This document shows positions 1-64,000 of a stretch of DNA of 64,000 nucleotides, piece by piece. How positions within the stretch are numbered: the first letter of the stretch is position 1; the number at the start of each line of letters is the position of its first letter. The stretch lies in contig OZ316899.1 of the NCBI GenBank assembly GCA_973895155.1, forward strand, positions 15,155,974 to 15,219,973. The letters are read 5' to 3'. The DNA is from Marsupella aquatica. Its lineage: Eukaryota; Plantae; Marchantiophyta. The notes below the pieces were generated by a model that saw nothing but the letters and a program-made list of their open reading frames with translations, had not been told where the DNA came from and did no database searches. The position numbers and the translations under genes were made by a program.

Positions 1-229
1 AGAAGATGACATTCGATTCCTTGACATTTTTGAATTTGATGCCCCGGAAATTCTGGAAATAACCACCGAAATTGCAAATCCGGAAATATCATCAAATCCG
101 GATCAGGCACACTTCATCCGAAAAGATCCGGGTTTACACTCCGATCCGGAAAAAGATTCTAGATCCGGCTTACAACCTGCATGACGCGAGGACCCTTCCT
201 ACCTAAGCACTGGAGTCAAATCTAGGATC

Positions 230-3141
230 TTGGATGGGGAGGGAGTCAAAATTGACCAAGAAGGTGTCAGCGCGGATTTCTTACCAGAAGAAGCAAAAGG
301 ATTGACCATTGAGCCGATGGGTTTTACTGAAGGGATAGTAGATCCACGAGCTTGTCAAAAGGTGGAGATTGAACCTGGAAATTTTTTGAATATTAGCAAT
401 CATATTCAGGGGGACCTGCAAACTAAGTATGTGGAATTGTTGAAACAATATAGGGATGTTTTTGCCTGGAGCCATACCGATATCAAAGGCATACCCTCTT
501 ACCTCGGACAACATTGGATAGACTTGGTTGACTGAGCAATTCCAATAAGGAAAGGCAATATCGTCTTAATCCAAAATACTCCATAATGGTGAAGGATGAG
601 ATTGATAAGCTAACTCAAGCCGGATTCATTTTTCCAGTCCTAAGCAGTGAGTGGGTTTCTCCCATAGTTATTGTGCCCAAGAAACCAGGTCCGGATGGAA
701 AAGTTAAAATATGGGTTTGTCAAGATTTCCGGAAGTTGAATGCAGCCACCAGGAAGGACCATTACCCCTTACCTTTCATTGACATTGTTTTAGATACGGT
801 TGCAGGACATGATCTTTTCAGTTTCCTCGATGGTTACTCTGGGTATAACCAAATTTCAGTCAGGGAGGAGGACCGCGACAAGACCACGTTCACCATGGAC
901 TGGGGCATATATGCTTTTTCAGTAATGCCATTTGGACTCTACAACGCCCCATGAACTTTTTAGAGGATCATGAGGATTATTTTTCAAGAATATCTTCATC
1001 GATTTTTGGAAATTTTTATTGACGACTTCTGTGTTTTTAGTACAGAAGAGGAGCATCTGGAAAAGCTAACGTACGTTAACTTTCCAGAAATGCCGAGAAG
1101 CTCGCCTTTGTTTACATCCAGAAAAATGTTTCATGGGGATGCAAAAAGGAGTGTTGTTGGGACATGTGATCTCTCAAAAGGGGATCGAAGTGGATGCTGA
1201 AAAAGTGAAGATTATTCAAAATCTTCAACCCCCTGCTAATCTAAGGGAGTTGAGAGCATTTTTAGGTCATGTGGGATACTATCAAAGATTTATTCGTAAA
1301 TATGCTGAGATTGCAATGCCTCTGACTCAGTTGTTGAAGAAGGATGTTGAATATACCTGGACTAACACTCGGCAAATAGCTTTCCGGAATTTGAAAGATA
1401 AGTTGGTGTCTGCCCCTGTGATGATACCTGATTGAGATAAACCTTTCCATGTGTACATTGACGCATCCGCATTTTGTGTTGGGGCAGTCCTTAGTCAGAA
1501 GGATGAAGCTGGTAAGGACCATCCTATCTTCTATGCTAGTAGACAAATGAACCTTGCTGAGAAGAACTATACTGTCACGGAAAGGGAAGCCTTGGTGGTG
1601 GTGTTTGCGTGTAAGAAGTTCAGACATTACTTGTTGGGCTATCCTACGGTATTTCATACTGATCATTCTTTGCTAAAATATTTAGTCAATCAAACTGATC
1701 TTTCCGGAAGAATTGCTAGATGGGTTCTTTTACTACAAGAATTTGACTTTACTGTGGAAGTTCGACCCGGAAAACATCATGAGAATGCTGATTTCCTCTC
1801 AAGGATAGACGGTGAGGCGAACGAATCTCCATTGAATGATAGATTTCCGGATGAAGACATTTTTTGTGTTCATGAGGAGGATTCCTAGTATGTCGATATC
1901 ATCAAACTTCTGACTTTGGGTGTTTTACCAGAAAATCTGAACAAGGAGCAACAAGCAATTTTCATCCATAAGGTTGGACCTTATACTTTACGCGGAGGTG
2001 TGTTGTACAAGCAGACTCCAGATCAAGAGTTAAAGAGATGTCTTGAGAAAAGGAGATTAAGACTGTAATTCAGGCCATGCATACAGAAGAGGTCGGTGGA
2101 CATTATGCGTTAATGAACACTGTGAAGAAAATCCGGAATGCTGGATATTGGTGGCCGACCATGTATCGGGATACTCAGTCTTACATTCAAGCGTGTGATC
2201 CATGTTAGAGAATGGGTAAACCTACTTCCACTTCTCATTGGCCTTTAACTCCTATTATGCCGTTAGCCCCTTTTGAGAAATGGGGTATAGATTTTGTGGG
2301 ACCCATTCAACCTCCCTCAGCCAGAACCAGAAATCAATATATCATTCTTGCCACAGATTATGCAACCAAGTGGGTGGAAGCTCGAGCAACTAGGAAAAAT
2401 GATGCTCAAACAGTAGCTAAATTCATTTTTGAAAGTATCTTGGTTAGATTTTGTTGCCCTTTGGAGTTGGTGAGTGATAGAGGTCTTCATTTTCTCAATA
2501 GTACTATCCAAAGTCTCACAGATACATATCTGATCCACCATAGAAAAACCACCCCTTACAATCCTAAAGCTAATGGACTCACTGAAAAAGCTAATGGGTT
2601 GATGGAACATATCTTACTCAAGACGGTGGCCGGACACAAGTCAGATTGGGATGTAAAATTACATTCTGCTTTATGGGCATATCGGACAGCTGAGAAAATT
2701 ACAACTAAGCAAACTCCCTTTTACTTGGTTTATGGACTCCATATTATTGTCCCTGTGGAATTTGAAGTACCCACTTACCGGATTTCTGACACCACCCGGT
2801 TGGATGAGGAGGCAAGTCAGACTCTCAGGTTACAAAATTTGGAGAAATTAGAAGAAGATCGCCATTATGCCTTGATTGAGACCGAGAAACAACAATTGGG
2901 ACGTGCAAAGCGGTATGATTCTAAGCTTAACGAAGTGAAGATTGTACCAGGTGATTTGGTTCTGCTTTTTGATAATCATTACATGTTATTTTTGGGGAAG
3001 CTTCATACCAGATGGCTTGGTCCTTACAAGGTAAGGGAGATATTTTCTAATGGTTCATTACAGTTAGAGGATTTACAAGGCAAAGTTTTATTAACTCGAG
3101 TTAATGGATCTCGGGTTAAGAAATATCACTCCACCTCTTGA
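230..3141 (+). pseudogene. pol: Ty3/gypsy (non-chromovirus, Athila/Tat-like) pol: RT-RNaseH-integrase, disrupted by stops and frameshifts
   Basis: RT motifs WVSPIVIVPKK, DFRKLNAAT, LDGYSGYNQI, MPFGL and FIDDF; RNase H YIDASAFCVGAVL and NYTVTEREAL; integrase GHYA/YWWPTM zinc region, PFEKWGIDFVGP, VSDRG, YNPKANGLTE and C-terminal WLGPY..VNGSRVKKY. No chromodomain. Confidence 0.95.
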
Positions 3142-3167
3142 CGGTTTGCAAGGGCGCTGCACCGGTT

Positions 3168-3177
3168 GGGGAGGGAG
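3168..3177 (+). promoter_or_regulatory. Polypurine tract of gypsy element 1
   Basis: GGGGAGGGAG lies 27 bp after the pol stop. It is followed by TTA and TATGATA (probable decayed TG start) and an A/T-rich run like the starts of the two solo LTRs. Confidence 0.65.
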
Positions 3178-3180
3178 TTA

Positions 3181-4750
3181 TATGATACCATGGTTATAAA
3201 TAAGGAAATTAAAAAGTACAAAAATTTAAAAATTTTCAACTTTTAGTGGTTAACGGCGTATACTTTGACCGGAAAAGACCATAACAAACTACTTTGCAGT
3301 ATCAAATCCGGAAATATCCGGATAGCACATTTTTTGTGGAACTCTTAAGTAACGACACCGTTGAGCCATGCGAGTAGGCATGGGAGAATGAATATTAAAA
3401 CCATAAGTCTGACGTCTGACCGAAGACCGGAGGTTGGCAACCGAGTTCTTAAGACCGTGCCAAACCAAGCATTCCTCACACCACCGAACTGCTGCAGAAA
3501 TCTTTCGCGAGGAATCATAGGAGAGCTTAGAGCTGGACGAGGCTGCCGTTTCGAGGCAATAGTTGAAAGGAAGTTGGTTACGGGGGAACTGGGTGATCGT
3601 TTGATTGAGAGGGGAAGTTTGCGACTTGATGGAGATTTCTGGATTTGGGAATTCCGGATTTTGGAAGGATTTTAATTTGGTTCTTTCTCTCCATCTTCTC
3701 ATTATGGTGAAGAGAAAGGATCTGGATTTTGCCCCGGACAAATCCGGAATTCGGACGCTACCAAAGCGAACGACCAAGGAGCGGACAGTGATTGTGAATG
3801 AAAAGCCACTCCGACCGGAGATTCCCACGGATTTGGCGAGGAAGGACCGCTTGCAAAAGAACCTTGAGACCATGGGTTGTGCAAAGTTGATGGAGTTGCC
3901 ATGGGGCTACTAGAGTGCAGTATTCGTGAAGGAGGTCCGGAATCGTACGACCCTTGCTTCGGAATTTCTGGATTCTATTCGAGCCAAACCGGAAAAGTGG
4001 ACTGCGGCAGTAATCTCTTCACTCTTGGATGTGCCTTTGAAAGGAGAAGGCTTCTTGACCTCCAAGAATTCCTTTGCAGATAACTATTTTGATGGTGAAG
4101 TGGATCCGAAAGACGGTTGGAAGGTGTCCCAGTGCTGTAATGAGGAGTTTTACAACGTTCTGTCCTTCCGGCTTCCACTTCTTTCCCCTGCCAAGCCTCA
4201 ACGAGTTACAATCCGGATTGGAAATACTATTGCTGCTTCTTACATAGGGGAGAAGAAGATTTCCTGGGCCAAAGTTTTGGAGGAAGCTATAGCCAACCAG
4301 GTCCGGAATCTTCATTTGAAGACTCCCACATCCCTTTCTTGCTATCTAGCCAATATTTACGCGATGGACCGGATTCTTACAGATGAAGAAGCGGAGGAGT
4401 ATGAGAATCAAGCCATGTTAGCCCAACTTGGAGATCCGGATCGACAACCATCTGAAGGGACTGAGTGCGACCTCCCAAGACGCAGAAGAAATTTGTGCAG
4501 AGTCCGGAACCGGATCCTGTTGAAGTTCCGGAAGCTGTCTGGAGACCGGAAAGTAGAGGAAGTCTTCCGGGTGTGACCCCCAATTCAAAGTGGACGGCAT
4601 CAGCAGAGTTGGAGCATGTCTGGATTTTCTTGGAGAGTGCGGCCGGAAAGACAAAACAACTTGAGGACCTTGTTGGGACGGTTGCTGAGATGCTCAACTG
4701 CAGCCCGGTTGTCATCGTTTCCACTCTGGACATGGTCCTTACCAGCTTAG
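3181..4750 (+). mobile_element. Probable 3' LTR of gypsy element 1, truncated, containing an ORF
   Basis: Starts right after the PPT and has the same layout as the TG...CA elements at 6150-10659 and 18894-22946 (A/T-rich start, CG-motif cluster, homologous ORF). The right end is lost in a repeat/deletion scar. Confidence 0.6.
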
Positions 4751-4758
4751 GAGTTTAG
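3704..4758 (+). pseudogene. LTR-borne accessory ORF of unknown function, N-terminal part
   Basis: MVKRKDL..LMELPW..IRAKPEKWT..LLDVPLKG..PKDGW..LSPAKP..IGNTIAAS..ISWA..YLANIY. One premature stop at 3911-3913 and a frameshift near 4470. Motifs align with the ORFs at 7619-10228 and 19327-21755. Confidence 0.8.
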
Positions 4759-4950
4759 GACATGGTCCTTACCAACCCGGTTGTCATCATTTCCACTCTG
4801 GACATGGTCCTTACCAGCTTAGGAGTTTAGGACATGGTCCTTACCAGCCCGGTTGTCATTGTTTCCACTCTGGACATGGTCCTTACCAGCTTAGGAGTTT
4901 AGGACATGGTCCTTACCAGCCCGGTTGTCATCGTTTCCACTTTGGACATG
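4701..4950. repeat. 72-bp tandem repeat, about 3.5 copies
   Basis: Units start at 4701, 4773, 4845 and 4917. Each contains the sub-repeat GGACATGGTCCTTACCA twice. Confidence 0.95.
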
Positions 4951-4973
4951 TCCTTAGGAGAAGGATGAAGCTG

Positions 4974-5547
4974 GTGGAGGTTGAGTTTCAAGGGTGTTTG
5001 GCCCCTAGACCATCAGTGGGGCGAGAACCAAGAGTTGGTTGCTAGAGTCGGGGCCAGTTTGGTCCTGGCGTGTTGGGACAAGCTTTAGGACAAGCTATGC
5101 TATTTGGGCCATAAGCATATCCTGGGGTCAGGGCGGTCAGTTGGTGATGGATAGGTACAAGGGGGAACCCAAGCCGCACCCAAGGAAGGAGTTGTTCTTG
5201 ATGAACAGTGGACTGGGTTGTGGTTCCGGCTTATGGCATCGGGAGGACCTATCACTAACCTATTTATCAACCTCTATTGAGCTTGAGTTAGGATGCTAGA
5301 CTTGGTGAGTTCTAGATCTTGAAGGGTTACTTACCCAAGGTGCTTGGTTGCTTGTGCAGACAGTGAGGACCGTTGAGTAGCAATCCTGTTGGAGAGCAAG
5401 TGCGGCTTTGTATGGGAGGGGCCACGGGCGGTGCAAGGGGCACTAGGTTGCTTGCTCAAAGTATTCTATGGAGACATTTGGGCACCAGGGGCACTTAGGC
5501 ATGAGTGTTGGGATTGGTGAGGGTGCTGGGTGGCAAGGTCCACCACT
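4974..5547 (+). mobile_element. 3' part of a chromovirus-family LTR, ending ...CCACCACT
   Basis: Colinear with the 3' third of the complete LTR at 43980-45473. Ends at ACT and abuts pol sequence of another family member. Confidence 0.9.
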
Positions 5548-6149
5548 TGGTCCCCAGAACATGACAAACTTCAAAATTGAAAATCAGCCAAGAACATCTG
5601 CTAGCGCATTTCCTTGGGGTTCAGCCTTGGCTTAGAACTGAAGTACCCAGCCGACAAGCTATCTGTGTGTATTACCACTTTGGGACCGTTCTTAAGGTAA
5701 ATCTCCCACTTCTTCAATGCGTAGATCACTGCATACATTTCCCTTTTTGGTGTGATCCAATGATTTTCCAACTTACATGACTCAAAGGCCACAGGACGCC
5801 CATCTTGGCAAAGACAGGCGCCAATGGAATAATCACTTGCGTTTGTCCAAACTCAAACGGCTTTCCCATCTCAAGTAACTTTAGAATTGGCGGAGATTTC
5901 ATTAGCCACTTGAGTTCTAGGAATGCTAACTCGCAATCTTGTGTCCACACAAACACTTTGTTTTTCATTATTAGCGCGTTTAGGGGCCTTCCGATCCTCG
6001 CATAGTCTTTTATGTATCATTCATAGAACCCCATAAATCCTAAGAAGGCTCTAACTTGCCTTACATTGAATGGGCGCTCTCATTCTTTGATCTCCTTTAG
6101 CTTGTCTTGACTAGGCGTAATCTCCTCGAGGGTAAAGGTATGGCCAAGG

Positions 6150-9100
6150 TGCAGTATCACACTAGGGACATAAATAAATATTTAAGATCCAAAACTCGGT
6201 ATTCGTTCCCATGGAAGAACATGTAAGGAATGATTTTCTATGATTTAGCACTTATGAATGACTTAAGTAACAAAAACACAAAGGTGAGCCTTTTACTATG
6301 GTTGCTCAGCAAGGCATAGTTTTGAATGTTTGCTTAACATTGTAAATAAAATTAACAAATGGAAACAATTAACAAAATACAATGAAAATCTTGAGGTATG
6401 GTAAGGGAGTTAGGAAACAACCAAGGTTACTCCTCAACATAACTTCATTTGATATGATTTAGGTGGTATATCCGTAAGAACATTCTGGAAAGGATTACGG
6501 TACTAGGATGATTACTAAAATGTCGTCAACATGTGTCAACTTTTCCTTCCAAGGTACTGAGTGGAGACTAGTAATCAATCACTTCTGTATCCAATCGGTA
6601 CTTTGTGTCACGAATAAGAGACACCATCATGATCAAATTTGAAGCCATAAGTAATTGGTAAGTAACAATCTTTGCATCCCGTGCACAAGCAATGTCACAT
6701 CAAAAACTATGCATCAAGAACTAAGGAATATGTGAAACATCACCAATAAGGAATCTATTTCCACATACTCAAAAGATTTAACAATCACAATAATTTTACT
6801 TCAAGGGTCCAAACTTCTCATTCATTTAGACTTGCAGGGGGAAGAATTCTTTTGTATTAAGTACTCATATGCAATGGAGTGCTTGCTACAAATGGAGGTA
6901 ACAAAGTTGCAATCTTGCAACTGAGCGCTCATGGAATTTCTTCACACAAAAAGTAACATAAAGTCTACTACATATAGGCTAGCAGGAACTAAAGGGAAAA
7001 GAGATAATGCAAGGACATGCCCTTTCATATTTTAAGGGTCATAAACTAAAGTAAAAAGTATGAAAATATGTTACAAGAGTACACAAGGTTCACTAGAATG
7101 CTGCTGGAATGAAAAACTAATCAAAAGTTATCCCTAGTGTAAATTGGAGTGAAAGTGTTTTTGCACTTTTGCGATAAAACTAACAAATAGTGAGTTTGTT
7201 GGAATTTTAATTTCTAACATAAAGTTCATAATAGTGTGAAACTTTTCAAGGCGAAAGATTTACATAAATGCTACATGCTGGAAAACTTTCAGACTTTTCT
7301 GAGATGTCTAAGTGCCTTAATAAAATCGGTGAAAAGTGCTGTTGGATATAAAATACATTTTTCTGGAAAATTTTCTAAGTGTCGGAAGCGCCGTTGCACC
7401 TTTGCGCTTTGGCATAGTAGCGCCGTTGCGCCTTTGAGCACTCATGCCACTGTAAAACTAAAAATTCTATAACTTCTAAACTACATGTAGGTTTTGGCCG
7501 ATACTTTTCAGGGGTGGATCTGTTACCTCGTGGAAAAGTATGAGACTTTTCTATCTATGATAACTATTTAACAAAAATGGTGGAGATTGACTAATCCTGA
7601 CTCGAAGGATGAAATAGGTCAATCCTCTTGAAGTAGTGCTGACTGGTCCAGTTGTTGAAAACTCCTGAATGTCTCAGTTTGAATCACCTCTCGAAGGAAA
7701 TCCATAACCTGCGTATCATGTCGAGCAAATGGAAGAGACCTGATTTGTCGTTCAACATTTAGAATGGGGAGTAGTCTCATGTGAAACATAGTGTTCACCT
7801 TGCTAGCTTGCATATAGATGCCGACCAGATCATAACTACAACAAGTGGTGTGGTAGTTGCATGGAAACTTGTTGATGAAGGTGTCAGAGTCCTTGGCAAG
7901 TGATAGAAGTGGAGTGACACTAGGTAACAGTTCCCGCCACTTCAGGGTGTAATCAGCCAACCGCTGGGAAGTGATGTTATTCTAGATTCTCTGACTCTCA
8001 GCAACTGGTGAGATAAATTGTTGAACAACAAAACGTTCCTCTGGTAGGACACCATGGTCGACCTGATATCGTTTGTTGGTTTGTCTCAAAAAGTTGATGA
8101 TGAATTCCAAGACATAGGCAGGTAAATTCCCAAAGTATGTCAGGGCCAGATCTCTATTCTCCAGTACAATGTGTCCAACCAGGATCATGACACCAAGAAT
8201 AGGGCAAAAATATTTAGCCTTTGTCCAGATCTCATCCATCTCTGCTATCTCTAGGCGGGTGACATCCTTCAGATGAAGCTTCAGGATATAGAGACATTCA
8301 ACTCTCTTCTTATGATAGTACTGCCAAAACTCTAAAATGGGAGGAGTTCTAAGGTCTGAAACTCTGACAAACTCAGCAAATTGTGTAATATTCTCCTGAG
8401 GGGTTTTAGGGTCAATATGGAGTGTAGGAATGAAATGGACTTGGCAGGATTTATCTTGACCTGGTGGAAGGATGTCAGGATAAGAAATGGCAAGATGTTC
8501 ACCTATAGGTGTGATCTCAGGTTCTGGAAAACTAGGATAGAGCTGGTCTGGTTGATTTGAAGGACTGTAAGGAGAGGGGGGTGAATGACTAGAAGGAGGG
8601 GTAGAATAGTAAATGGGAGAGCCAGATGTTGAGGTATGATAACGGACAGCATAATAGACTTGCTTGGTGCTGCATCCAAAAATCTGTGTAAGCCTGTGGA
8701 CTAAATCCTCACAATATTCTCGATGATGGTCTCGGGCAAGTAAGCTGATGTCTTATGCAGAAGATCATCTAAGACATCAATTAAGTGTCTCTCATCACAC
8801 TCCAGCATGTCATTCATTTTATTGACAAGAGTAGAATAGTGTTCAGTAGAGTGACCTGGGGAGGCAGATAGTGTCTGTTGAAGCTCTAACCTGGGTGATG
8901 CATCATTTTCCTCCATTGGTTCAGCTTCAGTAATATTTGTAACCCTAATATTGGAGGTGGGTTGAAATAGCTCCATCACCTCAGGATAGAACTGAGTAGG
9001 ACCTTGGGTTGGAGAGTATGGAGAATCGGGACTACTAGGTTCAGGCAGAGTTACAGAGGCTGCTCTTAACCTCTCAACTGAGTCAACTATCTCCTCAGGT

Positions 9101-10659
9101 TCACAGATCAATAAGTTGCTTAACTTATCAATAATTTGCTGATTAGATTCTACTCTCAGTTCATCAGCCGTTGGTTTGCTGAACATGAAGGGTCTCTTGC
9201 GGGATCTCATAGAAGGGGTCAAGCTGTCTACAAATAAATTCTGAGTTGGGACTGTAGGTGAGCAAAGAGTAATAGGGACAGAGATGTTAACTACAGGTAC
9301 AGGCAGTGGGGGAACCTCTGGTTTGGATGTATACTCATCGAGATTGGAATTGAGGGGGGTGTAAAGTCTTCGATCTTGATTGAGATCTTCAAAAGGGGAT
9401 AGAGGATTATCAGGAATTGGTGAAGAGGTACTTCTGGGTTCCACAAGTGGTTCTCCATGGGTAAGAGGGGTAACCTTTGAACAGATAGGTGGGGGAACCT
9501 CTGGTTGAACTTCATCAGCATCTTCTCCTTCAGTATCCTTGTTTCCTGATTCACTAAAATCAAATTCATCAAGCAGTCTGATCCGCTCCTCTTGTTTGCC
9601 TAGAAGTAAGCAATTCCCATGAAAGTACAACTGGCAAAGATAAGCAGGGAGAGTAGTGAACTCATCTATTTTCACCTTCTTTACTTGAGATAAAATAACC
9701 TGTCTTAGCAACAAGGCCCAATTTATCTGAGCAACTCCCTTCCAACTTGCCACAATAGTATTGTCAAGTGACACAGGTATCATATGTGGCCAAATGGGAT
9801 GGAGAATTGGAATCAAAAACTCTAAAATGATTTTAAGAGTATAATTGGTGCACTGGTCCATTTTCCATCCATGGCAAACGTTTCGAGTTCCAGAAAAATA
9901 AGGCCTCGCAGTCTCTCCTTGTCGTGAGTGTAGGCATCACCTTCGGCGGGACAGTCGAAAGCATCAGCAACAAATTGCAGAGTCCAGAATTCTGGATTTG
10001 CCCAAGCAGTTCCCACCATACCAACTTCGATTCGTGCCCCATCACTGAAATCCTTCAGAAAACTTAATGAAGTTACGGACCAAGGCAGAGTGAGCAATTT
10101 ACTCAGGTGCATGACTGCCAGTGCTTCCTTCAGAACGTGCAAGTTTCTTTTCATCGTAGGGTATGTCACAGGGACGGCCTTAGGTAAAGGAACTCCTCTT
10201 GCAGTCATCTCTCCCCTTTGTCTGCCATAGTAACAAGGAACAAGGCGTTGTCACCAACTATTGATCCAAAGAGATCAATGCCAAGTGATCCGCCGTTGCG
10301 CTTTCGCTCTGTTGCGCCCTTACGCCTTTGCTCCGAAATGCTGTTGCGCGGTTGCGCTATTGCGCTTTTCCCCCAAAACGCCGTTGCGCTTTTACGCCAA
10401 AACACTCTTTGTAACGCACGGTCAAACTTGGCAGCACCAATCTTCCTTCCGTGCTTCGAGAACATCGATAGTAGTTTCTTCTGGCTCGTCTCACCCCTAC
10501 TTAATTACTCAGGGTATTATCCATTAATCTGCCTAACTTAAGTCTTAACCTTACTTATATCTATAAGTAGATTAATTGGCTATGTTTAATCTATTTCTAA
10601 GTACAATTTTTTTTAATTTTTTCATTATTTCTAAGTTTCTAATTTAGACAGCTATTACA
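6150..10659 (-). mobile_element. Solo-LTR-like element A (4510 bp, TG...CA) carrying a long ORF
   Basis: Perfect 5-bp TSD CAAGG (6145-6149, 10660-10664). Minus-strand termini TGTAAT...ACTGCA. No gag/pol and no internal LTR pair. The 3' end shares blocks with element B (GGGAAC.AATACCGAGTTT, GTTGACGAC, AGGAGTAACCTTGG). Confidence 0.85.
7619..10228 (-). pseudogene. LTR-borne accessory ORF (~870 codons), decayed
   Basis: Joins ORF pieces 9822-10208, 8701-9861, 7982-8239 and 7619-7960. Conserved N-domain (LLTLPW, ANPEFWT, FDCPAEG, LEFLIPILHP, NTIVAS, INWALL, YLCQLY), a Pro/Ser/acidic middle and a C-domain shared with 21033-21755. Confidence 0.85.
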
Positions 10660-11415
10660 CAAGGAACTGAATCTCGTTCATCGCAAACTTGCACTTGCTA
10701 GGTTTAGCAAAGAGACGAGCCTTACAAAGGCAAGAGAACACTTCCCTGAGCAACTGCTCATGTTCCTCCAATGTTTTTGAGTAGATTAGGATGTCGTCAA
10801 TAAAGACGACCACTCCTTGGTCCAACAAGTCATAAAGATGGTATTCATCATCTTCATGAATGTTGAGGTTGCATTACACAACCCTAACGGCATAACCAAA
10901 AATTCATAGAATCCAAACCTTGTGCGCATCAAGGTCTTATACTTGTCTCCCTTAGCCATGAAAATCTAGTAATACCCAGACCGCAAGTCCACCTTTGAAA
11001 ACTTCTTAGCCCTGGAGAGGCAATTGAAGAGGTCATCCATATGAGGTAATAGGTACTTGTTCTTTACCATTTGCTTATTGAGGGCCCAATAATCTGCACA
11101 GAATCTCAAAGTACCACCTTTTTTGGACACAAATAGCACGGGTGCCCCATAAGGACTCTTACTAAGATGAATGAACCCTTGGTTGATCAACTCTTCCAAG
11201 GCATTCTTCAACATCATTGTTTATTCAGGTTTAGACGATAAGGAGCTTTAGCCTAAGGAGCTGAACCTGGCTCCAACTCAACTTAGTGATCCACTTCTCT
11301 CCACGGGAGTAAACCTTTAGGTAGCTTCTATGAGAGCACATCATTAAATTCCTCTAAAATTTTAGGAATTCGACCACAGTTGGGCCCAACCTTAGCTGAC
11401 TTAACCTTTGGTTGC

Positions 11416-12644
11416 GTCTAGTATCCTAACTCAAGCTCAGCAGACATTGGTAAGTAGGTCAGTGATAGGTCCTCCCAATGCCATAAGTTGGAACCAGAAT
11501 TAACGCCCATTGTTTGTCCAGAATAGCTCTTTCCTTGGGCGCAACCCGGGTTCCCCCTCGTACCTATCCATCACCAACTGACCGCCGTGCCCCAGGACAT
11601 GCTTATGGCCCAAATAGCCTAGCTTGTCCCTAGATGTCGGGACCAGGATGTCCCCAACTTTAGCAACCAACTCTTGGTTCTTGCCCCACTGATGGTCTAG
11701 GGGCCAAGCGCCCTTGGAACTCAACCTCCACACCTACTTGGCCTTGCCTCCCCAATGCAAGCTCCCTTGAGAGACTGAACGCGGTTTGGCTGTTGTTTTG
11801 ATAGGATTTGGCAAGCAGGCGAGATAGCACCCGCAAACCTCGAGAACCTATGGTGCCCCTGGACCTAGCTGAGCTCAAGAGGATGTAGCCCCCTCTAGAG
11901 ATTTCCAACGCACCCAAAAATCCCCCAACGGACTTCTCATTGGGAGGTTATTGTCGTTTCGGTTTGGCATTTTCCCTTAGTGTTGCCATTGTTGCGGCTC
12001 ACGACTTTGGCCCGCCCTTAGCCCCCAGAGAGACACCACTCCCCTCATATATGCTTCTGGAGACCTGCCACCCCCAAACCAAATTTGGTCCCCAAACTTT
12101 TGGGCCCCAACCTGGACCCTATCCCGCATGTTTGGGCGCGCCATCACCTGGCAACGCCCATAACTTCCTAGTTAGGCGTCCGCAACCGAAGTGCCTTAGC
12201 CCGTTGCAATAGGGCTGACCCAGTGCTCATGCCTAGGACCTCAGATCTCATTGCCGATCTGGGCCCCCAATCGGCCAAACCCGTTTCAGGCCATAACTCG
12301 TGCCCCAAGTGTCTGTTGCCCATGGCTTCAACTCCATTGGCCTTGGGCCCACAAGGAGCTCTCACTCAAGCCCTCAGAACTCAAAGTCCGTCCGGGGGTC
12401 TGGACGGTCAACCTTGAGCCCGGCCCTTTTCCCCTTGACCCGACTAACTCTCAACTAGTCTAAGTCCTAATTGCGTGACACTAGCCTAGCGCCTTGCCTT
12501 TGCCATCGCCACTTCCCATTGCCCATAACTCTCCCCATGCTAAGTCCTCCCCGGATGGCCTATCCAAGCCTGGACCATAAGGGAGCTCAGCGTCGGAGTT
12601 AGCAATGCCGGAGCTAAGTGCTAAGGTAGTCAAGTTCCGCGACT
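11416..12644 (-). mobile_element. Chromovirus-family LTR, 5' part (starts AGTCGCGG at 12644), inserted in the integrase of copy B
   Basis: Reverse complement of the LTR at 43980 onward. Begins within the integrase RWAH codons and is truncated at 11416. Confidence 0.9.
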
Positions 12645-15600
12645 TGGGCCCATCGTTTCATGCAATAGGGCCCCGCATATCTAGGAGCGAGCTTCCTACT
12701 TTAGTTCCCATGGTATTGTTTAGGTCTCAATTGCAACCAAATGCTTTCCCCAATTTCAAAGTTTACCCAACATTGATGTTTATCCCCTTGCTCCTTGTAC
12801 CAACTTTGGGCAAGGGTCATACCCTTGGTAGCCGCTTCCACAACTAGGCGTCACTCTTGAATTAAATTGTCCGCAGAAGGAACCTTGCTTTCTGTCCACC
12901 AAGCTTCCGGATTTATGAACCAAGAGGGCGCCCTTAGCGTCCTCCCCATGGCCAACACAAACGGTGCAAACCCCGTTGCCAAATGCTTGGTCGAGTTATA
13001 CCTAGACTCGGCCATTGTTAAGTGCTTTGCCCAATCCTTTTGATTGGCCGTCACAAAGTGACGCAAGTAATCCTCCACAATACCATTCACCCGTTCCATT
13101 TGGCCATCTGTCTCATGATGATACAATGATCCCCTTGTCAGGTCTGTGCCGGATAATCGGAACAACACCTTTCATAAGTGGCCCGTGAACTTGGTGTCAC
13201 GGTGTGACATGATATGCAACGACAATCCCCATTGTCAAAAGACATTGTCAAACACTAGACCAACAACCTCTTGGGCCAAAATCATTTTTGTAGTCGCCAA
13301 GAAATACGTCATCTTGGAAAAATGATCCACAATTGTTAAGATGGAGTTACTGCCATGGGACTCAGGTAATCTCACAATGAAGTCCATGGAGATCAACTCC
13401 CATGGTGCCGCAACTACTGGTAAGGGTTGTAGATGTTCTCCTTTTGCCCTATAGACCGTTTGGTTCTTTTGGCACAAGTAACAACTTTGCACGTGGCAAA
13501 GAACCGATTGCTTCATGTCTAGCCCATACACATCTTGTGACATGTTGCGGTACGTAGCAGCTTGTCTGCCATGCCCTCCCCAAGGCAAGTTGTGGTACTT
13601 TGCAGAACCTCCATTCTTAGAGACTTTGGGATGTACACATGCCTCTGCTTGTATTGTCATAACTGGATATTATGCATGGTATCCAACCCAAATGAAACGT
13701 GCCTTACCTTGCCTTGGCTAACCCCATTGCTTTGCCATTCCTTGGCTAACCACTTGTCATCCCCGTACGCCTTGGCCAGAACCTTTGGGCACTTGGATTT
13801 GAGCATTGTGATCCCATTGACACGATGATGGTCCCTATTCAATAACGCGTCAGCTGCTATGTTTGTCTTCCCAGGAATGTGACGGACTTCAAAATCAAAA
13901 TCCGCCAAGAACATTTGTCAGCGCATTTCCTTGGGGTTTAGCCTTGGCTTAGAATTGATGTACCTTGTCGGCAAGCTATCTGTGTGTATTACCACTTTGG
14001 GACCGTTCTTAAGGTAAATTTCCCATTTCTTCAATGCATAGATCATTGCATACATTTCCCTTTCCGATGTGATCCAATGATTTTCAAACTTACATGATTC
14101 AAAGGCCACAGGACACCCATCTTGGTGAAGACAAGCGCCAATGGTGTAATCACTTGCGTCTGTCCAAATCTTGAAGGGCTTCCCCATCTCAGGTAACTTT
14201 AGAACCGGCGGCATTATCATTAGCCGCTTGAGTTCCAAGAATGATAACTCACAATCTTGTGTCCACACAAACACTTTGTTTTTCATTGTTAGTGCATTTA
14301 GGGGCCTCGCAATCCTCGCATAGTCTTTCATGTATCTGCAATAGAACCTCGTAAGTCCTAAGAAGGCTCTAACCTGCCTTACATTGGATGGGTGTTCTCA
14401 TTCCTTGATCTCCTTGAGCTTGTCCTGACTAGGCATATTCCCCTCCGGGGTAAAGGTATGGCCAAGGAACTGAATCTTGTTCATCGCAAACTTGCATTTG
14501 CTAAGTTTAGCAAAGAGACGAGCCTTACAAAAGTGAGAGAATACTTCCTTGAGCAACTGCCTATGTTCCTCCAATGTTTTCCAGTACATTAGGATGTTGC
14601 CAATAAAGACTACCACTCCTTGGTCCAACAAGTCATGAAAGATGGTATTCATCATTTTTATGAACATTGCGGTTGCATTACACAAGCCAAACAACATACC
14701 CAAAAAAATTGTAGGATCCAAACCTTGTGGGCATTGTGGTCTTATACTCGTCTCCCTTAGCCATGCGGATCTGGTACTACCCAGACCACAAGTCCACCTT
14801 TGAAAACTTCTTAGCCCCGGAGAGACAATCAAAGAGGTCATCCATATGAGGTAACGGGTACTTGTTCTTTACCATTTGCTTATAGTCACGAAACTTGACT
14901 ACCTTAACACTTAGCTCCAATGTTGCTGACTCCAACATCGAGCTCCCTTATGGTCTAGGCCCGGTTAGGCCATCCGGGGAGGACTTAGCATGGGGAGACT
15001 TGTGGACAATGAGACGTGGCACTAGTGAAGGCAAGGAGCCAAGCTGGTGACACACACTAAGGACTTAGGCAAGCTCAGAGCTGGTCAGGTCAAGGGGAAA
15101 GGGGCCGGACTCAAGGTTGACCATCCGGGCCCCCTGACGGACTTTGGGTTCTGAGGGCTTGAGTGTGAGCTCCTCTTGGGCCCAAGGCCAATGGAGTTGA
15201 CGCCATAGGCAACGGACGCTTGGGGCGTGAGTTATGGCCCGATCCGAGTTTGGCTGATCGGGTACCCCAAGGGCGATGAGACCTGAGGGTCTAGCCATGA
15301 GCACCGGGTTGGCCCGATCACAACGGGCTAAGGCACTCCACTTGCGGACGCCTAACGAGAAAGTTATGGGCGTTGCCAGTTAATGGCACGCCCAGTATGC
15401 GTGATCGGATCTGGGTTGGAGGCCAAAAGTTTAGGGACCAAAGTTGGTCCGGGGGTAGCAGGTCTCCAGAAGCATATATGAGGGGGTGGTGTCTCCCTGG
15501 GGGCCAAGGGCGAGCCAAAGTCGTGAGCCGCGGCGGTCGCGACACTAAGGGAAAGCGTCAAACGGAAACGGCGATATCTTTCCAACGGGAAGTCCGTTGG

Positions 15601-16397
15601 AGGACTTCTTAGGTGCGTTAGAAAGCTCTCAAGGACGGCTATGTCCTTTTGAGCTCATGTGGGTCTGGGGGTGCCATGGGTTCTTGAGGTTTGCGGGTGT
15701 TAGCTCGCCCGCTTGGGTAGGCAATCGCACGTCTTGGGGTGGACGTGCAAGAGTTGCTACAACCATTAGTGTGCAAGTTTGCCAACGACACAAAAGGGAT
15801 AGTGTCAAGAGTGGTACATAGACTTTGAGTAGAGGTCATAGGCAAAAAGCAAAATTTTGTTAGTCAGGAGATGTTCTACGTTCTAGACGGTCTAGCCGTA
15901 GACTTCATTTTGTCGGTGGGTTATCTCAGAAAGCACAGTGTTACCTTGAAACTGGGGATGAGGTGCTCCATTTTCCCAATAAGGGCAGTGAGCTCATTGT
16001 TGTACACGAGATTACCAAAAATAAAGAAAGATTTCTCAAAGTAAGTAAAGTGTCATGGTTGTCCCCGTGTGTATCGGCAAAGCAATGGTGGAAAAACTTC
16101 AAGGGTGGACATGAATGTTTCTTCTCTCATGTCCACCCAGTTAAGGAGGCTGCTTCGCAGCCAAAGGTTAAGTCATCTAAGGTTGGGCCTGACTGCGGTC
16201 AAATTCCCAAAATTTTAGAGGAATTCAACCACGTGCTCTCGCAGACGCTACCTAAAGGTTTACCCTCGCGGAGAGAAGTGGATCACCAAGTTAAGTTGGA
16301 GCCAGCTTTGGCTCCTCATGCTAAAGCTCCTAACCATCTGTACCTAAATGAACAAATGATGTTGAAAAATGCCTTGGAAGAGTTGATCAACCAAGAG

Positions 16398-17320
16398 TTC
16401 CGACAATGGGGATTGCCATTGCATATTCTGTCCAACCGCGATACCAAGTTCATGAGCCATTTCTGGAAGGCATTGTTTTGGTTATCCAAAATGGACCTTA
16501 CTAGGTGATCAGCGTATCCTCATGAGACGGATGGCCAAATGGAATGGGTGAATGGTATTGTGGAGGACTACTTGCGTCAATTTGTGATGGCCAATCAAAA
16601 GGATTGGGCAAAGCACTTAACTTTTCCCAAGTTTAGGTATAACTCGACCAAGCATTTGGCAAAGGGGTTTGCGCCATTTGTGTTGGCCACAAGGAGGACG
16701 CCAAGGGCGCCTTCTTGGTTCATAAATTTGGAAGCTTGGCGGACGGATGGCAAGGTTCCTTTTGCGGACAATTTTATTCGAGAGCGGCGCCTAGTTATGG
16801 AAGTGGCTACCAAGGGTATGACCCTTGCCCAAAGTTGGTACAAGGAGCAAGGGGATAAACATCGACGCCAGGTAAGCTTTGAAATTGGGGAGAGTGTCTG
16901 GTTGCAATTCAGACCTGAGAAATACCACAAGAACATAAGTAGGAAGCTAGCTCCTAGATATGCGGAGCCCTATCGCATCATACGATGGGCCCACAAGGAT
17001 AATCCGGTTTTGGTGGTGTTGGAGACACCCAAGGAAATGGGCGTGGGCAAAAGCTACTATGTTAGCCGGCTCAAGAAATTTGTCAAAGATGATGATCCCA
17101 ACCGGGATCAGGTCTTGCGTCCAAACGCCATGTTGGTGGAGGACGCGGAGGAGTTTTAGGTGGAGGCAATTCTGGACCACCGTTACAAATGCAAGTTGGA
17201 AAGGAAAATCTTAGAGTATTTGGTGAAGTGGTGGCTATGATCAGGCCAAGAGTACTTGGGAACCGGAAGAAAATTTGGGTAATGCCTCAGAGATCCTTGG
17301 AAGCTATTGTAAGCAAAGCG
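16398..17320 (+). pseudogene. Integrase C-terminal half with GPY/F region and chromodomain
   Basis: GLPLHILSNRD, ETDGQMEWVN and KLAPRYAEPY, followed by EEF*VEAILDHR..EYLVKW..STWEPEENLGNA with frameshifts (aromatic-cage type chromodomain). Confidence 0.88.
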
Positions 17321-17515
17321 GCCTACTGCCATTGTGAACTGGTACAGGCAACTGTAGCTACTTTTGTGACTTGTATCCTGGTTTCACTCCTCTCGACCTC
17401 TTAAGGACACAGTCAGATTGCGTTGGTGCTAGAGGGTGTTGGGCGCCCAATTTGCTTTTTGCGAGTGGAAGTTGATGGTGCCCGCCTTACATCTGTGGGC
17501 GGGCTGGTTCAAACC

Positions 17516-17522
17516 AAAGGGG
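17516..17522 (+). promoter_or_regulatory. Polypurine tract of copy C
   Basis: AAAGGGG immediately followed by AGT, the start of the 3' LTR. Confidence 0.6.
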
Positions 17523-18893
17523 AGTACCCCAAGGATAGGCCATACGGGGAGGACTTAGCATGGGGAGACTTGTGGGCAATGAGACGTGGCACTAGCAAAG
17601 GCAAGGAGCCAAGCTGGTGCCACACACTAAGGACTTAGGCAAGCTGAGAGCTGGTCGGGTCAAGGGGAAAGGGGCCGGACTCAAGATTGACCATCCAGGT
17701 CCCCGGACAGACTTTGAGTTCTGAGGGCTTGAGTGTGAGCTCCTCTTGGGCCCAAGGCCAATGGAGTTGACGCCATGGGCAACAGACGCTTAGGGTGTGA
17801 GTTATGGCCCGATCCGGGTCGGCCGATCGGGGACCCCAAACAGCGATGAGACCTGAGGGCCTAGGCATGAGCACTGGGTTGGCCCGATCACAATGGGCTA
17901 AGGCACTCCGCTTGCGGACGCCTAACGAGAAAGTTATGGGCGTTGCCAGTTGGTGGCGCGCCCACTATGCGCGATAGGATCCGGGTTGGAGGCCAAAAGT
18001 TTAGGGACCAAAATTGGTCCGAGGGTCGCAGGTCTCCAAAAGCATATATGAGGGGAGTGGTGTCTCCTTGGGGGCCAAGGGTGAGCCGAAGTCTTGAGCC
18101 GCGGCGGTTGCGACACGAAGGGAAAGCGCCAAACGGAAACAACGATATCTTTCCAACGGGAAGTTTGTTGGAAGACTTCTTGGGTGCGTTGGAAAGCTCT
18201 TAAGGAGGGCTACGTACTCCTGAGCTCATCTGGGTCTAGGGGAGCCATGGGTTCTTGAGGTTTGCGGGTGTTAGCTTGCCCGCTTGCCAAATCCTGCCAA
18301 ACAATAGCCAAGCCGTGTTCAGTCTCCCAAGGGATCTTGTGTTGGGGAGGCAAGGCCAAGTAGGCATGGAGGTTGAGTTTCAAGGGTGTTTGGCCCCTAG
18401 ACCATTAGTGGGGCAAGAACCAGGAGTAGGTTGCTAGAGCCGGTCATTCTGGTCCCGACGTGTTGGGACAAGCTTTAGGACAAGCTACGCTATTTGGGCC
18501 ATGAGCATGTCCTGGGGTCAGGGCGGTCAGTTGGTGATGGATAGGTACAAGGGGGAACCTGGGCCGCACCCAAGGAAGGAGTTGTTATGGACAAACAGTG
18601 GGCGTGGGTTCTGGTTCCGGCTTATGGCATCGGGAGGACTTATCGCTGACCTATTTACCAATGTCTGTTGAGCTTGAGTTAGGATGATAGACTTGGCAAA
18701 TTCTAGATCCTGAAGGGTTACTTACCAAGGCGTTTGGCTGCTTGTGCAGACAGTGAGGACCGTTGAGTAGCGGTCGTGTTGGAGAGCAAGTGCGGCTTTG
18801 TATGGGAGGGGCCGCTGGCGGTGCAAGGGGCACTAGGTTGCTTGCTCGAGGTATTTCGTGGAGGCGTTTGGGCACCAGGGGCACTAAAGCATG

Positions 18894-21800
18894 TGTAAGT
18901 AGTCAGTAATTCCAAAGGCATGAAGAAACCAATTTTTTAATTTTTTTTTGAATTATTTAAACTATATTTGCTGATAACTATAGAGTAAACTGCACTCCAA
19001 TTAAACTCTGCCAAAGTTACGAGTCCTTGAGTATAAGTTACGGGTAAACCATGTTACGAGTTGACAAGTATATGGGTATACGCGTTCAAGAGTATATGGG
19101 TATATGCGTTTAAGAGTTTACAGGTATAAGGGTTTACTCCTTACAACTTACGAGTTTGCGGTGAGTCCTGTGATCATGACATGCTACGGCTAACTCCAAC
19201 GGGACTTCGCAACGGAACGAGGAGCGCACCTTGAAAGGGAAGGGATGCAGGACATGGGCACTCATTCCTGACTTCTCTTCCGCCTTACCTCTCACCTCTC
19301 TTGACCCAAACAATTCTCCGCGCAACATAGTGAGCAGAATTCAAGACTTGGGTGCTGACAAGCAGTACCGTGTTGAAGCTCTAGCAATTCCAAGGGGTAT
19401 AGTAGCACAAATTCCACAGGCGCCCGACGGTTGTGCTAACTTACAGGCATCTTTACAATAGTTAGGACTAAAGCGTCTACTGGAGATCCCCCGGAATGTG
19501 GAACTCTACTCTTATTTACAAGATTTTGTGAAGGGGTCCATTATTTCCATTGAATTTTGACAAATCATTCGAGCTCGTTCGAGTTTGTGGATAGTTGAGC
19601 AGATTGCTTACGCCTTTGGCTGCTCATCAAAAGGAGAGGCATTGTATTCTAAGAAAAAAGATATATCCACACCTTACTTCTCAAGAATTTAAAATCTCAA
19701 GAATGGCTGGAATTTGACTCAGTGTACTTATCTTGAATTGAGAGTTCTCTTAGAATTCTTAGTGCCGATTCTTCACCCAAAGAAGCCAACCGTCTGTTTT
19801 GTAGCCTTGGCAAACACTATTGTAGCTGCTCACAGTGGAGCTATCCAAGTAAATTGGGCTTTGTTGATCTTTAATATTATGAAAGATCAAGTGAAGAGTT
19901 TGAAGGTAGGAAGACCCACTTGTTTGCAGAATTATCTGTCTCAACTCTACTATGCCTATGACTACTTACATCTTGAAGAGAGAACGGAGAAAGGGTTGCT
20001 CCTAATCAAACTAGGCATTGAAGAAGAGATTTTAATAGAAGAACCAAGACAGGCCATTCCACCGGATTCCAATGATCAGGATGTTGATGTGGACATTGAT
20101 GTTAATATGGAGGATGTCTCAATAGGTGGTTCTGAACCTTCACCTGTACACAACTTGGAGGACATCTGTCATCCAATGTATGACTTGCACTCTCCCAGGG
20201 AAACCAGTGGTGTAGATCAACTGGAAGCTGAAGGAGATGAGTTTTTACCTGAGCAACAAGAAGATGTTGCTGAACCGACTATTGCTGCCATTCATGGGGC
20301 CACAACGCCCACTTTTTCAGAAGCTGAGTCTAATCAGCAACTCATTGATAAGTTAACCTCTCTCTTTGGTTGTAGTGATGATGAACTCTATAATGTGGTT
20401 AGTGACTTGAGAATGGAGTCAGTTAGTCTGCAGTCACCTTTTTCAGATCAGTTGACTCCTATTAGAGCAACTTCACCCATAGGAAGTTCAGAACGAGAAG
20501 AATTTGTTGTTCTCACTCCATTACACAATAGAATCCCCCTATAGAACAGTGTGAACCTGTCTCAGAGATAGGAAACATAAGTTGTGTTGCAGTTATAAAT
20601 GACCTATTGGAAATGCTTCAGTGTGAACCCAAGGAGATAGTCTCTGTTGTCAGTGACTTAATTCAGAAGTACCTAGTACCCAAAGGCCCTTACAATCAGG
20701 GTGCATGCACTTATAGTCCAGATTCTAGTTATGAGCCAACAAATGGACCTATTTATACTCAACCACAGTATGAACATCCTTATGTTAGACAGGATCTCTC
20801 TGAAGACTCCGATCCATCCTTAGACGGTGAAATTTAAAGATCTTATGATAATTCTCTTGAGTCGTCACCAAGGCAAGGATTTGAAGATGTTGACGCTGCA
20901 TTACGGTCGAATCCAAATCTAGTGGCATTGGTTACTTCTTCTACTCAAACTCCTAGAAATGCTACTATTGAGAGTAGGTACCCTAGACACCCTGAGTCAT
21001 AAGTACACAGGTATGCCACCACTTGCAAAATAATGCAAGCCAACAGACCATCAGTTGGAGAATTCTCGAGATACTACTATCTGAAGAAGAGTGAGGCTAG
21101 TTACATCTTTGACCTCAGGTGTCATGGTACTTCTAGACTGGAGATGGCACAATTTGATGAATTCTGGACTAACTCTATGTACTTCCGGCCCATTCTTGCT
21201 GTGATGCTGCTACAAGGTGATGTGGAGGTGGAGGATCCTGATTTGGTCCTGGCGTATTTTGGAAACTTTGCAACTTATATTATGGATTTTGTAATCTCTT
21301 TTCTTATGCAAAGTAAGAAGTCCACTTCTCTTCAGAATGATTACATTCCTCAAAAGCCCAAGGTTGTACTCGTTTCGACTAGTACCTTAGCTGACAAACA
21401 AAGGATATGGAATAATGTTACCTCTCAGACTCTTGCTGAATTCAACCGATACTTCAGAGATGTCATTTGGAGATTTTGTCCTTTCTATTCTAGGACAATG
21501 AGACTAAAGATTTCCTATTCCATTACCCTCAAGTATATGCTGCTACCTGCAATCACTATGATGTGATTGGGATCTACCGAGAAGCACTTCATATAGACTC
21601 GTGTTACTTACGGAGAAGTTCCTGAGAGACAATTATGATGCCTACCCTATTCATGAGGATCATCACGACAAAGTGAGTTTATGGAAGTTACTCAATCTCA
21701 GACTGTTATCCTCGTGGAGCTTCTCAAACCAGATGATATCCGACAACAAGCTTGAGGCAAAATCTAAGTGTTTTAGTTAAGTTTTAAGAGTAGTGCATCT

Positions 21801-22946
21801 TTTCAGATTTTTCTAAATGTGTTCTAAAGTTTTAAAAGCTATGAGACTTTGTCAGGAGGTAGTCTGTACCTAGGAAAACTTGCTGGAAAAATTTCAAAGT
21901 TTTTTTAGCTAGGAGTATAAAGTTAAAAATAGTTGAATTTGCTAAGTTCTTAAGTATACCGCAATACAAGTTTACGAATTTCAAGTTAGTGACTTAGGAC
22001 TATAAGGCTTTACAGTTTTACGGGTTTACGAGTTCATACTTAGCCACTTTTCCGGCTTTTCACTTACATAATGGTCATTTTAACTATTTGAGAGGTATGA
22101 AGAGGCATGTCTCTTCAACCTTATGGCCTTTCATTCTATAGATTTTTACTATAAGATAGCTCTACCACTAGTGTAGTTTATGGTAAAGTTATGCATTTTC
22201 ACCTCTTCCTTGTGTTAAACCAATTGATCATGAATCTATGAGTTTGAGATCAGGTTTAACAAATAGGAGAGACTTTCCTCTTTCTTGTGTTTGTACCTCT
22301 ATTTATAAACATAGGAAGTAAAATCCATTTGTGTAAAATCTTTGGAGTTGTGATGATAGATTCCTTTTCGGTGATTCATTGCAATTTCTTAAGTTCTTAG
22401 AGTTAACTCATTGAGTTTAAGTCTTATTAAAATTGATGGATTTTTTTTCATGTTGCTTAGTACCATCTAAATGTTGAAGTAGCTACCTTTTAGATCGTGT
22501 CTGAGTATCACTTAGAAAGAAAAGACAAGACGTGTTGACGACACTTTAAAAGAGTACTCTAGTAGCATTTTAGACCTGAAAAGCAATGTGGGTTTGAATC
22601 TCATAAAGTCATTTCATTTTGACTAATGTTTAAGGAGTAACCTTGGTACATACCAGACTTCCTTGGCATACTTTAAGATATTTTCTGTGTGTTTTATTAA
22701 TTATTTTCTTTTATTAATTTATGTTTACACAATGTTGAGTTATCATTGAAAACTACTCACCGCTGTGGAGCGATCTTCAAAATACCTCAGTAAAGTAATC
22801 AAATTTGATTACTATGTGTGGGAAACATCTTAATTTCTTTATTATTGTTTAAAACTATCAAACCAACCTCATGTTGTTCTTTACGGGAACAAATACCGAG
22901 TTTGAAGACCTTTAAGTGTGTTTTTGGTTCTTCATGACAAACTACA
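18894..22946 (+). mobile_element. Solo-LTR-like element B (4053 bp, TG...CA) carrying a long ORF
   Basis: TSD GCATG/GCGTG with one transition (18889-18893, 22947-22951). Termini TGTAAG...ACTACA. The host LTR sequence resumes exactly after it. No gag/pol. Confidence 0.85.
19327..21755 (+). pseudogene. LTR-borne accessory ORF (~810 codons), decayed
   Basis: Pieces 19231-19461, 19714-20544, 20607-20837 and 21033-21566 plus tail. LEFLVPILHP, LANTIVAA, VNWALL, YLSQLY. The C-domain EFSRYYYLKK..RLEMAQFDEFWT..YFRPILAVM..LAYFGN matches element A. The start position is approximate. Confidence 0.85.
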
Positions 22947-25900
22947 GCGTGAGTGCTGGGATTGGTGCTAGGTGACTAGGTCCACCACTCTTATTGAGGA
23001 CTCAATAATCTATGCACAATCTCAAAGTACCATCCTTTTTGGACACAAACAGCACGAGCGCGCCATAAGGACTCTTACTAGGACGAATGAATCCTTGGTC
23101 GATCAACTCTTCCAACGCGTTTTTTAACATCATTTGTTCCTTTAGGTTCAGACAATAACGAGCTTTAGCCTGAGGAGCCAAACTTGGCTCCAACTCAACT
23201 TGGTGATTTACTTCCCTCCGCGAGGGTAAACCTTTAGGTAGCTTTTGCGAGAGCACATCATTGAATTCCTCTAAAATTTCAGGAATTTGATTGCAGTCGG
23301 GCCTGACCTTAGCTGACTTAATCTTTGGCTGCATAGCAGCCTCCTTAACTGGGTGGAGATGAAAGAAGAAACATTCATGTTCACCCTTGAAGTCTTTCCA
23401 CCATTGCTTTGCCAATACACACGGAGACAACCACGACACTTTACTTACTTTGATAAATCTTTCTTTATCTTTGATAATTTCATGTACAAGGATAGGCTCA
23501 CCACCCTTATTGGGAAAATTTAGCACCTCACCCCCCGGTTTCAAGGTAACATTGTGCTTTCTAAGATAACCTACTAACAAAATGAAGTCTACGGCTAGAC
23601 CTTCTAGAACATAGAATGTCTCCTAACTAACAAAATTTTGTTGTTTGCCTATGACCTCTACTCAAAGTCTATTACTAGTAGATTGACACTATCCCTTTTG
23701 TGTTGTTGGAAAACTTGCACACTAATGGTTGTAGCAACTCTTGCACGTCCACCCCAAGATGTGTCACTGCCTGCCCACTTATGAAGCAGGCGATCGCGCC
23801 TGTATCCACCAAAGCAACACCCAGATTACCGTTAGAAGTGACATTCACAAAAATCAGTTTATCAGGATCCATTGTCTTAACCTTGGGTACTTTCTCTCGC
23901 AACAACACCTTCTCTCCGACAGGAATATCCCCTACAGGGACCTCGTCAACTACTAAGGGTTTGGTTAGAGCGATACTTACCTTAACGCCCTTCTACCCCC
24001 AACTCCGCTCGGCTTGCCACCTTTCATGGGAGAATCCTTACTTTGATGGCCCATGGCGCCACATGTGTAGCACAAACCTTCAACCCGCCTCTGCTCCGTG
24101 AGCACCTTTTTTTTGGCTTTTTGCGCCAATGAGGTCCCTTTCTTGAAGTTGTTGGCCTTCCAGTTGCGCTTTGCTTCTCCGTTCTGGGGCTGAGGATTTG
24201 AACCACCAATCCCCGCCCCCTCAGGCTGCTTGTGCTTGTGCTTGTTTTTGGGACCTTTCACTTTCCTAGCTTCCCCTTTGGATCCTTTGCCACCCACCTT
24301 TGCCAAGTCCGTCCAGTTTTTCACTAGCGTAGTGGCCTTGTTAAAGGCGTCAGAAAGTGTTTTAAACTCATGACGCTTTTCTTGTAACTTTGTACCGAGC
24401 AACGGCGGGAACTTTACTATAAAGTTGTGAAGCTACGTATGTAGGGTCTCCTGCCCCGCCAGGATACACGCCAACTGGTTTTGGTAATAAGTGATGAACT
24501 TTTGGATATCACCCTTGAAGCTCATTTCCGTTACACATTTTTGCGCATGCCGCTCTGGGTACTTAGTGGTGACATGAGCACGGAGACCCTCAACCAAATT
24601 TTCCCAAGTTAATAGCAAGGAGGAGTCCTCTTGCAACTTCTTCCAAGACTTGTACCAAGTCAAGGCATAGTCCTTTAGGTAAGGAGCAGTTGTGGTCAAC
24701 CGTTTAAGAGTCGTTGGTCTTGAGTCAACATACCCAAACCGTCGTCAGCGGCTGGGGCCTTGCGGGTTGTACAAGGACAGTCCTCCAACCGCCTTTCCTT
24801 TGCGAGTCACCTGTCCTTAGGTTCTCTTGTGGATTTTGGTGACACCCCCCGTGACTTGCGGACACCATGACCTCCCAGGGCTGTGGCACCACTTGCATTG
24901 CCCTGGTTTTGCTTGGTCAAATTATCCACGATAATGTTTGGCTTGACATCATCCTCTGGTTTTGCATCCAACCCTCTTAAGGCTGGGATTAGTCCCTCTT
25001 CTAGGTCCTGACCCTCTTCCTTTGATTCAGTCTTTGAACCGTTATCGCTTTCATCTGAGTCGGAGCTGTCAATGCTTGACTTGTCCTTTGGAGGATTGGC
25101 CACCTCCTTCCCTTTAAGTTGACAATGCTCTACACTTGACGTGTTTGCTGTGGCAGTCGCCGGTTTGGCCGCCATGTCCTCATCATCCTGCATGTAGCAT
25201 TTTTCTAGGGAAGTCAACCCATCTTCCTTCTATTCTTCTTGAACCTGAGCTCTCTCCTTAGCCAAAGAGCCTTCTTGCCACTCTTTGATCGCATGTTCTT
25301 CACATGTCTCCAATGACCAAATCTGCCCAGTCAACCCGTCGGGCACATTGAAGCACTAAGCCCCCACAAAAATCCGTTAAGATTTTTGATTTCCAACCTA
25401 GCACAACTCCGACACGGTGTCTATGCCAGCAATTGCTTTGATACCACAAGTGGTGGACCTTGCCACCCAGTGCCCTCACCAATCCTGACACCCATGCCTA
25501 AGTGCCCCTGGTGCCCAAACGCCTCCATGGAATACCTTGAGCAAGCAACTTGATGCCCCTTGCACTGCCTACGGCCCCTCCATACAAAGTTGCACTTGCT
25601 CTCTAACACGATCGCTACTCAACGGTCCTCACTTTTCTGCACAAGCAATCAAGCGTCTCAATAAGTAACCCCTCGGGATCTAGATCTCCTTAGTCTAGCA
25701 TCCTAACTCAAGCTCAACAGAATTGGTAGTTAGGTCAGTGATAGGTCCTCCCGATGCCATAAGCCGAAACCAGAACCAACACCCATTGTTTGTCCAGAAC
25801 AACTCTTGCCTTGGGCGCCTCCCGAGTTCCCCCTCATACTTATCCATCACCAACTGACCGCCCTGCCCCCAAGACATGCTCATGGCCCAAATAGCGTAGC

Positions 25901-25990
25901 TTGTCCTAAAGCTTGTCCCAACACGTTGGGACCAGAATTGTCAACTCTAGCAACCAACTCCTGGTTTTTGCCCCACTGATGGTCTAGGGG

Positions 25991-26004
25991 CACTAGTAGA
26001 AACC
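25991..26004 (+). mobile_element. CACTA-type terminus (CACTAGTAGAAACC) interrupting the copy B LTR
   Basis: LTR homology stops exactly at GGG|CACTAG. The partner end and the rest of the LTR are not in the window. Confidence 0.7.
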
Positions 26005-28623
26005 GGGGTAATTTAGACCATACCTTATAGGACTAAGCCCACTATGTCCTTCTTCCATACTTTAAATGACTCGCATCCATTGCCAAGGTTTTGTTAAAGA
26101 CTATAAAAGACTTTGAGTGTTTTCCGGTTTAGTTAAAGACTATGAAAAGTAACCTTGCTACTTTGTGAAGGGTGAACACTCTTGGAAATCATGGGTTTTG
26201 TTCTTGGAATCACTCTAAAGGTCCACACAAAGACTAGTATAATACAAAGTCTTACAAGGGTTCATGATAAGAGTATACTTAAGAAGGACCGGGCAACATG
26301 CTACTTTTTGGCCTAAGTGCTTAAGGACATGCCTTGTATATATCACCAACCTTAACTAACATTGCACCATAAAGATCCATGTAACGGGTACTTTTCATAA
26401 CCTAGGGTACAGCTGTACTGGAGGGCTTAGGGTGGTTTCTAACCGGAACCGGAACTAATGCATCACTATAACCCTAGCTAGGTACAACTCCCACACCATG
26501 ATATATTTTGCATTGCCAACTAGTGTCGTTTCAATAGGGTCATGGGCACTAATTGGCACAATGAACAGTCTAGCCCGTGATTGATTTTAGTCTAAATGAT
26601 GGTTACTTTTGATAATAATAATTCCACAAGGGGGGGGAGGGTTAGGGTGGGGCACAACTAATTAAGTGGCCTCAGGGGTACACAACATCATCAGTTATTA
26701 GTGGCTGATAACTGATGATGTTGTGTACCCCATAATGTCAGCTAGCACCTGTTTAGCAGCTGACGAGCCACATTCTCCAGTTAAATCATGCATGTAAAGA
26801 ATGGAAGTAGGCAGATGTGAGACAGCAGCAAGCGCCAACTTCTCCATGTTGTTCCTCTCATTGCACATGTGGAAACAGACAAACTTCTTAGGACTGTGAC
26901 TGCAATCCACAATCTCAGGACACTACTGAAGTTTGTTAAGAAGGTGTTGGAAGAATCCTTGTCTAGGCCACAATGCAACTTTGCACACTAAAACTATTTG
27001 GAAATTTATTCTTCAGTATCACTCCTGTGACTGTAGAAATGAACAAAATTTTTGTAGCCCATCATAGCTGCATCCTTTAATATGCAACTGCATCCTTTAA
27101 TATGTCTTCCTTGAATCACACCCCTTTGAAATGTACTCAACAGTGTTTGTTAGAGGCATAGGAAGAAGACGACATTTCATTTTTATTACCATGTTTTCAA
27201 TAGACATTCCAAGGTAACTATGCTTTAGAAACTGTTGATGGGAGCACACCCTGCATCCAAGGTATGTGAGAAATTGTGCTGGTCTGAGGGAGACGATGCC
27301 CCTCGCTCTTCTAGGTATGTAGATGCTCTAAAAACATGGGGATCTGGCACTCCTACGACTGACTTACAGATTGAATCCCCTCGGTCCCTATCCTGCATAT
27401 TGATGGATTGAATACAAAGCTGAACAGTAGCATACAAATTTCTTTCTGCAATCAGCTTCTCAATTTGTGTTGGGGCCTACAACCCACAAATGAAGTGATT
27501 ATGTATATGTCAAATCATATTCTGATAGAGACACTCTAGCGGTCTCAAAAAACAAATCCAAGATCCCAAGATGAGAAACCAAAGAGGGGCGTCTCGTTTG
27601 GCATGGATCAGCCCCAGCAGAAGCCACTTTGTTGCAGTCATTTCAAGAGAAATGGAATTTCTGCTATGACGTAGATTTGAACCCACAACATTCAGATTCT
27701 AAACCTGCTATCAGGGCAAAACTTATATTCGATCTTACTAATTATTCCCAAAGGCCATGAAAACTGTGCAGTTTGCATGGACAAAGATTAACCAGTGACC
27801 CAGACTAAATGCAAGAAAGCAAGTCAACGCAAGCACAATGGATTTTGTCACTCTGACTGCTCATACTTAAAGAGAGAGTTGAATACCTACTCTAGCCAAT
27901 TGGTTGACACAAGAAGGAATATATTTTCCTGCCAATTTGTAGCAAATATCGTTGGTAAAATGATTGCAGTTCCTGACAATGAGATGATAAGTGTCACCAT
28001 TGTAATTGTCCGCACAGGTTTGAATAAAGGTTCAACATGCTTGAGAGGTCATGTCGGTAGTACCAAATTTAATTCTACTTCTAAAAGTAAATCCAAGACA
28101 ATTCTTTGGCTCCACCTTGAAAACTCCACTGGAGGATTGATGAGATTACCTATCTCTGACATTATGATTGGAGGTGTTTCATGCCAAGAGACCCTTGTTG
28201 ACATTTTTATGTTTATGTTGACTTGCGCGCTGTTGTGTAACTATCTCAGTCTCTACTTTGAATTAAATTGATAAATCCCACTAGTCTGTCATTAGGGAGC
28301 TGTAAACTATGTTGGATGTTTCAGTTTTAGTGTGTATTTGAGAATTAGTTGATTTGATTTCCCGATTGTTCTGTTGGCTCATTCACTGTGATCATGTGTC
28401 CAGTGTAGGGTTTTTAGTCACTGAAACAATGATGGTTTATGATTGTGACATTTGTGGGTGTATTGATTTTAGAAATCCTGGGGCCCTAGCTTCTCATGGG
28501 CATCACCACCGAGACAGGAAACAGGAAAACAGGATTACTGGTACCAGCAAAAAGTTTCCTGTTACCAGGAAAATTTTACTATTACCAGTAAAAAACACGA
28601 TCTAAAAATGTACCATTTAAAGT

Positions 28624-28787
28624 TGTTGTGTGACAATGGAGAGACTTGCAACTCGCTATTGTGTTCCATTATGGGTGTGACTTATATAGTCACCATAGGG
28701 TTACATGTTGGGGTTGGTGTTAACCCATGTTACCCCTTCAGGATAGGGTTAGGGGTTAACCATGGTCTAGAGTAAATGGTTACAACA
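28624..28787 (-). repeat. 3' LTR of the copia element
   Basis: TGTTGTGTGAC...TTACAACA, preceded on the minus strand by PPT AAGGGGAAG (28788-28796). Confidence 0.97.
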
Positions 28788-29149
28788 CTTCCCCTTGGAG
28801 AGTTTAGGGGTATAAAATCACCACACTACTAACCCTATGTTTATTTTTGGTGCTACCCCATTAAAACCTTCTGCTTTCTTCATAAGGAAAAAGGGTTCTA
28901 GCCACCATTAGTAGGATTTTCTTAAATTTGCACTAAGGTGAGTCTACCTTATAATTTGTCCAAATGTAAAGTTTAATTTGGGTCCCCTATTACTAAAACT
29001 ACTTCCCCTTAGTTTAAATGGGGTGTTTACGATAATAATTATTCTATCTTGTATTGGTATGAAAAATCGTATTCTGTCTATGTATACAGGAACGAAAGTT
29101 TTAGGTTGCATCGTCGTCGAGTCGGCTGTCGTCTGTCGGCTCGAGCTGC

Positions 29150-32100
29150 TCATTCAAACTGTGGAGTTTCTCTCGTTTGTGTGTCGACGGGCAGGCGCAA
29201 TGTCGACAATCTTGTCATGCCGATCGCTGCTACGTGCTTTCGATGGAGGCTGGCGGGTAATGGCTTCGTGAATAGATCAGCACAGTTCTCCTGGGAGCTC
29301 TTCCAGTGCACATGGATGTGTTGCCCTATCTGTTCATGGGTAAAGAAAAATTTTGGGTCGATATGCTTCGTGCGGTCTGTCTTCATATATCCTGCATTGA
29401 TTTGGTCCACGCAAGCTTTGTTATCTTCATGGATAATCGTCGGTTTGGTGAGTAGTGGCTTACCAGTATTCTTGCGGATGTGGTTTATGATGTTTCGAAG
29501 CCATAGCGCTTCTCTTGTTGCTTCGTAAAGAGCTATTACTTCTGAATGATTGGACGATGTGGTAGTCAAGGTTTGTTTTGTACTGCGCCATGATATTGCT
29601 GTGTTGCCTTGCAAGAAGACATAACCAGTCTGAGATTTCGAGTCATGCGGATCGGATAGATATCCAGCGTCCGCGTATCCTTGCAGTTCATCCGGGTTAT
29701 CATTGGCGAAATACAGGCCCATATCCATGGAGCCTTGAAGATAACGAAATAGTCGTTTGATGCCGTTCCAGTGGCGAATAGTAGGTTGGGCGCTATGTCG
29801 TGCCAAGAGACTCACTGCAAATGAAATGTCGGGACGGGTGTTGTTCGCCAGATAGAGGAGAGCTCCGATTGCAGATAAATAAGGCTTGTCTGCATCAAGA
29901 AGTGGTTCATTTTCTTGTCTCCTTCTAAACATATCTTTAGTGGTGTCCAGGGATCGCATCTCCATGGGAGTCGAGACTGAGTAAGCATTCTGCATGTTAA
30001 ACTGTCGAAGAATTTTCTTTGTGTAAGTTGATTGACTAATAAACATACCTTGTGGCAGGTGGTCGAACTGTAGACCGAGGCAATACGTCGGTTCTCCCAG
30101 TTCTTTCATTTCGAAGATGCCCTTCATTGTATTAATAGTCTGCTTTAATAGCTTGGGGGTGCCGAACAGATTGACGTCATCAACATATAGTGCTAATATC
30201 ACGAACTCAGGTGCTAGGTGTTTTATAAAAATGCAAGGGGCGAGGTCGTCATTTATAAAGCCAAGAGTCTGCATCTTAGTTTTGAATGTCTGATACCAGA
30301 TGCGTCCGCTCTGTTTCAGTCCGTTTATTGATTTAAGGACTTGCACAGCAAATGCCTGCTGTCCAGTCCCATATTTACCTGGGTACTGGAGTGGTTCTTT
30401 GAGTGTGTTGCCACTGCTCAACACTAGGCCTTTAATGTCATCATCAGGGACAATCTGTCGAAGTCCCGACTTCATGTCCTGACTTAGGGTATGTATATTC
30501 TTCCCCTGGATGTGCTCTACCACTCTTTCGAGCAATTCCTTTGGAGCTTTCATATATATTTTGGAGTCTAAGACTCCATATAGGTACGCAGTTACCACGT
30601 CCATGAGTATGTTTTTGAGTTTATGCTTTCTTGAAAAAGATATTAAGTACCTAAAGGTAGTTACATCCATAACTGGCGAATAGGTTAAATCGTAATCCCT
30701 TCCAGGGATTTGGGTGTAGCCTTTCGCTACAAGCCTTGCTCGATATCTTATGACATCTCCTTGGGCATTGCGTTTTCTAACGAATATAAAACGACTATCT
30801 GTATAGTCATTCTTTGGTTGTACAACCTTAACTGGGCCGAATACTTGTCTTTTGATTAATGCGTCCATTTCTGTATTGATAGCCTCTCTCCACTGTGGCC
30901 AATCGGGCCTTTTCTGTGCTTCTTTGATTGTATAGGGATCAGGTGTATCATTTGAGATGGATTGGGCTATATGATAAGCAAACTGCTCGTCTATTATTGT
31001 GTTTGATCGAGCATAAATGTGTCCTGTGTGTGTGTATTGAATAGACATTTCTTCATTATCTGGTGCCCTCTTTTTCTCTGGTTCGATACTGACCAGATTA
31101 AATGTGGTTTCAGTATTTACCGTTTGTGTACGTCTCTGGCGAGGGCGAGAATCAGTGGATCCTAGTGGGCGTCCTCTCTTCGCCTTAGGTAAGGTTTCCT
31201 TTGCTTGAGTTGGCAGCAGCTGAATCCGAGCTGGGGTATTGACTGCTTCAACATGTGATCTGGTCACATTTGCTGCGTCATTGAAAGCGTCAGGAATCTT
31301 TTCCAACATTTCGTGGAGATGTAATAAGCGCCTTACCTCCTCGTCTGCACTTTGAGTTCTTGGATCTTGATTGAGTAGATTTCTGCTATTCCAATTGAGC
31401 TGTACTGGTGTTATGTCGTGTGATGTAGTTGGCGCCTTAAGTAATGAGGGGAAAATTTCCTCATAGAAATGGCAGTCAGCGTGTCTTGCTTTAAATACAT
31501 CAGCTGTGCTAGGTTCCAGATAGCGGATAATAGACGAGGAGTCATGGCCAATATAAATACCTTCTCTCCTCTGTGGGCCAAGTTTGGATCGATGTGGCCC
31601 AAGGATGGGTACCATCACTTTACATCCGAATACTCTAATGTGTGAAAGGTCAGGGGGTAAACCGAATGCAAGGTGATGAGGGGTTTTAGTATTAAATGCT
31701 GACGGCCGATACTTAAGCAAAGTTGTTGCATGGAGGACAGCGTGTCCCCATGCTGAAGGTGGTAGTTTAGAGTTCAATAGAAGTGGCCTTGTTATCATTT
31801 GAATCCTTTTTATGACTGACTCTGCTATGCCGTTCTGGAAATGGACGTAAGGAACTGAGTATTCAATGTCGATCCCCGCTGTCATACAGAAGTCGTCAAA
31901 TGCTCTGGAGGTAAATTCCCCTGCCCCGTCCACTCGCAATTTCTTAATTGGACAATCTGGGAATTGTACTCGAAGTTTTAATAAGTTGGCTAAGATTCTG
32001 GCAAAGACCAGGTTACGAGTAGAAATTAATGAAACGTGGAGCCATTTAGTTGAAGAGTCTACAATGGCTAAAAAATATCTGAAAGGCCCACTTGGAGGGT

Positions 32101-33790
32101 GTATTGGCCCGCAGACATCAGCATTTAGACGTTCCAGGAATTTAGGGATAGTATAGATGGTCTTTTGTGTAGCTGGGCGTGTACTCAGCTTCCCCTGAGA
32201 ACATGCAAGACATTGCTTATGATTTATAGATGGACGCACTCCTTTAGGGATTCCTCGTGAGTCCTTGATGATGCGACGGTACATATTTATTCCCGGGTGC
32301 CCCAGTCGACAGTGCCAGAGGTATGTAAGATTATTTGATTCTGCTGTGGCATAGTTCGCTGTTATTGGGGCTGCATATAAACCCGGGGGTATTAGAGGTA
32401 GTATCTCTTTGATTTGAATTCCATCTGTGGTCATGGCTACTATTTGCAAAGTAGGTTTCTGCTGGATCATTGCTGTGCGGAGTTGATAATTATTAGCAAC
32501 AACGTCTTTGAAGCTAATCAAATTTCGAGTAGCTTTTGGTGCAAAGATAGCTGCTTCGATGTTAATGACTGTTCCTTGGGGAAATTTGACAGTAGCCTTT
32601 CCTGTTCCTTCCTCAATCTTATTCGTACCTGATATGGTTGTCATTATCCTGGCAGATGGAGTGATATCTTGGAAATAACTCCTATCTTTTAGGATAGTGT
32701 GGGATGTCCCACTATCAATGATACCTAAATTGGGATCGTTGGAGGAGGGATATGGTGGCTCTTCTGTCACCAGATGAGCTTCAGCGTTGGATTGGTCTAT
32801 CGTATCATTTTCTTCTCGATAAGATGGTAGCTCCTCTTCCAATTCCATATAGTTGCCATCTGGATTTTGCTTTAACTTAGCTCTTGCTTCTGAGTGCCTC
32901 TTAGCCGCTTGGTCAGAAGCCCAGCAGTCTTTCTTTAGGTGGCCAATTTTTCCACATCTATAACACATTCGGTCTTCTCGTGTGTTGTCAGATGATTGGG
33001 CGTGACCTCTGCCGCGTCCTCTTCCTCTACCCCGGCCACGGCTTCTGCTGCCTCGACCTCTGGTATTTTCATACTGATTTCCCCTTCCACTATAATTTGA
33101 GTTGCGACCTCGTCCTCTATATCCACCTCTTTGTGTACCCCGGCCTCTTATATTTCGTTGTTGGTCTTCTGGGGCATTGTAATTAATTTCTGGTTTCTGT
33201 GGTATAGGTGCAGTGCCTGGTGGTCGTTTCCTTGCATTCTGTATAGAGACAATTTGTTGTTTCTCCTCTACTAGGAGATGTGCAATTAAGTTAGAATAAG
33301 TTGTGAATTGCATATTCCTGTATTGAGTTCCCAAGGCGATGTTGGCCTCTGGGAAAGTACTCAACGTTTTATCGATTTTGTCTAAGTCTGCAACTGGGTG
33401 GCCACACATCTCCAATTGAGATGTAATACGAAATAGAGAACTATTATAATTTGCTATAGAAGTATGATCCATGACACGTAGATTAAACCAATCCCTGCGG
33501 GCTTCTGGGAGCCAGACCTCTCGCATATGGTCAAATCGAGCTTTTAATTTGTCCCATAATAGACGGGGATTAAGATCACTCATATATTGTGTCTTCAGTG
33601 ATGGTGTCAAATGCTGTCTAAGTAGAAATACAGCTTTGGCCTTCTGTTGCAATGTTAAATTGTCATCAGTAATTAATGTATCCTCTAGTTGTATTGATGC
33701 GAAGTAGGTCTCTACATCTATTGACCAGGTTAAGTAATTATTGCCATCTGCCAATAGGGCTGGAAAGTGTAATTTCTCCAGGGTGGCCAT
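29150..33790 (-). CDS. gag-pol: Ty1/copia Gag-Pol polyprotein (1546 aa)
   Basis: Bianca-type gag (ALLADGNNYLTW..KAKAVFLLRQHL), CYRCGKIGHLKKDC knuckle, protease IIDSGTSH, integrase LWHCRLGHPG..LRVDGAGEF..QNGIAE, RT YRARLVAKG/DVVTAYLYG/LYVDD and RNase H GYADAGY/IHEDN/ADLFTK. Confidence 0.97.
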   Translation of the reverse strand: MATLEKLHFPALLADGNNYLTWSIDVETYFASIQLEDTLITDDNLTLQQKAKAVFLLRQHLTPSLKTQYMSDLNPRLLWDKLKARFDHMREVWLPEARRDWFNLRVMDHTSIANYNSSLFRITSQLEMCGHPVADLDKIDKTLSTFPEANIALGTQYRNMQFTTYSNLIAHLLVEEKQQIVSIQNARKRPPGTAPIPQKPEINYNAPEDQQRNIRGRGTQRGGYRGRGRNSNYSGRGNQYENTRGRGSRSRGRGRGRGRGRGHAQSSDNTREDRMCYRCGKIGHLKKDCWASDQAAKRHSEARAKLKQNPDGNYMELEEELPSYREENDTIDQSNAEAHLVTEEPPYPSSNDPNLGIIDSGTSHTILKDRSYFQDITPSARIMTTISGTNKIEEGTGKATVKFPQGTVINIEAAIFAPKATRNLISFKDVVANNYQLRTAMIQQKPTLQIVAMTTDGIQIKEILPLIPPGLYAAPITANYATAESNNLTYLWHCRLGHPGINMYRRIIKDSRGIPKGVRPSINHKQCLACSQGKLSTRPATQKTIYTIPKFLERLNADVCGPIHPPSGPFRYFLAIVDSSTKWLHVSLISTRNLVFARILANLLKLRVQFPDCPIKKLRVDGAGEFTSRAFDDFCMTAGIDIEYSVPYVHFQNGIAESVIKRIQMITRPLLLNSKLPPSAWGHAVLHATTLLKYRPSAFNTKTPHHLAFGLPPDLSHIRVFGCKVMVPILGPHRSKLGPQRREGIYIGHDSSSIIRYLEPSTADVFKARHADCHFYEEIFPSLLKAPTTSHDITPVQLNWNSRNLLNQDPRTQSADEEVRRLLHLHEMLEKIPDAFNDAANVTRSHVEAVNTPARIQLLPTQAKETLPKAKRGRPLGSTDSRPRQRRTQTVNTETTFNLVSIEPEKKRAPDNEEMSIQYTHTGHIYARSNTIIDEQFAYHIAQSISNDTPDPYTIKEAQKRPDWPQWREAINTEMDALIKRQVFGPVKVVQPKNDYTDSRFIFVRKRNAQGDVIRYRARLVAKGYTQIPGRDYDLTYSPVMDVTTFRYLISFSRKHKLKNILMDVVTAYLYGVLDSKIYMKAPKELLERVVEHIQGKNIHTLSQDMKSGLRQIVPDDDIKGLVLSSGNTLKEPLQYPGKYGTGQQAFAVQVLKSINGLKQSGRIWYQTFKTKMQTLGFINDDLAPCIFIKHLAPEFVILALYVDDVNLFGTPKLLKQTINTMKGIFEMKELGEPTYCLGLQFDHLPQGMFISQSTYTKKILRQFNMQNAYSVSTPMEMRSLDTTKDMFRRRQENEPLLDADKPYLSAIGALLYLANNTRPDISFAVSLLARHSAQPTIRHWNGIKRLFRYLQGSMDMGLYFANDNPDELQGYADAGYLSDPHDSKSQTGYVFLQGNTAISWRSTKQTLTTTSSNHSEVIALYEATREALWLRNIINHIRKNTGKPLLTKPTIIHEDNKACVDQINAGYMKTDRTKHIDPKFFFTHEQIGQHIHVHWKSSQENCADLFTKPLPASLHRKHVAAIGMTRLSTLRLPVDTQTRETPQFE

Positions 33791-34231
33791 AGTATCTCAA
33801 ATCTGTAACAAATCACTGTCCGCGTTCTGATTAATATCAAATCTATGTCGTTCTCAATTACTTCAATCACTCGTGCCTTTTTATCCACGGGATTTTCCTT
33901 GGCGATAAAAGAAACTCAGGATTTCCGTGGCGGAACAATAAGATATAAAAAAAATTGAGTCGAATTTGAACGGGAAAACACTATTTCAAAGTGATTCATG
34001 CCTCTCCGATAGTGTCACTAATCAATTATATACGGATTGTGTGTTTTCCGTAAGGATTCGTGGACTATTCAGAGGATCCGAAGTTTAAATTATGGTGTGA
34101 TTTGAATCGGTGGCAGTTACTGATGTGGGGTGGGGCTAAAAACGCAACATTGGAAGTCAATTTCTTTGTCTGAAAGCCGTACTCCAATTATCCTACCTTA
34201 ACTCCAAACTGGAAAAAAAATTTAGATGCTA

Positions 34232-34245
34232 TCGCGCTGATAACG
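34232..34245 (-). promoter_or_regulatory. Primer-binding site, probably for a half-molecule tRNA
   Basis: CGTTATCAGCGCGA follows the 5' LTR directly and is not a TGG-type PBS. It is complementary to the anticodon arm of tRNA-Ile(IAU) as recalled (inference). Confidence 0.6.
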
Positions 34246-34409
34246 TGTTGTGTGACAATGGAGAGACTTGCAACTCGCTATTGTGTTCCATTATGGGTGT
34301 GACTTATATAGTCACCATAGGGTTACATGTTGGGGTTGGTGTTAACCCATGTTACCCCTTCAGGATAGGGTTAGGGGTTAACCATGGTCTAGAGTAAATG
34401 GTTACAACA
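34246..34409 (-). repeat. 5' LTR of the copia element
   Basis: Same 164 bp as 28624-28787. Confidence 0.97.
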
Positions 34410-36295
34410 AAAGTCTTATTTTTCAGAATAATTAAAATCATAGGTTTTTTTTGCAAGCGCCAAGCGCTGCTATTGTTAGCTCCGGGCGCTAGCAATATGA
34501 TGATGACAAACCAAAACAAACAAACAAAAAATTCTCCCAAAAAACATTTTCCAAAAAAAATCAAAAAAAATTACCACCCACTTTCCTGTTACCAGTAACT
34601 GTTTCTTGTTACTGTTTCCTGTTTCCTGTCGTTTGTAAATACCCCCTTCTCATAAGACAACCAGTCAAGCATGTAAAGTTGCAGCTAAACGTCACAAGGA
34701 GAGTGATGATGATGTGAGATCTCAAGTAGGTGTCCAAGAACAACCTTCTGGTTTTGAACCTCAAACGGCTCATGAACATATTAGCATGATAGATCCCTTA
34801 TATTCTTCTATGAGTACACCAGTTGCCAATCATGTGGAAGATGTATTATGCACTCCAGTAAGTGAATTCTACAAAGCTAGTCAACCAGCAGATCATTTTG
34901 ATTCCACATTACACCTTGTAGCCTTCATTTGACAAAGTAGGAATACTATGGGACTGTCTATGAAAGACACTAGAAGACTATTAAGTCTTGTCTTCCATAC
35001 AGAGTTCTCACTCACAAACATAGATGTGAAAAATGTGAGTGACCTTGTCAAGTATGAGAAGAGAATTGCAAGTACTCACACTGTTACATGGAAGCAAGTG
35101 ATAGTTTGCCCGAAAGGCTTCCATATACTGGAGCTTGTGCTACATTATCAAGATCCAGTGGATGTCTTGTGTAGACTGTTTTCGAACGTGAGTAACAAAG
35201 AGAATTTTAAAGTTGGTCCATCCCAACCAGGTCTGACAAGATGTTATAGAAGTCCAGACACTGGAGATTGGTGGAGACAAATGCAGGTGAGGACCCTCCA
35301 GTCTTCATTGTGCACTTATGTTAGTGAGTTTTGAATGGACTTCAGTCAACGGTGTACTAACCTTTCATTTTCCTTTGACACAAGATAAAATTGATGAGAA
35401 ATGTCCTGGTACGTGGAGTCATCGCAGCAATCATACTTTATTCTGATCAAACTGGGCTACCAAACAACCAGAGAGTATCTAGTTATCCATTAATGATATC
35501 GCTGGCAAACATTGAGTGTGTCGGGAGGCGAGAGGAGTCGGGTAATGCTTTGCTTGCAATTATTCCCATGTATGGAGCTTCTGATCCAGACTATACAAAT
35601 TCTAAGCATCCTACTCGCCTCAAGATCTCTCTACTCCACAAGTGCTTGACCATCATATTGGCGCCCTTGAAGGCATTAAGTTACATGTAAGTGACATGCA
35701 GTTTTGATGAAGATGCCAGTCTTGATGACACATGTACTCTTATCTATTAAAATTCTGAAATTGTATACCTCTAATGCAAACATTCTTTTGTCCAGTGGTT
35801 TGCCCTTGGAAGATCCTTGGGGATGTCAAAGATGGGTGTTTCCTCTTCTGTATGGATATGTTGGAGATCATCCAGAAACCTGCAAAGTGACTTGCACTTT
35901 CGATTCAAAACCCTGCAATTTCCCCTGCAGTGTTTGTGTATGCCCTAAAGAACAGGTTAGTGTTGTTACAGTCACACATGAGTATCATACTCAGAATCAA
36001 ATGACAAGTGTTTATAATGAGACGGTTATGGCATCTACATGTGTGACTGATGAAAGGGCAAAAAGAGTCTGTGCATCCTGTCCAGGTATGCTCATTTTGT
36101 ATGGTGTTGAGTCTGTCAATCTTGTTGCTATGCTTTACCTTTTTACATGTCTTTTTCTTGTATCCTGACATCACATTAAAGCAGTTGTTTATATCTGCAG
36201 CGTGCGCTTTGGGGATTTTTTGGTGGGAAGACCATCTTAGGAAATCCTTACAGATCGGTGCATCTAGACAAGATGCACCAGTTTGAGTTAGGTTT

Positions 36296-36637
36296 GGGTA
36301 TGGCACACGTGACAGTAAACAGGAAACAGGTTTACTGGTACCAGGAAAATTTTTCCTGTTACCAGCAAAAAGTTACTGTTACCAGGAAAAATAACCATAT
36401 CAAAATATTTTCTAAAAAGTCTCATTTTCCAAAAAATCTAAGTTACAACATTTTTTGGCTAGCTTTGGGCGCTAGCATTACCAGCGCCGGGCACTAGCAA
36501 AATAAAAATAAATTTCAAAAATAAATTCCAAAAATAAAATTCCAAAAAATTTTCAAAAAAAATTACCACTCATTTTCCTGTTACCAGTTTCTATTTTCTG
36601 TTACTGTTTGCTATTTCCTGTCGTTTGTAAATACCCG
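36296..36637. mobile_element. MITE copy 2 (342 bp)
   Basis: TSD GTTAGGTTT (36287-36295, 36638-36646). GGGTAT...ATACCC inverted ends, homologous to copy 1. Removal restores ELGL|FKTF. Confidence 0.88.
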
Positions 36638-37478
36638 GTTAGGTTTGTTCAAAACTTTCATTGGAATTTTGAAAGATATGGCAAGTGAAACTCCTAGAGT
36701 TACTTTTAAAGAAAAGCCACTTGAGATCTTGGATGAAAAGATGACAGTGATTGGAGATAATCATCGATATCCAGAGTTCAGATTATTGGCATGCAAAGGA
36801 AGGACAGGCTATTTCACATCTAGTGCAACATTTGAAGCATTCGAGCACAGGTCTGTGCTTCAAGTTATCATACCATTGTTATTGGGAGTCTATCCAAATA
36901 CTGTCGTCCAAGTTGCTATTAGCATGTGGAAATGGTATTCTGTTGCTTTCAGGACCAACGAGCATACAAAGGAGACACTTTCTCAAATGGATGCATTAAT
37001 GTCTGAGTAAGTATCTTTTTGTTTTACCTTGCTGAAAGATATGTTGGAATCTCAAATGATGTTTATGATGAATTCATTTTGACACCAGGCTTAATTTTGC
37101 AAGATACTAATGTTCATATTCGGTTGTTCATAGGATGGTGAGGAAATTGATTACTGTTGTAGGGAGATATAAAAAATCAGAGTTTGAGATTGTTAAGATT
37201 CACGCAATGAATCTTTCTGACTCCATTAGGAGATCTGGGATTCCGTGTGAATATTCTACCAACCTGTATGAACATCTGCACATTTTGTTAATGAAAATTC
37301 CATACCATGCTAGTAACAAGAAAGATTTTGCAAAGCAAATGACCCAGCATCACCAGAGATTGCTCGCTATTGGCAGAAAGACTTCTACATCCGTTGAGGT
37401 TGAAGAGAACTGTTATATGCACAACCAGAGATCAAAGCAAATCTGATAATCACTCTAGAAACGTACTCTAGAGAAAAT

Positions 37479-37532
37479 GTCGGGATAGGTCGGCCCTCTC
37501 AAGCTTCCCCCCCCTAAGAACCGTACGTGCAA
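37479..37532 (-). other. Group II intron domain V (3' half) and domain VI fragment, probably organellar
   Basis: The minus strand reads TTGCACGTACGGTTCTTAG, a G run, then AAGCTTGAGAGGGCCGACCTATCCCGAC, matching the group II intron 3' end pattern. Confidence 0.75.
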
Positions 37533-39099
37533 TGATTTACAGAAGTTGAAGGTACACATTTGTCTTGTGATATTGCATTTATTTAGCTACAATTGTCAAT
37601 GACAGAAAATATTAAGTTTTTAGACTCTTTGGCACATTAACATATTTATCCTTCCCTCTTGGATGACAGGTACTTGAAGTGAAGAACGGGGTGGCTATCC
37701 CAACAGGAGTTGGAGAAAGACTTGCAGACTGGCCTATGATTGCTCGGGCAACACCAGCATTCCATGGGAGTCCATATTTTAGCGATGTGATGATTCAAAT
37801 GGAGGCAGAAGGGGATGAACCCTTGACTGAGTATGCGCAAATGAGATTGCTATTTTTGTGTGAACTCGCTTCAACTAATGGAGATGTTGGGAGGAGAGAA
37901 CTTGCTTTGGTAAGGTGGTATGATTGCAGCAAGAGACCAGAAAGAATTACTAGTTGTGTCATCCTCCGACCTGTTTCTGAAATTTTCAATGTGCAGAGCT
38001 CAAGAGATTCTTCCTCTTCAAGGAGACGGCGTAGAGAGCCCTATGCCATCATTCCCATTGCCAACATCCTAAAAGTTGTCCAGCTAATTCCATATTTTGG
38101 CATGGGGGAGCAAAGCCAATTTTTGGTGAATCATTTTAAGTTTTGAATTTGCAGCAGTAGGGAAATCATTGTTGTGACCTGTGAAGGGATAGCGGTAGGT
38201 TTAGCCCGTTGTTGGGTCTTTCACGGATCCTTCATCGTTGCACCTGATCAGAGCAGTGTTGTTGTGCCAGGAGATCATGTGCAGGTTGGGGCTCAATGTC
38301 TTCCCATAAACCTTATATTCACACTTTTTGGATGTGAAGGAAAGGAAGACTCCGTCTCTCTTCCATGCTTTCTTTTCATTTTTGTTCATTTTGGCTGTGA
38401 GGCTCATTCTGGCCATCTTTTTTGTACTTTGATGTAATTTCTGGTCCTCTCACCTTGATCAATGACAGGAGAATGGATTGGCAATGTTGTACATGCAGAT
38501 AAGTGAGTTGGCAAACACAGCAGCAGTGGGCAGTGCCATGTCAAGCACTAGGGGTAGTTTGGGTAGACTTTAGTGGTTCTTAGTCAGCTAGCAGTTGCAG
38601 GAGACATGCGAAGTGCAGCATTTAAAAGGATTGCATGTGTAATCATGGTTGGATTAGTCTTAACTTTCTCAATTACAAAAAGAAGCCCAGTTCAAAAATA
38701 GGAAGACTTTGAGAGAGGACAAGTAAATTTTTTGCCCGAGGAGCTTTGGTTTGAACTATTTGCTATTGTAAACCACAATCCACAATCACAATCCATCAGG
38801 AGGAGGTAGGTTTTGTAAGTTCTGTCCCATAAGTAAACATATGGTAATTATTTAACTGTGTTATGTACCATTATTGATTGAAATGCAGGTTGTGTGGTCT
38901 ACAAGGAAACCATACAATCCCTATTTTGATTTCACCTTTCTTGTTGGAACCAGCTTTTGTTTAAGTCTATAGAATGTAGACATGGGTCCTTGACCCCCAA
39001 AATGATGTCAACTTGAAACTATCAATGACCAGAGCATCACCTAAACCCTAAACATAAAATCTCAACCTGTGAACAGAGCAGCACTTTTCAATGCTTGAA

Positions 39100-39815
39100 A
39101 GTACAATGATCCATCATTGAAATGACAATGAATGAATTGTTGAAGAGGCTGAAACTAAATAAACAGGACATGATGAAATGGTGATGAAATAACAATGAAT
39201 CAATGATATGAAATGACAATGAATGACTATCAAAGAGGCAATGAAATAATAAGGAAATTATGGAATGCTAATGAAATAACAACAATGAAATCATGATGAA
39301 ATGACATTGATATGACAATGAATTATTGTAAACATATCTACAATGAAACAACAATGATTGATCATTGAAAAGCCAATGAGTCAGCATTGAGGTGATAATG
39401 ATTTATCGAGTGATTTATATGTGCAAATAAGTTTACTTAAAAATGGAAACATGGTGATTCAATCATTGCAATGACAATGAATAAGCATTGAAAGGACAAT
39501 GATTTTTCAATGAAACCGTGTATACTTAACTGTTGAAACTTGCTGATTCAAGGCTGATGTAACATTGAACTAAGACTAATGATGAAATAATACTGATCTG
39601 ACAACAATGAAACATCATGAAATCATTGCATATTATTGTAGCAATGAAAGAACACTGAAAATACAATGAAAAGTCACTGATGCAATCAAGGAAAAATACA
39701 AGGCAATGATTCAACATGTAATCCTCAAATAAGCAATGATGACTAATCAACATGATAGGCACAATGTTACAACATTGTTTCATTGTCGTACCCCGCACAG
39801 GTTTTTTCAACAATG
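39100..39815. repeat. CAATGA/ATGAAA-rich degenerate motif array
   Basis: Many CAATGA, AATGAAAT and TCATTG copies in both orientations. Non-coding. Confidence 0.75.
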
Positions 39816-39849
39816 ATTACACAACAAATAACTAGCACCCCAATTTCCT

Positions 39850-42520
39850 GATGTATAACTGCCTCTTGGCACCGCCACAACCTTGTCCACCTCTCCCTCT
39901 AGCTGGTGATTTTACGTTCACAATGGATTCCAGTATAATCTTGTCAGTGACTCCATGGTCAGAATCGAGTCCTAGACCAGGACTTATAGCTCCTGCCACT
40001 CCCCTCAGCTTTCTTGTTGTTGAGCTCTGTACAAGAGAGGAGGATCCTGAGTCCCTCCGCTTCCTTCTTCAAGCAATTCCATGATCCTTGAAGGTATCCT
40101 CATCACAATCCAAGACATCCACCACAACCAATGTAGGAACTGCAGCTAGACAACTCTTCCTCTTGCTTGTTCTAGCAGTCTCAACCTTCACCTTCAGTGG
40201 ATCAAACTTTGAATTCCAGGCTGGGCTATCATCGTCTGTAGCAGTTAGGTCAATGCCATCACCATTGCCCTTTGTCCCACAAGATTGGTTAGCATTGCGC
40301 AATCTTGTAGCTCTATTCTCTACAAGATTGGCACTGCCGACAGCCTCATGATACTATGTAGACTTCTCCACAATTTTCTGCAAATCAAGATCACAAAATT
40401 AATTAGTATCAACAAACTTACATTGAGAAAACATGGTTACTGTAAACAAGTTTGTTTAATATTGAAACAGAATCACAACTATTACCTTTGAAAAATACTT
40501 CATGACTTTCTCATGCTTCAGTGCTAGTCTCTCTCTCCTTGCCTTTAAATTGAGTGGGTTCTTCTTATACAGGTTGCTTAGGCTACGCTTGAAAGCTTCA
40601 GACTGCGCATTGAGACCCAAGTTGTCTACAAGAAGAGCTACATCAGGGTGGGCCATCTGAGGTGCTCCCCAACACTTCAGCCAACCTGGATGGAAGATCT
40701 GAGAACAGGCAACACACCTAGGGGCTAAACCACAATCATCTTGCAGCAACGGTAATAAACAATCGGGATGATAAGTGTGCCCACGGGGTGTGGGAACCCA
40801 ATTGCTACAATAGAAACCAAGAGTACAAACAGGACATTCAGTGATTGGATGAAAACTCACCTCCGTTTGTAGAGGACAAACTACAGTCATGGGCTTCACA
40901 TAAACCGCACCTCTACCAAAGTGCTCCTTCAGTATCGTACATTCTTTGCTTAGTGCTACTTGGACAGTAGTACTCTCTTTCATTTCCGACTCTTTCATCT
41001 TTGTTGTGTTCAAAGCCCCTTCCTCTTCTTTCATCAATCTCAACAAGTCAGTTTTAGTGACCTATAACTCTACGACTGCAGGTGTCCGCTTCTCTATCAG
41101 CACTATCAAGCGCTCCTCGAGTTGAGTACAAGATGAACAGCAATCTACAAATCTCTGCCTCAGTTTCCTGATGGCCTCCTGTAAAATTTCAACAATGCAT
41201 GGAGATCAGGAAAACAAATCAGCCAGGCAGGCACTTAAGCCAAATTATCAAATAAATTTGCATGTACAGGACCCGAGAAGAGCATACTCCATTTTCTTTG
41301 TCGGATGAGGCACCGTCATCCCCTGGCTCCTCCATGAATCTTAGATCATCCGCAATCTCATCCTTTTCTTGAAGCCAAGCCATAAGTTCCGCTTGGATTT
41401 GCTCCACCAAAGCTACTAATGCATCTTGTTGAGCTAGAGCATTCTTCTTCCTAATATTAGCCTCATCTATATGAGCTGATATGCTCTCCAACCTGTGCTT
41501 CCAATGGGCCAACGTAGTTTTCAGCTCTTCAACTTTTGGGCCAAGCTTTGCAAGATCGTCCTCCATAATATAACACATTGAGTTGACATCCCCATCATTC
41601 TCCTTTGGAACTACACTTCCTATACAAGGCAGCAAGGTCATCGCATGAAGTCTCTCCACCTTCAACCGGGCATCATCACCATGTATTGAATGGGGTTCAG
41701 TCTTCCCCTCTGCTTCTTGCACCATTGGCTTTGGCGTAGACTCAACTGCAACAACATTGGACTTATACATGTCCCCTTCTTCCATAGCCTCCACACCAAG
41801 CGAGACGTGCTCTGCGGCCCCAACATTGGAGCTTGGATCAGGCTTCCCCTTGCTCCGACAACTATTGGCCTCCTCTACATCAAGAATTAAGTCTGTCGGA
41901 GGCTTGTACTTGTGCTCAACGCGCTTCCAAGGTGGGACGTTCAGGTCTGACTCCTTCTCTTGGATTTTCCGTCTTCATAGTTGCCCTTCATGTTTCTCAA
42001 CAGCAAAAGCTGCCCAGTTCACCTTCTTCTTCAAAATGCGTTTGAAATAAAGTCCCTTCGCAACTTCCTGTGTGTAAGGCTGGAACTTCTCTATCTCGTC
42101 CAAGGCACAAATGAGCATCTGAATATCCTCAACAGGAATTCCCTTGATCCTGTCCTTCTTGTAGCCATTATGGCCCCCTTTTGGTCCAAAATGTTCTTCC
42201 AACTTCTTCACGGGCACATCAGTAGCAGTTAAACTCTTTAGGGTCCTCCCCTCTCTTGGCAGGCCAATCACATTGTGGAAGTAGTCGATGTCTTTAAATA
42301 AATCTTCAACTTTCCAATCTCTAGACCCATTGCCATTTCCTACATCCCTGTGTAATACCTCGGCCTTCCCCTTCAAACCCTTATCAATTAGCACACCCTC
42401 ACATTTTCCCTTCCCAGGATCCAAAAGTACTACCTCAACTTCTTGCTTATTGGACTCACCTATTGGCTTATCCAATGGACTTACCGTCTGCAAGGCTTCA
42501 CTATCCGCTTCAACCATCAA
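39850..42520 (-). pseudogene. Multi-exon TE-associated gene: PMD-like N-domain, coiled coil, RING-H2 finger
   Basis: VIGLPREG..HNGY..KKVNWAAF (41975-42520); heptad-rich segment (41219-41794); CPVC..(R)GHTYHPDC..CVAC (40456-41046); splice-like junctions near 40485/40378 and 41180. The ends are approximate. Confidence 0.6.
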
Positions 42521-43389
42521 ACTATATGCCTCACACTTTGTGTTTCTTGCTAAGACACACCGCAGACCGCCAATAGCAATCCTACATTTTCTAGATGATA
42601 GTGCTACTCTGACTTAAAACAATGGGGATCATGAAGATTGCAAGCTCAACTGAAGTTATGTCTTAAAATTGTAGCAAAGATACGAGTCTCCCAAATGAAT
42701 GTCTCCACATTCAAACTTACTGATAGTGGAGCCTGCGCGCGCTAAGGAGGTTTTTGCTCACGTCCGGCCCCGGCCTAGGTGACTGCTTCCTTTGCAATAA
42801 GCTCTCAACTACAGCTTGACGATTCCTCTAACATTTCTGCACATGAAATGCATTAGCCGAATCAATCTCAAATCAACTTGTAGTTCACTGCAAGTTACTG
42901 AATGTTCAATGTGGCCATATGCAAAGCAAAAATCACACGTCGATAATTGATTCTGACTCCAGACAACGGGAACATCATACACCAATTTCATAGAAGTAGA
43001 CGAGAACAGAGTCCACCCTCCACCATCGATTGTTGCCAAGTCTCTAAGGACTGAACTCCTTGCGGCCACAAAACGCGCAGCCTTTCGGTAGGAAACAAGA
43101 ATGAACAAAGGGGGAATTCGTAGCGGGACTTCTACTTGTTCCCCCCCCCCCCTTGGTCCAAGTTCCCTAAATGGCCTAGATGCTCCCTTTGTTGTTCCTC
43201 TTCTCTGAGCCCTTGATTTGGATGTGCAATTTGGCGGTAGCTTTGAATCCATTTGCTTAATGTTCACCTACCTTTCCTTTGTCCCTTGACCATCGATGTA
43301 ATACAAACCCTCCTTAGTTCTTGCCCGTGTGTGCCCAATCATGTGAAGCAAATGTTTCATTTAATTACCTTCTAAGTACTATTTGATGG

Positions 43390-43979
43390 TATTATAAGGG
43401 TACTAATATTGTCAGGTTTAGACCCCCTTTACCTTGCTTTTGACCAGTGGGTGGGTGAATCCTCATGCCAAACCCACACGGATGATCCAAAAGATCATCC
43501 AAACATTGTTTGAACCAGGGGATTTTATTCTTGACTTTTTCTCTAGCGATCAAGTGATGAAAACATCCCTTTTTTCTCAATGTGAATGTTTTGTTTATTG
43601 TGACTCTCAACATGAGAGACATTTTGTGGAAGCATACGCTTTGTTCCTTTGCAAGAGGGTTCCCACCATCAAAGATCGTTATGATTATGCCGGTGGAAGT
43701 TCTAGACATTGGGAACCCAAAACTGGTGCTGTTGCTATTCAGGATGAATCAGATGGTGATTGGGAAGATGGGGCTGACCAATCAGTCAAAGGTGATGGGC
43801 CATTGGAGGGGGCATATGTGAAGAATTTGGATGACCAAGTTGGTGAGGGTGAAAATATTGACCTTGTCGAAGACAATATGATTGTTGGATATGCACCTTG
43901 CAATTCACCAATTACCAATGTCGCCCCCATGGGCCCCAACAAGGGCCAGTTTGATGATAACTTGGATAGAGATGGTCTC
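43390..43979 (+). pseudogene. Remnant of an amino (N6-adenine/N4-cytosine) DNA methyltransferase-like gene, C-terminal motifs X-I
   Basis: TNIVRFRPP..GWVNPHAKPTRMIQKIIQTLFEPGDFILDFFSSDQV resembles HPxQKP..LI...PGDxVLDPFxGSG. An acidic tail follows and is cut by the LTR at 43980. No DPPY motif seen. Confidence 0.55.
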
Positions 43980-45473
43980 AGTCGCGGAACTCGACTACCT
44001 TAACACTTAGCTCCGACATCGCTGACTCCAACGCCGAGCTCCCTTATGGTCCAGGCCCGGATAGGCCATCCGGGGAGGACTTAGCATGGGGAGACTTGTG
44101 GGCAATGAGACGTGGCACTAGCGAGGCAAGGAGCCAAGTTGGGGGCACACACTAAGGACTTGGACTAGCCTATGGCTGGTTGGGTCAAGGGGAAATGGGT
44201 CGGGCTCAAGGATGGCCGTGCGGACTTTCGGATGGACTTTGAGTTCTGAGGGCTTGGGAGTGAGCTCCTCTTGGGCCCAAGGCCAATGGAGTTGACGCCT
44301 TTGGCAACGGACGCTTGGGGCGCAAGTTGTGGCCCGATCCAAGTTGGGCCGGTCGGGGGCCTCGAGAGGCAATCTGACCTGAGGGCCTAGGCATGAGCAC
44401 TGGGTCGGCCCAGTCACAACGGGCTAAGGCACTCCGCTTGCAGATGCCTATCAAGAAAGTTATGGGCGTTGCTAGTTGGTGGCGCACCCATTATGCGCGA
44501 TGGGATCCGGGTTGGGGGCCAAATGTTTAGGGACCAAAGCTGGTCCGGGGGTGGCAGGTCTCCAGAAGCATATATGAGGGGAGTGATGTCTCCCTGGGGG
44601 CTAAGGGCGAGCCGAAGTCGTGAGTCGCAACGATCGCGACACTAAGGGAAACCGCCAAACGGAAATGGCGATATCTTCCCAACGGGAAGTCCGTTGGAGG
44701 ACTTCTTAGGTGCATTGGAAAGCTCTTCAAGAGGGCTACGCCCTCCTGAGCTCAACTGGGTTTGGGGGTGCCATTGGTTCTCGTGGCTTGCGGGTGTTAG
44801 CTCGCCCGCTTGCCAAATCCTGTTGAACAGCAGCCAAGCCGCGTTCAGTCTCCCAAGGGAGCTTGCGTTGGGGAGGCAAGGCCAAGTAAGTGTGGAGGCT
44901 GAGTTCCAAGGGTGCTTGGCCCCTAGACCACCAGTGGGGCAAACCAGGAGCGGTTGCTAGAGTCAGGGCCGTTCTGGGCCCGACGTGTTGGGACAAGCTT
45001 GGGACAAGCTTTAGGACAAGCTACTCTATTTGGGCCATGAGCATGTCCTGAGGTCAGGGCGGTCAGTTGGTGATGGATAGGTACGAGGGGGAACCCGGGC
45101 CGCGCCCAAGGAAGGAGCTATTCTAGACGAACAGTGGGCGTGGGTTCTGGCTCCGGCTTATGGCATGGGGAGGACCTATCGCTGACCTATTTACCAACGT
45201 CTGTTGAGCTTGAGTTAGGCTGCTAGACTTGGCAAGTTCTAGATCCTAAAGGGTTACTTACCGAGGTGTTTGGTTGCTTGTGCAGATAGGGAGGACCGTT
45301 GAGTAGCGGTCGTGTTAGAGAGCAAGTGCGGCTTCGTATGGGAGGGGTCGTTGGCGGTGCAAGGGGCACTAGGTTGCTTGCTTGAGGTATTTTGTGGAGG
45401 CGTTCGGGCACCAAGGGCACTTAGGCGTGAGTGCTGGGATTGGTGAGGGCGCTGGGTGGCAAGGTCCACCACT
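43980..45473 (+). repeat. Complete chromovirus-family LTR (1494 bp, AGT...ACT)
   Basis: Starts AGTCGCGG and ends CCACCACT, followed by TG and a PBS. Homologous to the partial copies elsewhere in the window. Confidence 0.93.
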
Positions 45474-45475
45474 TG

Positions 45476-45487
45476 TGGTATCAGAGC
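45476..45487 (+). promoter_or_regulatory. PBS for initiator tRNA-Met
   Basis: TGGTATCAGAGC, 2 nt after the LTR end. Confidence 0.92.
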
Positions 45488-45618
45488 GATTGTTGGCATA
45501 GACACTGGGCCGGGGTTGTACTAAGTCAGAATCCAAAAATCTTAACCAATTTTTGCGGGGACTTAGTGCTTCAACGTGCCCGACGGGTTGACTGCGGGCA
45601 GATTTGGTCGTTGGGAAC

Positions 45619-45900
45619 ATGGCTAAAAACACTCAATCAAAGAGTGGCAAATAGGCTCCCCCCACCAAGGGGAGAGCCCAAGTTCAAGATGAACAAAAGG
45701 AGGACGGGTTGACTTCCCTAGACAAACGTTATAAGCAGGACGAAGAAGATGCAACGGCCAAACCATGACCGCTGCGGCGAACACGTCAAGTGCAGAGCGC
45801 CGTTGACTTAAAGGGAAGGAGGTGGCTGATCCTTCAGAGGACAGGTCGGATGACGACGACTCCAACGCAAAAGGAACACTAGAAGAATCCGAGGTGAACT
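45619..45900 (+). pseudogene. gag: 5' remnant of chromovirus gag (copy D), truncated
   Basis: Homologous to the minus strand of ~25030-25310 (LKGKEVADP vs LKGKEVANP). Confidence 0.75.
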
Positions 45901-45904
45901 GAGA

Positions 45905-46230
45905 CCGCAATATGTGACTCATTTTGGCTCATGTGACTTCATTGTGACTCAACGTGACTTGACCCACGTTATGACCCTTGGAGTTGCAAAAGTTGAGACC
46001 AAAAAAGGGAAGTCACTATTGATACTGGGCGTTGCAACTTGCTTGATACCCATTTGTGACTGATCTGTGACTTTATTGTGGAGTCTAGCCTTGTTTCTAC
46101 GTGACTGCAATATGACTTCAGCGAGTCACATCGTAAGTCACATACATGACTTACCCGCATTCAACAACAACTAGCGTGTGACCATTTAGTGTCACATGAG
46201 AGACTAATGGAGACCCTGGCCCGCGTCACA
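45905..46230. repeat. GTGACT/AGTCAC motif array, possible CACTA subterminal repeats
   Basis: Dense (T/C)GTGACT and GTCAC(A) copies in both orientations, just 3' of the TnpA-like gene. Confidence 0.65.
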
Positions 46231-46731
46231 CAACAGAACCATTTGGGACTCTATATACTCATGTTTATAACTAATAAGGTTCACATGCAAGTTATAACCA
46301 TGACTAATGAACACAGAGGGATAGTTCATAAGGAGAGAGAGCACTCCATATTACAATACATAGAAACCTGATGTTCTAACTTTAGAAATATAACACATTG
46401 AATACAAGAAATGAACATAGCATGAATGACATCCACATGAAACAAAGCATCATATAAGCAGATCCTACATAAAACATTCATAAGAATTAAACACAATCAC
46501 AATCTTGCTAAAAAATGAAGATCATTTGAATTCCAATGGAATAGTTTACAATGTGATCAATGTAATTCAGACAAAACAGGAACTCATAATTGATGACTGC
46601 AGGATGAGATAACTGAAAGCACATGCATGATACTATGAATCTCCAAGAGGACATGATTCTTGTACTGCTTCTTGACATCTAAAATCTACATAACATGACT
46701 CACACTACAAACAAATAATGGCATGACATTG

Positions 46732-49700
46732 TCATGGATCCTCTATGAACTTGCTTGGCCATAATACCAAAGAACCTGCAGCATCTCCAAGTGTCTTTTG
46801 AGGAGGATCATCATTTGTGTTTGGAATGGGAAGGACAACTTTAGGTTTCACTAGTAATGTGACTAACACTACTGAATAACCTGGGGGAATCCTCTTGCCA
46901 TGGAACGTTGTGGAACCAACCTGCACTCTGCCAAATCCTACTCGTGTTCCATTCTCATCAACAGCTAACAAGCCACTTTGTCCCTCAGCATTAGGTGCTT
47001 TCCCCACTTCCACCTTAGATCTTTCTGCCAGCACCATTCTTGGAGGTTTGTATGAAACCTTTGACGTGGCTCTGCTCCCACCAGCAGACTTGCTTCGTGT
47101 GCGCATGCTTCCTCTCTTCATAGTAGTGAAGCTAGGCTCAGTAGGTTCCTTTGTTAGGACTGTCACAGTAGCAGGTTCATCACCTGGGAGTGTCATACCA
47201 ACTAACTGTTTGGTTGGATTTATCTCAACAAGAGGCACACCTGTCATTGAGAATGATACATTCTGCAAATCATTTATCTCTGCAATGGAGTCAAGATCTA
47301 CATAGCATGAATCTGGCTCAATGGTATCATTGTCATGCTTGCTGATATCCTCATTTGCCCCAACATTGATATCATCCACTCCCTTGCCAATGTCATCCTC
47401 ATCCAAACATGGTTGACTGCCCTCTGTCAAACAAGTTGCTTGTACAGACTGCAACTTTGTTGCCTCTAAATTACAGCGAGTATTTGCCAGGTTCTCATAC
47501 TTCTTCTCTGTAGCACCTATCTTATTCTCTATGGACACAACAACCACAATATATGTTACTGAAAATAACACATTCAACAAACAATGTCAATTCAAACTAT
47601 ACATTTAATAATCATATCCCACACAATTGTAAAGGCCTTACCTTCAAGCCTACATGTCGTTGGCATGCCAGAAGAGTGCATCGACTTTGCCACCTCAAGT
47701 GGTGATGGTGGAACTCCTGCAGAATTGGAATCAATTTATCTCTCACCGACACAACAGCTTCCATTAATGTCTTGAAGTTCACATGGAACAAGTCAGTCAA
47801 TGAATTCAAACGTTCATTGATCTCTGGAAGACATGTTTCGACAGCCTTCAAACGACCACTTATCTCTGTAAGTGAAGATCCACCTCCCTACATGACACAG
47901 GGGTATAGGTTCAATCACTCCATATGAAATGTTGGGCAATATATGCACAATCAATGTTATATACAGTGTACACCTGAAATTCAACGCGGGTCATTCAATT
48001 ACCAATCAGAACTCATATAACTTACATGCTTGGAGGATTCAGATGCACCCTCTTGAGCTCGGGTGTTCACAATTTCAGCCCTCAACTCTTCTTTTGAAGG
48101 GCTTTGCCCCAATTGGGCTTTCTGCACATGCATGGCAAACACAAGTTATCGATCAATATTCAGGGAACGTACACTAAAAAACAAAGTTTACATGTATGGG
48201 TTTACACTAAAAAACAGTACACAGTGTAGCATAAATTACATAGCTAGGCCATTCATTCTTACCAAACGTTTAGCTGTCGGTGCAGTGCCGGTCCTTCCTG
48301 TCAGATTAGGGTTCTGAACACTCAACCTGGCCTCGGTCATCTGTGAACTCTTCTTTTTTGAAGCATCTGTTACAAAATAAGCTACTAACCTTGCCCACAC
48401 TTTATCATCACAACTGGCTGGTGGAGGCATATCTGGCTTCTCCCCACCTTCCTTCCAAGCCTTATGCATTCTCCACCTCTCTTGCTTGATGATTTTACCT
48501 GTTGTACTCTCTAGGCAACCTATGTCCACGCCATCATCACTGCCCACATAATTCCATTTGGCAACAACATTTTCACATACAGTCTTCCAATCTTTTGGAT
48601 GTTGTTTTTTAAAATTAATAACACTCACATCTAACCAACGCAATACTTCAGCTTTCAAATCAGCATGCCATCGGTTCTTGCGAGGACACTCAACATCCAC
48701 CCATTGTCTCTCATTCAACTTTACGTTCCCTTTCTTTGTCACCTCCCCTCGTGCACTGCTCTTGGTAGTACTGGGCGTTGTATTGGCCACCCCTTCATTC
48801 ACCCTACCTGGGGTTCTGAAGCCACCTGGGAAAATACAATGCCATTCATGCTTGAGAACTACATACAGCAGAACAGATGACGACAACATTCAATGCTTCA
48901 CTTCAAGAAAAATTCTTCAAACATACATACCTGTAGCTCTGCCTGTAGATGCCTGTGCAGGGACTGCACTCTGAAATTGTTGCGACCCTGGACCACCTGT
49001 CCAGCCTAGTACAGGGGCCGGATGATGTCACTTTCTAGGTATGTGTGTGCAAACATATGTACTGAAAACTAAGTACAAACTGTAGGAAAACAACTGAACA
49101 TTCACCGACATACCTGTCCCCCTTCCGTGCTGCATCTGCATAGGGGCATTAGTGAATACTTGAGTCAATGGTTCGACTGTCCAACCTGCACACATACATT
49201 TTCTATCATTATACATGTGCAGAATCCCCCCCACATGAATGGACTCCAGATATAATGAGTTCTTCCATTGCTGACAAGATCAGACATTACCTGCCCCTCT
49301 TTCAACGTTTGTAGGTACTGTATTTTGATATCCTTGCCAATTACCTTCACCACCTTCCCAACCTTGTTCATTCCACGACCCACCACCATCCTCCCAACCT
49401 GGTTCAATCCATGTCTGTCCTTGTGGACATTGGAACTGATCATTACTAGCATTTGCCCAATCAGGTTGGGCAGAATCTGCATGCAATGGTAGGTGGACAG
49501 AATTTCATGTTGTCTGAATCCAATACATCCCAAACAATGTCAAAAATTGATATGCAGTTTGAAATTCAGGAGTGCCATGCCTTCACAAAGAACTGGCATA
49601 TAGATATATACTCACATCCCCATGGTTGAGGTGGACGTCCAAACCCACGAGATTGTGGGTTTGGACCTGCTCTGCCTCTACCACGGGCATAACCTAGAGC

Positions 49701-50437
49701 TTGCCCCCTGCCATAGTATTGGGCACCAGCCTGGGATCTACCACTAGTACCACCTTGCCAACCTTGATCAAAGGTCAGCCCCCCCTGCTGGTATGGTGCA
49801 TGCACAGGCTTTGAAGGCAAAACAGAACTGGCAGGACGCTGCATCACATCACCAACTACAATGTCAGGAACTAAGCAAGGTACATATGTGTAGTACTGAA
49901 CATATGAAACCTCCAAATAAGAGTTTTTAACTCAAAACCTTGTTGGGAAAACTACTTACCTGTTTCTTTTGGGGCTGCTTTGCAATGTATTCATCTTCAT
50001 AACCCCCATCCTCATCCATTTCCTCTGGAAAATACTCATCATCTGCATCTTCTTGTCTAGTGTCTGCACCCACCTGTGCAGCATCCATGTCATCTCCACA
50101 TTCTGCCATTGTAGGTACCACCTTCTTGCTCAACCTGTCACTCCGACGCACAGGCCCAGAGATAGTGCTGGTCACCCTTCTTGCGTACTCCTTTTGTTTC
50201 TTTGAAAATGCTGTGGCTCTACGACATTCCAATATGAGAATACAGTCACAATTTCAGTGCAACATTGAACTATTCATGTCACACAAACTCAGCGGAGGGG
50301 TGTAGTTGAGAATTGTTCCCTTACAATTCAACCACATCCTTTTCCAGATCCAGTTCTGCGATTTTGGCTTTCACGTATGCTCGTTGTTCCATAGCTTTCC
50401 TTTCATACTCACACATCTCTGTGTCACTCTGTTCCAT
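46732..50437 (-). pseudogene. En/Spm TnpA-like (ORF2) multi-exon gene
   Basis: WARLVAYF..KKSSQM..R..V..GRTG (Ptta/En/Spm-like, 48236-48889); C-terminal FHGKRIPPGYSVV..LPIP..TLGDAAGSLVLWP (Tnp1-like); Gly/Gln-rich short exons with GT-AG junctions. The exon structure is not fully resolved and the gene may be intact. Confidence 0.75.
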
Positions 50438-50593
50438 CCTACTGGACCACAAAAACATGTCATCTATGGTCACCCCGTATAACACAATGCAACCACAATG
50501 ACCAGGCATCCATCCATACATCTATGTTGCTTCAGAATTACTTTATTACACATCCTTCCCCTCACTAATGTCCATGCAAACAATTCACATTAC

Positions 50594-53500
50594 TCATGGC
50601 ACAGGCACACTGTTGGCATCTGCATCTCTGAATTCGCCTCCTTCAGCAAATGCATCTACCCTTGTCACAGGAATGAAGTCCCCGCTATCATGAACTACAG
50701 GCACTTGGTCTGAACGCCGACGATCAAAGGCTCTATGAGAGTGTAAATGAAACTCAAGGTTTGATCCTTCCATCCGACGTTGCCTGGCCTGTTTATGACA
50801 CACTACACGCCAACCTGGGGAGTCTTCCACATCTAGGAAGAAAGCTTGCTCCACCTAACTGGGAAACACAAATGGCTCAGACCATTCGGGCAATTTCCCT
50901 CTGAAATTGGCCAGCAAGAAACCGTCGTTGTCTCTCTTCATGGTAGCCCTGTTACCAAGCCAATCCTGCCGCACCCATGAACCTTTCATAAGAATCATAG
51001 GACTGGACACCGCCCCATAGTCCAGAGCCCATATGTCAACTAATTCTCCCACATATCCCATCTCCATCCAGGCCCTGTCATGATTGCGGCTCTGTTGCTC
51101 AAATACAATGATGAGCCCACAGTCATTCATCACCTTGTAGGCACTGTCACCATCCTTCACTCGAAAGTGATTCCCATATGCTCTCATCCATTTGTAAGTC
51201 TTCACTTTCAGGCTAGGGGCATTAGACAGTAGGTAAACGTCTGCATCCATGTCTGGGTGGGTCTCGTGATGCTCTCTAATTGCCACTCTGATCCACTCCA
51301 TGAAACCTGGAAAATTTGTTCCTACAGTGGAATGGGCCGCCTTCAATGACTCATACTCCCTGAACAAACAACCACACAGCATTAACTTGGGTAAACATGA
51401 ACAGGCTGAAGGAGAAAACCACACGCACACAACATTTAAGCTCATAGCACATGTATGCACTCACTGTATCCAGGGTTCCATCACCACAGTGTTATGCAAT
51501 ACAAAGTCATGTGCCAAGTCTCTCATAGATATGGTCAGGTTCTTTGTGGTTGCAGCCCCTTCCAGTACTTCACCTATCACCCCTTCCTCCTCATCAGAAT
51601 TCCACACCCTGGTCTTCACATGCTCATATTGTGCTATGTATTCGGTCAGAAATCCCAGAGTCTCATCCTTGATGTAACCTTTAGCCATGCTTGCTTCAGG
51701 TTTGTAATATGTTCTCACGTGACCTTTGAGTAGTTTCATGTACCGTTCCAAAGGGTACAACCAATGAGCACTCACAGGCCCAAATTGGTGTAGCTCTTCC
51801 ACAACATGGACAAGTAGGTGGGTCATGACATCAAAAAATGCAGGAGGAAAATAAATCTCCAGGTCACACAGCACCTGAGCGACATCTTCTGTCAATTGTG
51901 GGAAGTGTGTTTCATCCCAAACCTTCACACAAATACGACGAAACACATCACTGAGTCGCATGATCACATTACGAACAGGCTTCTGCAACAGGCCCCTTAG
52001 GCATAAAGGCAACACCTGTTGCAGCAACATATGGTAGTCATGGCTTTTCATACTACCAAGCTTTCTAGTCATGATATGCTTCTTGAAAGCACTGCCATAG
52101 TTTGAAGGAACCTTCAAAGAACTCAACCTTTGCACAAATAGTTCCCACTTTGTGTCTGTCAGAACATAGGGTGCTTGGTACTTCAAGAGCACATCAACTC
52201 TGTGGGCATGTGGCCTCAACCAAAGATGGGGTTTCATTCCCCTCTGTTCAAGATCCAATCTCACTGAACCAGTGTCTTTCTCTCCACACAAGAATCTGAG
52301 TAGACTCTCACAAATATTCTTTTCAATGTGCATAACATCAATGTTATGTTTGCTTGGCTCAAACTCCTGCACCGTTGCAATGCAAAAGCGTCAGCAAATG
52401 CCTCAAGTTTAGTCTCTCTCTTCGAAATGAATGCACATGCTCTGAACCAAAACATGTATCCCAATTAGCATCAACTCCAAGAGGCTTACCCTCCAGTACT
52501 TGAGCTCCAAGTCCAATATGCTCAGTCTTTTTACACCATATCGCTTTATTGGATGACTCACTCCATCTTCCCTGCCCCCTCGTTTGATATAGTCATCCCT
52601 CAGTGCTCCCCACTGCCTGATCTCCTCTTTGGTCACTCGTGCCGGGGGTCCACGTTGCTCAATGTCATTGCCAAAGTGTGCAATCAGTGCCTGTCTTTCT
52701 CTGTAAGGGTGAGCTGCCTTCAGAAAATGACGATGGCCCATGTATATCACTTTCTGCAGGGCTCTGGAGTACTCACTGGTGACATTGCGCCCACAGATAG
52801 TACAAGCACAATATCCTTTTGTTGTTTGGCCTGATATCATCCCATGGGCTGGGTAGTCAGCTATAGTCAGAATGACAATGGCTCTAAGGATGAATGGGTT
52901 TAACCTCCCAAGCCTCTGTAGGACATCATATGTGAGAACTCCTTCCTCCCAAAGCTTTCTCAATTCCTCCACTAGGGGAGCCAGAAACACATCTATGTTG
53001 GCAGATGCAGCACTGTCTGGCCCTGGTATCAGTAGGACCATCAGAACAAAAAATCGCTTTGTAGTCATCCAAGGAGGAAGGTTATAATTCAAAATAGTTA
53101 CAGGCCAGCACAAAAATTTGTTGTTCTTGTCTCCAAATGGGTTTACCCCATCCAATGACAGCCCAAGTCTGAAATTCCTCGGCTCAGCAGCAAATTCGGG
53201 ATACATCTCATCTATGAGTTTCCACTGCCTTGAATCTGCAGCATGTCGTTGTAGCCCATCATCACTTTTCTTGTCAGTTGCCCAAGTCATCATCTCCGAG
53301 ATGGCACGGCTTCTGAACATCCGCTGAAGTCTGGGAATGAGTGGAAAATGACGAAGTACCTTGGCGGGAACCATAGACTTTCCTGAGTTCCGATACCTAT
53401 GCTTCCCACACTTAGGGCATGTCAACGATTCTTTATACTCCTTTCTGAAAAGAACATGCCCATCAGGACAGGCATGGATGGAATCATAGTTCAATCCAAG

Positions 53501-54341
53501 ATTAGATATGCATCTTTTTGCCTCGTACATGTTCTTGGGAAAAATATTACCATCTGGTAGCACAGTTGTTCGCAAGAATGCCAACAACTCAGAAACTAAA
53601 ACGTTGGGGACATTGTGGTTGCCGCAAATGTTCAGGAACATGATGACAAATCCCAGTTTAGAACATTTGCTACCGGGGTACAAAGAGTTCTTGCCTTCCT
53701 GTATTTGCAGGGGAGAGCCAAACATCCCATCATGCCCAGGGGTTTCCTGCCCTATCTCAAACTCATCAAGAGGCTCTTCGACAGGGGGCACACTTGCATC
53801 TGCAGCCGTATCCTCTTCGTTGTCCAGCCCATCGTGAAATGCATCCAAGTCTTGGAAGATGTCTCTCACCATCTCTTCCACATGAATTCCTTCGTCACGT
53901 GGTGCTGCCTGAGCACCATCCCGTTGGAGAGCTGACAACCCACAGAGACCAGCTACAACATTGTCAAATGCACCAGGTAGAACCTCACTTGCCCATCTTG
54001 CAGCATTGGCAGCATCAAATTCTAACCTCCACTCCTCGTCGGAAGAATCTTCCTCTGCAGGATCATTCCAAACTTGATGTCATGGATCTCTTCCATGAAC
54101 CGCGATATGCCGCCAAACCTCATTCAGACCCCTGGTATGGGATCCTTGGCAGATTGCACAAGGACATCTCATCCTATTGGCTCCTGAAAGTCTGGTTCGT
54201 AACCTTTCACGCTGCCAAAGCTTATTATCATGGCGTGATATCCTTGTGGGATGATGCAAAGGCAGTGCCTGTGCTCTGGGCTGGGTTTGGGGAGGGTGGT
54301 GACCAGGGTGCATTGTAACAGGCTGGAAGCTCTGCAGTCAT
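50594..54341 (-). pseudogene. En/Spm (CACTA) TnpD-like transposase
   Basis: RMRCPCAIC (transposase-associated domain); IHACP..CPKCG, LRHFPLIPRLQR, LGLSLDGVNPF, YNLPPW, ADYPA (Transposase_21); intron 52367-52489; IDVMHIEKN, MKSHDYH, FPPAFFDVMTHL..YPLERYMK (DUF4218); EPFVFPS*VEQAFF (DUF4216) with an in-frame stop at 50855-50857. Confidence 0.95.
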
Positions 54342-54845
54342 GGACAACAGTGAACAGGGATGCCTAATGGTGGTATTTGTGTTCCATATATCCCTGACTG
54401 TATGTGCCAAAAGAGTTAACATAACGTGTAATAAATTCTCACAAACCCTAAACCACCCCAAAAGAAAAAAACAGGTTTGCGAGTAGTGTACCTATTGTCA
54501 AGTGAATGACACAAAATTCCTCAATGTTTGAGGGTGTCACCACCTTCACAGCTGTCCTCAAATGTACCGCCTCTGCATGTACACCCATGACCATATCAGA
54601 GTCCAATCATGTATAGTCATAGGCACAGGTGTGAGAGCGGTATCAGATATCTCACCGCCGAGATTTGAGCCCACCCAGTACGTTTACAGTGACACCCCCA
54701 GGCAGCAGGAAACAACAATCCGCCAACAGTAAAATAAGCCCAACTGCCACCAACCATAACAAGGTACATTAGTTCAAAGATCACATTTATTTCAATGATC
54801 TGATTTATACAAAAAAACTTGTGTCCAAATTGATGCTACTACTCC

Positions 54846-56984
54846 TCACTCTGATTCAGAATCGCTAATGACCCATTCCTCACTTGTTGTCTCATAGTCC
54901 TCTCTGTAAGGATCCTGACCCTTCCGTGGCCAGGCCTCAAAAAGATCATAGTCCATTGGGTTTTGACGCTTCCCAGCTGCTACTGATTCCACAAGCCAAG
55001 CATATGAAACCACAAACACATTATGGGACATGACATAAAAGCGAATGTCTCCCTTCCCAAACTTGCGGCAGGCTTTGGGATATGACTTAGTAATGACATG
55101 AGTGGTGTCCTCTGTTATCCTCCACTGTCCCACCTAGGTCAAGCACCGTGGACTTGTACACTTTGCACTTAACCTCTCCAATTCCCGCCTCCACAAATAC
55201 CATGCTCAGCCCTTTCAGAATGGGGGTTGGTTGCTTTGTCTCCTCAGCCAACATACTCTTCAGCCTTCTAGAGCTCTGTCCTTTGTTGAGTATAGGTCCA
55301 TATTGGACATCAGCAAGCCGTGCCTTTGCTTCCCAGACTTCTTGTTCAGCCCAAGCTGATGCAGTAGCTTCTTCATCCTCCCACAACTCATATTGCTCAG
55401 TATCCTGTACAATCTGATGTGCTATGGAATCTGTGATCCAAGAGGCCTCAACTACTTTTAGGCCTTGCTTAGTAATTGCAGAATTCATGTAGGACCATGA
55501 CCACTTCTTTATCACTGATAGCCATGTCCCTGCAACAACATGTGTAGTCTCTGGAGTGATGTCCTGAACTACAGTGCCATGGAGCTCAGAGAATCATTTC
55601 TGTACAGTTGGCCAATGCACTTTGGTCAACCCATGCTGGCCATGGACCAAAATGGCTCTGACCCCTGTAAACACTGCTTGGTGGTCACACTTTCTACGTT
55701 TCCCAGGCTCCATGTACACACACCCTACGTGATGATAGTGAATTTTGGAAGAATGGGTTCACCTGACAATACAAGGACAACAAAATTCCTTTTTTTTAGT
55801 TGATCTGGCCCACTGGTGCTTAGGTCCAATTTTGATAGGTACAAGGGATATCTGAACAATACGTACTAGGCACCTGCACGGATGCAGGACATTGTTTGAA
55901 TATATACTACAAAATCCATATCGAAGGTGAAATGAAGTGCAACCAACTTGTCATGGCACATACATATTTTGTTGTAAAGGAGGATACGTTCAATGACAAA
56001 CTTATAGGGCAATTTGATTAATTGCATGCCTGATAATTTATACGCTTACAACTTAGAAGTCCTATTTTAATTTAGCAGTCTGATGAAAGTGTTTATGAAA
56101 ATGACCACTCAGCCTAAATACTTCCAAGAAGGCTTGTAAGGATAAGTTTTTATAGGCATGTACCCAGCCACTGACGCCAGAGCACAAGATAAGTGTTGCC
56201 TATATAAACTCGCCTACCCAACTCCTTTTCAAAATTGGAATCTCTGCAATCTCAAAAAATAGTACATCCACATCAAGTGCACTGTGCATGTACAATGTTC
56301 AGCTTCACAGCCAAGATATGTGATCTCTCACAAGAGTGCGCGAGGTAGGATCAATGGCATGGCAATGACAATAAAATATCCATCGATCAACACCATGTGC
56401 AGAGTGATCACAGATTTCTCTATCACAAGCATAACCCTCTGCTTGACGATCTTTCAGGCAATGATAGTGCCACATGGTGGGACACCTAGCACAGTGGACT
56501 ATGTCAGTCTAGTACTCATGATCATGCTCACCACATGCCTTGCACCTATGAAGTGGGCAAGCTGTGGCATGAGCAGGCAAACACTCAAAACAGAAAAATC
56601 TCACACAAAAATGGTCTGGACATTTCCTAACATTTGCTGCTGCATCAACAGAGCCCTCATAGGACCCCAACTTCCCACACTGTGCACACTTAGCCTGCTT
56701 CTCCAAACAATCAGTGCACATCTAGTCTCCCTGGTGTGTTGACGGGAGGCCCACCCCTGGACAGTTGTTTTCTGCAGCAAGGTCAGACTCCGGGTTGAGG
56801 TGGAAATGCCTCATGCAAGGACCCTCACAAATGACCAGGCCCCCACCATCGTCACAAATGGCACAACAATGAGTTGCCTTCTGGAAAATCTGACTTGCAG
56901 AGAAGTTAGTAGCATCTGCCCCAAGTACACCTGTGTTTCTCACCTCTATCACACGCTTTTGGCTTGAATTTTAGGTCGTGCCAT
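54846..56984 (-). pseudogene. EDM2-like composite PHD fingers plus tandem BRCT domains (TE cargo)
   Basis: CAICDDGGGLVICEGPCMRHFH..C..C, CAQCGKLGS..C..C..CPLHRCKAC..CARCPTMWHYHCL..IFYCHCHAID (56300-56950); then VFTG..GTVVQDITPETTHVVA..VVEASWITDSI and GGTVE..THVIT..VVSYAWLVESV (54900-55700). Several stops and frameshifts. Whether the two parts form one gene is inference. Confidence 0.75.
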
Positions 56985-57642
56985 GCCTGCGCATGAGATA
57001 GACTCTACAATTTAGCAGACTGCACAGAAAGTAAAATATATTTAGCATTTAAGGTACAAAGGCATTTGCTACTGCAATGAATTGGAATGGCCACACAAGG
57101 ATGCAGAGCAGACATGCTTTTGGTATGTTGAGCCCACACACAAACCTGATCCCCTAATACAATTGCTCCACCAACACCTCAATTTTAATTGTGGCTATGA
57201 TTCACCAAAGGAGATCTGCAACAACATTTCATGCATTTGAATCACATACAATAGTCGTGACATGTAAAACATGCATTCTTCGAAGAGGATTGGTATGAAG
57301 CAGTGTCATAAGGGTTGAAATTTATACATCCTAAATAGGCTATGATAGTGGCTGAGACAAATAAGTGATGCATAAATCACATTTTACAGGTTATCACATG
57401 GCCCATTAATTCATTGAACGTTGCAATGTTCACCAGGTTAAAGCAGTCATGAAAGCAGTCTTTCAATAGAGACTTTTATGCGAGTTTGCTAGCCTCTTAA
57501 ATTAGGATATTTTGCTTAGTGCAGGCATAATAGGATAAGTTATGTACTGTTGGCCCTAAACCCTGGACCCAAAATTGCTCATACATCAAAATTTTAAGTA
57601 AATATCCTCTGTGTTGAAGTCAGAGTGTTAAGCTATAGGTCA

Positions 57643-58170
57643 ATGGTATCTGGTCTGTGCATGCGGTGTGACAAGTGGTCCTCTAGAGCATGTGATCCAA
57701 ACATGTGTAGACACCAAAGTCACCGGTGGTGGGGTGTGGGAGGGCAGGACAAGTGACATCACCAGGCACACTGCAGGATGGCGAGTGGTTCCAGATGATA
57801 CATTGTGCTCTGTGCAAAAATTGGCATCCAAGAGAACGGTCATCCAATTCTGGGCCAGAAGCCCTACAGGCAGGACAGTCATATTGGCAACTGTGTACAC
57901 ACCCTTGGCACCTAATTTGTGGCGGGTCATGTACAAGAGACACAAATACCAAGGATGTCGGGAAGGGTACTGAAGCAGGTACAAGCCGGCTGTAGTTGTT
58001 CCTGGAAACAACAGGGTACTCAAAGTACCATGCAGACTGGGCTGGAAGGATCCCAAGTCTGACATACTCAAGGTGCAACATCTCTGCCTTGCGTGCAAGT
58101 CACACATGTTCAGCGTTGCGGGTCCTCACCATAAGTGTTGCTTTTGTTGTGATGTCCTCTGTTCACGTCC
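57643..58170 (+). pseudogene. Cys/His-rich, possibly PHD-like, frameshifted coding remnant
   Basis: Across frames: VCACGVTS, DGEWFQMIHCALCKNWH, QLCTHPWHLICG, HLCLAC and CCFCC. Confidence 0.3.
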
Positions 58171-59141
58171 TTTGATGAGCAAGGTGAGCGGGAGGTCGAC
58201 TTGCCTCGCCAACAGCAACCAACCTAAACTAATCAGTTCCCACTCATTGTCTTGGTTCCAACTAAAGGTCATAGTATACACATAGCATGAAACGTGCATA
58301 GTACATATTTGATTCTGAGTTTATGAGTTTCCTAAGACAAAGAGCTTGGTGATAAACCCATGTTCTTGACGGACATGTATATCAATCATATTAAAATCCT
58401 GTTTTTTCATCCAGAAAGACCGAAAGTCTCACCTTGCAGGTTGCAGCAGAGAGAAAAATCATTGGTTGTCGTGTTGTGCAAGTGAACCTCCACTGATGCC
58501 CCCGGTGTAGCCCCTCAGATGCAGGTGACACTTACCAACTCCCAAGTTGCCTGGTCTAACAGAAAATGCTTATATCTTCAGAACTTTATAGAGCAAGTAC
58601 ATGATCACATACTTCTGGATCTATTCATATTTGGAACTCTTGCCAACTACAACTCCCATTATGCACAAGCTCACATGAACAGAGAAAGATACAGAATGCA
58701 TACTTACTATGACTCTAAGCACCTTCACTACCTTGTTGAACCCAGTCCTGAAGTCTTTTCACGTGTTTGTTGTGCTGTCTCCTTTGGCACCCAACACCTT
58801 AGTCCTTGATGTAACAGAATGCAATTTTACAAGTTAGATGCTTTGGAACCTTCTATGGTCTTAGCTGAATTGATGTCATCGTAAGTGGTGAAAGACAAGG
58901 AAGACGAAAGCTGGTTGAAGAGCTGTGGACAACACACTAGCATGAAGTGCTTCAACCAATCCACTGCCAAACGGAACTCTTACACAGTCACATTCTTTCA
59001 GTAAACAGAAACTCAGTCAAACTTCATAATCAAAGTACAGACTCTGAAGGACCAAAGGAGGATGTTGTGAGTTTCTCTGTTGTTTAATGTGTTACCCTTC
59101 TAGTTTCGAAGTTAGCAAATGCTGAATAATGTGTCTACCAG

Positions 59142-59482
59142 ATCTTCGAAAAGAAGCCCACCACAATTAAGAACTTTTGTATCTGGGTGAGGTATCAGAG
59201 TCGTACAGGTTATCCCAACATGTACAAGAAATATTGTGATACCACATTGAACATTGCTGTAGAGCAGATGTATGATGAGATGGCTTCTTGTCATAGAGTT
59301 CGGTTCCCTTGCATCCAGATCATCAAGACTACGATAGTCCTGTCTCTCTATGCAAGCGAGAAAGTACCAAGCAGTTCCATGATTCAAAGATCAAGTTCCC
59401 CTTGACGTACCGCAAGATTCAATCTCCATCGCGAAAGCTAAAGACGACTTACAAGGCCACCAAGCCCAACACATTTGTTTGA
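59142..59482 (+). pseudogene. RPL18A: 60S ribosomal protein L18a (eL20) 3' exon fragment
   Basis: [62 protein letters not shown], a frameshift, then [27 protein letters not shown]. Preceded by a CAG splice acceptor. Confidence 0.93.
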
Positions 59483-61324
59483 GTAGTGCGGGTGCAGGTT
59501 CCCAATTTTGAAACAATTTGGCTCATTTTATGTCCCGAGGGACTCCAGGAGTTTATGTATTGAGTTTCTAGGTCAAGATGCTTAATATAAGGAAATTCAA
59601 TTATCACTTCGTTCCCAACTTCTATTAATTGAATATACACAAGCTGGAAGCAAGAAGACAAGCCACAATCTAGCATCTTAGCCAAACACAATCGTCCCGA
59701 CAAAGCAAAACTCAGCTGGACAGAAGTCACTCGGATCCACAAAAAATTGAAGATTCACCTCCAAGCCGGAGGCCGATCACTTCAGTACAGCAGCTTCTGG
59801 ACGGAACAAACTCTGCTCAGCCCCACATAAACACAAATGTTAAGGCTCCAAGTCAGAGCTCACAAACAAAAACTCAGATAAATAACATTCAAAATCTGTC
59901 AAGGTTTGTGCAAAGTGTACATATTCATTCTTCTGGAATGAACATGCAATGCATACATCGCCTAGACACAGTCATTATAAATCATTGGGCAATTGGGGAC
60001 CACTAAGCAGGTGTGTTCCTATTTCGAGGCTACAGGAAAGGATAGAGTGACACCAAACTGAAGAGTACACCAAAAGAAAAACAGCAAGAACCAAAGTCAA
60101 TCATGTGTGGATAAACTGCACATGGGAAGTTCCCCTGAAGAAGCATCAGTTGCTAACATTGTCACCCGAACCACACCCAGTTTATTACCTCAATGTCTTC
60201 AGCCTCAATATCCAATCCTCAGCCCCCTGGTGCTTCCGTGTTTGTTCTGAAAATTTCCGTGATGAAATAATTATTCAATACATTCAATAGCAAAGAGAAC
60301 TCAATCACAAAAGAAAAATAGTTAGTGTGAATGTTAATTTCTCAACACTTAACTAAATTCAAACCACCAATTCAAGTAGTAAGTTTCAAAAACTTGCCTT
60401 TACATGAAGAGAAACCAATTGGCCATGCATGTTACTAAAGCAATAAACAAATAATTAGGCTCAACCCCGGGCTCAACACACAGGCAAACTACTCGAAACA
60501 TGTTGCTGAGAAGTAGCATTTTTTGAATGTCAGACTATGTGTAAGTGCCATGATCGTGCTCCTACGTTTCACAAGGAGGGCTGACCCGAAAGGGAGAAGC
60601 AACAATGTGGAGTCTATACACGTAGCACAAATCCCAGTTTAGAAGGGTGGATGAAGTTCAGACAAGAGTTCAGAACTTGCCATTTGAGATTGTCAATCTG
60701 AACTTCACATTCAGACAGGACTTCATCCAGTTCAGGAGTTCAGATAGGAGTTCAGACAATCTGAAGAGGACTTTGGACTTGAATGAGGGACAGCATGGCC
60801 ATATAGTTATCCTTGTGGCCTTCAGCTGCGTGTCTCAGGCTGAATTTCACTTTCCAGTTTCGAGAGTTCTGAAGGTCTAGTTTTAGTAACTTCCTCCTAA
60901 CTCGACTTGGGAGCATTCTCCCTATTTGCTAGCTTGTAGTTAGCTTTGACTCCTGTGAGCTTAGTTGACGACCCTCTTGAGATATTAACAATTAGAACAA
61001 ACACAAGTTGTCAAGACAGATTCCACCGGAGCAAAAAGTCCAAAATCAGGTGAAAGAAAACCTAAGGAAAGTCCATAAGAACGAAAGTAGGAAGGCAGGT
61101 GCACGGGCCACCGAGAAAAGTAAAGGATGCATGTGATTAGTGGGGAGGGATCTTAGCAAAAACAGGGGAAAGCAAGGGAACTTGCTGCTAAAATCAGCTG
61201 AACGATTGCACGGTTCCTATAAACTTAGTGGACCTTAAGGCCGTCTGTTCACCCCCCACCCCATCGCCAGAGCACGGGGCACAAGGCATGTTCTGATATA
61301 GGGAGGAGCAAAACAGTCATGTCA

Positions 61325-62360
61325 AGCAAGAAGTGTGGAGAGACCAATCAGTAAGCAAAAATAGGGGAGAACATACATACATCAGCAGCAACAGGAAACA
61401 AGAAAGATGATTTTGGGTGGCATCTTAGGGTCGGGGACACCATTGCAACACCGAGACTTAGGATATGACTTGTTCTTAATCTGCTAGTAGCATCCGGCAG
61501 GCCGGCGACCCATGGCAAAAGGGCAGAGCAGCAATCTGCTAAAACTACCGAGTCTCACCTTTGCGCTACTGACTGTCACCTTTGTCCAAGGTAGCTAGTA
61601 ATAGCAAGTTGAAGTCCCGCTCCAAGTTGTTGGCTTCCACTCCAAGCTCCCTAAAAGATTGTGGCCTCAGGTCCAAGTCGTCAGTTCGCACGCGCAACTC
61701 CCTAAACCTACACACAGCGAAAGCTTAGCTCACCAACAACTTGCAGAAACAATGACCTCCCCTCTGAAACTGATAAAAACACCTGAATACAAATAGTGAA
61801 GCACGAGGACAGAACAGGGAGAAGCGTTTTGCAGTTTGGGACGACAATGCTAGGAGTGTATACACTTCGAGCAACAGGGAGGTCCAATAACAGTTTGAAT
61901 CTGACGGATGAAGCTCTAGGCGAATGAGCTCCAGGAGATTGGGTGCATGATTGAGCAGGCGATTGTAACAGTAGGCACCGGGCAATTGAAGGAAGCAGCA
62001 TTCGGCAATGGACCTAGGCAGCTCGCAAATTTTGCTCAGCAGCGATGTCACCTAGACCCTAAACACGCAATGCATACATCACCTAGACAACTATACTTGC
62101 AGCCACGAGGTGAGTCCGCGATAGGGGATTGAAGGAAGCAGCAAGTCCAGCAAGAAGTGTGGAGAGACCAATCAGTAAGCAAAAATAGGGGAGAACAGAC
62201 ATACATCAGCAGCAGCAGGAAACAAGAAAGATGATACTCTGTTCCATCTTAGGGTCGGGGACACTACTGCAACACCGGGACTTAGGATATGACTTGTTTT
62301 TAAACTGGAGATAGCATCCGGCAGGCCGACGACCCATGTCAAAAGGGCAGAGCAGCAATC
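61325..62360. repeat. Dispersed direct repeat pair (~212 bp: 61325-61536 and 62149-62360)
   Basis: AGCAAGAAGTGTGGAGAGACCAATCAG...GGGCAGAGCAGCAATC present twice with scattered differences. Confidence 0.9.
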
Positions 62361-64000
62361 CGCCATGTAGCGATAGACGAGAGCAGCGATTACGATGATG
62401 AAAGATGGTCGAAGCTGAAGCAAAACCCCTAAAGATGCAGCTTGGCCATACTCTCCTTCCTCACCTGATAGCGCTAGGCATTCAACCTCCCTCTTCAATG
62501 AACCTCACAGTAGCTTGAAGGTCGATAGATTTTACCTCGTCTCCTGAGCAGAAATGTCTGCATTAGCTGAACAGAGCCCGGAACAGAGCTATCGCATTTA
62601 GCCTCCCGACTCCAAAATCGAACGCAACACAACCTCCAACTCCCAATGGCAGCTCAGTAGGTTGATCAACTCGATCAATGCAGGTCAGTCGACCTCAATA
62701 GCCACACTAGAAGCTCACTGCAAGTCACTCAAAGGTCAGACTAGAAGCTCCGCCGCCTTCACACCGTAGCAAAAAACAATGAGACCAATAGCAATTACGA
62801 CAAAGCTTCAAAATGGCAGGTGTGTTCTTCGATCCCCAACAGATTAGCATAGAAATCCCTTGCGCTTCTACCTCCCTCCTCGTTCTACCTTGGGCTCGAA
62901 CAAAACTTCAAGGAGGAATAGGGTTCCGGTATGCACTGGACAAGAAGTCAGTGAGTGAGGGTCCCGTAGTCGACGTGAGAAAAGCCGAGAGTAAGCAGAG
63001 TGAGTTCAAGTAGTGGCAGCAGAAGACGAATCAGACGCGCACTCACGCACAATGCACCTCAACACTGAACACAGAGAACTGAACCTAGTGAGAGTCCAGG
63101 TCCTTTGCGTTGACATGAGCCGTCCTAAAGCAAATTGGACACAACACAATATTCCTCCGCCTAGCTCGCAGTGATCCTCCGCCTTGCTTGCAGTAACTAG
63201 CCTCTGCCTAGCTAGTTTGCACTGTCATGGCTGCAACTTTTTGTGCAATGACTTGGCCCTCCTGCCAACTGCGAGCTCCCAAAAGTATGTTGAGCAGATG
63301 TACACTCAGGCACCACCTCGTAGAGCTCAACTCCAAGTCGGAAGCTCTCACTTGAAACTCAATAGCAGCTTAGCTCACCAACAGGTTGAAAAGCGACAAT
63401 GGACTCCCCTCAAAACTGATTGGCAGACCTCCACACTGACGCTCGTAGCTGGCCAATCCTAAACACATTTGCACCCTAAAGTCCAGTCGCGCTCAAATAC
63501 TTTCATTGCCCCCTGCAGGAAGTTCGCGAAGAGTGCAGCTGGAATGAAGGTCGTCGACTCCCAATTTCCCTCGCAAAACCAACCTCCACGGCACACTGAC
63601 CCTGAACACTTAGGGCAAGTAGTACCCCCAAAATCTCTTGCAAAACCAACCTCCAAGGTACACTGACCCTGAGGGAAAGTAGTACCCCTCACATGTGGGC
63701 AGCCATCGAGTGACTTAGCAAACAGGTTGGTTTGGACATAAAAGAACCAATGCAAATGACTTAGCAAAAAGTTCAATGTGGGGAGAGTGCACTTTGGTCA
63801 AGAACAAGGCCAAATATAGTCAGGTATGAATCCACATTATAAGTGAAAGTACCCACCATTCTGATGAAAACCCCCACATTTATACCCATTATATTTGGAC
63901 TTATTGAACCATGAGTGTGCAATATGTAGTTGCACCGGGAGTTGCATATTAGGGATTGGCATCCGAAATTGGCTAATGGGGTATGCATGCTGACGGAATT

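What the first reader, a model, noticed from the sequence alone, without database searches (positions are those of the whole stretch)
1..22040. Each ORF-carrying LTR family has its own CG-containing motif clustered around the ORF: candidate sequence-specific anti-silencing system
Seen: element 1 is saturated with TCCGGA (1-175 and 3300-4570). Solo A has TTGCGC(T/C)TT clusters on both sides of its ORF (10290-10400, 7388-7437). Solo B has TTACG(A/G)GT clusters on both sides (19015-19156, 21965-22035), including variants that look deaminated. Established knowledge: VANDAL transposons encode VANC proteins that bind family-specific short motifs and cause demethylation. Inference: the LTR-encoded protein and its cognate motif may be a co-evolving protein-target pair, which would be an equivalent system in an LTR retrotransposon.
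Basis: partly seen in the sequence, partly recalled or inferred. Interest (0 to 1): 0.78.

Follow-up and report, generated by a model that had tools for sequence, protein, structure and literature searches.

The report
VANC-like LTR gene with target words
Three plant jumping-gene families each carry a gene inside their end repeat plus many copies of a short CG-containing DNA word; the protein is predicted to fold like the anti-silencing factor VANC21, so it likely binds that word to keep its element active, though one of the words is shared by a whole lineage rather than private to one family.

Summary
The motifs are real. Solo LTR A carries GCGCAA 6+2 times and solo LTR B TTACG(A/G)GT 4+2 times, on one strand, on both sides of the LTR-encoded ORF (0 and 1-2 of 200 shuffles). 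Element 1 has 19 TCCGGA (0.8 expected from composition), but these are spread over the whole element, pol included, and enriched at synonymous sites. Five metagenome loci of the same lineage (four families) are equally TCCGGA-rich (10-22-fold), so this word is clade-wide, not family-private. A and B, which lack it, belong to the other main protein clade. The three ORFs are homologous, belong to a family of 411 clusters with no Pfam match, and the modelled N-domain (pLDDT 94) has VANC21-DNA as its top structural hit (Z 7.8, 200 of 230 residues; next 4.0; not significant by Foldseek). Best reading: an LTR-borne, VANC/PMD-fold DNA-binding protein that recognises its element's word and counters silencing. 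Binding and demethylation are untested, and co-variation rests on one clade switch. This scan has already noted the ORF-in-LTR and the VANC21-like fold on other DNA of this genome.

The parts
1..3141 (+). Element 1: broken Ty3/gypsy pol (PR-RT spacer, RT, RNase H, integrase), with 9 exact TCCGGA
   Evidence: Pfam RVT_1, RT_RNaseH, rve; 54-65% identical to pol of L002/L004
3165..3180 (+). Polypurine tract directly before the 3' LTR of element 1
   Evidence: sequence; same pol-PPT-TG layout in L002 and L004
3181..4690 (+). Element 1 3' LTR, 5' part (inferred start); ends in a 72-bp tandem repeat and an unrelated gypsy LTR
   Evidence: the LTR's own end is missing, so its extent is inferred from L002/L004 and the solo LTRs
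3704..4758 (+). Element 1 LTR-encoded ORF (clade II N-domain plus start of linker), one in-frame stop and a frame change, truncated
6150..10659 (-). Solo LTR A, 4510 bp, TG..CA, 5-bp TSD CAAGG, inserted in pol of another gypsy family
   Evidence: empty-site joints and multi-copy cover in Logan contigs
7619..10250 (-). Solo A ORF in four pieces: N-domain (clade I), acidic/proline linker with repeated helical modules, C-domain
10290..10400 (-). Solo A upstream cluster, 6 x GCGCAA (unit about AAAGCGCAACGGCG), about 60-170 nt before the ORF start
7388..7437 (-). Solo A downstream cluster, 2 x GCGCAA plus one GTGCAAC variant
18894..22946 (+). Solo LTR B, 4053 bp, TG..CA, TSD GCATG/GCGTG, inserted in an LTR of another gypsy family
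19015..19156 (+). Solo B upstream cluster: 4 exact TTACG(A/G)GT plus decayed units in a 24-bp tandem array
19340..21750 (+). Solo B ORF in several pieces (ends approximate); relative P0006 is an unbroken 808-aa natural protein
21960..22035 (+). Solo B downstream cluster, 2 exact TTACG(A/G)GT plus variants, about 270 nt before a TATA-like box at 22304
   Evidence: promoter role inferred

Best explanation
These Ty3/gypsy elements carry, inside the LTR, a gene whose N-terminal domain is predicted to have the VANC21/plant-mobile-domain fold and likely binds the short CG-containing word that is over-represented in its own element, likely to counter host silencing. Shown: the ORF lies within TG..CA/TSD-bounded LTRs; the three ORFs are homologous; the words are over-represented; TCCGGA is 10-23 times above composition, on both strands and at synonymous sites of pol, in element 1 and four related families; A and B, in the other main protein clade, lack it and hold oriented arrays of other words before the ORF and before the likely genomic promoter. 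Predicted: the fold. Inferred: that the protein binds the word; that binding removes or blocks repressive marks (DNA methylation as with VANC, or H3K27me3 as with MAIL1/MAIL2); that the upstream array serves the ORF's own promoter (positive feedback) and the downstream array the genomic-RNA promoter; that solo LTRs could supply the protein in trans. Two layouts would then exist: a dispersed palindrome kept across clade II, and fast-changing tandem arrays in clade I.
For: Fold: AF2 model of residues 1-230 of P0006 (66% identical to B over 276 aa), pLDDT 94; VANC21-DNA is rank 1 in Foldseek (E 0.57, TMq 0.48, next TMq 0.12-0.17) and the only chain with Z>=5 of 48,161 (Z 7.8, rmsd 4.2, 200 aligned; next Z 4.0 over 62); this was the hypothesis before the search. 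Selection on the word: synonymous-codon shuffles give CCGGA 27 vs 6.2 in element 1 and 2.4-3.1-fold in 7 of 7 coding pieces of L001-L005 (p 0.001), while CG overall is at or below expectation; controls in the same window (copia, the other gypsy pol, CACTA, ORFs A and B) show none. CCGG o/e 2.4-3.8 in element 1 and 5 of 5 loci, 0.0-0.8 elsewhere. Strand-symmetric, so a DNA-level signal. Dipeptides that TCCGGA encodes are in excess beyond residue 240 in 24 proteins of the large clade II group (214 vs 154, z 5.7), not in clade I. Non-motif CpG o/e is 0.6-0.9 over most of the first 750 nt of A and 0.7 over nt 251-750 of B, against mostly 0.1-0.4 in the ORF bodies. Literature: VANC targets are tandem motifs (PMC5735166), PMD-C proteins act through DNA motifs and resemble VANC (bioRxiv 2024.09.27.615353).
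Against: The structural match is below significance in Foldseek and Z 7.8 is in the range the tool calls middling; VANC21 is the only member of the PMD-like group that these searches returned, so the hit marks a superfamily, not a function; 0 of 90 members match PMD (PF10536) or DUF1985, 2 of 90 touch Transposase_32 weakly. TCCGGA is not family-specific and sits in coding DNA, unlike VANC targets, which are non-coding and differ between close families. Co-variation is one clade switch plus A versus B, on a quick tree; no clade I locus from another genome was obtained. The dipeptide proxy is flat (z -0.9, 9 proteins) for element 1's own nearer relatives. Known VANC motifs hold no CG. All three window ORFs are broken, the copies show many C>T/G>A changes, and no expression or methylation data were found.
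Confidence: 0.5

Rival explanations
1. The words are binding sites for host transcription factors (ordinary, fast-evolving U3 enhancers amplified by local duplication); the LTR ORF does something unrelated.
For: U3 motifs differ between LTR subfamilies (PMC10794571, passage); A and B arrays are oriented tandem units before likely promoters; CpG retention is common at promoters.
Against: Does not easily explain a palindrome enriched at synonymous sites along all of pol in several families and presumably several hosts, nor the VANC21-like fold.
Confidence: 0.2
2. The protein binds its word but acts as a plain transactivator of the internal and LTR promoters (like foamy-virus Tas, recalled), without changing chromatin marks.
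For: Arrays lie before both likely promoters in A and B and before a TATA box in L004; an acidic/proline-rich linker follows the N-domain.
Against: Sites throughout pol make little sense for promoter activation alone; VANC21's primary effect is removal of silent marks (PMC5735166, passage).
Confidence: 0.15
3. TCCGGA is selected for another step (cDNA/pre-integration complex handling, chromatin targeting, or binding of a host protective protein), with the A and B arrays being a separate phenomenon.
For: The word is conserved over deep divergence (pol 55-70% identical), unlike an arms-race target; it is evenly spread, 9-21 CCGG per kb in most parts.
Against: Its loss coincides with the protein's clade I changes and with gain of other arrays; only LTRs of clade I were seen, so their pol is unknown.
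Confidence: 0.1
4. Neutral: CpG retention, codon or amino-acid bias, or chance tandem duplication.
For: The 1-175 and 4430-4570 clusters encode Pro-Glu/Asp-rich linkers; B's motif is weak after multiple-test correction.
Against: TCCGGA exceeds composition-only expectation 10-23-fold, which retention cannot give; shuffles keep protein and codon usage; other elements in the same window show no excess.
Confidence: 0.05

Closest known systems
VANC21/VANC6 anti-silencing proteins of VANDAL Mutator-like DNA transposons (PMC5735166, PMC10398659, passages read; PDB 9LNK/9LNJ)
   Same: TE-encoded accessory protein; predicted shared fold over the whole N-domain; short motifs in tandem arrays in non-coding DNA (A, B); variable low-complexity regions outside the conserved domain
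   Different: Encoded inside the LTR of a retrotransposon, so kept in solo LTRs; about 10% identity; motifs contain CG (YAGTATTAY and AGTTGT(A/C)C do not); the clade II word is a palindrome dispersed through coding DNA and shared across families; host likely a non-seed plant whereas VANC is reported as dicot-specific (PMC13547354)
PMD-A domains and other extra ORFs of Ogre/Retand/Athila Ty3/gypsy elements (PF10536, PF04195, PF03078, PF20167; PMC5418596, PMC6317226, PMC7264820, passages read)
   Same: Non-chromovirus-type gypsy element with a sense extra ORF after pol; PMD-like fold; coiled-coil region in clade II
   Different: Those ORFs are described between LTR and gag or between pol and the 3' LTR and in angiosperms; here the ORF lies beyond the PPT, inside the LTR; no Pfam match at threshold; no cognate DNA word reported for them in the passages seen
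[quoted passage not shown]
   Same: PMD-type fold linked to promoter motifs, one palindromic and one derived non-palindromic, opposing silencing
   Different: Host genes acting on host promoters against Polycomb; direct DNA binding not yet shown there
Foamy virus Tas / MMTV sag / HIV nef (recalled, no call)
   Same: Accessory gene at or in U3; Tas acts on an internal and an LTR promoter
   Different: Unrelated proteins; animal retroviruses; no match in the viral structure library

Membership tests
Ty3/gypsy LTR retrotransposon | RT-RNase H-integrase order, PPT before 3' LTR | tested here: met
Ty3/gypsy LTR retrotransposon | LTRs TG..CA with 4-6 bp TSD (solo A, solo B) | tested here: met
   empty-site joints; their link to a gypsy pol is inferred from ORF homology with element 1
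VANC anti-silencing system | Encoded by a VANDAL/MuDR DNA transposon | tested here: not met
   encoded in a gypsy LTR
VANC anti-silencing system | DUF1985/PMD-type fold | tested here: inconclusive
   top hit VANC21, Z 7.8 over 200 residues, Foldseek E 0.57; no sequence-level match
VANC anti-silencing system | Target motif amplified as tandem arrays in non-coding regions | tested here: inconclusive
   met for A and B; not met for element 1 and L001-L005, where the word is dispersed and largely coding
VANC anti-silencing system | Motif differs between related families with the protein | tested here: inconclusive
   A, B and element 1 differ, but five clade II families share TCCGGA
VANC anti-silencing system | Direct motif binding | not testable with these tools
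   needs EMSA/DAP-seq/ChIP
VANC anti-silencing system | [quoted passage not shown] | not testable with these tools
   needs methylome data
Gypsy-encoded PMD-A (PF10536) | Pfam PMD match | tested here: not met
   0 of 90 members at E<=1 among the 25 families shown, 0 of 48 at E<=0.05
Athila-type Transposase_32 ORF (PF20167) | Pfam match above cut-off | tested here: inconclusive
   2 of 90 members, best E 0.005; the one score seen was 15.7 bits against a cut-off of 45
REXdb lineage (Athila, Tat, Phygy, Selgy) | RT/INT phylogeny against reference sets | not tested
   no reference set in the tools; Athila-like RT motif is recalled only

The most novel reading that the evidence does not exclude
A whole lineage of seed-free-plant LTR retrotransposons runs a self-targeting anti-silencing circuit packed into the LTR: a VANC-fold protein plus its own CG-containing sites, with selection strong enough to rewrite synonymous codons of pol and even the protein's linker; solo LTRs remain complete trans-acting units, and this retrotransposon-borne PMD-like system would predate, and might be the source of, angiosperm PMD and VANC proteins.
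Probability: 0.35. Interest if true: 0.88.

Novelty: new variant of a known kind. Interest (0 to 1): 0.7.

Why it matters
Sequence-specific anti-silencing is established only for VANDAL DNA transposons in the papers seen here, and the role of plant retrotransposon extra ORFs is an open question (PMC7264820). This finding names a candidate protein, candidate target words and two protein clades with different words, so the question becomes directly testable with one binding assay. If true, LTR retrotransposons have their own VANC-like defence, solo LTRs are not inert, and new protein-motif pairs become available for epigenome editing and for tracing the origin of PMD/VANC proteins.

Tried and rejected
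No whole genome is held for this window, so no genome-wide k-mer background or family-wide co-variation test. Pfam: no match for 11 ORF pieces. Word-index protein searches gave 0, 3 and 5 hits; none carried a name, nor did 10 clusters looked up. PDB sequence searches gave nothing for the N-domain, only weak or coiled-coil matches. No answer was obtained from the ESM Atlas. Viral contigs: 0 of 12 and 0 of 1 candidates confirmed; genome contigs 0 of 10. BFVD: no match at E<=0.001. C-domain of clade I: low-confidence model (pLDDT 52), best Z 3.8, uninformative. No RNA holder listed. No homodimer prediction was obtained. A recalled idea that liverwort 4mC or 5mC spares CCG sites, which would make CCGG a methylation-evading word, found no support: 0 occurrences of CCG in the preprint's held text, and other elements of the same window are CCGG-poor. 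RNA-level motif rejected by strand symmetry. Literature searches for an LTR retrotransposon VANC-like system, TCCGGA/CCGG enrichment or an ORF within a bryophyte LTR listed nothing that describes this; Tanaka 2026 and Sasaki 2022 are not held and could bear on novelty and on which residues contact DNA. No supplements were read.
Full report
Anatomy. The window is nested transposon DNA with CpG o/e 0.47 and plant-type elements (CACTA, copia, Plavaka); a non-seed land plant is inferred, and unreviewed scan notes say 'likely liverwort', which I did not test. Element 1 (1-4690, +) is a broken Ty3/gypsy pol followed by a polypurine tract and, about 520 nt later, an ORF from 3704; it is cut off by an unrelated gypsy family. 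Solo A (6150-10659, -) and solo B (18894-22946, +) have TG..CA ends and 5-bp target-site duplications, and each holds a 2.4-2.6 kb ORF in pieces. Logan contigs show A as a multi-copy family with empty-site joints at its insertion point. The three ORFs share an N-terminal domain (32-33% identity to element 1's over the aligned core); A and B also share a C-terminal domain (37%).

Observation. Element 1 has 19 TCCGGA, against 1 in the rest of the window. A has 8 GCGCAA in one orientation, 6 before and 2 after the ORF (0 of 200 shuffles); B has 6 TTACG(A/G)GT, 4 before and 2 after (1-2 of 200), though no k-mer of B passes Bonferroni correction on its own. Other copies read CG at two of B's CA variants in all four runs laid, which confirms deamination of motif units.

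The protein. No Pfam family matches the window pieces. A profile of the three N-domain cores found 411 clusters at E<=0.001 among 1.84 billion representatives (best 150 listed), among them P0006, an unbroken 808-aa relative of B (66% over 276 aa). Of 90 aligned members 2 touch Transposase_32 weakly and none shows PMD or DUF1985 among the families listed. An AlphaFold2 model of P0006 residues 1-230 with that 90-row alignment is confident (pLDDT 94, pTM 0.89). Its best match in the PDB is VANC21 bound to target DNA: Foldseek rank 1 but E 0.57, TMq 0.48; VIA-align Z 7.8, rmsd 4.2, 200 aligned, 10% identity, the only chain at Z>=5 of 48,161, next Z 4.0 over 62 residues (Z 7.4). The tool warns that Z under 8 is common, so the weight lies in whole-domain cover, the gap to rank 2 and the fact that this was the prior hypothesis. 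Since VANC21 resembles MAIN/PMD proteins (PMC13547354 section 10; bioRxiv 2024.09.27.615353 passages) and gypsy-encoded PMD-A is known in angiosperms (PMC5418596, PMC6317226 passages), the hit places the domain in a PMD-like group; it does not show function. The C-domain model is poor and uninformative.

Relatives as DNA. One metagenome scan confirmed 5 of 121 candidate stretches; L001 and L002 are 98% identical, so four families. L002 and L004 show the same layout: pol, PPT, TG, ORF 570-770 nt inside. All five are dominated by CCGGA/TCCGGA: TCCGGA is 10-22 times its composition-only expectation (23 in element 1; 0 in A and B; 0.1 in the remaining window). Shuffling synonymous codons while keeping protein and codon usage gives CCGGA excess at p 0.001 or lower in element 1 and in 7 of 7 coding pieces of the loci, pol included, whereas CG overall is at or below expectation and five control sets in the window show no excess. 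The word is strand-symmetric. Retention of unmethylated CpG could bring a word up to its neutral expectation, not 10-20 times above it, so selection for the word is inferred. The peptide pattern used in the scan favours clade II and can itself contribute one site per locus; no clade I locus was recovered.

Co-variation. A quick maximum-likelihood tree of 134 N-domains (26 of 160 rows dropped for short cover, solo B among them, with P0006 standing for it; the careful search did not finish) splits into clade I (28 rows; A and P0006 inside a 13-row group with support 99) and clade II (106 rows; element 1 and L001-L005). All TCCGGA-rich elements are clade II; A and B are clade I and differ from each other. 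As a proxy for families without DNA, dipeptides encoded by TCCGGA are in excess beyond residue 240 in 24 proteins of the large clade II group (z 5.7), but not in clade I (4 and 5 proteins) nor in 9 proteins on element 1's side of clade II (z -0.9). Several basic columns differ between clades. This fits protein-motif pairing but amounts to one clade switch plus one difference, not a statistical test of co-evolution, and it shows that TCCGGA is lineage-wide rather than family-private.

Mechanism. I commit to a self-targeting anti-silencing protein (0.5). The ORF in the 5' LTR or a solo LTR needs its own promoter near the LTR start; the upstream arrays lie there, with raised non-motif CpG nearby, and the downstream arrays lie before the likely genomic promoter (TATA-like box at 22304 in B). 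Binding would keep both open, with positive feedback; in clade II, sites along the whole element would protect the body too. Binding, the mark affected and trans action are all inferred. Rivals: host-factor enhancers (0.2), plain transactivator (0.15), another use of the palindrome (0.1), neutral (0.05).

Comparison and novelty. It works like, but is not a member of, the VANC system: wrong element class, CG-containing words, and in clade II a dispersed coding palindrome instead of family-specific non-coding arrays (PMC5735166, PMC10398659 passages). Seven searches listed no paper describing such a system in LTR retrotransposons; PMC12844716 (passage) calls it an open question and PMC7264820 (passages) calls extra-ORF function unknown; two key VANC papers were not held. 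Unreviewed notes of this scan report the ORF-in-LTR and VANC21-like fold on other DNA of this genome, one with a scattered DNA word, and parallel palindrome-plus-protein pairs in its DNA transposons; I saw them after my own fold search and take them as leads only. Verdict: real feature, new variant of a known kind, interest 0.70.

Noticed in passing
L004:2620-2830: Besides 64 CCGG, this clade II locus has a local array of a second word (ACGGAAC, 7 vs 0.6 expected over the locus; CGGAACGC/ACGCG units) right before a TATA box of the LTR ORF: a possible intermediate between the dispersed palindrome and the A/B-type arrays.
   Followed up: partly
window 41219-42613 (-) and 39096-39810: An unannotated ORF with a faint resemblance to the same N-domain (hhalign E 0.017, probability 2.7%; not found by the HMM), with an array of 14 ACAATGA words about 1.4 kb downstream.
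   Followed up: partly
window 19176-19295: This 120-nt piece just behind B's upstream array has 10- to 100-fold higher summed contig depth than its flanks, so it is shared with a far more abundant repeat.
   Followed up: no
window 6150-7450: The distal 1.3 kb of solo A (likely R/U5 side) has about 3-10 times the contig depth of its ORF part, and 126 nt of it are 75% like B's end: related LTRs may share this end with other or no ORFs.
   Followed up: no
window 4701-4956: 72-bp tandem repeat (3.6 copies) that duplicates the end of a short helical module (L..ML.C.P..IV..) which recurs 1-3 times in the linkers of all three ORFs.
   Followed up: no
window 29150-33796 (-), LTRs 28624-28787 and 34246-34409: Young copia element: unbroken 1548-aa ORF, identical 164-bp LTR matches.
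   Followed up: no
window 28500-28610, 34560-34650, 36320-36640: Repeated TTACTGGTAAC/CAGGAAA-type units next to a Plavaka transposase fragment (35379-35687); likely sub-terminal repeats of a DNA transposon into which the copia inserted.
   Followed up: no
window 51461-54079 (-) and 55087-55593 (-): CACTA Transposase_21 remains and a BRCT-domain ORF.
   Followed up: no
window 4960-6149, 10660-18893, 22947-26000, 43980-45900: A second, GC-rich gypsy family, heavily nested and rearranged, is the insertion target of both solo LTRs; it has no LTR ORF hit and no TCCGGA excess.
   Followed up: partly

What the first reader, a model, noticed from the sequence alone, without database searches (positions are those of the whole stretch)
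3168..22946. Gypsy LTRs that encode a large protein inside the LTR itself (three independent examples)
Seen: two 4.0-4.5 kb insertions (6150-10659, 18894-22946) have TG...CA ends, 5-bp TSDs, no gag/pol and no internal LTR pair, yet each holds an ~800-870-codon ORF. A homologous ORF starts about 530 bp downstream of the PPT that follows pol in element 1, which places it where the 3' LTR must be. Inference: these are solo LTRs and the accessory gene lies in U3, so it is duplicated at each transposition and survives solo-LTR recombination. Established knowledge: extra ORFs of plant gypsy elements (Athila env-like, Ogre/Retand) lie between the LTRs; LTR-borne genes are known mainly from retroviruses such as MMTV sag. 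The three ORFs are highly diverged but share motifs, suggesting an old, selected trait.
Basis: partly seen in the sequence, partly recalled or inferred. Interest (0 to 1): 0.88.

Follow-up and report, generated by a model that had tools for sequence, protein, structure and literature searches.

The report
Anti-silencing-like gene inside giant LTRs
Two 4-kb leftover end-repeats of a jumping gene, likely from a liverwort, each carry a now broken gene for a protein of about 800 amino acids whose core is predicted to fold like VANC21, a DNA-binding protein that plant transposons use against silencing, so the gene likely helps its own family escape silencing and would stay behind in every solo repeat.

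Summary
Units A (6150-10659) and B (18894-22946) are TG...CA insertions with 5-bp target duplications and no inner LTR pair. Each holds a broken ORF of 800-870 codons, homologous to the ORF after element 1's PPT.

Two tests support the LTR location. Eight contigs in three runs stop at exactly A's left end, and one loose end there looks like a PPT. In two related elements, the bases after the post-pol PPT mirror the LTR end before the PBS (9/9 and 12/13), with the ORF 550-700 bp inside.

Three other relatives have a second PPT after the ORF, which makes it an ordinary internal gene. Element 1 has lost its 3' end, so it is unresolved: two window examples stand, not three.

The conserved 200-aa domain has 503 relatives. 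Its only structural match above Z 5 is VANC21 (Z about 8, borderline). ORF-bearing families are enriched in their own short CG-containing word, as VANC targets are. Anti-silencing is inferred, not tested. This is a new variant of known extra-ORF elements; earlier scan notes report the same layout in this genome.

The parts
1..3141 (+). Element 1: broken Ty3/gypsy pol (RT, RNase H, integrase); no extra RNase H between RH and INT, no chromodomain hit
   Evidence: Pfam RVT_1, RT_RNaseH, rve; nearest named proteins are from Calypogeia (78%) and Riccia; tree
3168..3177 (+). Purine tract after the pol stop (PPT candidate)
   Evidence: sequence; same place as PPTs in related loci; weak score against the PPT profile (E 2.2)
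3181..4974 (+). Presumed start of element 1's 3' LTR, or an internal 3' region; begins TA; cut off at about 4974
   Evidence: status unresolved
3704..4974 (+). ORF 1, broken and truncated; conserved domain 3794-4408; 72-bp tandem duplication at 4701-4956
   Evidence: domain HMM E 2.7e-67; P0127 matches through 4740; repeat D9
6145..6149 (.). Target-site duplication CAAGG, left copy (right copy 10660-10664)
   Evidence: empty site in contigs
6150..10659 (-). Unit A: solo LTR of 4510 bp
   Evidence: left end shared by other copies, with a PPT-like tract beyond it in one loose end
7619..10208 (-). ORF A, about 863 codons, two frameshifts and one internal stop
10296..10384 (-). Cluster of 6 TTGCGC words upstream of ORF A (candidate binding sites)
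7402..7426 (-). Cluster of 2 TTGCGC words downstream of ORF A
6150..7618 (-). Non-coding 3' part of unit A (likely end of U3, R and U5); no GGGG run or second PPT; 4.5-8.4 times deeper in contigs than the ORF part
18889..18893 (.). Target-site duplication GCATG, left copy (right copy GCGTG, 22947-22951)
18894..22946 (+). Unit B: solo LTR of 4053 bp; terminal inverted repeat 9 of 13
   Evidence: its 3' part matches unit A's in 4 stretches at 74-82%
19330..21755 (+). ORF B, about 805 codons, broken; 63-67% identical over its whole length to the intact natural 808-aa protein P0121
19017..19148 (+). Cluster of TTACG words upstream of ORF B; second cluster at 21972-22026
   Evidence: not significant on its own (18 of 100 simulations reach it)

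Best explanation
Units A and B are solo LTRs of a bryophyte non-chromovirus Ty3/gypsy lineage whose 4-4.5-kb LTR contains a whole accessory gene, and that gene likely encodes a VANC-like DNA-binding protein that would recognise short family-specific words in its own element and likely shields it from silencing. Shown: the insertions, their ends, the ORFs, and in relatives L005 and L010 an LTR that starts right after the post-pol PPT and runs through the ORF start. Inferred steps: (1) Plus-strand synthesis primes at the PPT just after pol, so everything from there to the PBS, ORF included, is copied into both LTRs. (2) LTR-LTR recombination leaves the gene behind in a solo LTR. (3) The N-terminal 200-aa domain binds DNA, as VANC21 does. 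(4) Its targets are the over-represented words: TTGCGC in A, TTACGR in B, TCCGGA in element 1 and several relatives, AGCGCT in L001. In A and B these cluster on both sides of the ORF, where an ORF promoter and the LTR promoter would lie. (5) Gain or loss of a second PPT behind the ORF moves the same gene out of or into the LTR.
For: LTR location: target duplications and empty sites. 8 contigs in 3 of 4 runs stop at exactly 10659 and run on into mutually unrelated flanks (agreement 0.56-0.63), and a 41-bp contig of depth 786 begins at that base. One of the 3 loose-end rows there shows a run of seven C then TCAAA four bases beyond the end, the reverse of the PPT type that follows pol in L002 and L019. 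Terminal inverted repeat test in the 3 ORF-bearing loci that hold both PBS and PPT: L005 9 of 9, L010 12 of 13, L001 no match. In L010 the last 1395 bp before the PBS and the first 869 bp after the PPT do not overlap, so the LTR is longer than 2.2 kb and includes the ORF start at 8070. No second PPT was found after the ORF in A, B, L008 or L012. The domain follows pol in 9 of the 80 loci kept. Selection: synonymous sites are near or at saturation (pS 0.70-0.99) while pN is 0.33-0.59 in all 45 pairs. Fold: two AlphaFold models have pLDDT mostly above 90 over the domain. In both, VANC21 is the only one of 48,161 chains above Z 5 (Z 8.0, 195 residues, rmsd 3.8; Z 7.9, 202 residues, rmsd 4.3; next best 4.5 and 4.3). 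Motifs: in 9 of 10 strongly ORF-bearing sequences the best CG-containing 6-mer scores above that of all 12 controls. TCCGGA occurs 19 times in element 1 and 0 times in 41 kb elsewhere in the window, and exceeds 300 of 300 synonymous shuffles in 7 of 10 coding stretches tested. VANC proteins bind short motifs that accumulate in their own element (PMC5735166, passages). No transmembrane window above 1.9 in 5 intact proteins.
Against: No full element with two long LTRs was seen here; no genome was held. The PPT at A's end rests on one row that mixes two contigs. L001, L006 and L007 show a PPT plus TG after the ORF, so the gene is not always in the LTR. The 3' third of unit A is 4.5-8.4 times deeper than the ORF part in 3 runs; this fits sister families with diverged U3, but also many short-LTR relatives. 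Z about 8 is at the level the tool calls common for models without a clear match. Identity to VANC21 is 10%, Foldseek gave no hit at E under 0.001, a profile search of PDB sequences did not list VANC21 among the 60 rows shown, and the two models share most of their alignment rows. The motif signal is weak in A (4 of 100 simulations reach it), not significant in B (18 of 100), and absent from 2 coding stretches, with a third marginal at 9 of 300. Five of the 10 ORF-bearing sequences belong to one clade, and 3 of the controls have under 1.4 kb of sequence after pol. L006 and L007, which carry distant homologs, have no CG word above the controls. All three window ORFs are broken; nothing here shows expression, binding or demethylation.
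Confidence: 0.6

Rival explanations
1. The gene is in the LTR as described, but the protein does something other than anti-silencing: a transactivator of its own LTR, an integration or chromatin tether, or a particle or RNA chaperone.
For: A shared fold shows no function. The related host protein MAIN acts in silencing, not against it (PMC5418596, passages; VANC-MAIN structural homology in PMC13547354, passages). The region after the domain is acidic, proline-rich and predicted disordered, as in activators. Word enrichment fits any sequence-specific binder.
Against: The enriched words are mostly CG-containing, the 400 bp upstream of ORF A keep their CG (observed/expected 1.35 against 0.27 in the ORF), and the only structural match is an anti-silencing protein.
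Confidence: 0.27
2. The ORF is an ordinary internal extra ORF upstream of the true PPT and the LTR is short (1-1.5 kb). A and B would then be odd partial insertions or a non-autonomous element with no LTR pair.
For: This layout exists: L001 reads pol, purine tract, 745-aa ORF, PPT plus TG at 6574, about 990 bp, CA, PBS, gag. L006 and L007 are alike. The 3' part of A is deeper in contigs. It may be true for element 1, whose tract is followed by TA.
Against: A and B have no PPT after the ORF. They have TG...CA ends and target duplications around the whole unit. A's left end is shared by many copies, with a PPT-like tract beyond it in one row. L005 and L010 pass the inverted-repeat test at the first PPT.
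Confidence: 0.08
3. A and B arose not by LTR-LTR recombination but by direct integration of an LTR-sized cDNA primed at the upstream PPT of a two-PPT element.
For: Elements with two purine tracts exist in this clade, and such a product would also have TG...CA ends and a target duplication (inference).
Against: A and B lack the second PPT that such a parent would leave inside them. Solo-LTR formation is the established route (own knowledge).
Confidence: 0.05

Closest known systems
Athila and other OTA non-chromovirus Ty3/gypsy elements with extra ORFs (REXdb, PMC6317226: passages and supplementary file 3; review PMC7264820: parts 1-2 of 3, the whole main text)
   Same: 5-bp target duplication, no extra RNase H, no chromodomain hit, very long LTRs (up to about 5 kb in non-chromoviruses), and an extra ORF downstream of pol. 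There is a weak link to Transposase_32 (PF20167): 2 of 60 members at best E 0.005, and L006 at E 2.5e-4, below the cutoff.
   Different: Those papers place extra ORFs in the internal region between the LTRs. Here the ORF lies inside the LTR in A, B, L005 and L010. No transmembrane segment was found. The hosts are bryophyte-like.
VANC21 of Arabidopsis VANDAL21, a Mutator-like DNA transposon (PDB 9lnk, 9lnj; PMC5735166, passages)
   Same: Predicted fold over the whole 200-aa domain (Z 7.8-8.0); conserved domain plus variable tail; family-specific short words repeated in the element.
   Different: 10% identity; carried by an LTR retrotransposon; words also spread through coding sequence in some families; binding and demethylation untested. 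PMC13547354 (passages) calls VANC dicot-specific and derived from MAIN.
Plant mobile domain proteins: MAIN/MAIL1 and Gypsy-encoded PMD-A (PMC5418596, passages)
   Same: A retrotransposon-borne domain tied to silencing; linked to this domain only indirectly, through VANC's reported homology to MAIN.
   Different: PF10536 is not among the 25 of 32 families shown for 60 members, and there is no Pfam hit in the window's ORF pieces. That survey reports PMD-A from angiosperms.
MMTV sag in the LTR (PMC9412291, search listing only; details recalled)
   Same: A protein-coding gene inside the LTR, so present twice per element.
   Different: A vertebrate retrovirus; sag is a much smaller membrane superantigen (recalled); no relationship to it was tested.
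Phygy of Physcomitrium (PMC6317226)
   Same: Bryophyte non-chromovirus Ty3/gypsy.
   Different: Phygy has 4-bp NCGN target duplications, a tRNA-Trp PBS and no extra ORF; A and B have 5-bp duplications and an ORF.

Membership tests
solo LTR | TG...CA ends with a 5-bp target duplication and an empty site | tested here: met
   (B matches 4 of 5)
solo LTR | Left end follows a PPT in other copies | tested here: met
   Unit A only: one loose-end row from two mixed contigs, plus a shared boundary in 8 contigs. Not tested for B.
solo LTR | Right end followed by a PBS in other copies; the unit occurs twice around gag-pol | not testable with these tools
   No genome; both read-laying runs were used (14, 52), and one search showed only empty-site ends there. 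Shown only for relatives L005 and L010, by the inverted-repeat test.
LARD / TRIM / TR-GAG non-autonomous element | A pair of LTRs around an internal region | tested here: not met
   No internal repeat over 38 bp in A or B
Athila (REXdb) | RT/RH/INT group with Athila reference sequences | not tested
   The tree held no REXdb references; element 1 sits with Calypogeia and Riccia proteins, outside the clade with extra RNase H
Athila (REXdb) | No extra RNase H, no chromodomain, 5-bp target duplication | tested here: met
   lineage table
Athila (REXdb) | PBS for tRNA-Asp | tested here: inconclusive
   L001, L005 and L010 share one PBS. Its likeness to the Athila PBS is recalled; it was not aligned to a tRNA.
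Athila (REXdb) | Extra ORF lies between pol and the 3' LTR | tested here: not met
   Inside the LTR in A, B, L005 and L010; met in L001, L006 and L007
Phygy | 4-bp NCGN target duplication, no extra ORF | tested here: not met
VANC anti-silencing proteins | VANC21-type fold | tested here: inconclusive
   Sole hit above Z 5, covering the whole domain, but Z only 7.8-8.0; Foldseek E 2.1, TM 0.27
VANC anti-silencing proteins | Encoded by a VANDAL (Mutator-like) transposon, with sequence homology to VANC | tested here: not met
   LTR retrotransposon context; 10% identity
VANC anti-silencing proteins | Family-specific short motifs accumulated in the own element | tested here: inconclusive
   Strong in element 1 and relatives, marginal in A, not significant in B; no word was shown to be bound
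VANC anti-silencing proteins | Sequence-specific binding and loss of DNA methylation | not testable with these tools
   needs experiment
Plant mobile domain (PF10536) / Transposase_32 (PF20167) | Pfam match above the curated cutoff | tested here: not met
   Best Transposase_32 score 21.4 bits against a cutoff of 45; no PMD hit shown

The most novel reading that the evidence does not exclude
An old bryophyte retrotransposon lineage carries a VANC-fold, sequence-specific anti-silencing gene inside its LTR, together with arrays of the word that the protein binds. Each solo LTR is then a self-contained, self-protecting gene that can de-silence its family in trans, and a simple gain or loss of a PPT moves the gene in and out of the LTR. 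VANC-type anti-silencing would thus reach back to early land-plant retrotransposons, long before the dicot Mutator elements where it was found.
Probability: 0.4. Interest if true: 0.88.

Novelty: new variant of a known kind. Interest (0 to 1): 0.74.

Why it matters
Plant LTRs are treated as non-coding, and solo-LTR formation as the host's way of deleting a retrotransposon's genes. Here the solo LTR keeps a selected gene. The function of extra ORFs in plant Ty3/gypsy elements is described as unknown in the review I read (PMC7264820). A VANC-like fold plus a predicted target word for each family makes that question directly testable: each natural intact protein comes with a candidate binding word. 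It also bears on the origin of the PMD/VANC domain, and offers a simple route (a PPT switch) by which LTRs grow to 4-5 kb.

Tried and rejected
No genome was held, so the BLASTN search for full elements could not be run. A word-index search with ORF A's first 150 residues found nothing among long proteins. The C-terminal 269 residues of P0121 found only P0121 itself and folded poorly (pLDDT about 30-55), so that part stays unexplained. The protein atlas held neither query. Viral contigs gave no loci, and the ORF alignment was too diverged for a locus scan. Prokaryote genome contigs gave 6 loci; only the ends of the two closest (about 2.2 kb each) were printed, and the other four were not examined. 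The viral structure library gave no match under E 0.001. No RNA holder was listed. TATA and AATAAA scans did not locate R. L040 first looked like an ORF-less variant of L012, but it is 97% identical into the ORF start and then ends, so I dropped that idea. No continuation of element 1 was found elsewhere in the window. An env-like role was rejected for lack of a transmembrane segment. A 2002 Athila paper that I recall describing two PPTs was not held, so that precedent is unverified. Literature: ten searches. The phrase searches for an ORF inside an LTR (17, 54, 92) listed no plant retrotransposon case; one search gave only an MMTV review. I read listings only for most hits, the library lacks most subscription journals, and Steinbauerova 2011 and the VANC21 structure paper were not seen. 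Of the supplements, only file 3 of PMC6317226 was read.


Full report
1. What is in the window. The first 26 kb are nested retrotransposon debris. Element 1 is a broken Ty3/gypsy pol. Its integrase is nearest to proteins named from the liverworts Calypogeia (78%) and Riccia, so the host is likely a liverwort; that is an inference. Units A (6150-10659) and B (18894-22946) each split a copy of a second, abundant gypsy family. A has the exact duplication CAAGG, and its empty site appears in public contigs. B has GCATG/GCGTG; intact host copies show either word at that site. Neither unit has an inner repeat pair or gag/pol domains. Each holds a broken ORF of about 863 or 805 codons, and these are homologous to each other and to the ORF that starts 523 bp after element 1's presumed LTR start. 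P0121 is an intact natural 808-aa protein that matches ORF B end to end at 63-67%.

2. Is the unit an LTR? No genome was held, so I used two indirect tests. The first laid contigs of four runs on A's left end. Eight contigs in three runs stop at exactly 10659 and continue into unrelated sequence, and a short contig of depth 786 begins at that base, so many copies share this boundary. One of the three loose-end rows shows a run of seven C then TCAAA four bases beyond the end. That is the reverse of the PPT that follows pol in L002 and L019. The row mixes two contigs, so it counts as one observation. The second test used related elements. A metagenome scan with an integrase alignment confirmed 414 stretches and kept the best 80. 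In 9 of the 80 the ORF domain follows pol within about 240-910 bp; many of the others are distant clades or end soon after pol. Three of the nine also hold the PBS. In L005 the nine bases after the post-pol PPT are the exact inverted repeat of the LTR end before the PBS, and in L010 12 of 13 match. L010's 1395 bp before the PBS and 869 bp after the PPT do not overlap, so its LTR exceeds 2.2 kb and contains the ORF start. A, B, L008 and L012 have no PPT after the ORF. Together these make the solo-LTR reading of A and B about 90% likely.

3. The result against a general claim. L001 is a circular contig that reads pol, purine tract followed by TA, intact 745-aa ORF, second PPT followed by TG, about 990 bp, CA, PBS, gag. 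It fails the inverted-repeat test at both tracts, but only the second is followed by TG. L006 and L007 carry distant homologs of the domain (E 1.5e-6 and 1e-3) and also have a PPT plus TG behind the ORF. The gene is therefore likely internal in these. L001 groups with L002 by integrase (99/100 support), and L002 has TG after the first PPT, so the layout likely switched more than once; the direction is not settled. Element 1's tract is followed by TA and its 3' end is lost at about 4974, so it cannot be counted as a third example. The last 1.3 kb of A is also 4.5-8.4 times deeper in contigs than its ORF part. Sister families with a conserved 3' part would explain this, but so would short-LTR relatives.

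4. The protein. A profile of the three N-terminal domains finds 503 representatives at E under 0.001. None of the 10 clusters looked up has an informative name. Pfam gives only sub-threshold Transposase_32 matches. Synonymous sites are near or at saturation while replacement sites are not, in all 45 pairs, which means long purifying selection. Two AlphaFold models fold the domain with high confidence. Against 48,161 solved chains, each returns VANC21 as the only match above Z 5, over 195-202 residues; a second VANC21 entry scores 7.8. Z about 8 is borderline, and Foldseek alone did not reach significance. The fit gains plausibility from VANC's reported homology to the plant mobile domain protein MAIN (PMC13547354, passages) and from PMDs being carried by gypsy elements (PMC5418596, passages). 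The rest of the protein is largely low-confidence. The C-terminal part shared by A and B found no other relatives. No transmembrane segment was found in 5 intact proteins.

5. A second line on function. VANC proteins bind short motifs that pile up in their own transposon and cause loss of methylation (PMC5735166, passages). I counted 6-mers against a Markov background. In 9 of 10 strongly ORF-bearing sequences the best CG-containing word scores z 6.2-12.7, above all 12 controls (maximum 5.6); B scores 4.5. The words differ by family. TCCGGA occurs 19 times in element 1's 5 kb and never in 41 kb of the rest of the window, and own-family words beat every synonymous shuffle in 7 of 10 coding stretches. 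In A and B the words cluster just upstream and just downstream of the ORF, but the enrichment is marginal in A (4 of 100 simulations) and not significant in B (18 of 100). Five of the ten sequences are one clade. No binding is shown.

6. How it likely works. Priming at the post-pol PPT makes the whole PPT-to-PBS stretch the LTR, so the gene is duplicated at each cycle and survives in solo LTRs; this follows from the standard reverse-transcription scheme (own knowledge). The protein likely binds its family's word and keeps the promoters open. Location is well supported, placement in U3 rather than R is inferred, and function is a prediction (about 0.6 overall).

7. Novelty. Extra ORFs in plant non-chromoviruses are known and are described as internal (PMC6317226, passages and supplementary file 3; PMC7264820, main text). 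Phygy differs in target duplication and lacks them. My phrase searches found an LTR-borne ORF only for MMTV, within the limits of the library. Earlier unchecked notes of this scan describe, in the same genome, a full element with two 4.66-kb LTRs that each hold an intact ORF with a VANC-like fold. I reached my reading before seeing them, could not check them, and do not count them as evidence; they do mean this is a repeat within the scan. Not in the few lines of them that I saw: the two-PPT relatives, the inverted-repeat test and the family-specific words. Verdict: new variant of a known kind, interest 0.74.

Noticed in passing
window 28624-34409 (-): Very young Ty1/copia element: two identical 164-bp LTRs, exact AAAGT target duplication and an intact 1548-codon frame.
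   Followed up: partly
window 34933-38146 (+) and 28510-28609: Broken Plavaka-type transposase (weak Pfam hits) next to the copia element; a 100-bp stretch left of the copia recurs at 36308-36406.
   Followed up: no
window 46732-55593 (-): CACTA-type transposon remains (Transposase_21, DUF4218, weak Transposase_24) with a BRCT-domain ORF at 55087-55593.
   Followed up: no
window 4975-25991 and 43971-45847: The abundant host gypsy family occurs in many nested, partly inverted pieces, and its repeat appears as separate blocks (such as 14884-15715 and 17533-18896). Earlier unchecked notes describe a split-LTR family in this genome; I did not test whether it is the same.
   Followed up: no
L021 2723-5215: In a sister clade with the Marchantia protein, pol is followed after about 2.5 kb by a gag-like frame with no accessory ORF between them, so the ORF is likely absent from that clade.
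   Followed up: partly
L006: Its most over-represented word is CCAATT (44 copies, z 8.2), which has no CG, beside a distant homolog of the ORF.
   Followed up: no
window 3151-3162; L001 3739-3751; L003: The bases just before the first PPT resemble part of the PBS (GCCGCTGCC), which might be a second tRNA-pairing site; seen by eye only.
   Followed up: no
ORF A 9141-8522; ORF B 20330-20768: A short helical module of about 55 residues recurs two to three times within each ORF.
   Followed up: no
window 39096-39682: Degenerate short-repeat array, 8 copies of a 38-bp unit.
   Followed up: no

Follow-up and report, generated by a model that had tools for sequence, protein, structure and literature searches.

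Plant LTR retrotransposons almost always end in TG...CA. In the LTR_retriever survey of 50 plant genomes, seven non-canonical types were described, 89% of them copia, in which only the first T was invariable (10.1101/137141), and in lotus nine non-canonical end types were reported, with a first base that is always T and a change that affects only the last base, which becomes T (PMC9804982). As far as these accounts go, plant non-TGCA elements (TGCT, TACT, TGGT and TGTT) start with T, belong mostly to copia and carry short LTRs near genes. TG/CA is also missing in 3 of 26 diatom CoDi families (PMC2806351). Among chromoviruses, Galahad is described as the non-seed-plant branch of Galadriel, with SM1- and SM2-Galahad from Selaginella (PMC3350952, PMC2864245, PMC6317226); the chromo box of Galadriel is given without the third cage aromatic, whereas that of Galahad keeps all three (PMC3350952).

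The window analysed here, a stretch of 64,000 nucleotides from the liverwort Marsupella aquatica (contig OZ316899.1), carries copies of a chromodomain Ty3/gypsy family whose LTRs start with AGT and end with ACT, and these ends are real. The family shares with the plant non-TGCA elements the 3'-terminal T at the U5 end, but differs from them in its first base A, in a symmetric change at both ends and in being a gypsy element with long LTRs. With Galadriel/Galahad, as described in PMC3350952, PMC2864245 and PMC6317226, it has in common a Met-type PBS, an LTR longer than 1 kb and a CCHC knuckle, together with the PR-RT-RH-INT order, a target-site duplication (TSD) of 5 bp and a group I chromodomain, which has three cage aromatics in the non-seed-plant members; SM1-Galahad, however, ends in TG...CA. 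The AGT starts had been called typical of insect errantiviruses in an earlier note on this DNA, and AGT/AnT ends are indeed in print for the gypsy, ZAM and Idefix subgroups (PMC5408687). The family resembles these elements at its ends and in having a palindromic target preference, yet it is not one of them, since it belongs to another Ty3/gypsy lineage than that of insect gypsy, carries a chromodomain and no env gene, and shows a weak target preference around a 5-bp instead of a 4-bp motif. A search of the literature, mainly of openly accessible papers, brought up no LTR element of plants that starts with A or has AG...CT or AGT...ACT ends.

Boundaries of the family

Six LTR pieces of the family were found by self-comparison of the window, 83-92% identical over overlaps longer than 250 bases, which indicates that these copies are old; they are also broken, and the only complete LTR is that of copy F (Table 1). 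The earlier note had listed AGT starts at 12644(-), 14884, 17523 and 43980 and ends reading CCACCACT at 5547, 22989, 25449(-) and 45473. All these letters are present, and CCACCACT also matches at 21016 and 17227, which are not LTR ends; what had to be given up is 17523 as a start and 5547 as an independent boundary.

Table 1. Features of the AGT...ACT family in the window
Feature	Position	Strand	Remark
LTR 3' fragment ending CCACCACT	4974..5547	+	boundary not independently fixed
Paralogue with the empty site, in RT of copy B	11074..11078	+	one CTTAT only, G before it and T after it
5' LTR of copy B	11416..12644	-	starts AGT at 12644, lacks its 3' part
Broken gag-pol of copy D	12645..24432	-	zinc knuckle, PR, RT, RNase H, INT
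His codon at the foamy-virus Pro214-equivalent, copy D integrase	13115..13117	-	
Left TSD of copy C	14879..14883	+	CTTAT
Copy C, whole insertion	14884..22989	+	AGT...ACT, internally deleted
Copy C integrase C-terminal half, SH3, group I chromodomain	16402..17334	+	stops and frameshift
His codon at the Pro214-equivalent, copy C integrase	16521-16523	+	
3' UTR to deletion junction	17523..17534	+	GG microhomology, no LTR start
Copy C 3' LTR	17533..22989	+	from LTR position ~80 to ACT end
TG...CA unit interrupting copy C 3' LTR	18894-22946		unrelated to family
Right TSD of copy C	22990..22994	+	CTTAT
3' part of copy D 5' LTR, TG spacer, PBS	25435..25991	-	ACT end 25449, one PBS mismatch
Complete 5' LTR of copy F	43980..45473	+	1494 bp, AGT...ACT; ends coincide with contig pile-ups
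TG spacer (2 nt) and Met-type PBS of copy F	45474..45487	+	

The most informative insertion is copy C, which interrupts the gag-pol of copy D and is flanked on both sides by CTTAT. In the RT stretch at 10660-11415, a paralogue without the copy C interruption, the same site reads G-CTTAT-T. Thus, A14884 and T22989 are not target bases and a longer duplication does not fit, so that copy C is fixed at both boundaries, as the earlier note had proposed, and a longer palindromic target site is ruled out as the source of the flanking A and T. The start of copy B, which is inserted in the integrase gene of copy D, is fixed at 12644(-) because the homologous site in copy C goes on with C and not with A. 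On the other hand, the end at 5547 fixes no boundary, since it is followed by TG, as in the PBS spacer, and its homologous empty site aligns poorly. The U5 end of the family reads CCACCA-CT, then TG-TGG, and a 2-nt TG spacer precedes the PBS at 45476 (+) and 25446 (-), which confirms the earlier placement of the end at 45473 two nucleotides before a Met-type PBS, which we take to be a match to tRNA-Met. Additionally, three LTR units of other kinds in the window have TG...CA termini and 5-bp duplications, which makes AGT...ACT a trait of the family and not of the genome, and no TG...CA copy of the family was seen.

The AGT at 17523 had been placed directly after the polypurine tract (PPT). It was found that the similarity of this site to the LTR start is limited to these three letters and that contigs from public runs pass 17523-17534 into non-LTR sequence (4, 10, 5 and 13 contigs, agreement 0.90-0.93), LTR sequence joining only from 17533. 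The site is therefore 3' UTR, of which only ~0.2 kb is seen after the chromodomain, beside a deletion. In copy C, the only copy in the window to reach this point, the PPT is deleted together with the beginning of the 3' LTR, and consequently no PPT-U3 junction of the family was seen anywhere. Two further deletions join LTR positions 1-832 to PR/RT at ~15715 and RT to INT at ~16400.

Independent copies were sought in public sequencing runs. Seven runs, none of those listed being an RNA run, contain part of the LTR, four of them with 41-52% of the sampled words, under two organism labels and two studies, and the contigs of four runs were compared with 43900-45600. In all four, contigs leave the LTR at exactly A43980 (33, 98, 66 and 95 contigs) and at exactly T45473 (37, 122, 93 and 117), and the sequences beyond these points are unrelated, with an agreement of only 0.34-0.39. 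Between the two pile-ups lies a single contiguous LTR, with 2 nt separating its end from the PBS, and the family is high-copy. Among the 24 loose-end rows listed, which are followed by 2821 further rows, no pile was seen at a base neighbouring 43980 or 45473; a minor TG...CA subfamily may exist beside the AGT...ACT majority. The TSD, the empty site and these pile-ups together bear out the non-canonical termini that the earlier note had read from the sequence.

In three runs the flanks are mirror images in their majority letters, which read GTGG ahead of the 5-bp duplication and CCAC behind it. When random flanks were drawn from the window, such mirroring arose in 14% of the trials for X1 but for X2-X4 in no more than 2 of 2000; insertions are shared between the runs. 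The two fully readable sites in the window match 3 and 5 of the 8 target letters, and the palindromic preference is weak.

Lineage and the integrase loop

The PR-RT-RH-INT domain order is found in the broken copy D and in an intact relative of 1606 residues (P0134), and the chromodomain lies at the C-terminus of the integrase, after an SH3 domain, in copy C. LTRs, a PBS and a 5-bp TSD are present, as the definition of chromoviruses (4-6 bp TSD) requires, and the typical chromovirus termini TG...CA are replaced. The nearest named proteins come from the liverwort Calypogeia fissa, with 65-75% identity over the main matches, which points to a leafy liverwort as the likely host. A FastTree phylogeny of RT-RH-INT was built from 184 of 422 proteins, namely those with a single alignment spanning 620 of 701 residues, on 669 columns and rooted at the midpoint; in it, the family and P0175 nest in a clade of 60 sequences (SH-like support 1.0), next to an element of Riccia and a clade with flowering plants as its named members. 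The same sister relation was recovered on RH-INT with 105 of 127 proteins (support 0.975). On the flowering-plant side, 44 of 51 proteins have a chromo box without the third cage aromatic, and on the family side 8 of 9 keep all three; these are Tyr/Phe, Trp and Tyr in P0134 and seven near relatives, and Phe, Trp and Tyr in copy C. The family is likely a Galadriel/Galahad-type chromovirus, a clade name that is taken from the chromo box and from its place among the named members of the tree, which contained no labelled REXdb reference. The Tcn1 clade, described as self-priming without a tRNA PBS and as grouping with fungal Tf1/Sushi elements (PMC6317226), was rejected, because a Met PBS is present and fungal and algal sequences fall elsewhere in the tree. 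No relatives were found in IMG/VR by protein or motif, the 109 matches to an ACT-spacer-PBS pattern contained no retroelement, and a metagenome match to the LTR end (L001) proved to be a chance match in a bacterial gene.

The predicted fold of the integrase matches the Ty3 and foamy-virus intasomes, and nothing further was learned from the predicted fold of PR-RT-RH. His143 of P0001 aligns to Pro214 of the foamy-virus integrase, a numbering that was checked on Asp185 and Glu221, and both window copies with this region (C and D) have a His codon there; the AlphaFold model leaves the loop itself unresolved (pLDDT below 50 at 140-145). In the foamy virus, Pro214-Gly218 are described as intruding between the strands and stacking against the adenine base (PMC6784120), and residues 212-214 as also contacting the trimmed dinucleotide (PMC3395085), so that the change from Pro to His may concern the spacer.

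The earlier note had attributed the ends to an altered end recognition by the integrase and had suggested a comparison of the residues that contact the terminal dinucleotide. Of 422 proteins, many of them redundant, 368 contain the loop motif and 54 gave no match to it. Within the family lineage, where P0277 was counted on 72% identity, the Pro214-equivalent is His in 18 and Ser in 2 of 20 proteins, whereas outside it Pro stands in 343 of 348 and is missing in 5 unrelated proteins. What is new at the level of sequence is that a near-invariant loop proline is lost in all 20 of these lineage proteins; the nearest sister group keeps it, and the more distant relatives P0015 and P0175 have Ser. By eye, all 18 other gypsy integrases on circular contigs keep the Pro, and in the 10 of these elements where an end could be read it is TG or CA. 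Also by eye, the Pro is retained in the lotus copia family NN00507, whose ends are listed as TG...CT; its neighbour NN00506, which also ends in CT, has Ser in a degenerate exemplar. Loss of the Pro is thus not needed to join T at one end, and the association of residue and ends, coming from one lineage, rests on one or two events. The change from Pro to His likely helps the integrase to join T instead of A, as a correlation in one lineage; the proposed alteration has thereby gained a candidate residue, against which the lotus TG...CT element has to be set. The family is a new terminal variant of a known clade, and its integrase change is a candidate.

Origin of the T-joining ends

The joined 3' ends of the family both read CT, with the inner C kept. 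We favour, as the probable account, that this is a high-copy Galadriel/Galahad-type chromovirus inserted as AGT...ACT within 5-bp duplications, whose integrase evolved together with its ends and now joins T as the 3'-terminal base on either side. Priming on tRNA-Met would follow the ordinary route, and the U5 end of the cDNA would carry the TG spacer, from which the integrase would trim two bases before joining CT-3' instead of CA-3' with a 5-bp stagger. The inner C:G pair would be retained and the outermost base pair swapped at both ends, and the His in the loop that stacks on adenine in the foamy virus may accommodate or favour T. Through the group I chromodomain, insertions would be directed to silenced chromatin, in line with the three copies nested in their own family in the window.

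It is possible, if rather doubtful, that the ends are real but reflect an integrase simply tolerant of the terminal base, the substitutions having drifted to fixation and the Pro-to-His change being unrelated. Lotus, with its 6203 TG...CT copia copies and canonical and non-canonical elements reported as intermingled in the tree (PMC9804982), is in line with this, as are the one such family that keeps the Pro and the Ser already present in P0015 and P0175. However, tolerance predicts asymmetric or mixed ends, and here T is joined at both ends and hundreds of flanks agree; the plant surveys also found no first base other than T (10.1101/137141, PMC9804982). In fact, keeping the inverted symmetry needs two separate substitutions, which argues for a preference over mere tolerance. 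A shift in the register of primer removal or trimming appears improbable: an old CA two nucleotides inside the U5 end (CA-CT-TG-PBS) would have been followed by a TG-duplicated spacer, and a cut that measures length would leave CT. The reading of the U5 end given above agrees with this, but positions 3-4 of the U3 end are not TG (AG-TC), and AGTCACG is one base off TGTCACG, with which an ordinary chromovirus (L008) begins, a difference that points to substitution and not to a shift.

That A and T do not belong to the element itself is very improbable, whether through a longer palindromic target, decay of TG...CA after insertion or a permuted-LTR layout in which both termini of an insertion fall within the repeat unit. 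The weak palindromic preference around the duplication and the age of the copies would allow it, but the G and T around CTTAT at the empty site refute it for copy C and exclude a longer TSD, all three true starts and four ends in the window agree, and the pile-ups bounding one contiguous LTR speak against the permuted layout; decay was rejected as well.

Beyond the favoured co-evolution of integrase and ends, we tentatively consider that the Pro214-equivalent could act as a gate enforcing the terminal A of the CA rule, whose loss would move both ends to T and would recur where A...T ends evolved, in this liverwort clade and in errantiviruses, along with a gained palindromic target preference. 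Errantivirus integrases may also do without the loop proline.

Consequences for annotation and integrase biology

The rule of two plant surveys that the first base is always T is broken by a high-copy family, with a hundred or more insertions per sample, and is partly a product of search filters. REXdb is described as having kept only TG/CA elements (PMC6317226), and the seven LTR_retriever motifs all start with T; callers of intact elements that require such ends would skip the family, and its boundary is easily misplaced at the CA that lies two bases inward from the U5 end. The earlier expectation that tools based on TG...CA miss the family holds to this extent, and homology-based annotation would still find it. 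The question of why retroelement integrases almost always join A has so far been studied only with CA-ended retroviruses, and the proline swap offers a testable handle on it. If the loop proline were indeed such a gate, surveys based on TG...CA would overlook an entire branch of Galadriel elements in bryophytes.

ORF-bearing TG...CA units and other retroelements

Two TG...CA units, one of which interrupts the 3' LTR of copy C, hold broken ORFs that were found to be related (43% identity over 111 residues), and both units look like gene-bearing giant solo LTRs. A homologous ORF lies in a non-chromovirus gypsy element, distinct from the AGT...ACT family, whose additional ORF downstream of the integrase shares 33-36% identity with those of both units. 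Outside the window, L015 contains a gypsy element with TG...CA ends (2465-7933) whose pol frame extends beyond the chromodomain, an extension that, judged by eye, looks like a cytosine methyltransferase domain, and L082:1-5332, labelled as a Wolbachia plasmid, is a circle of a gypsy LTR retrotransposon. A copia element of the window is young; its two LTRs are 100% identical and it carries an open frame of 1548 codons.

Mobile-element and domain features in the window
Feature	Position	Details
TG...CA unit	18894-22946	4.05 kb; 5-bp duplications; broken ORF
TG...CA unit	6150-10659	4.51 kb; 5-bp duplications; broken ORF
Domain region of the non-chromovirus gypsy element	559-3141	RT-RH-INT
Additional ORF of this element	3914-4576
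Copia element	28624-34409	LTRs 164 bp; AAAGT duplication; ends TGTTG...CAACA
CACTA-type transposase pieces	48236-54079	Transposase_21, DUF4218, Transposase_24
Plavaka-like piece	35695-36168
BRCT piece	55087-55593

Nesting and breakage of the AGT...ACT copies

The pol of copy D received both copy B (at 12644) and copy C (at 14884), members of the same family, and internal deletions are numerous in this nested region. Copy F is truncated after approximately 370 bases of its gag region, and adjoining this break (45865-45960) are a 9-base inverted match to the left junction of the copy and short tandem repeats.

The LTR end and its possible ancestor

In copy F, the LTR end, the spacer and the start of the primer binding site (45468-45479) would form a perfect 12-bp palindrome but for the terminal T of the LTR, which interrupts it at the centre. 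A terminal A would complete this palindrome, a hint that the ancestor of the AGT...ACT family may have had a CA end.
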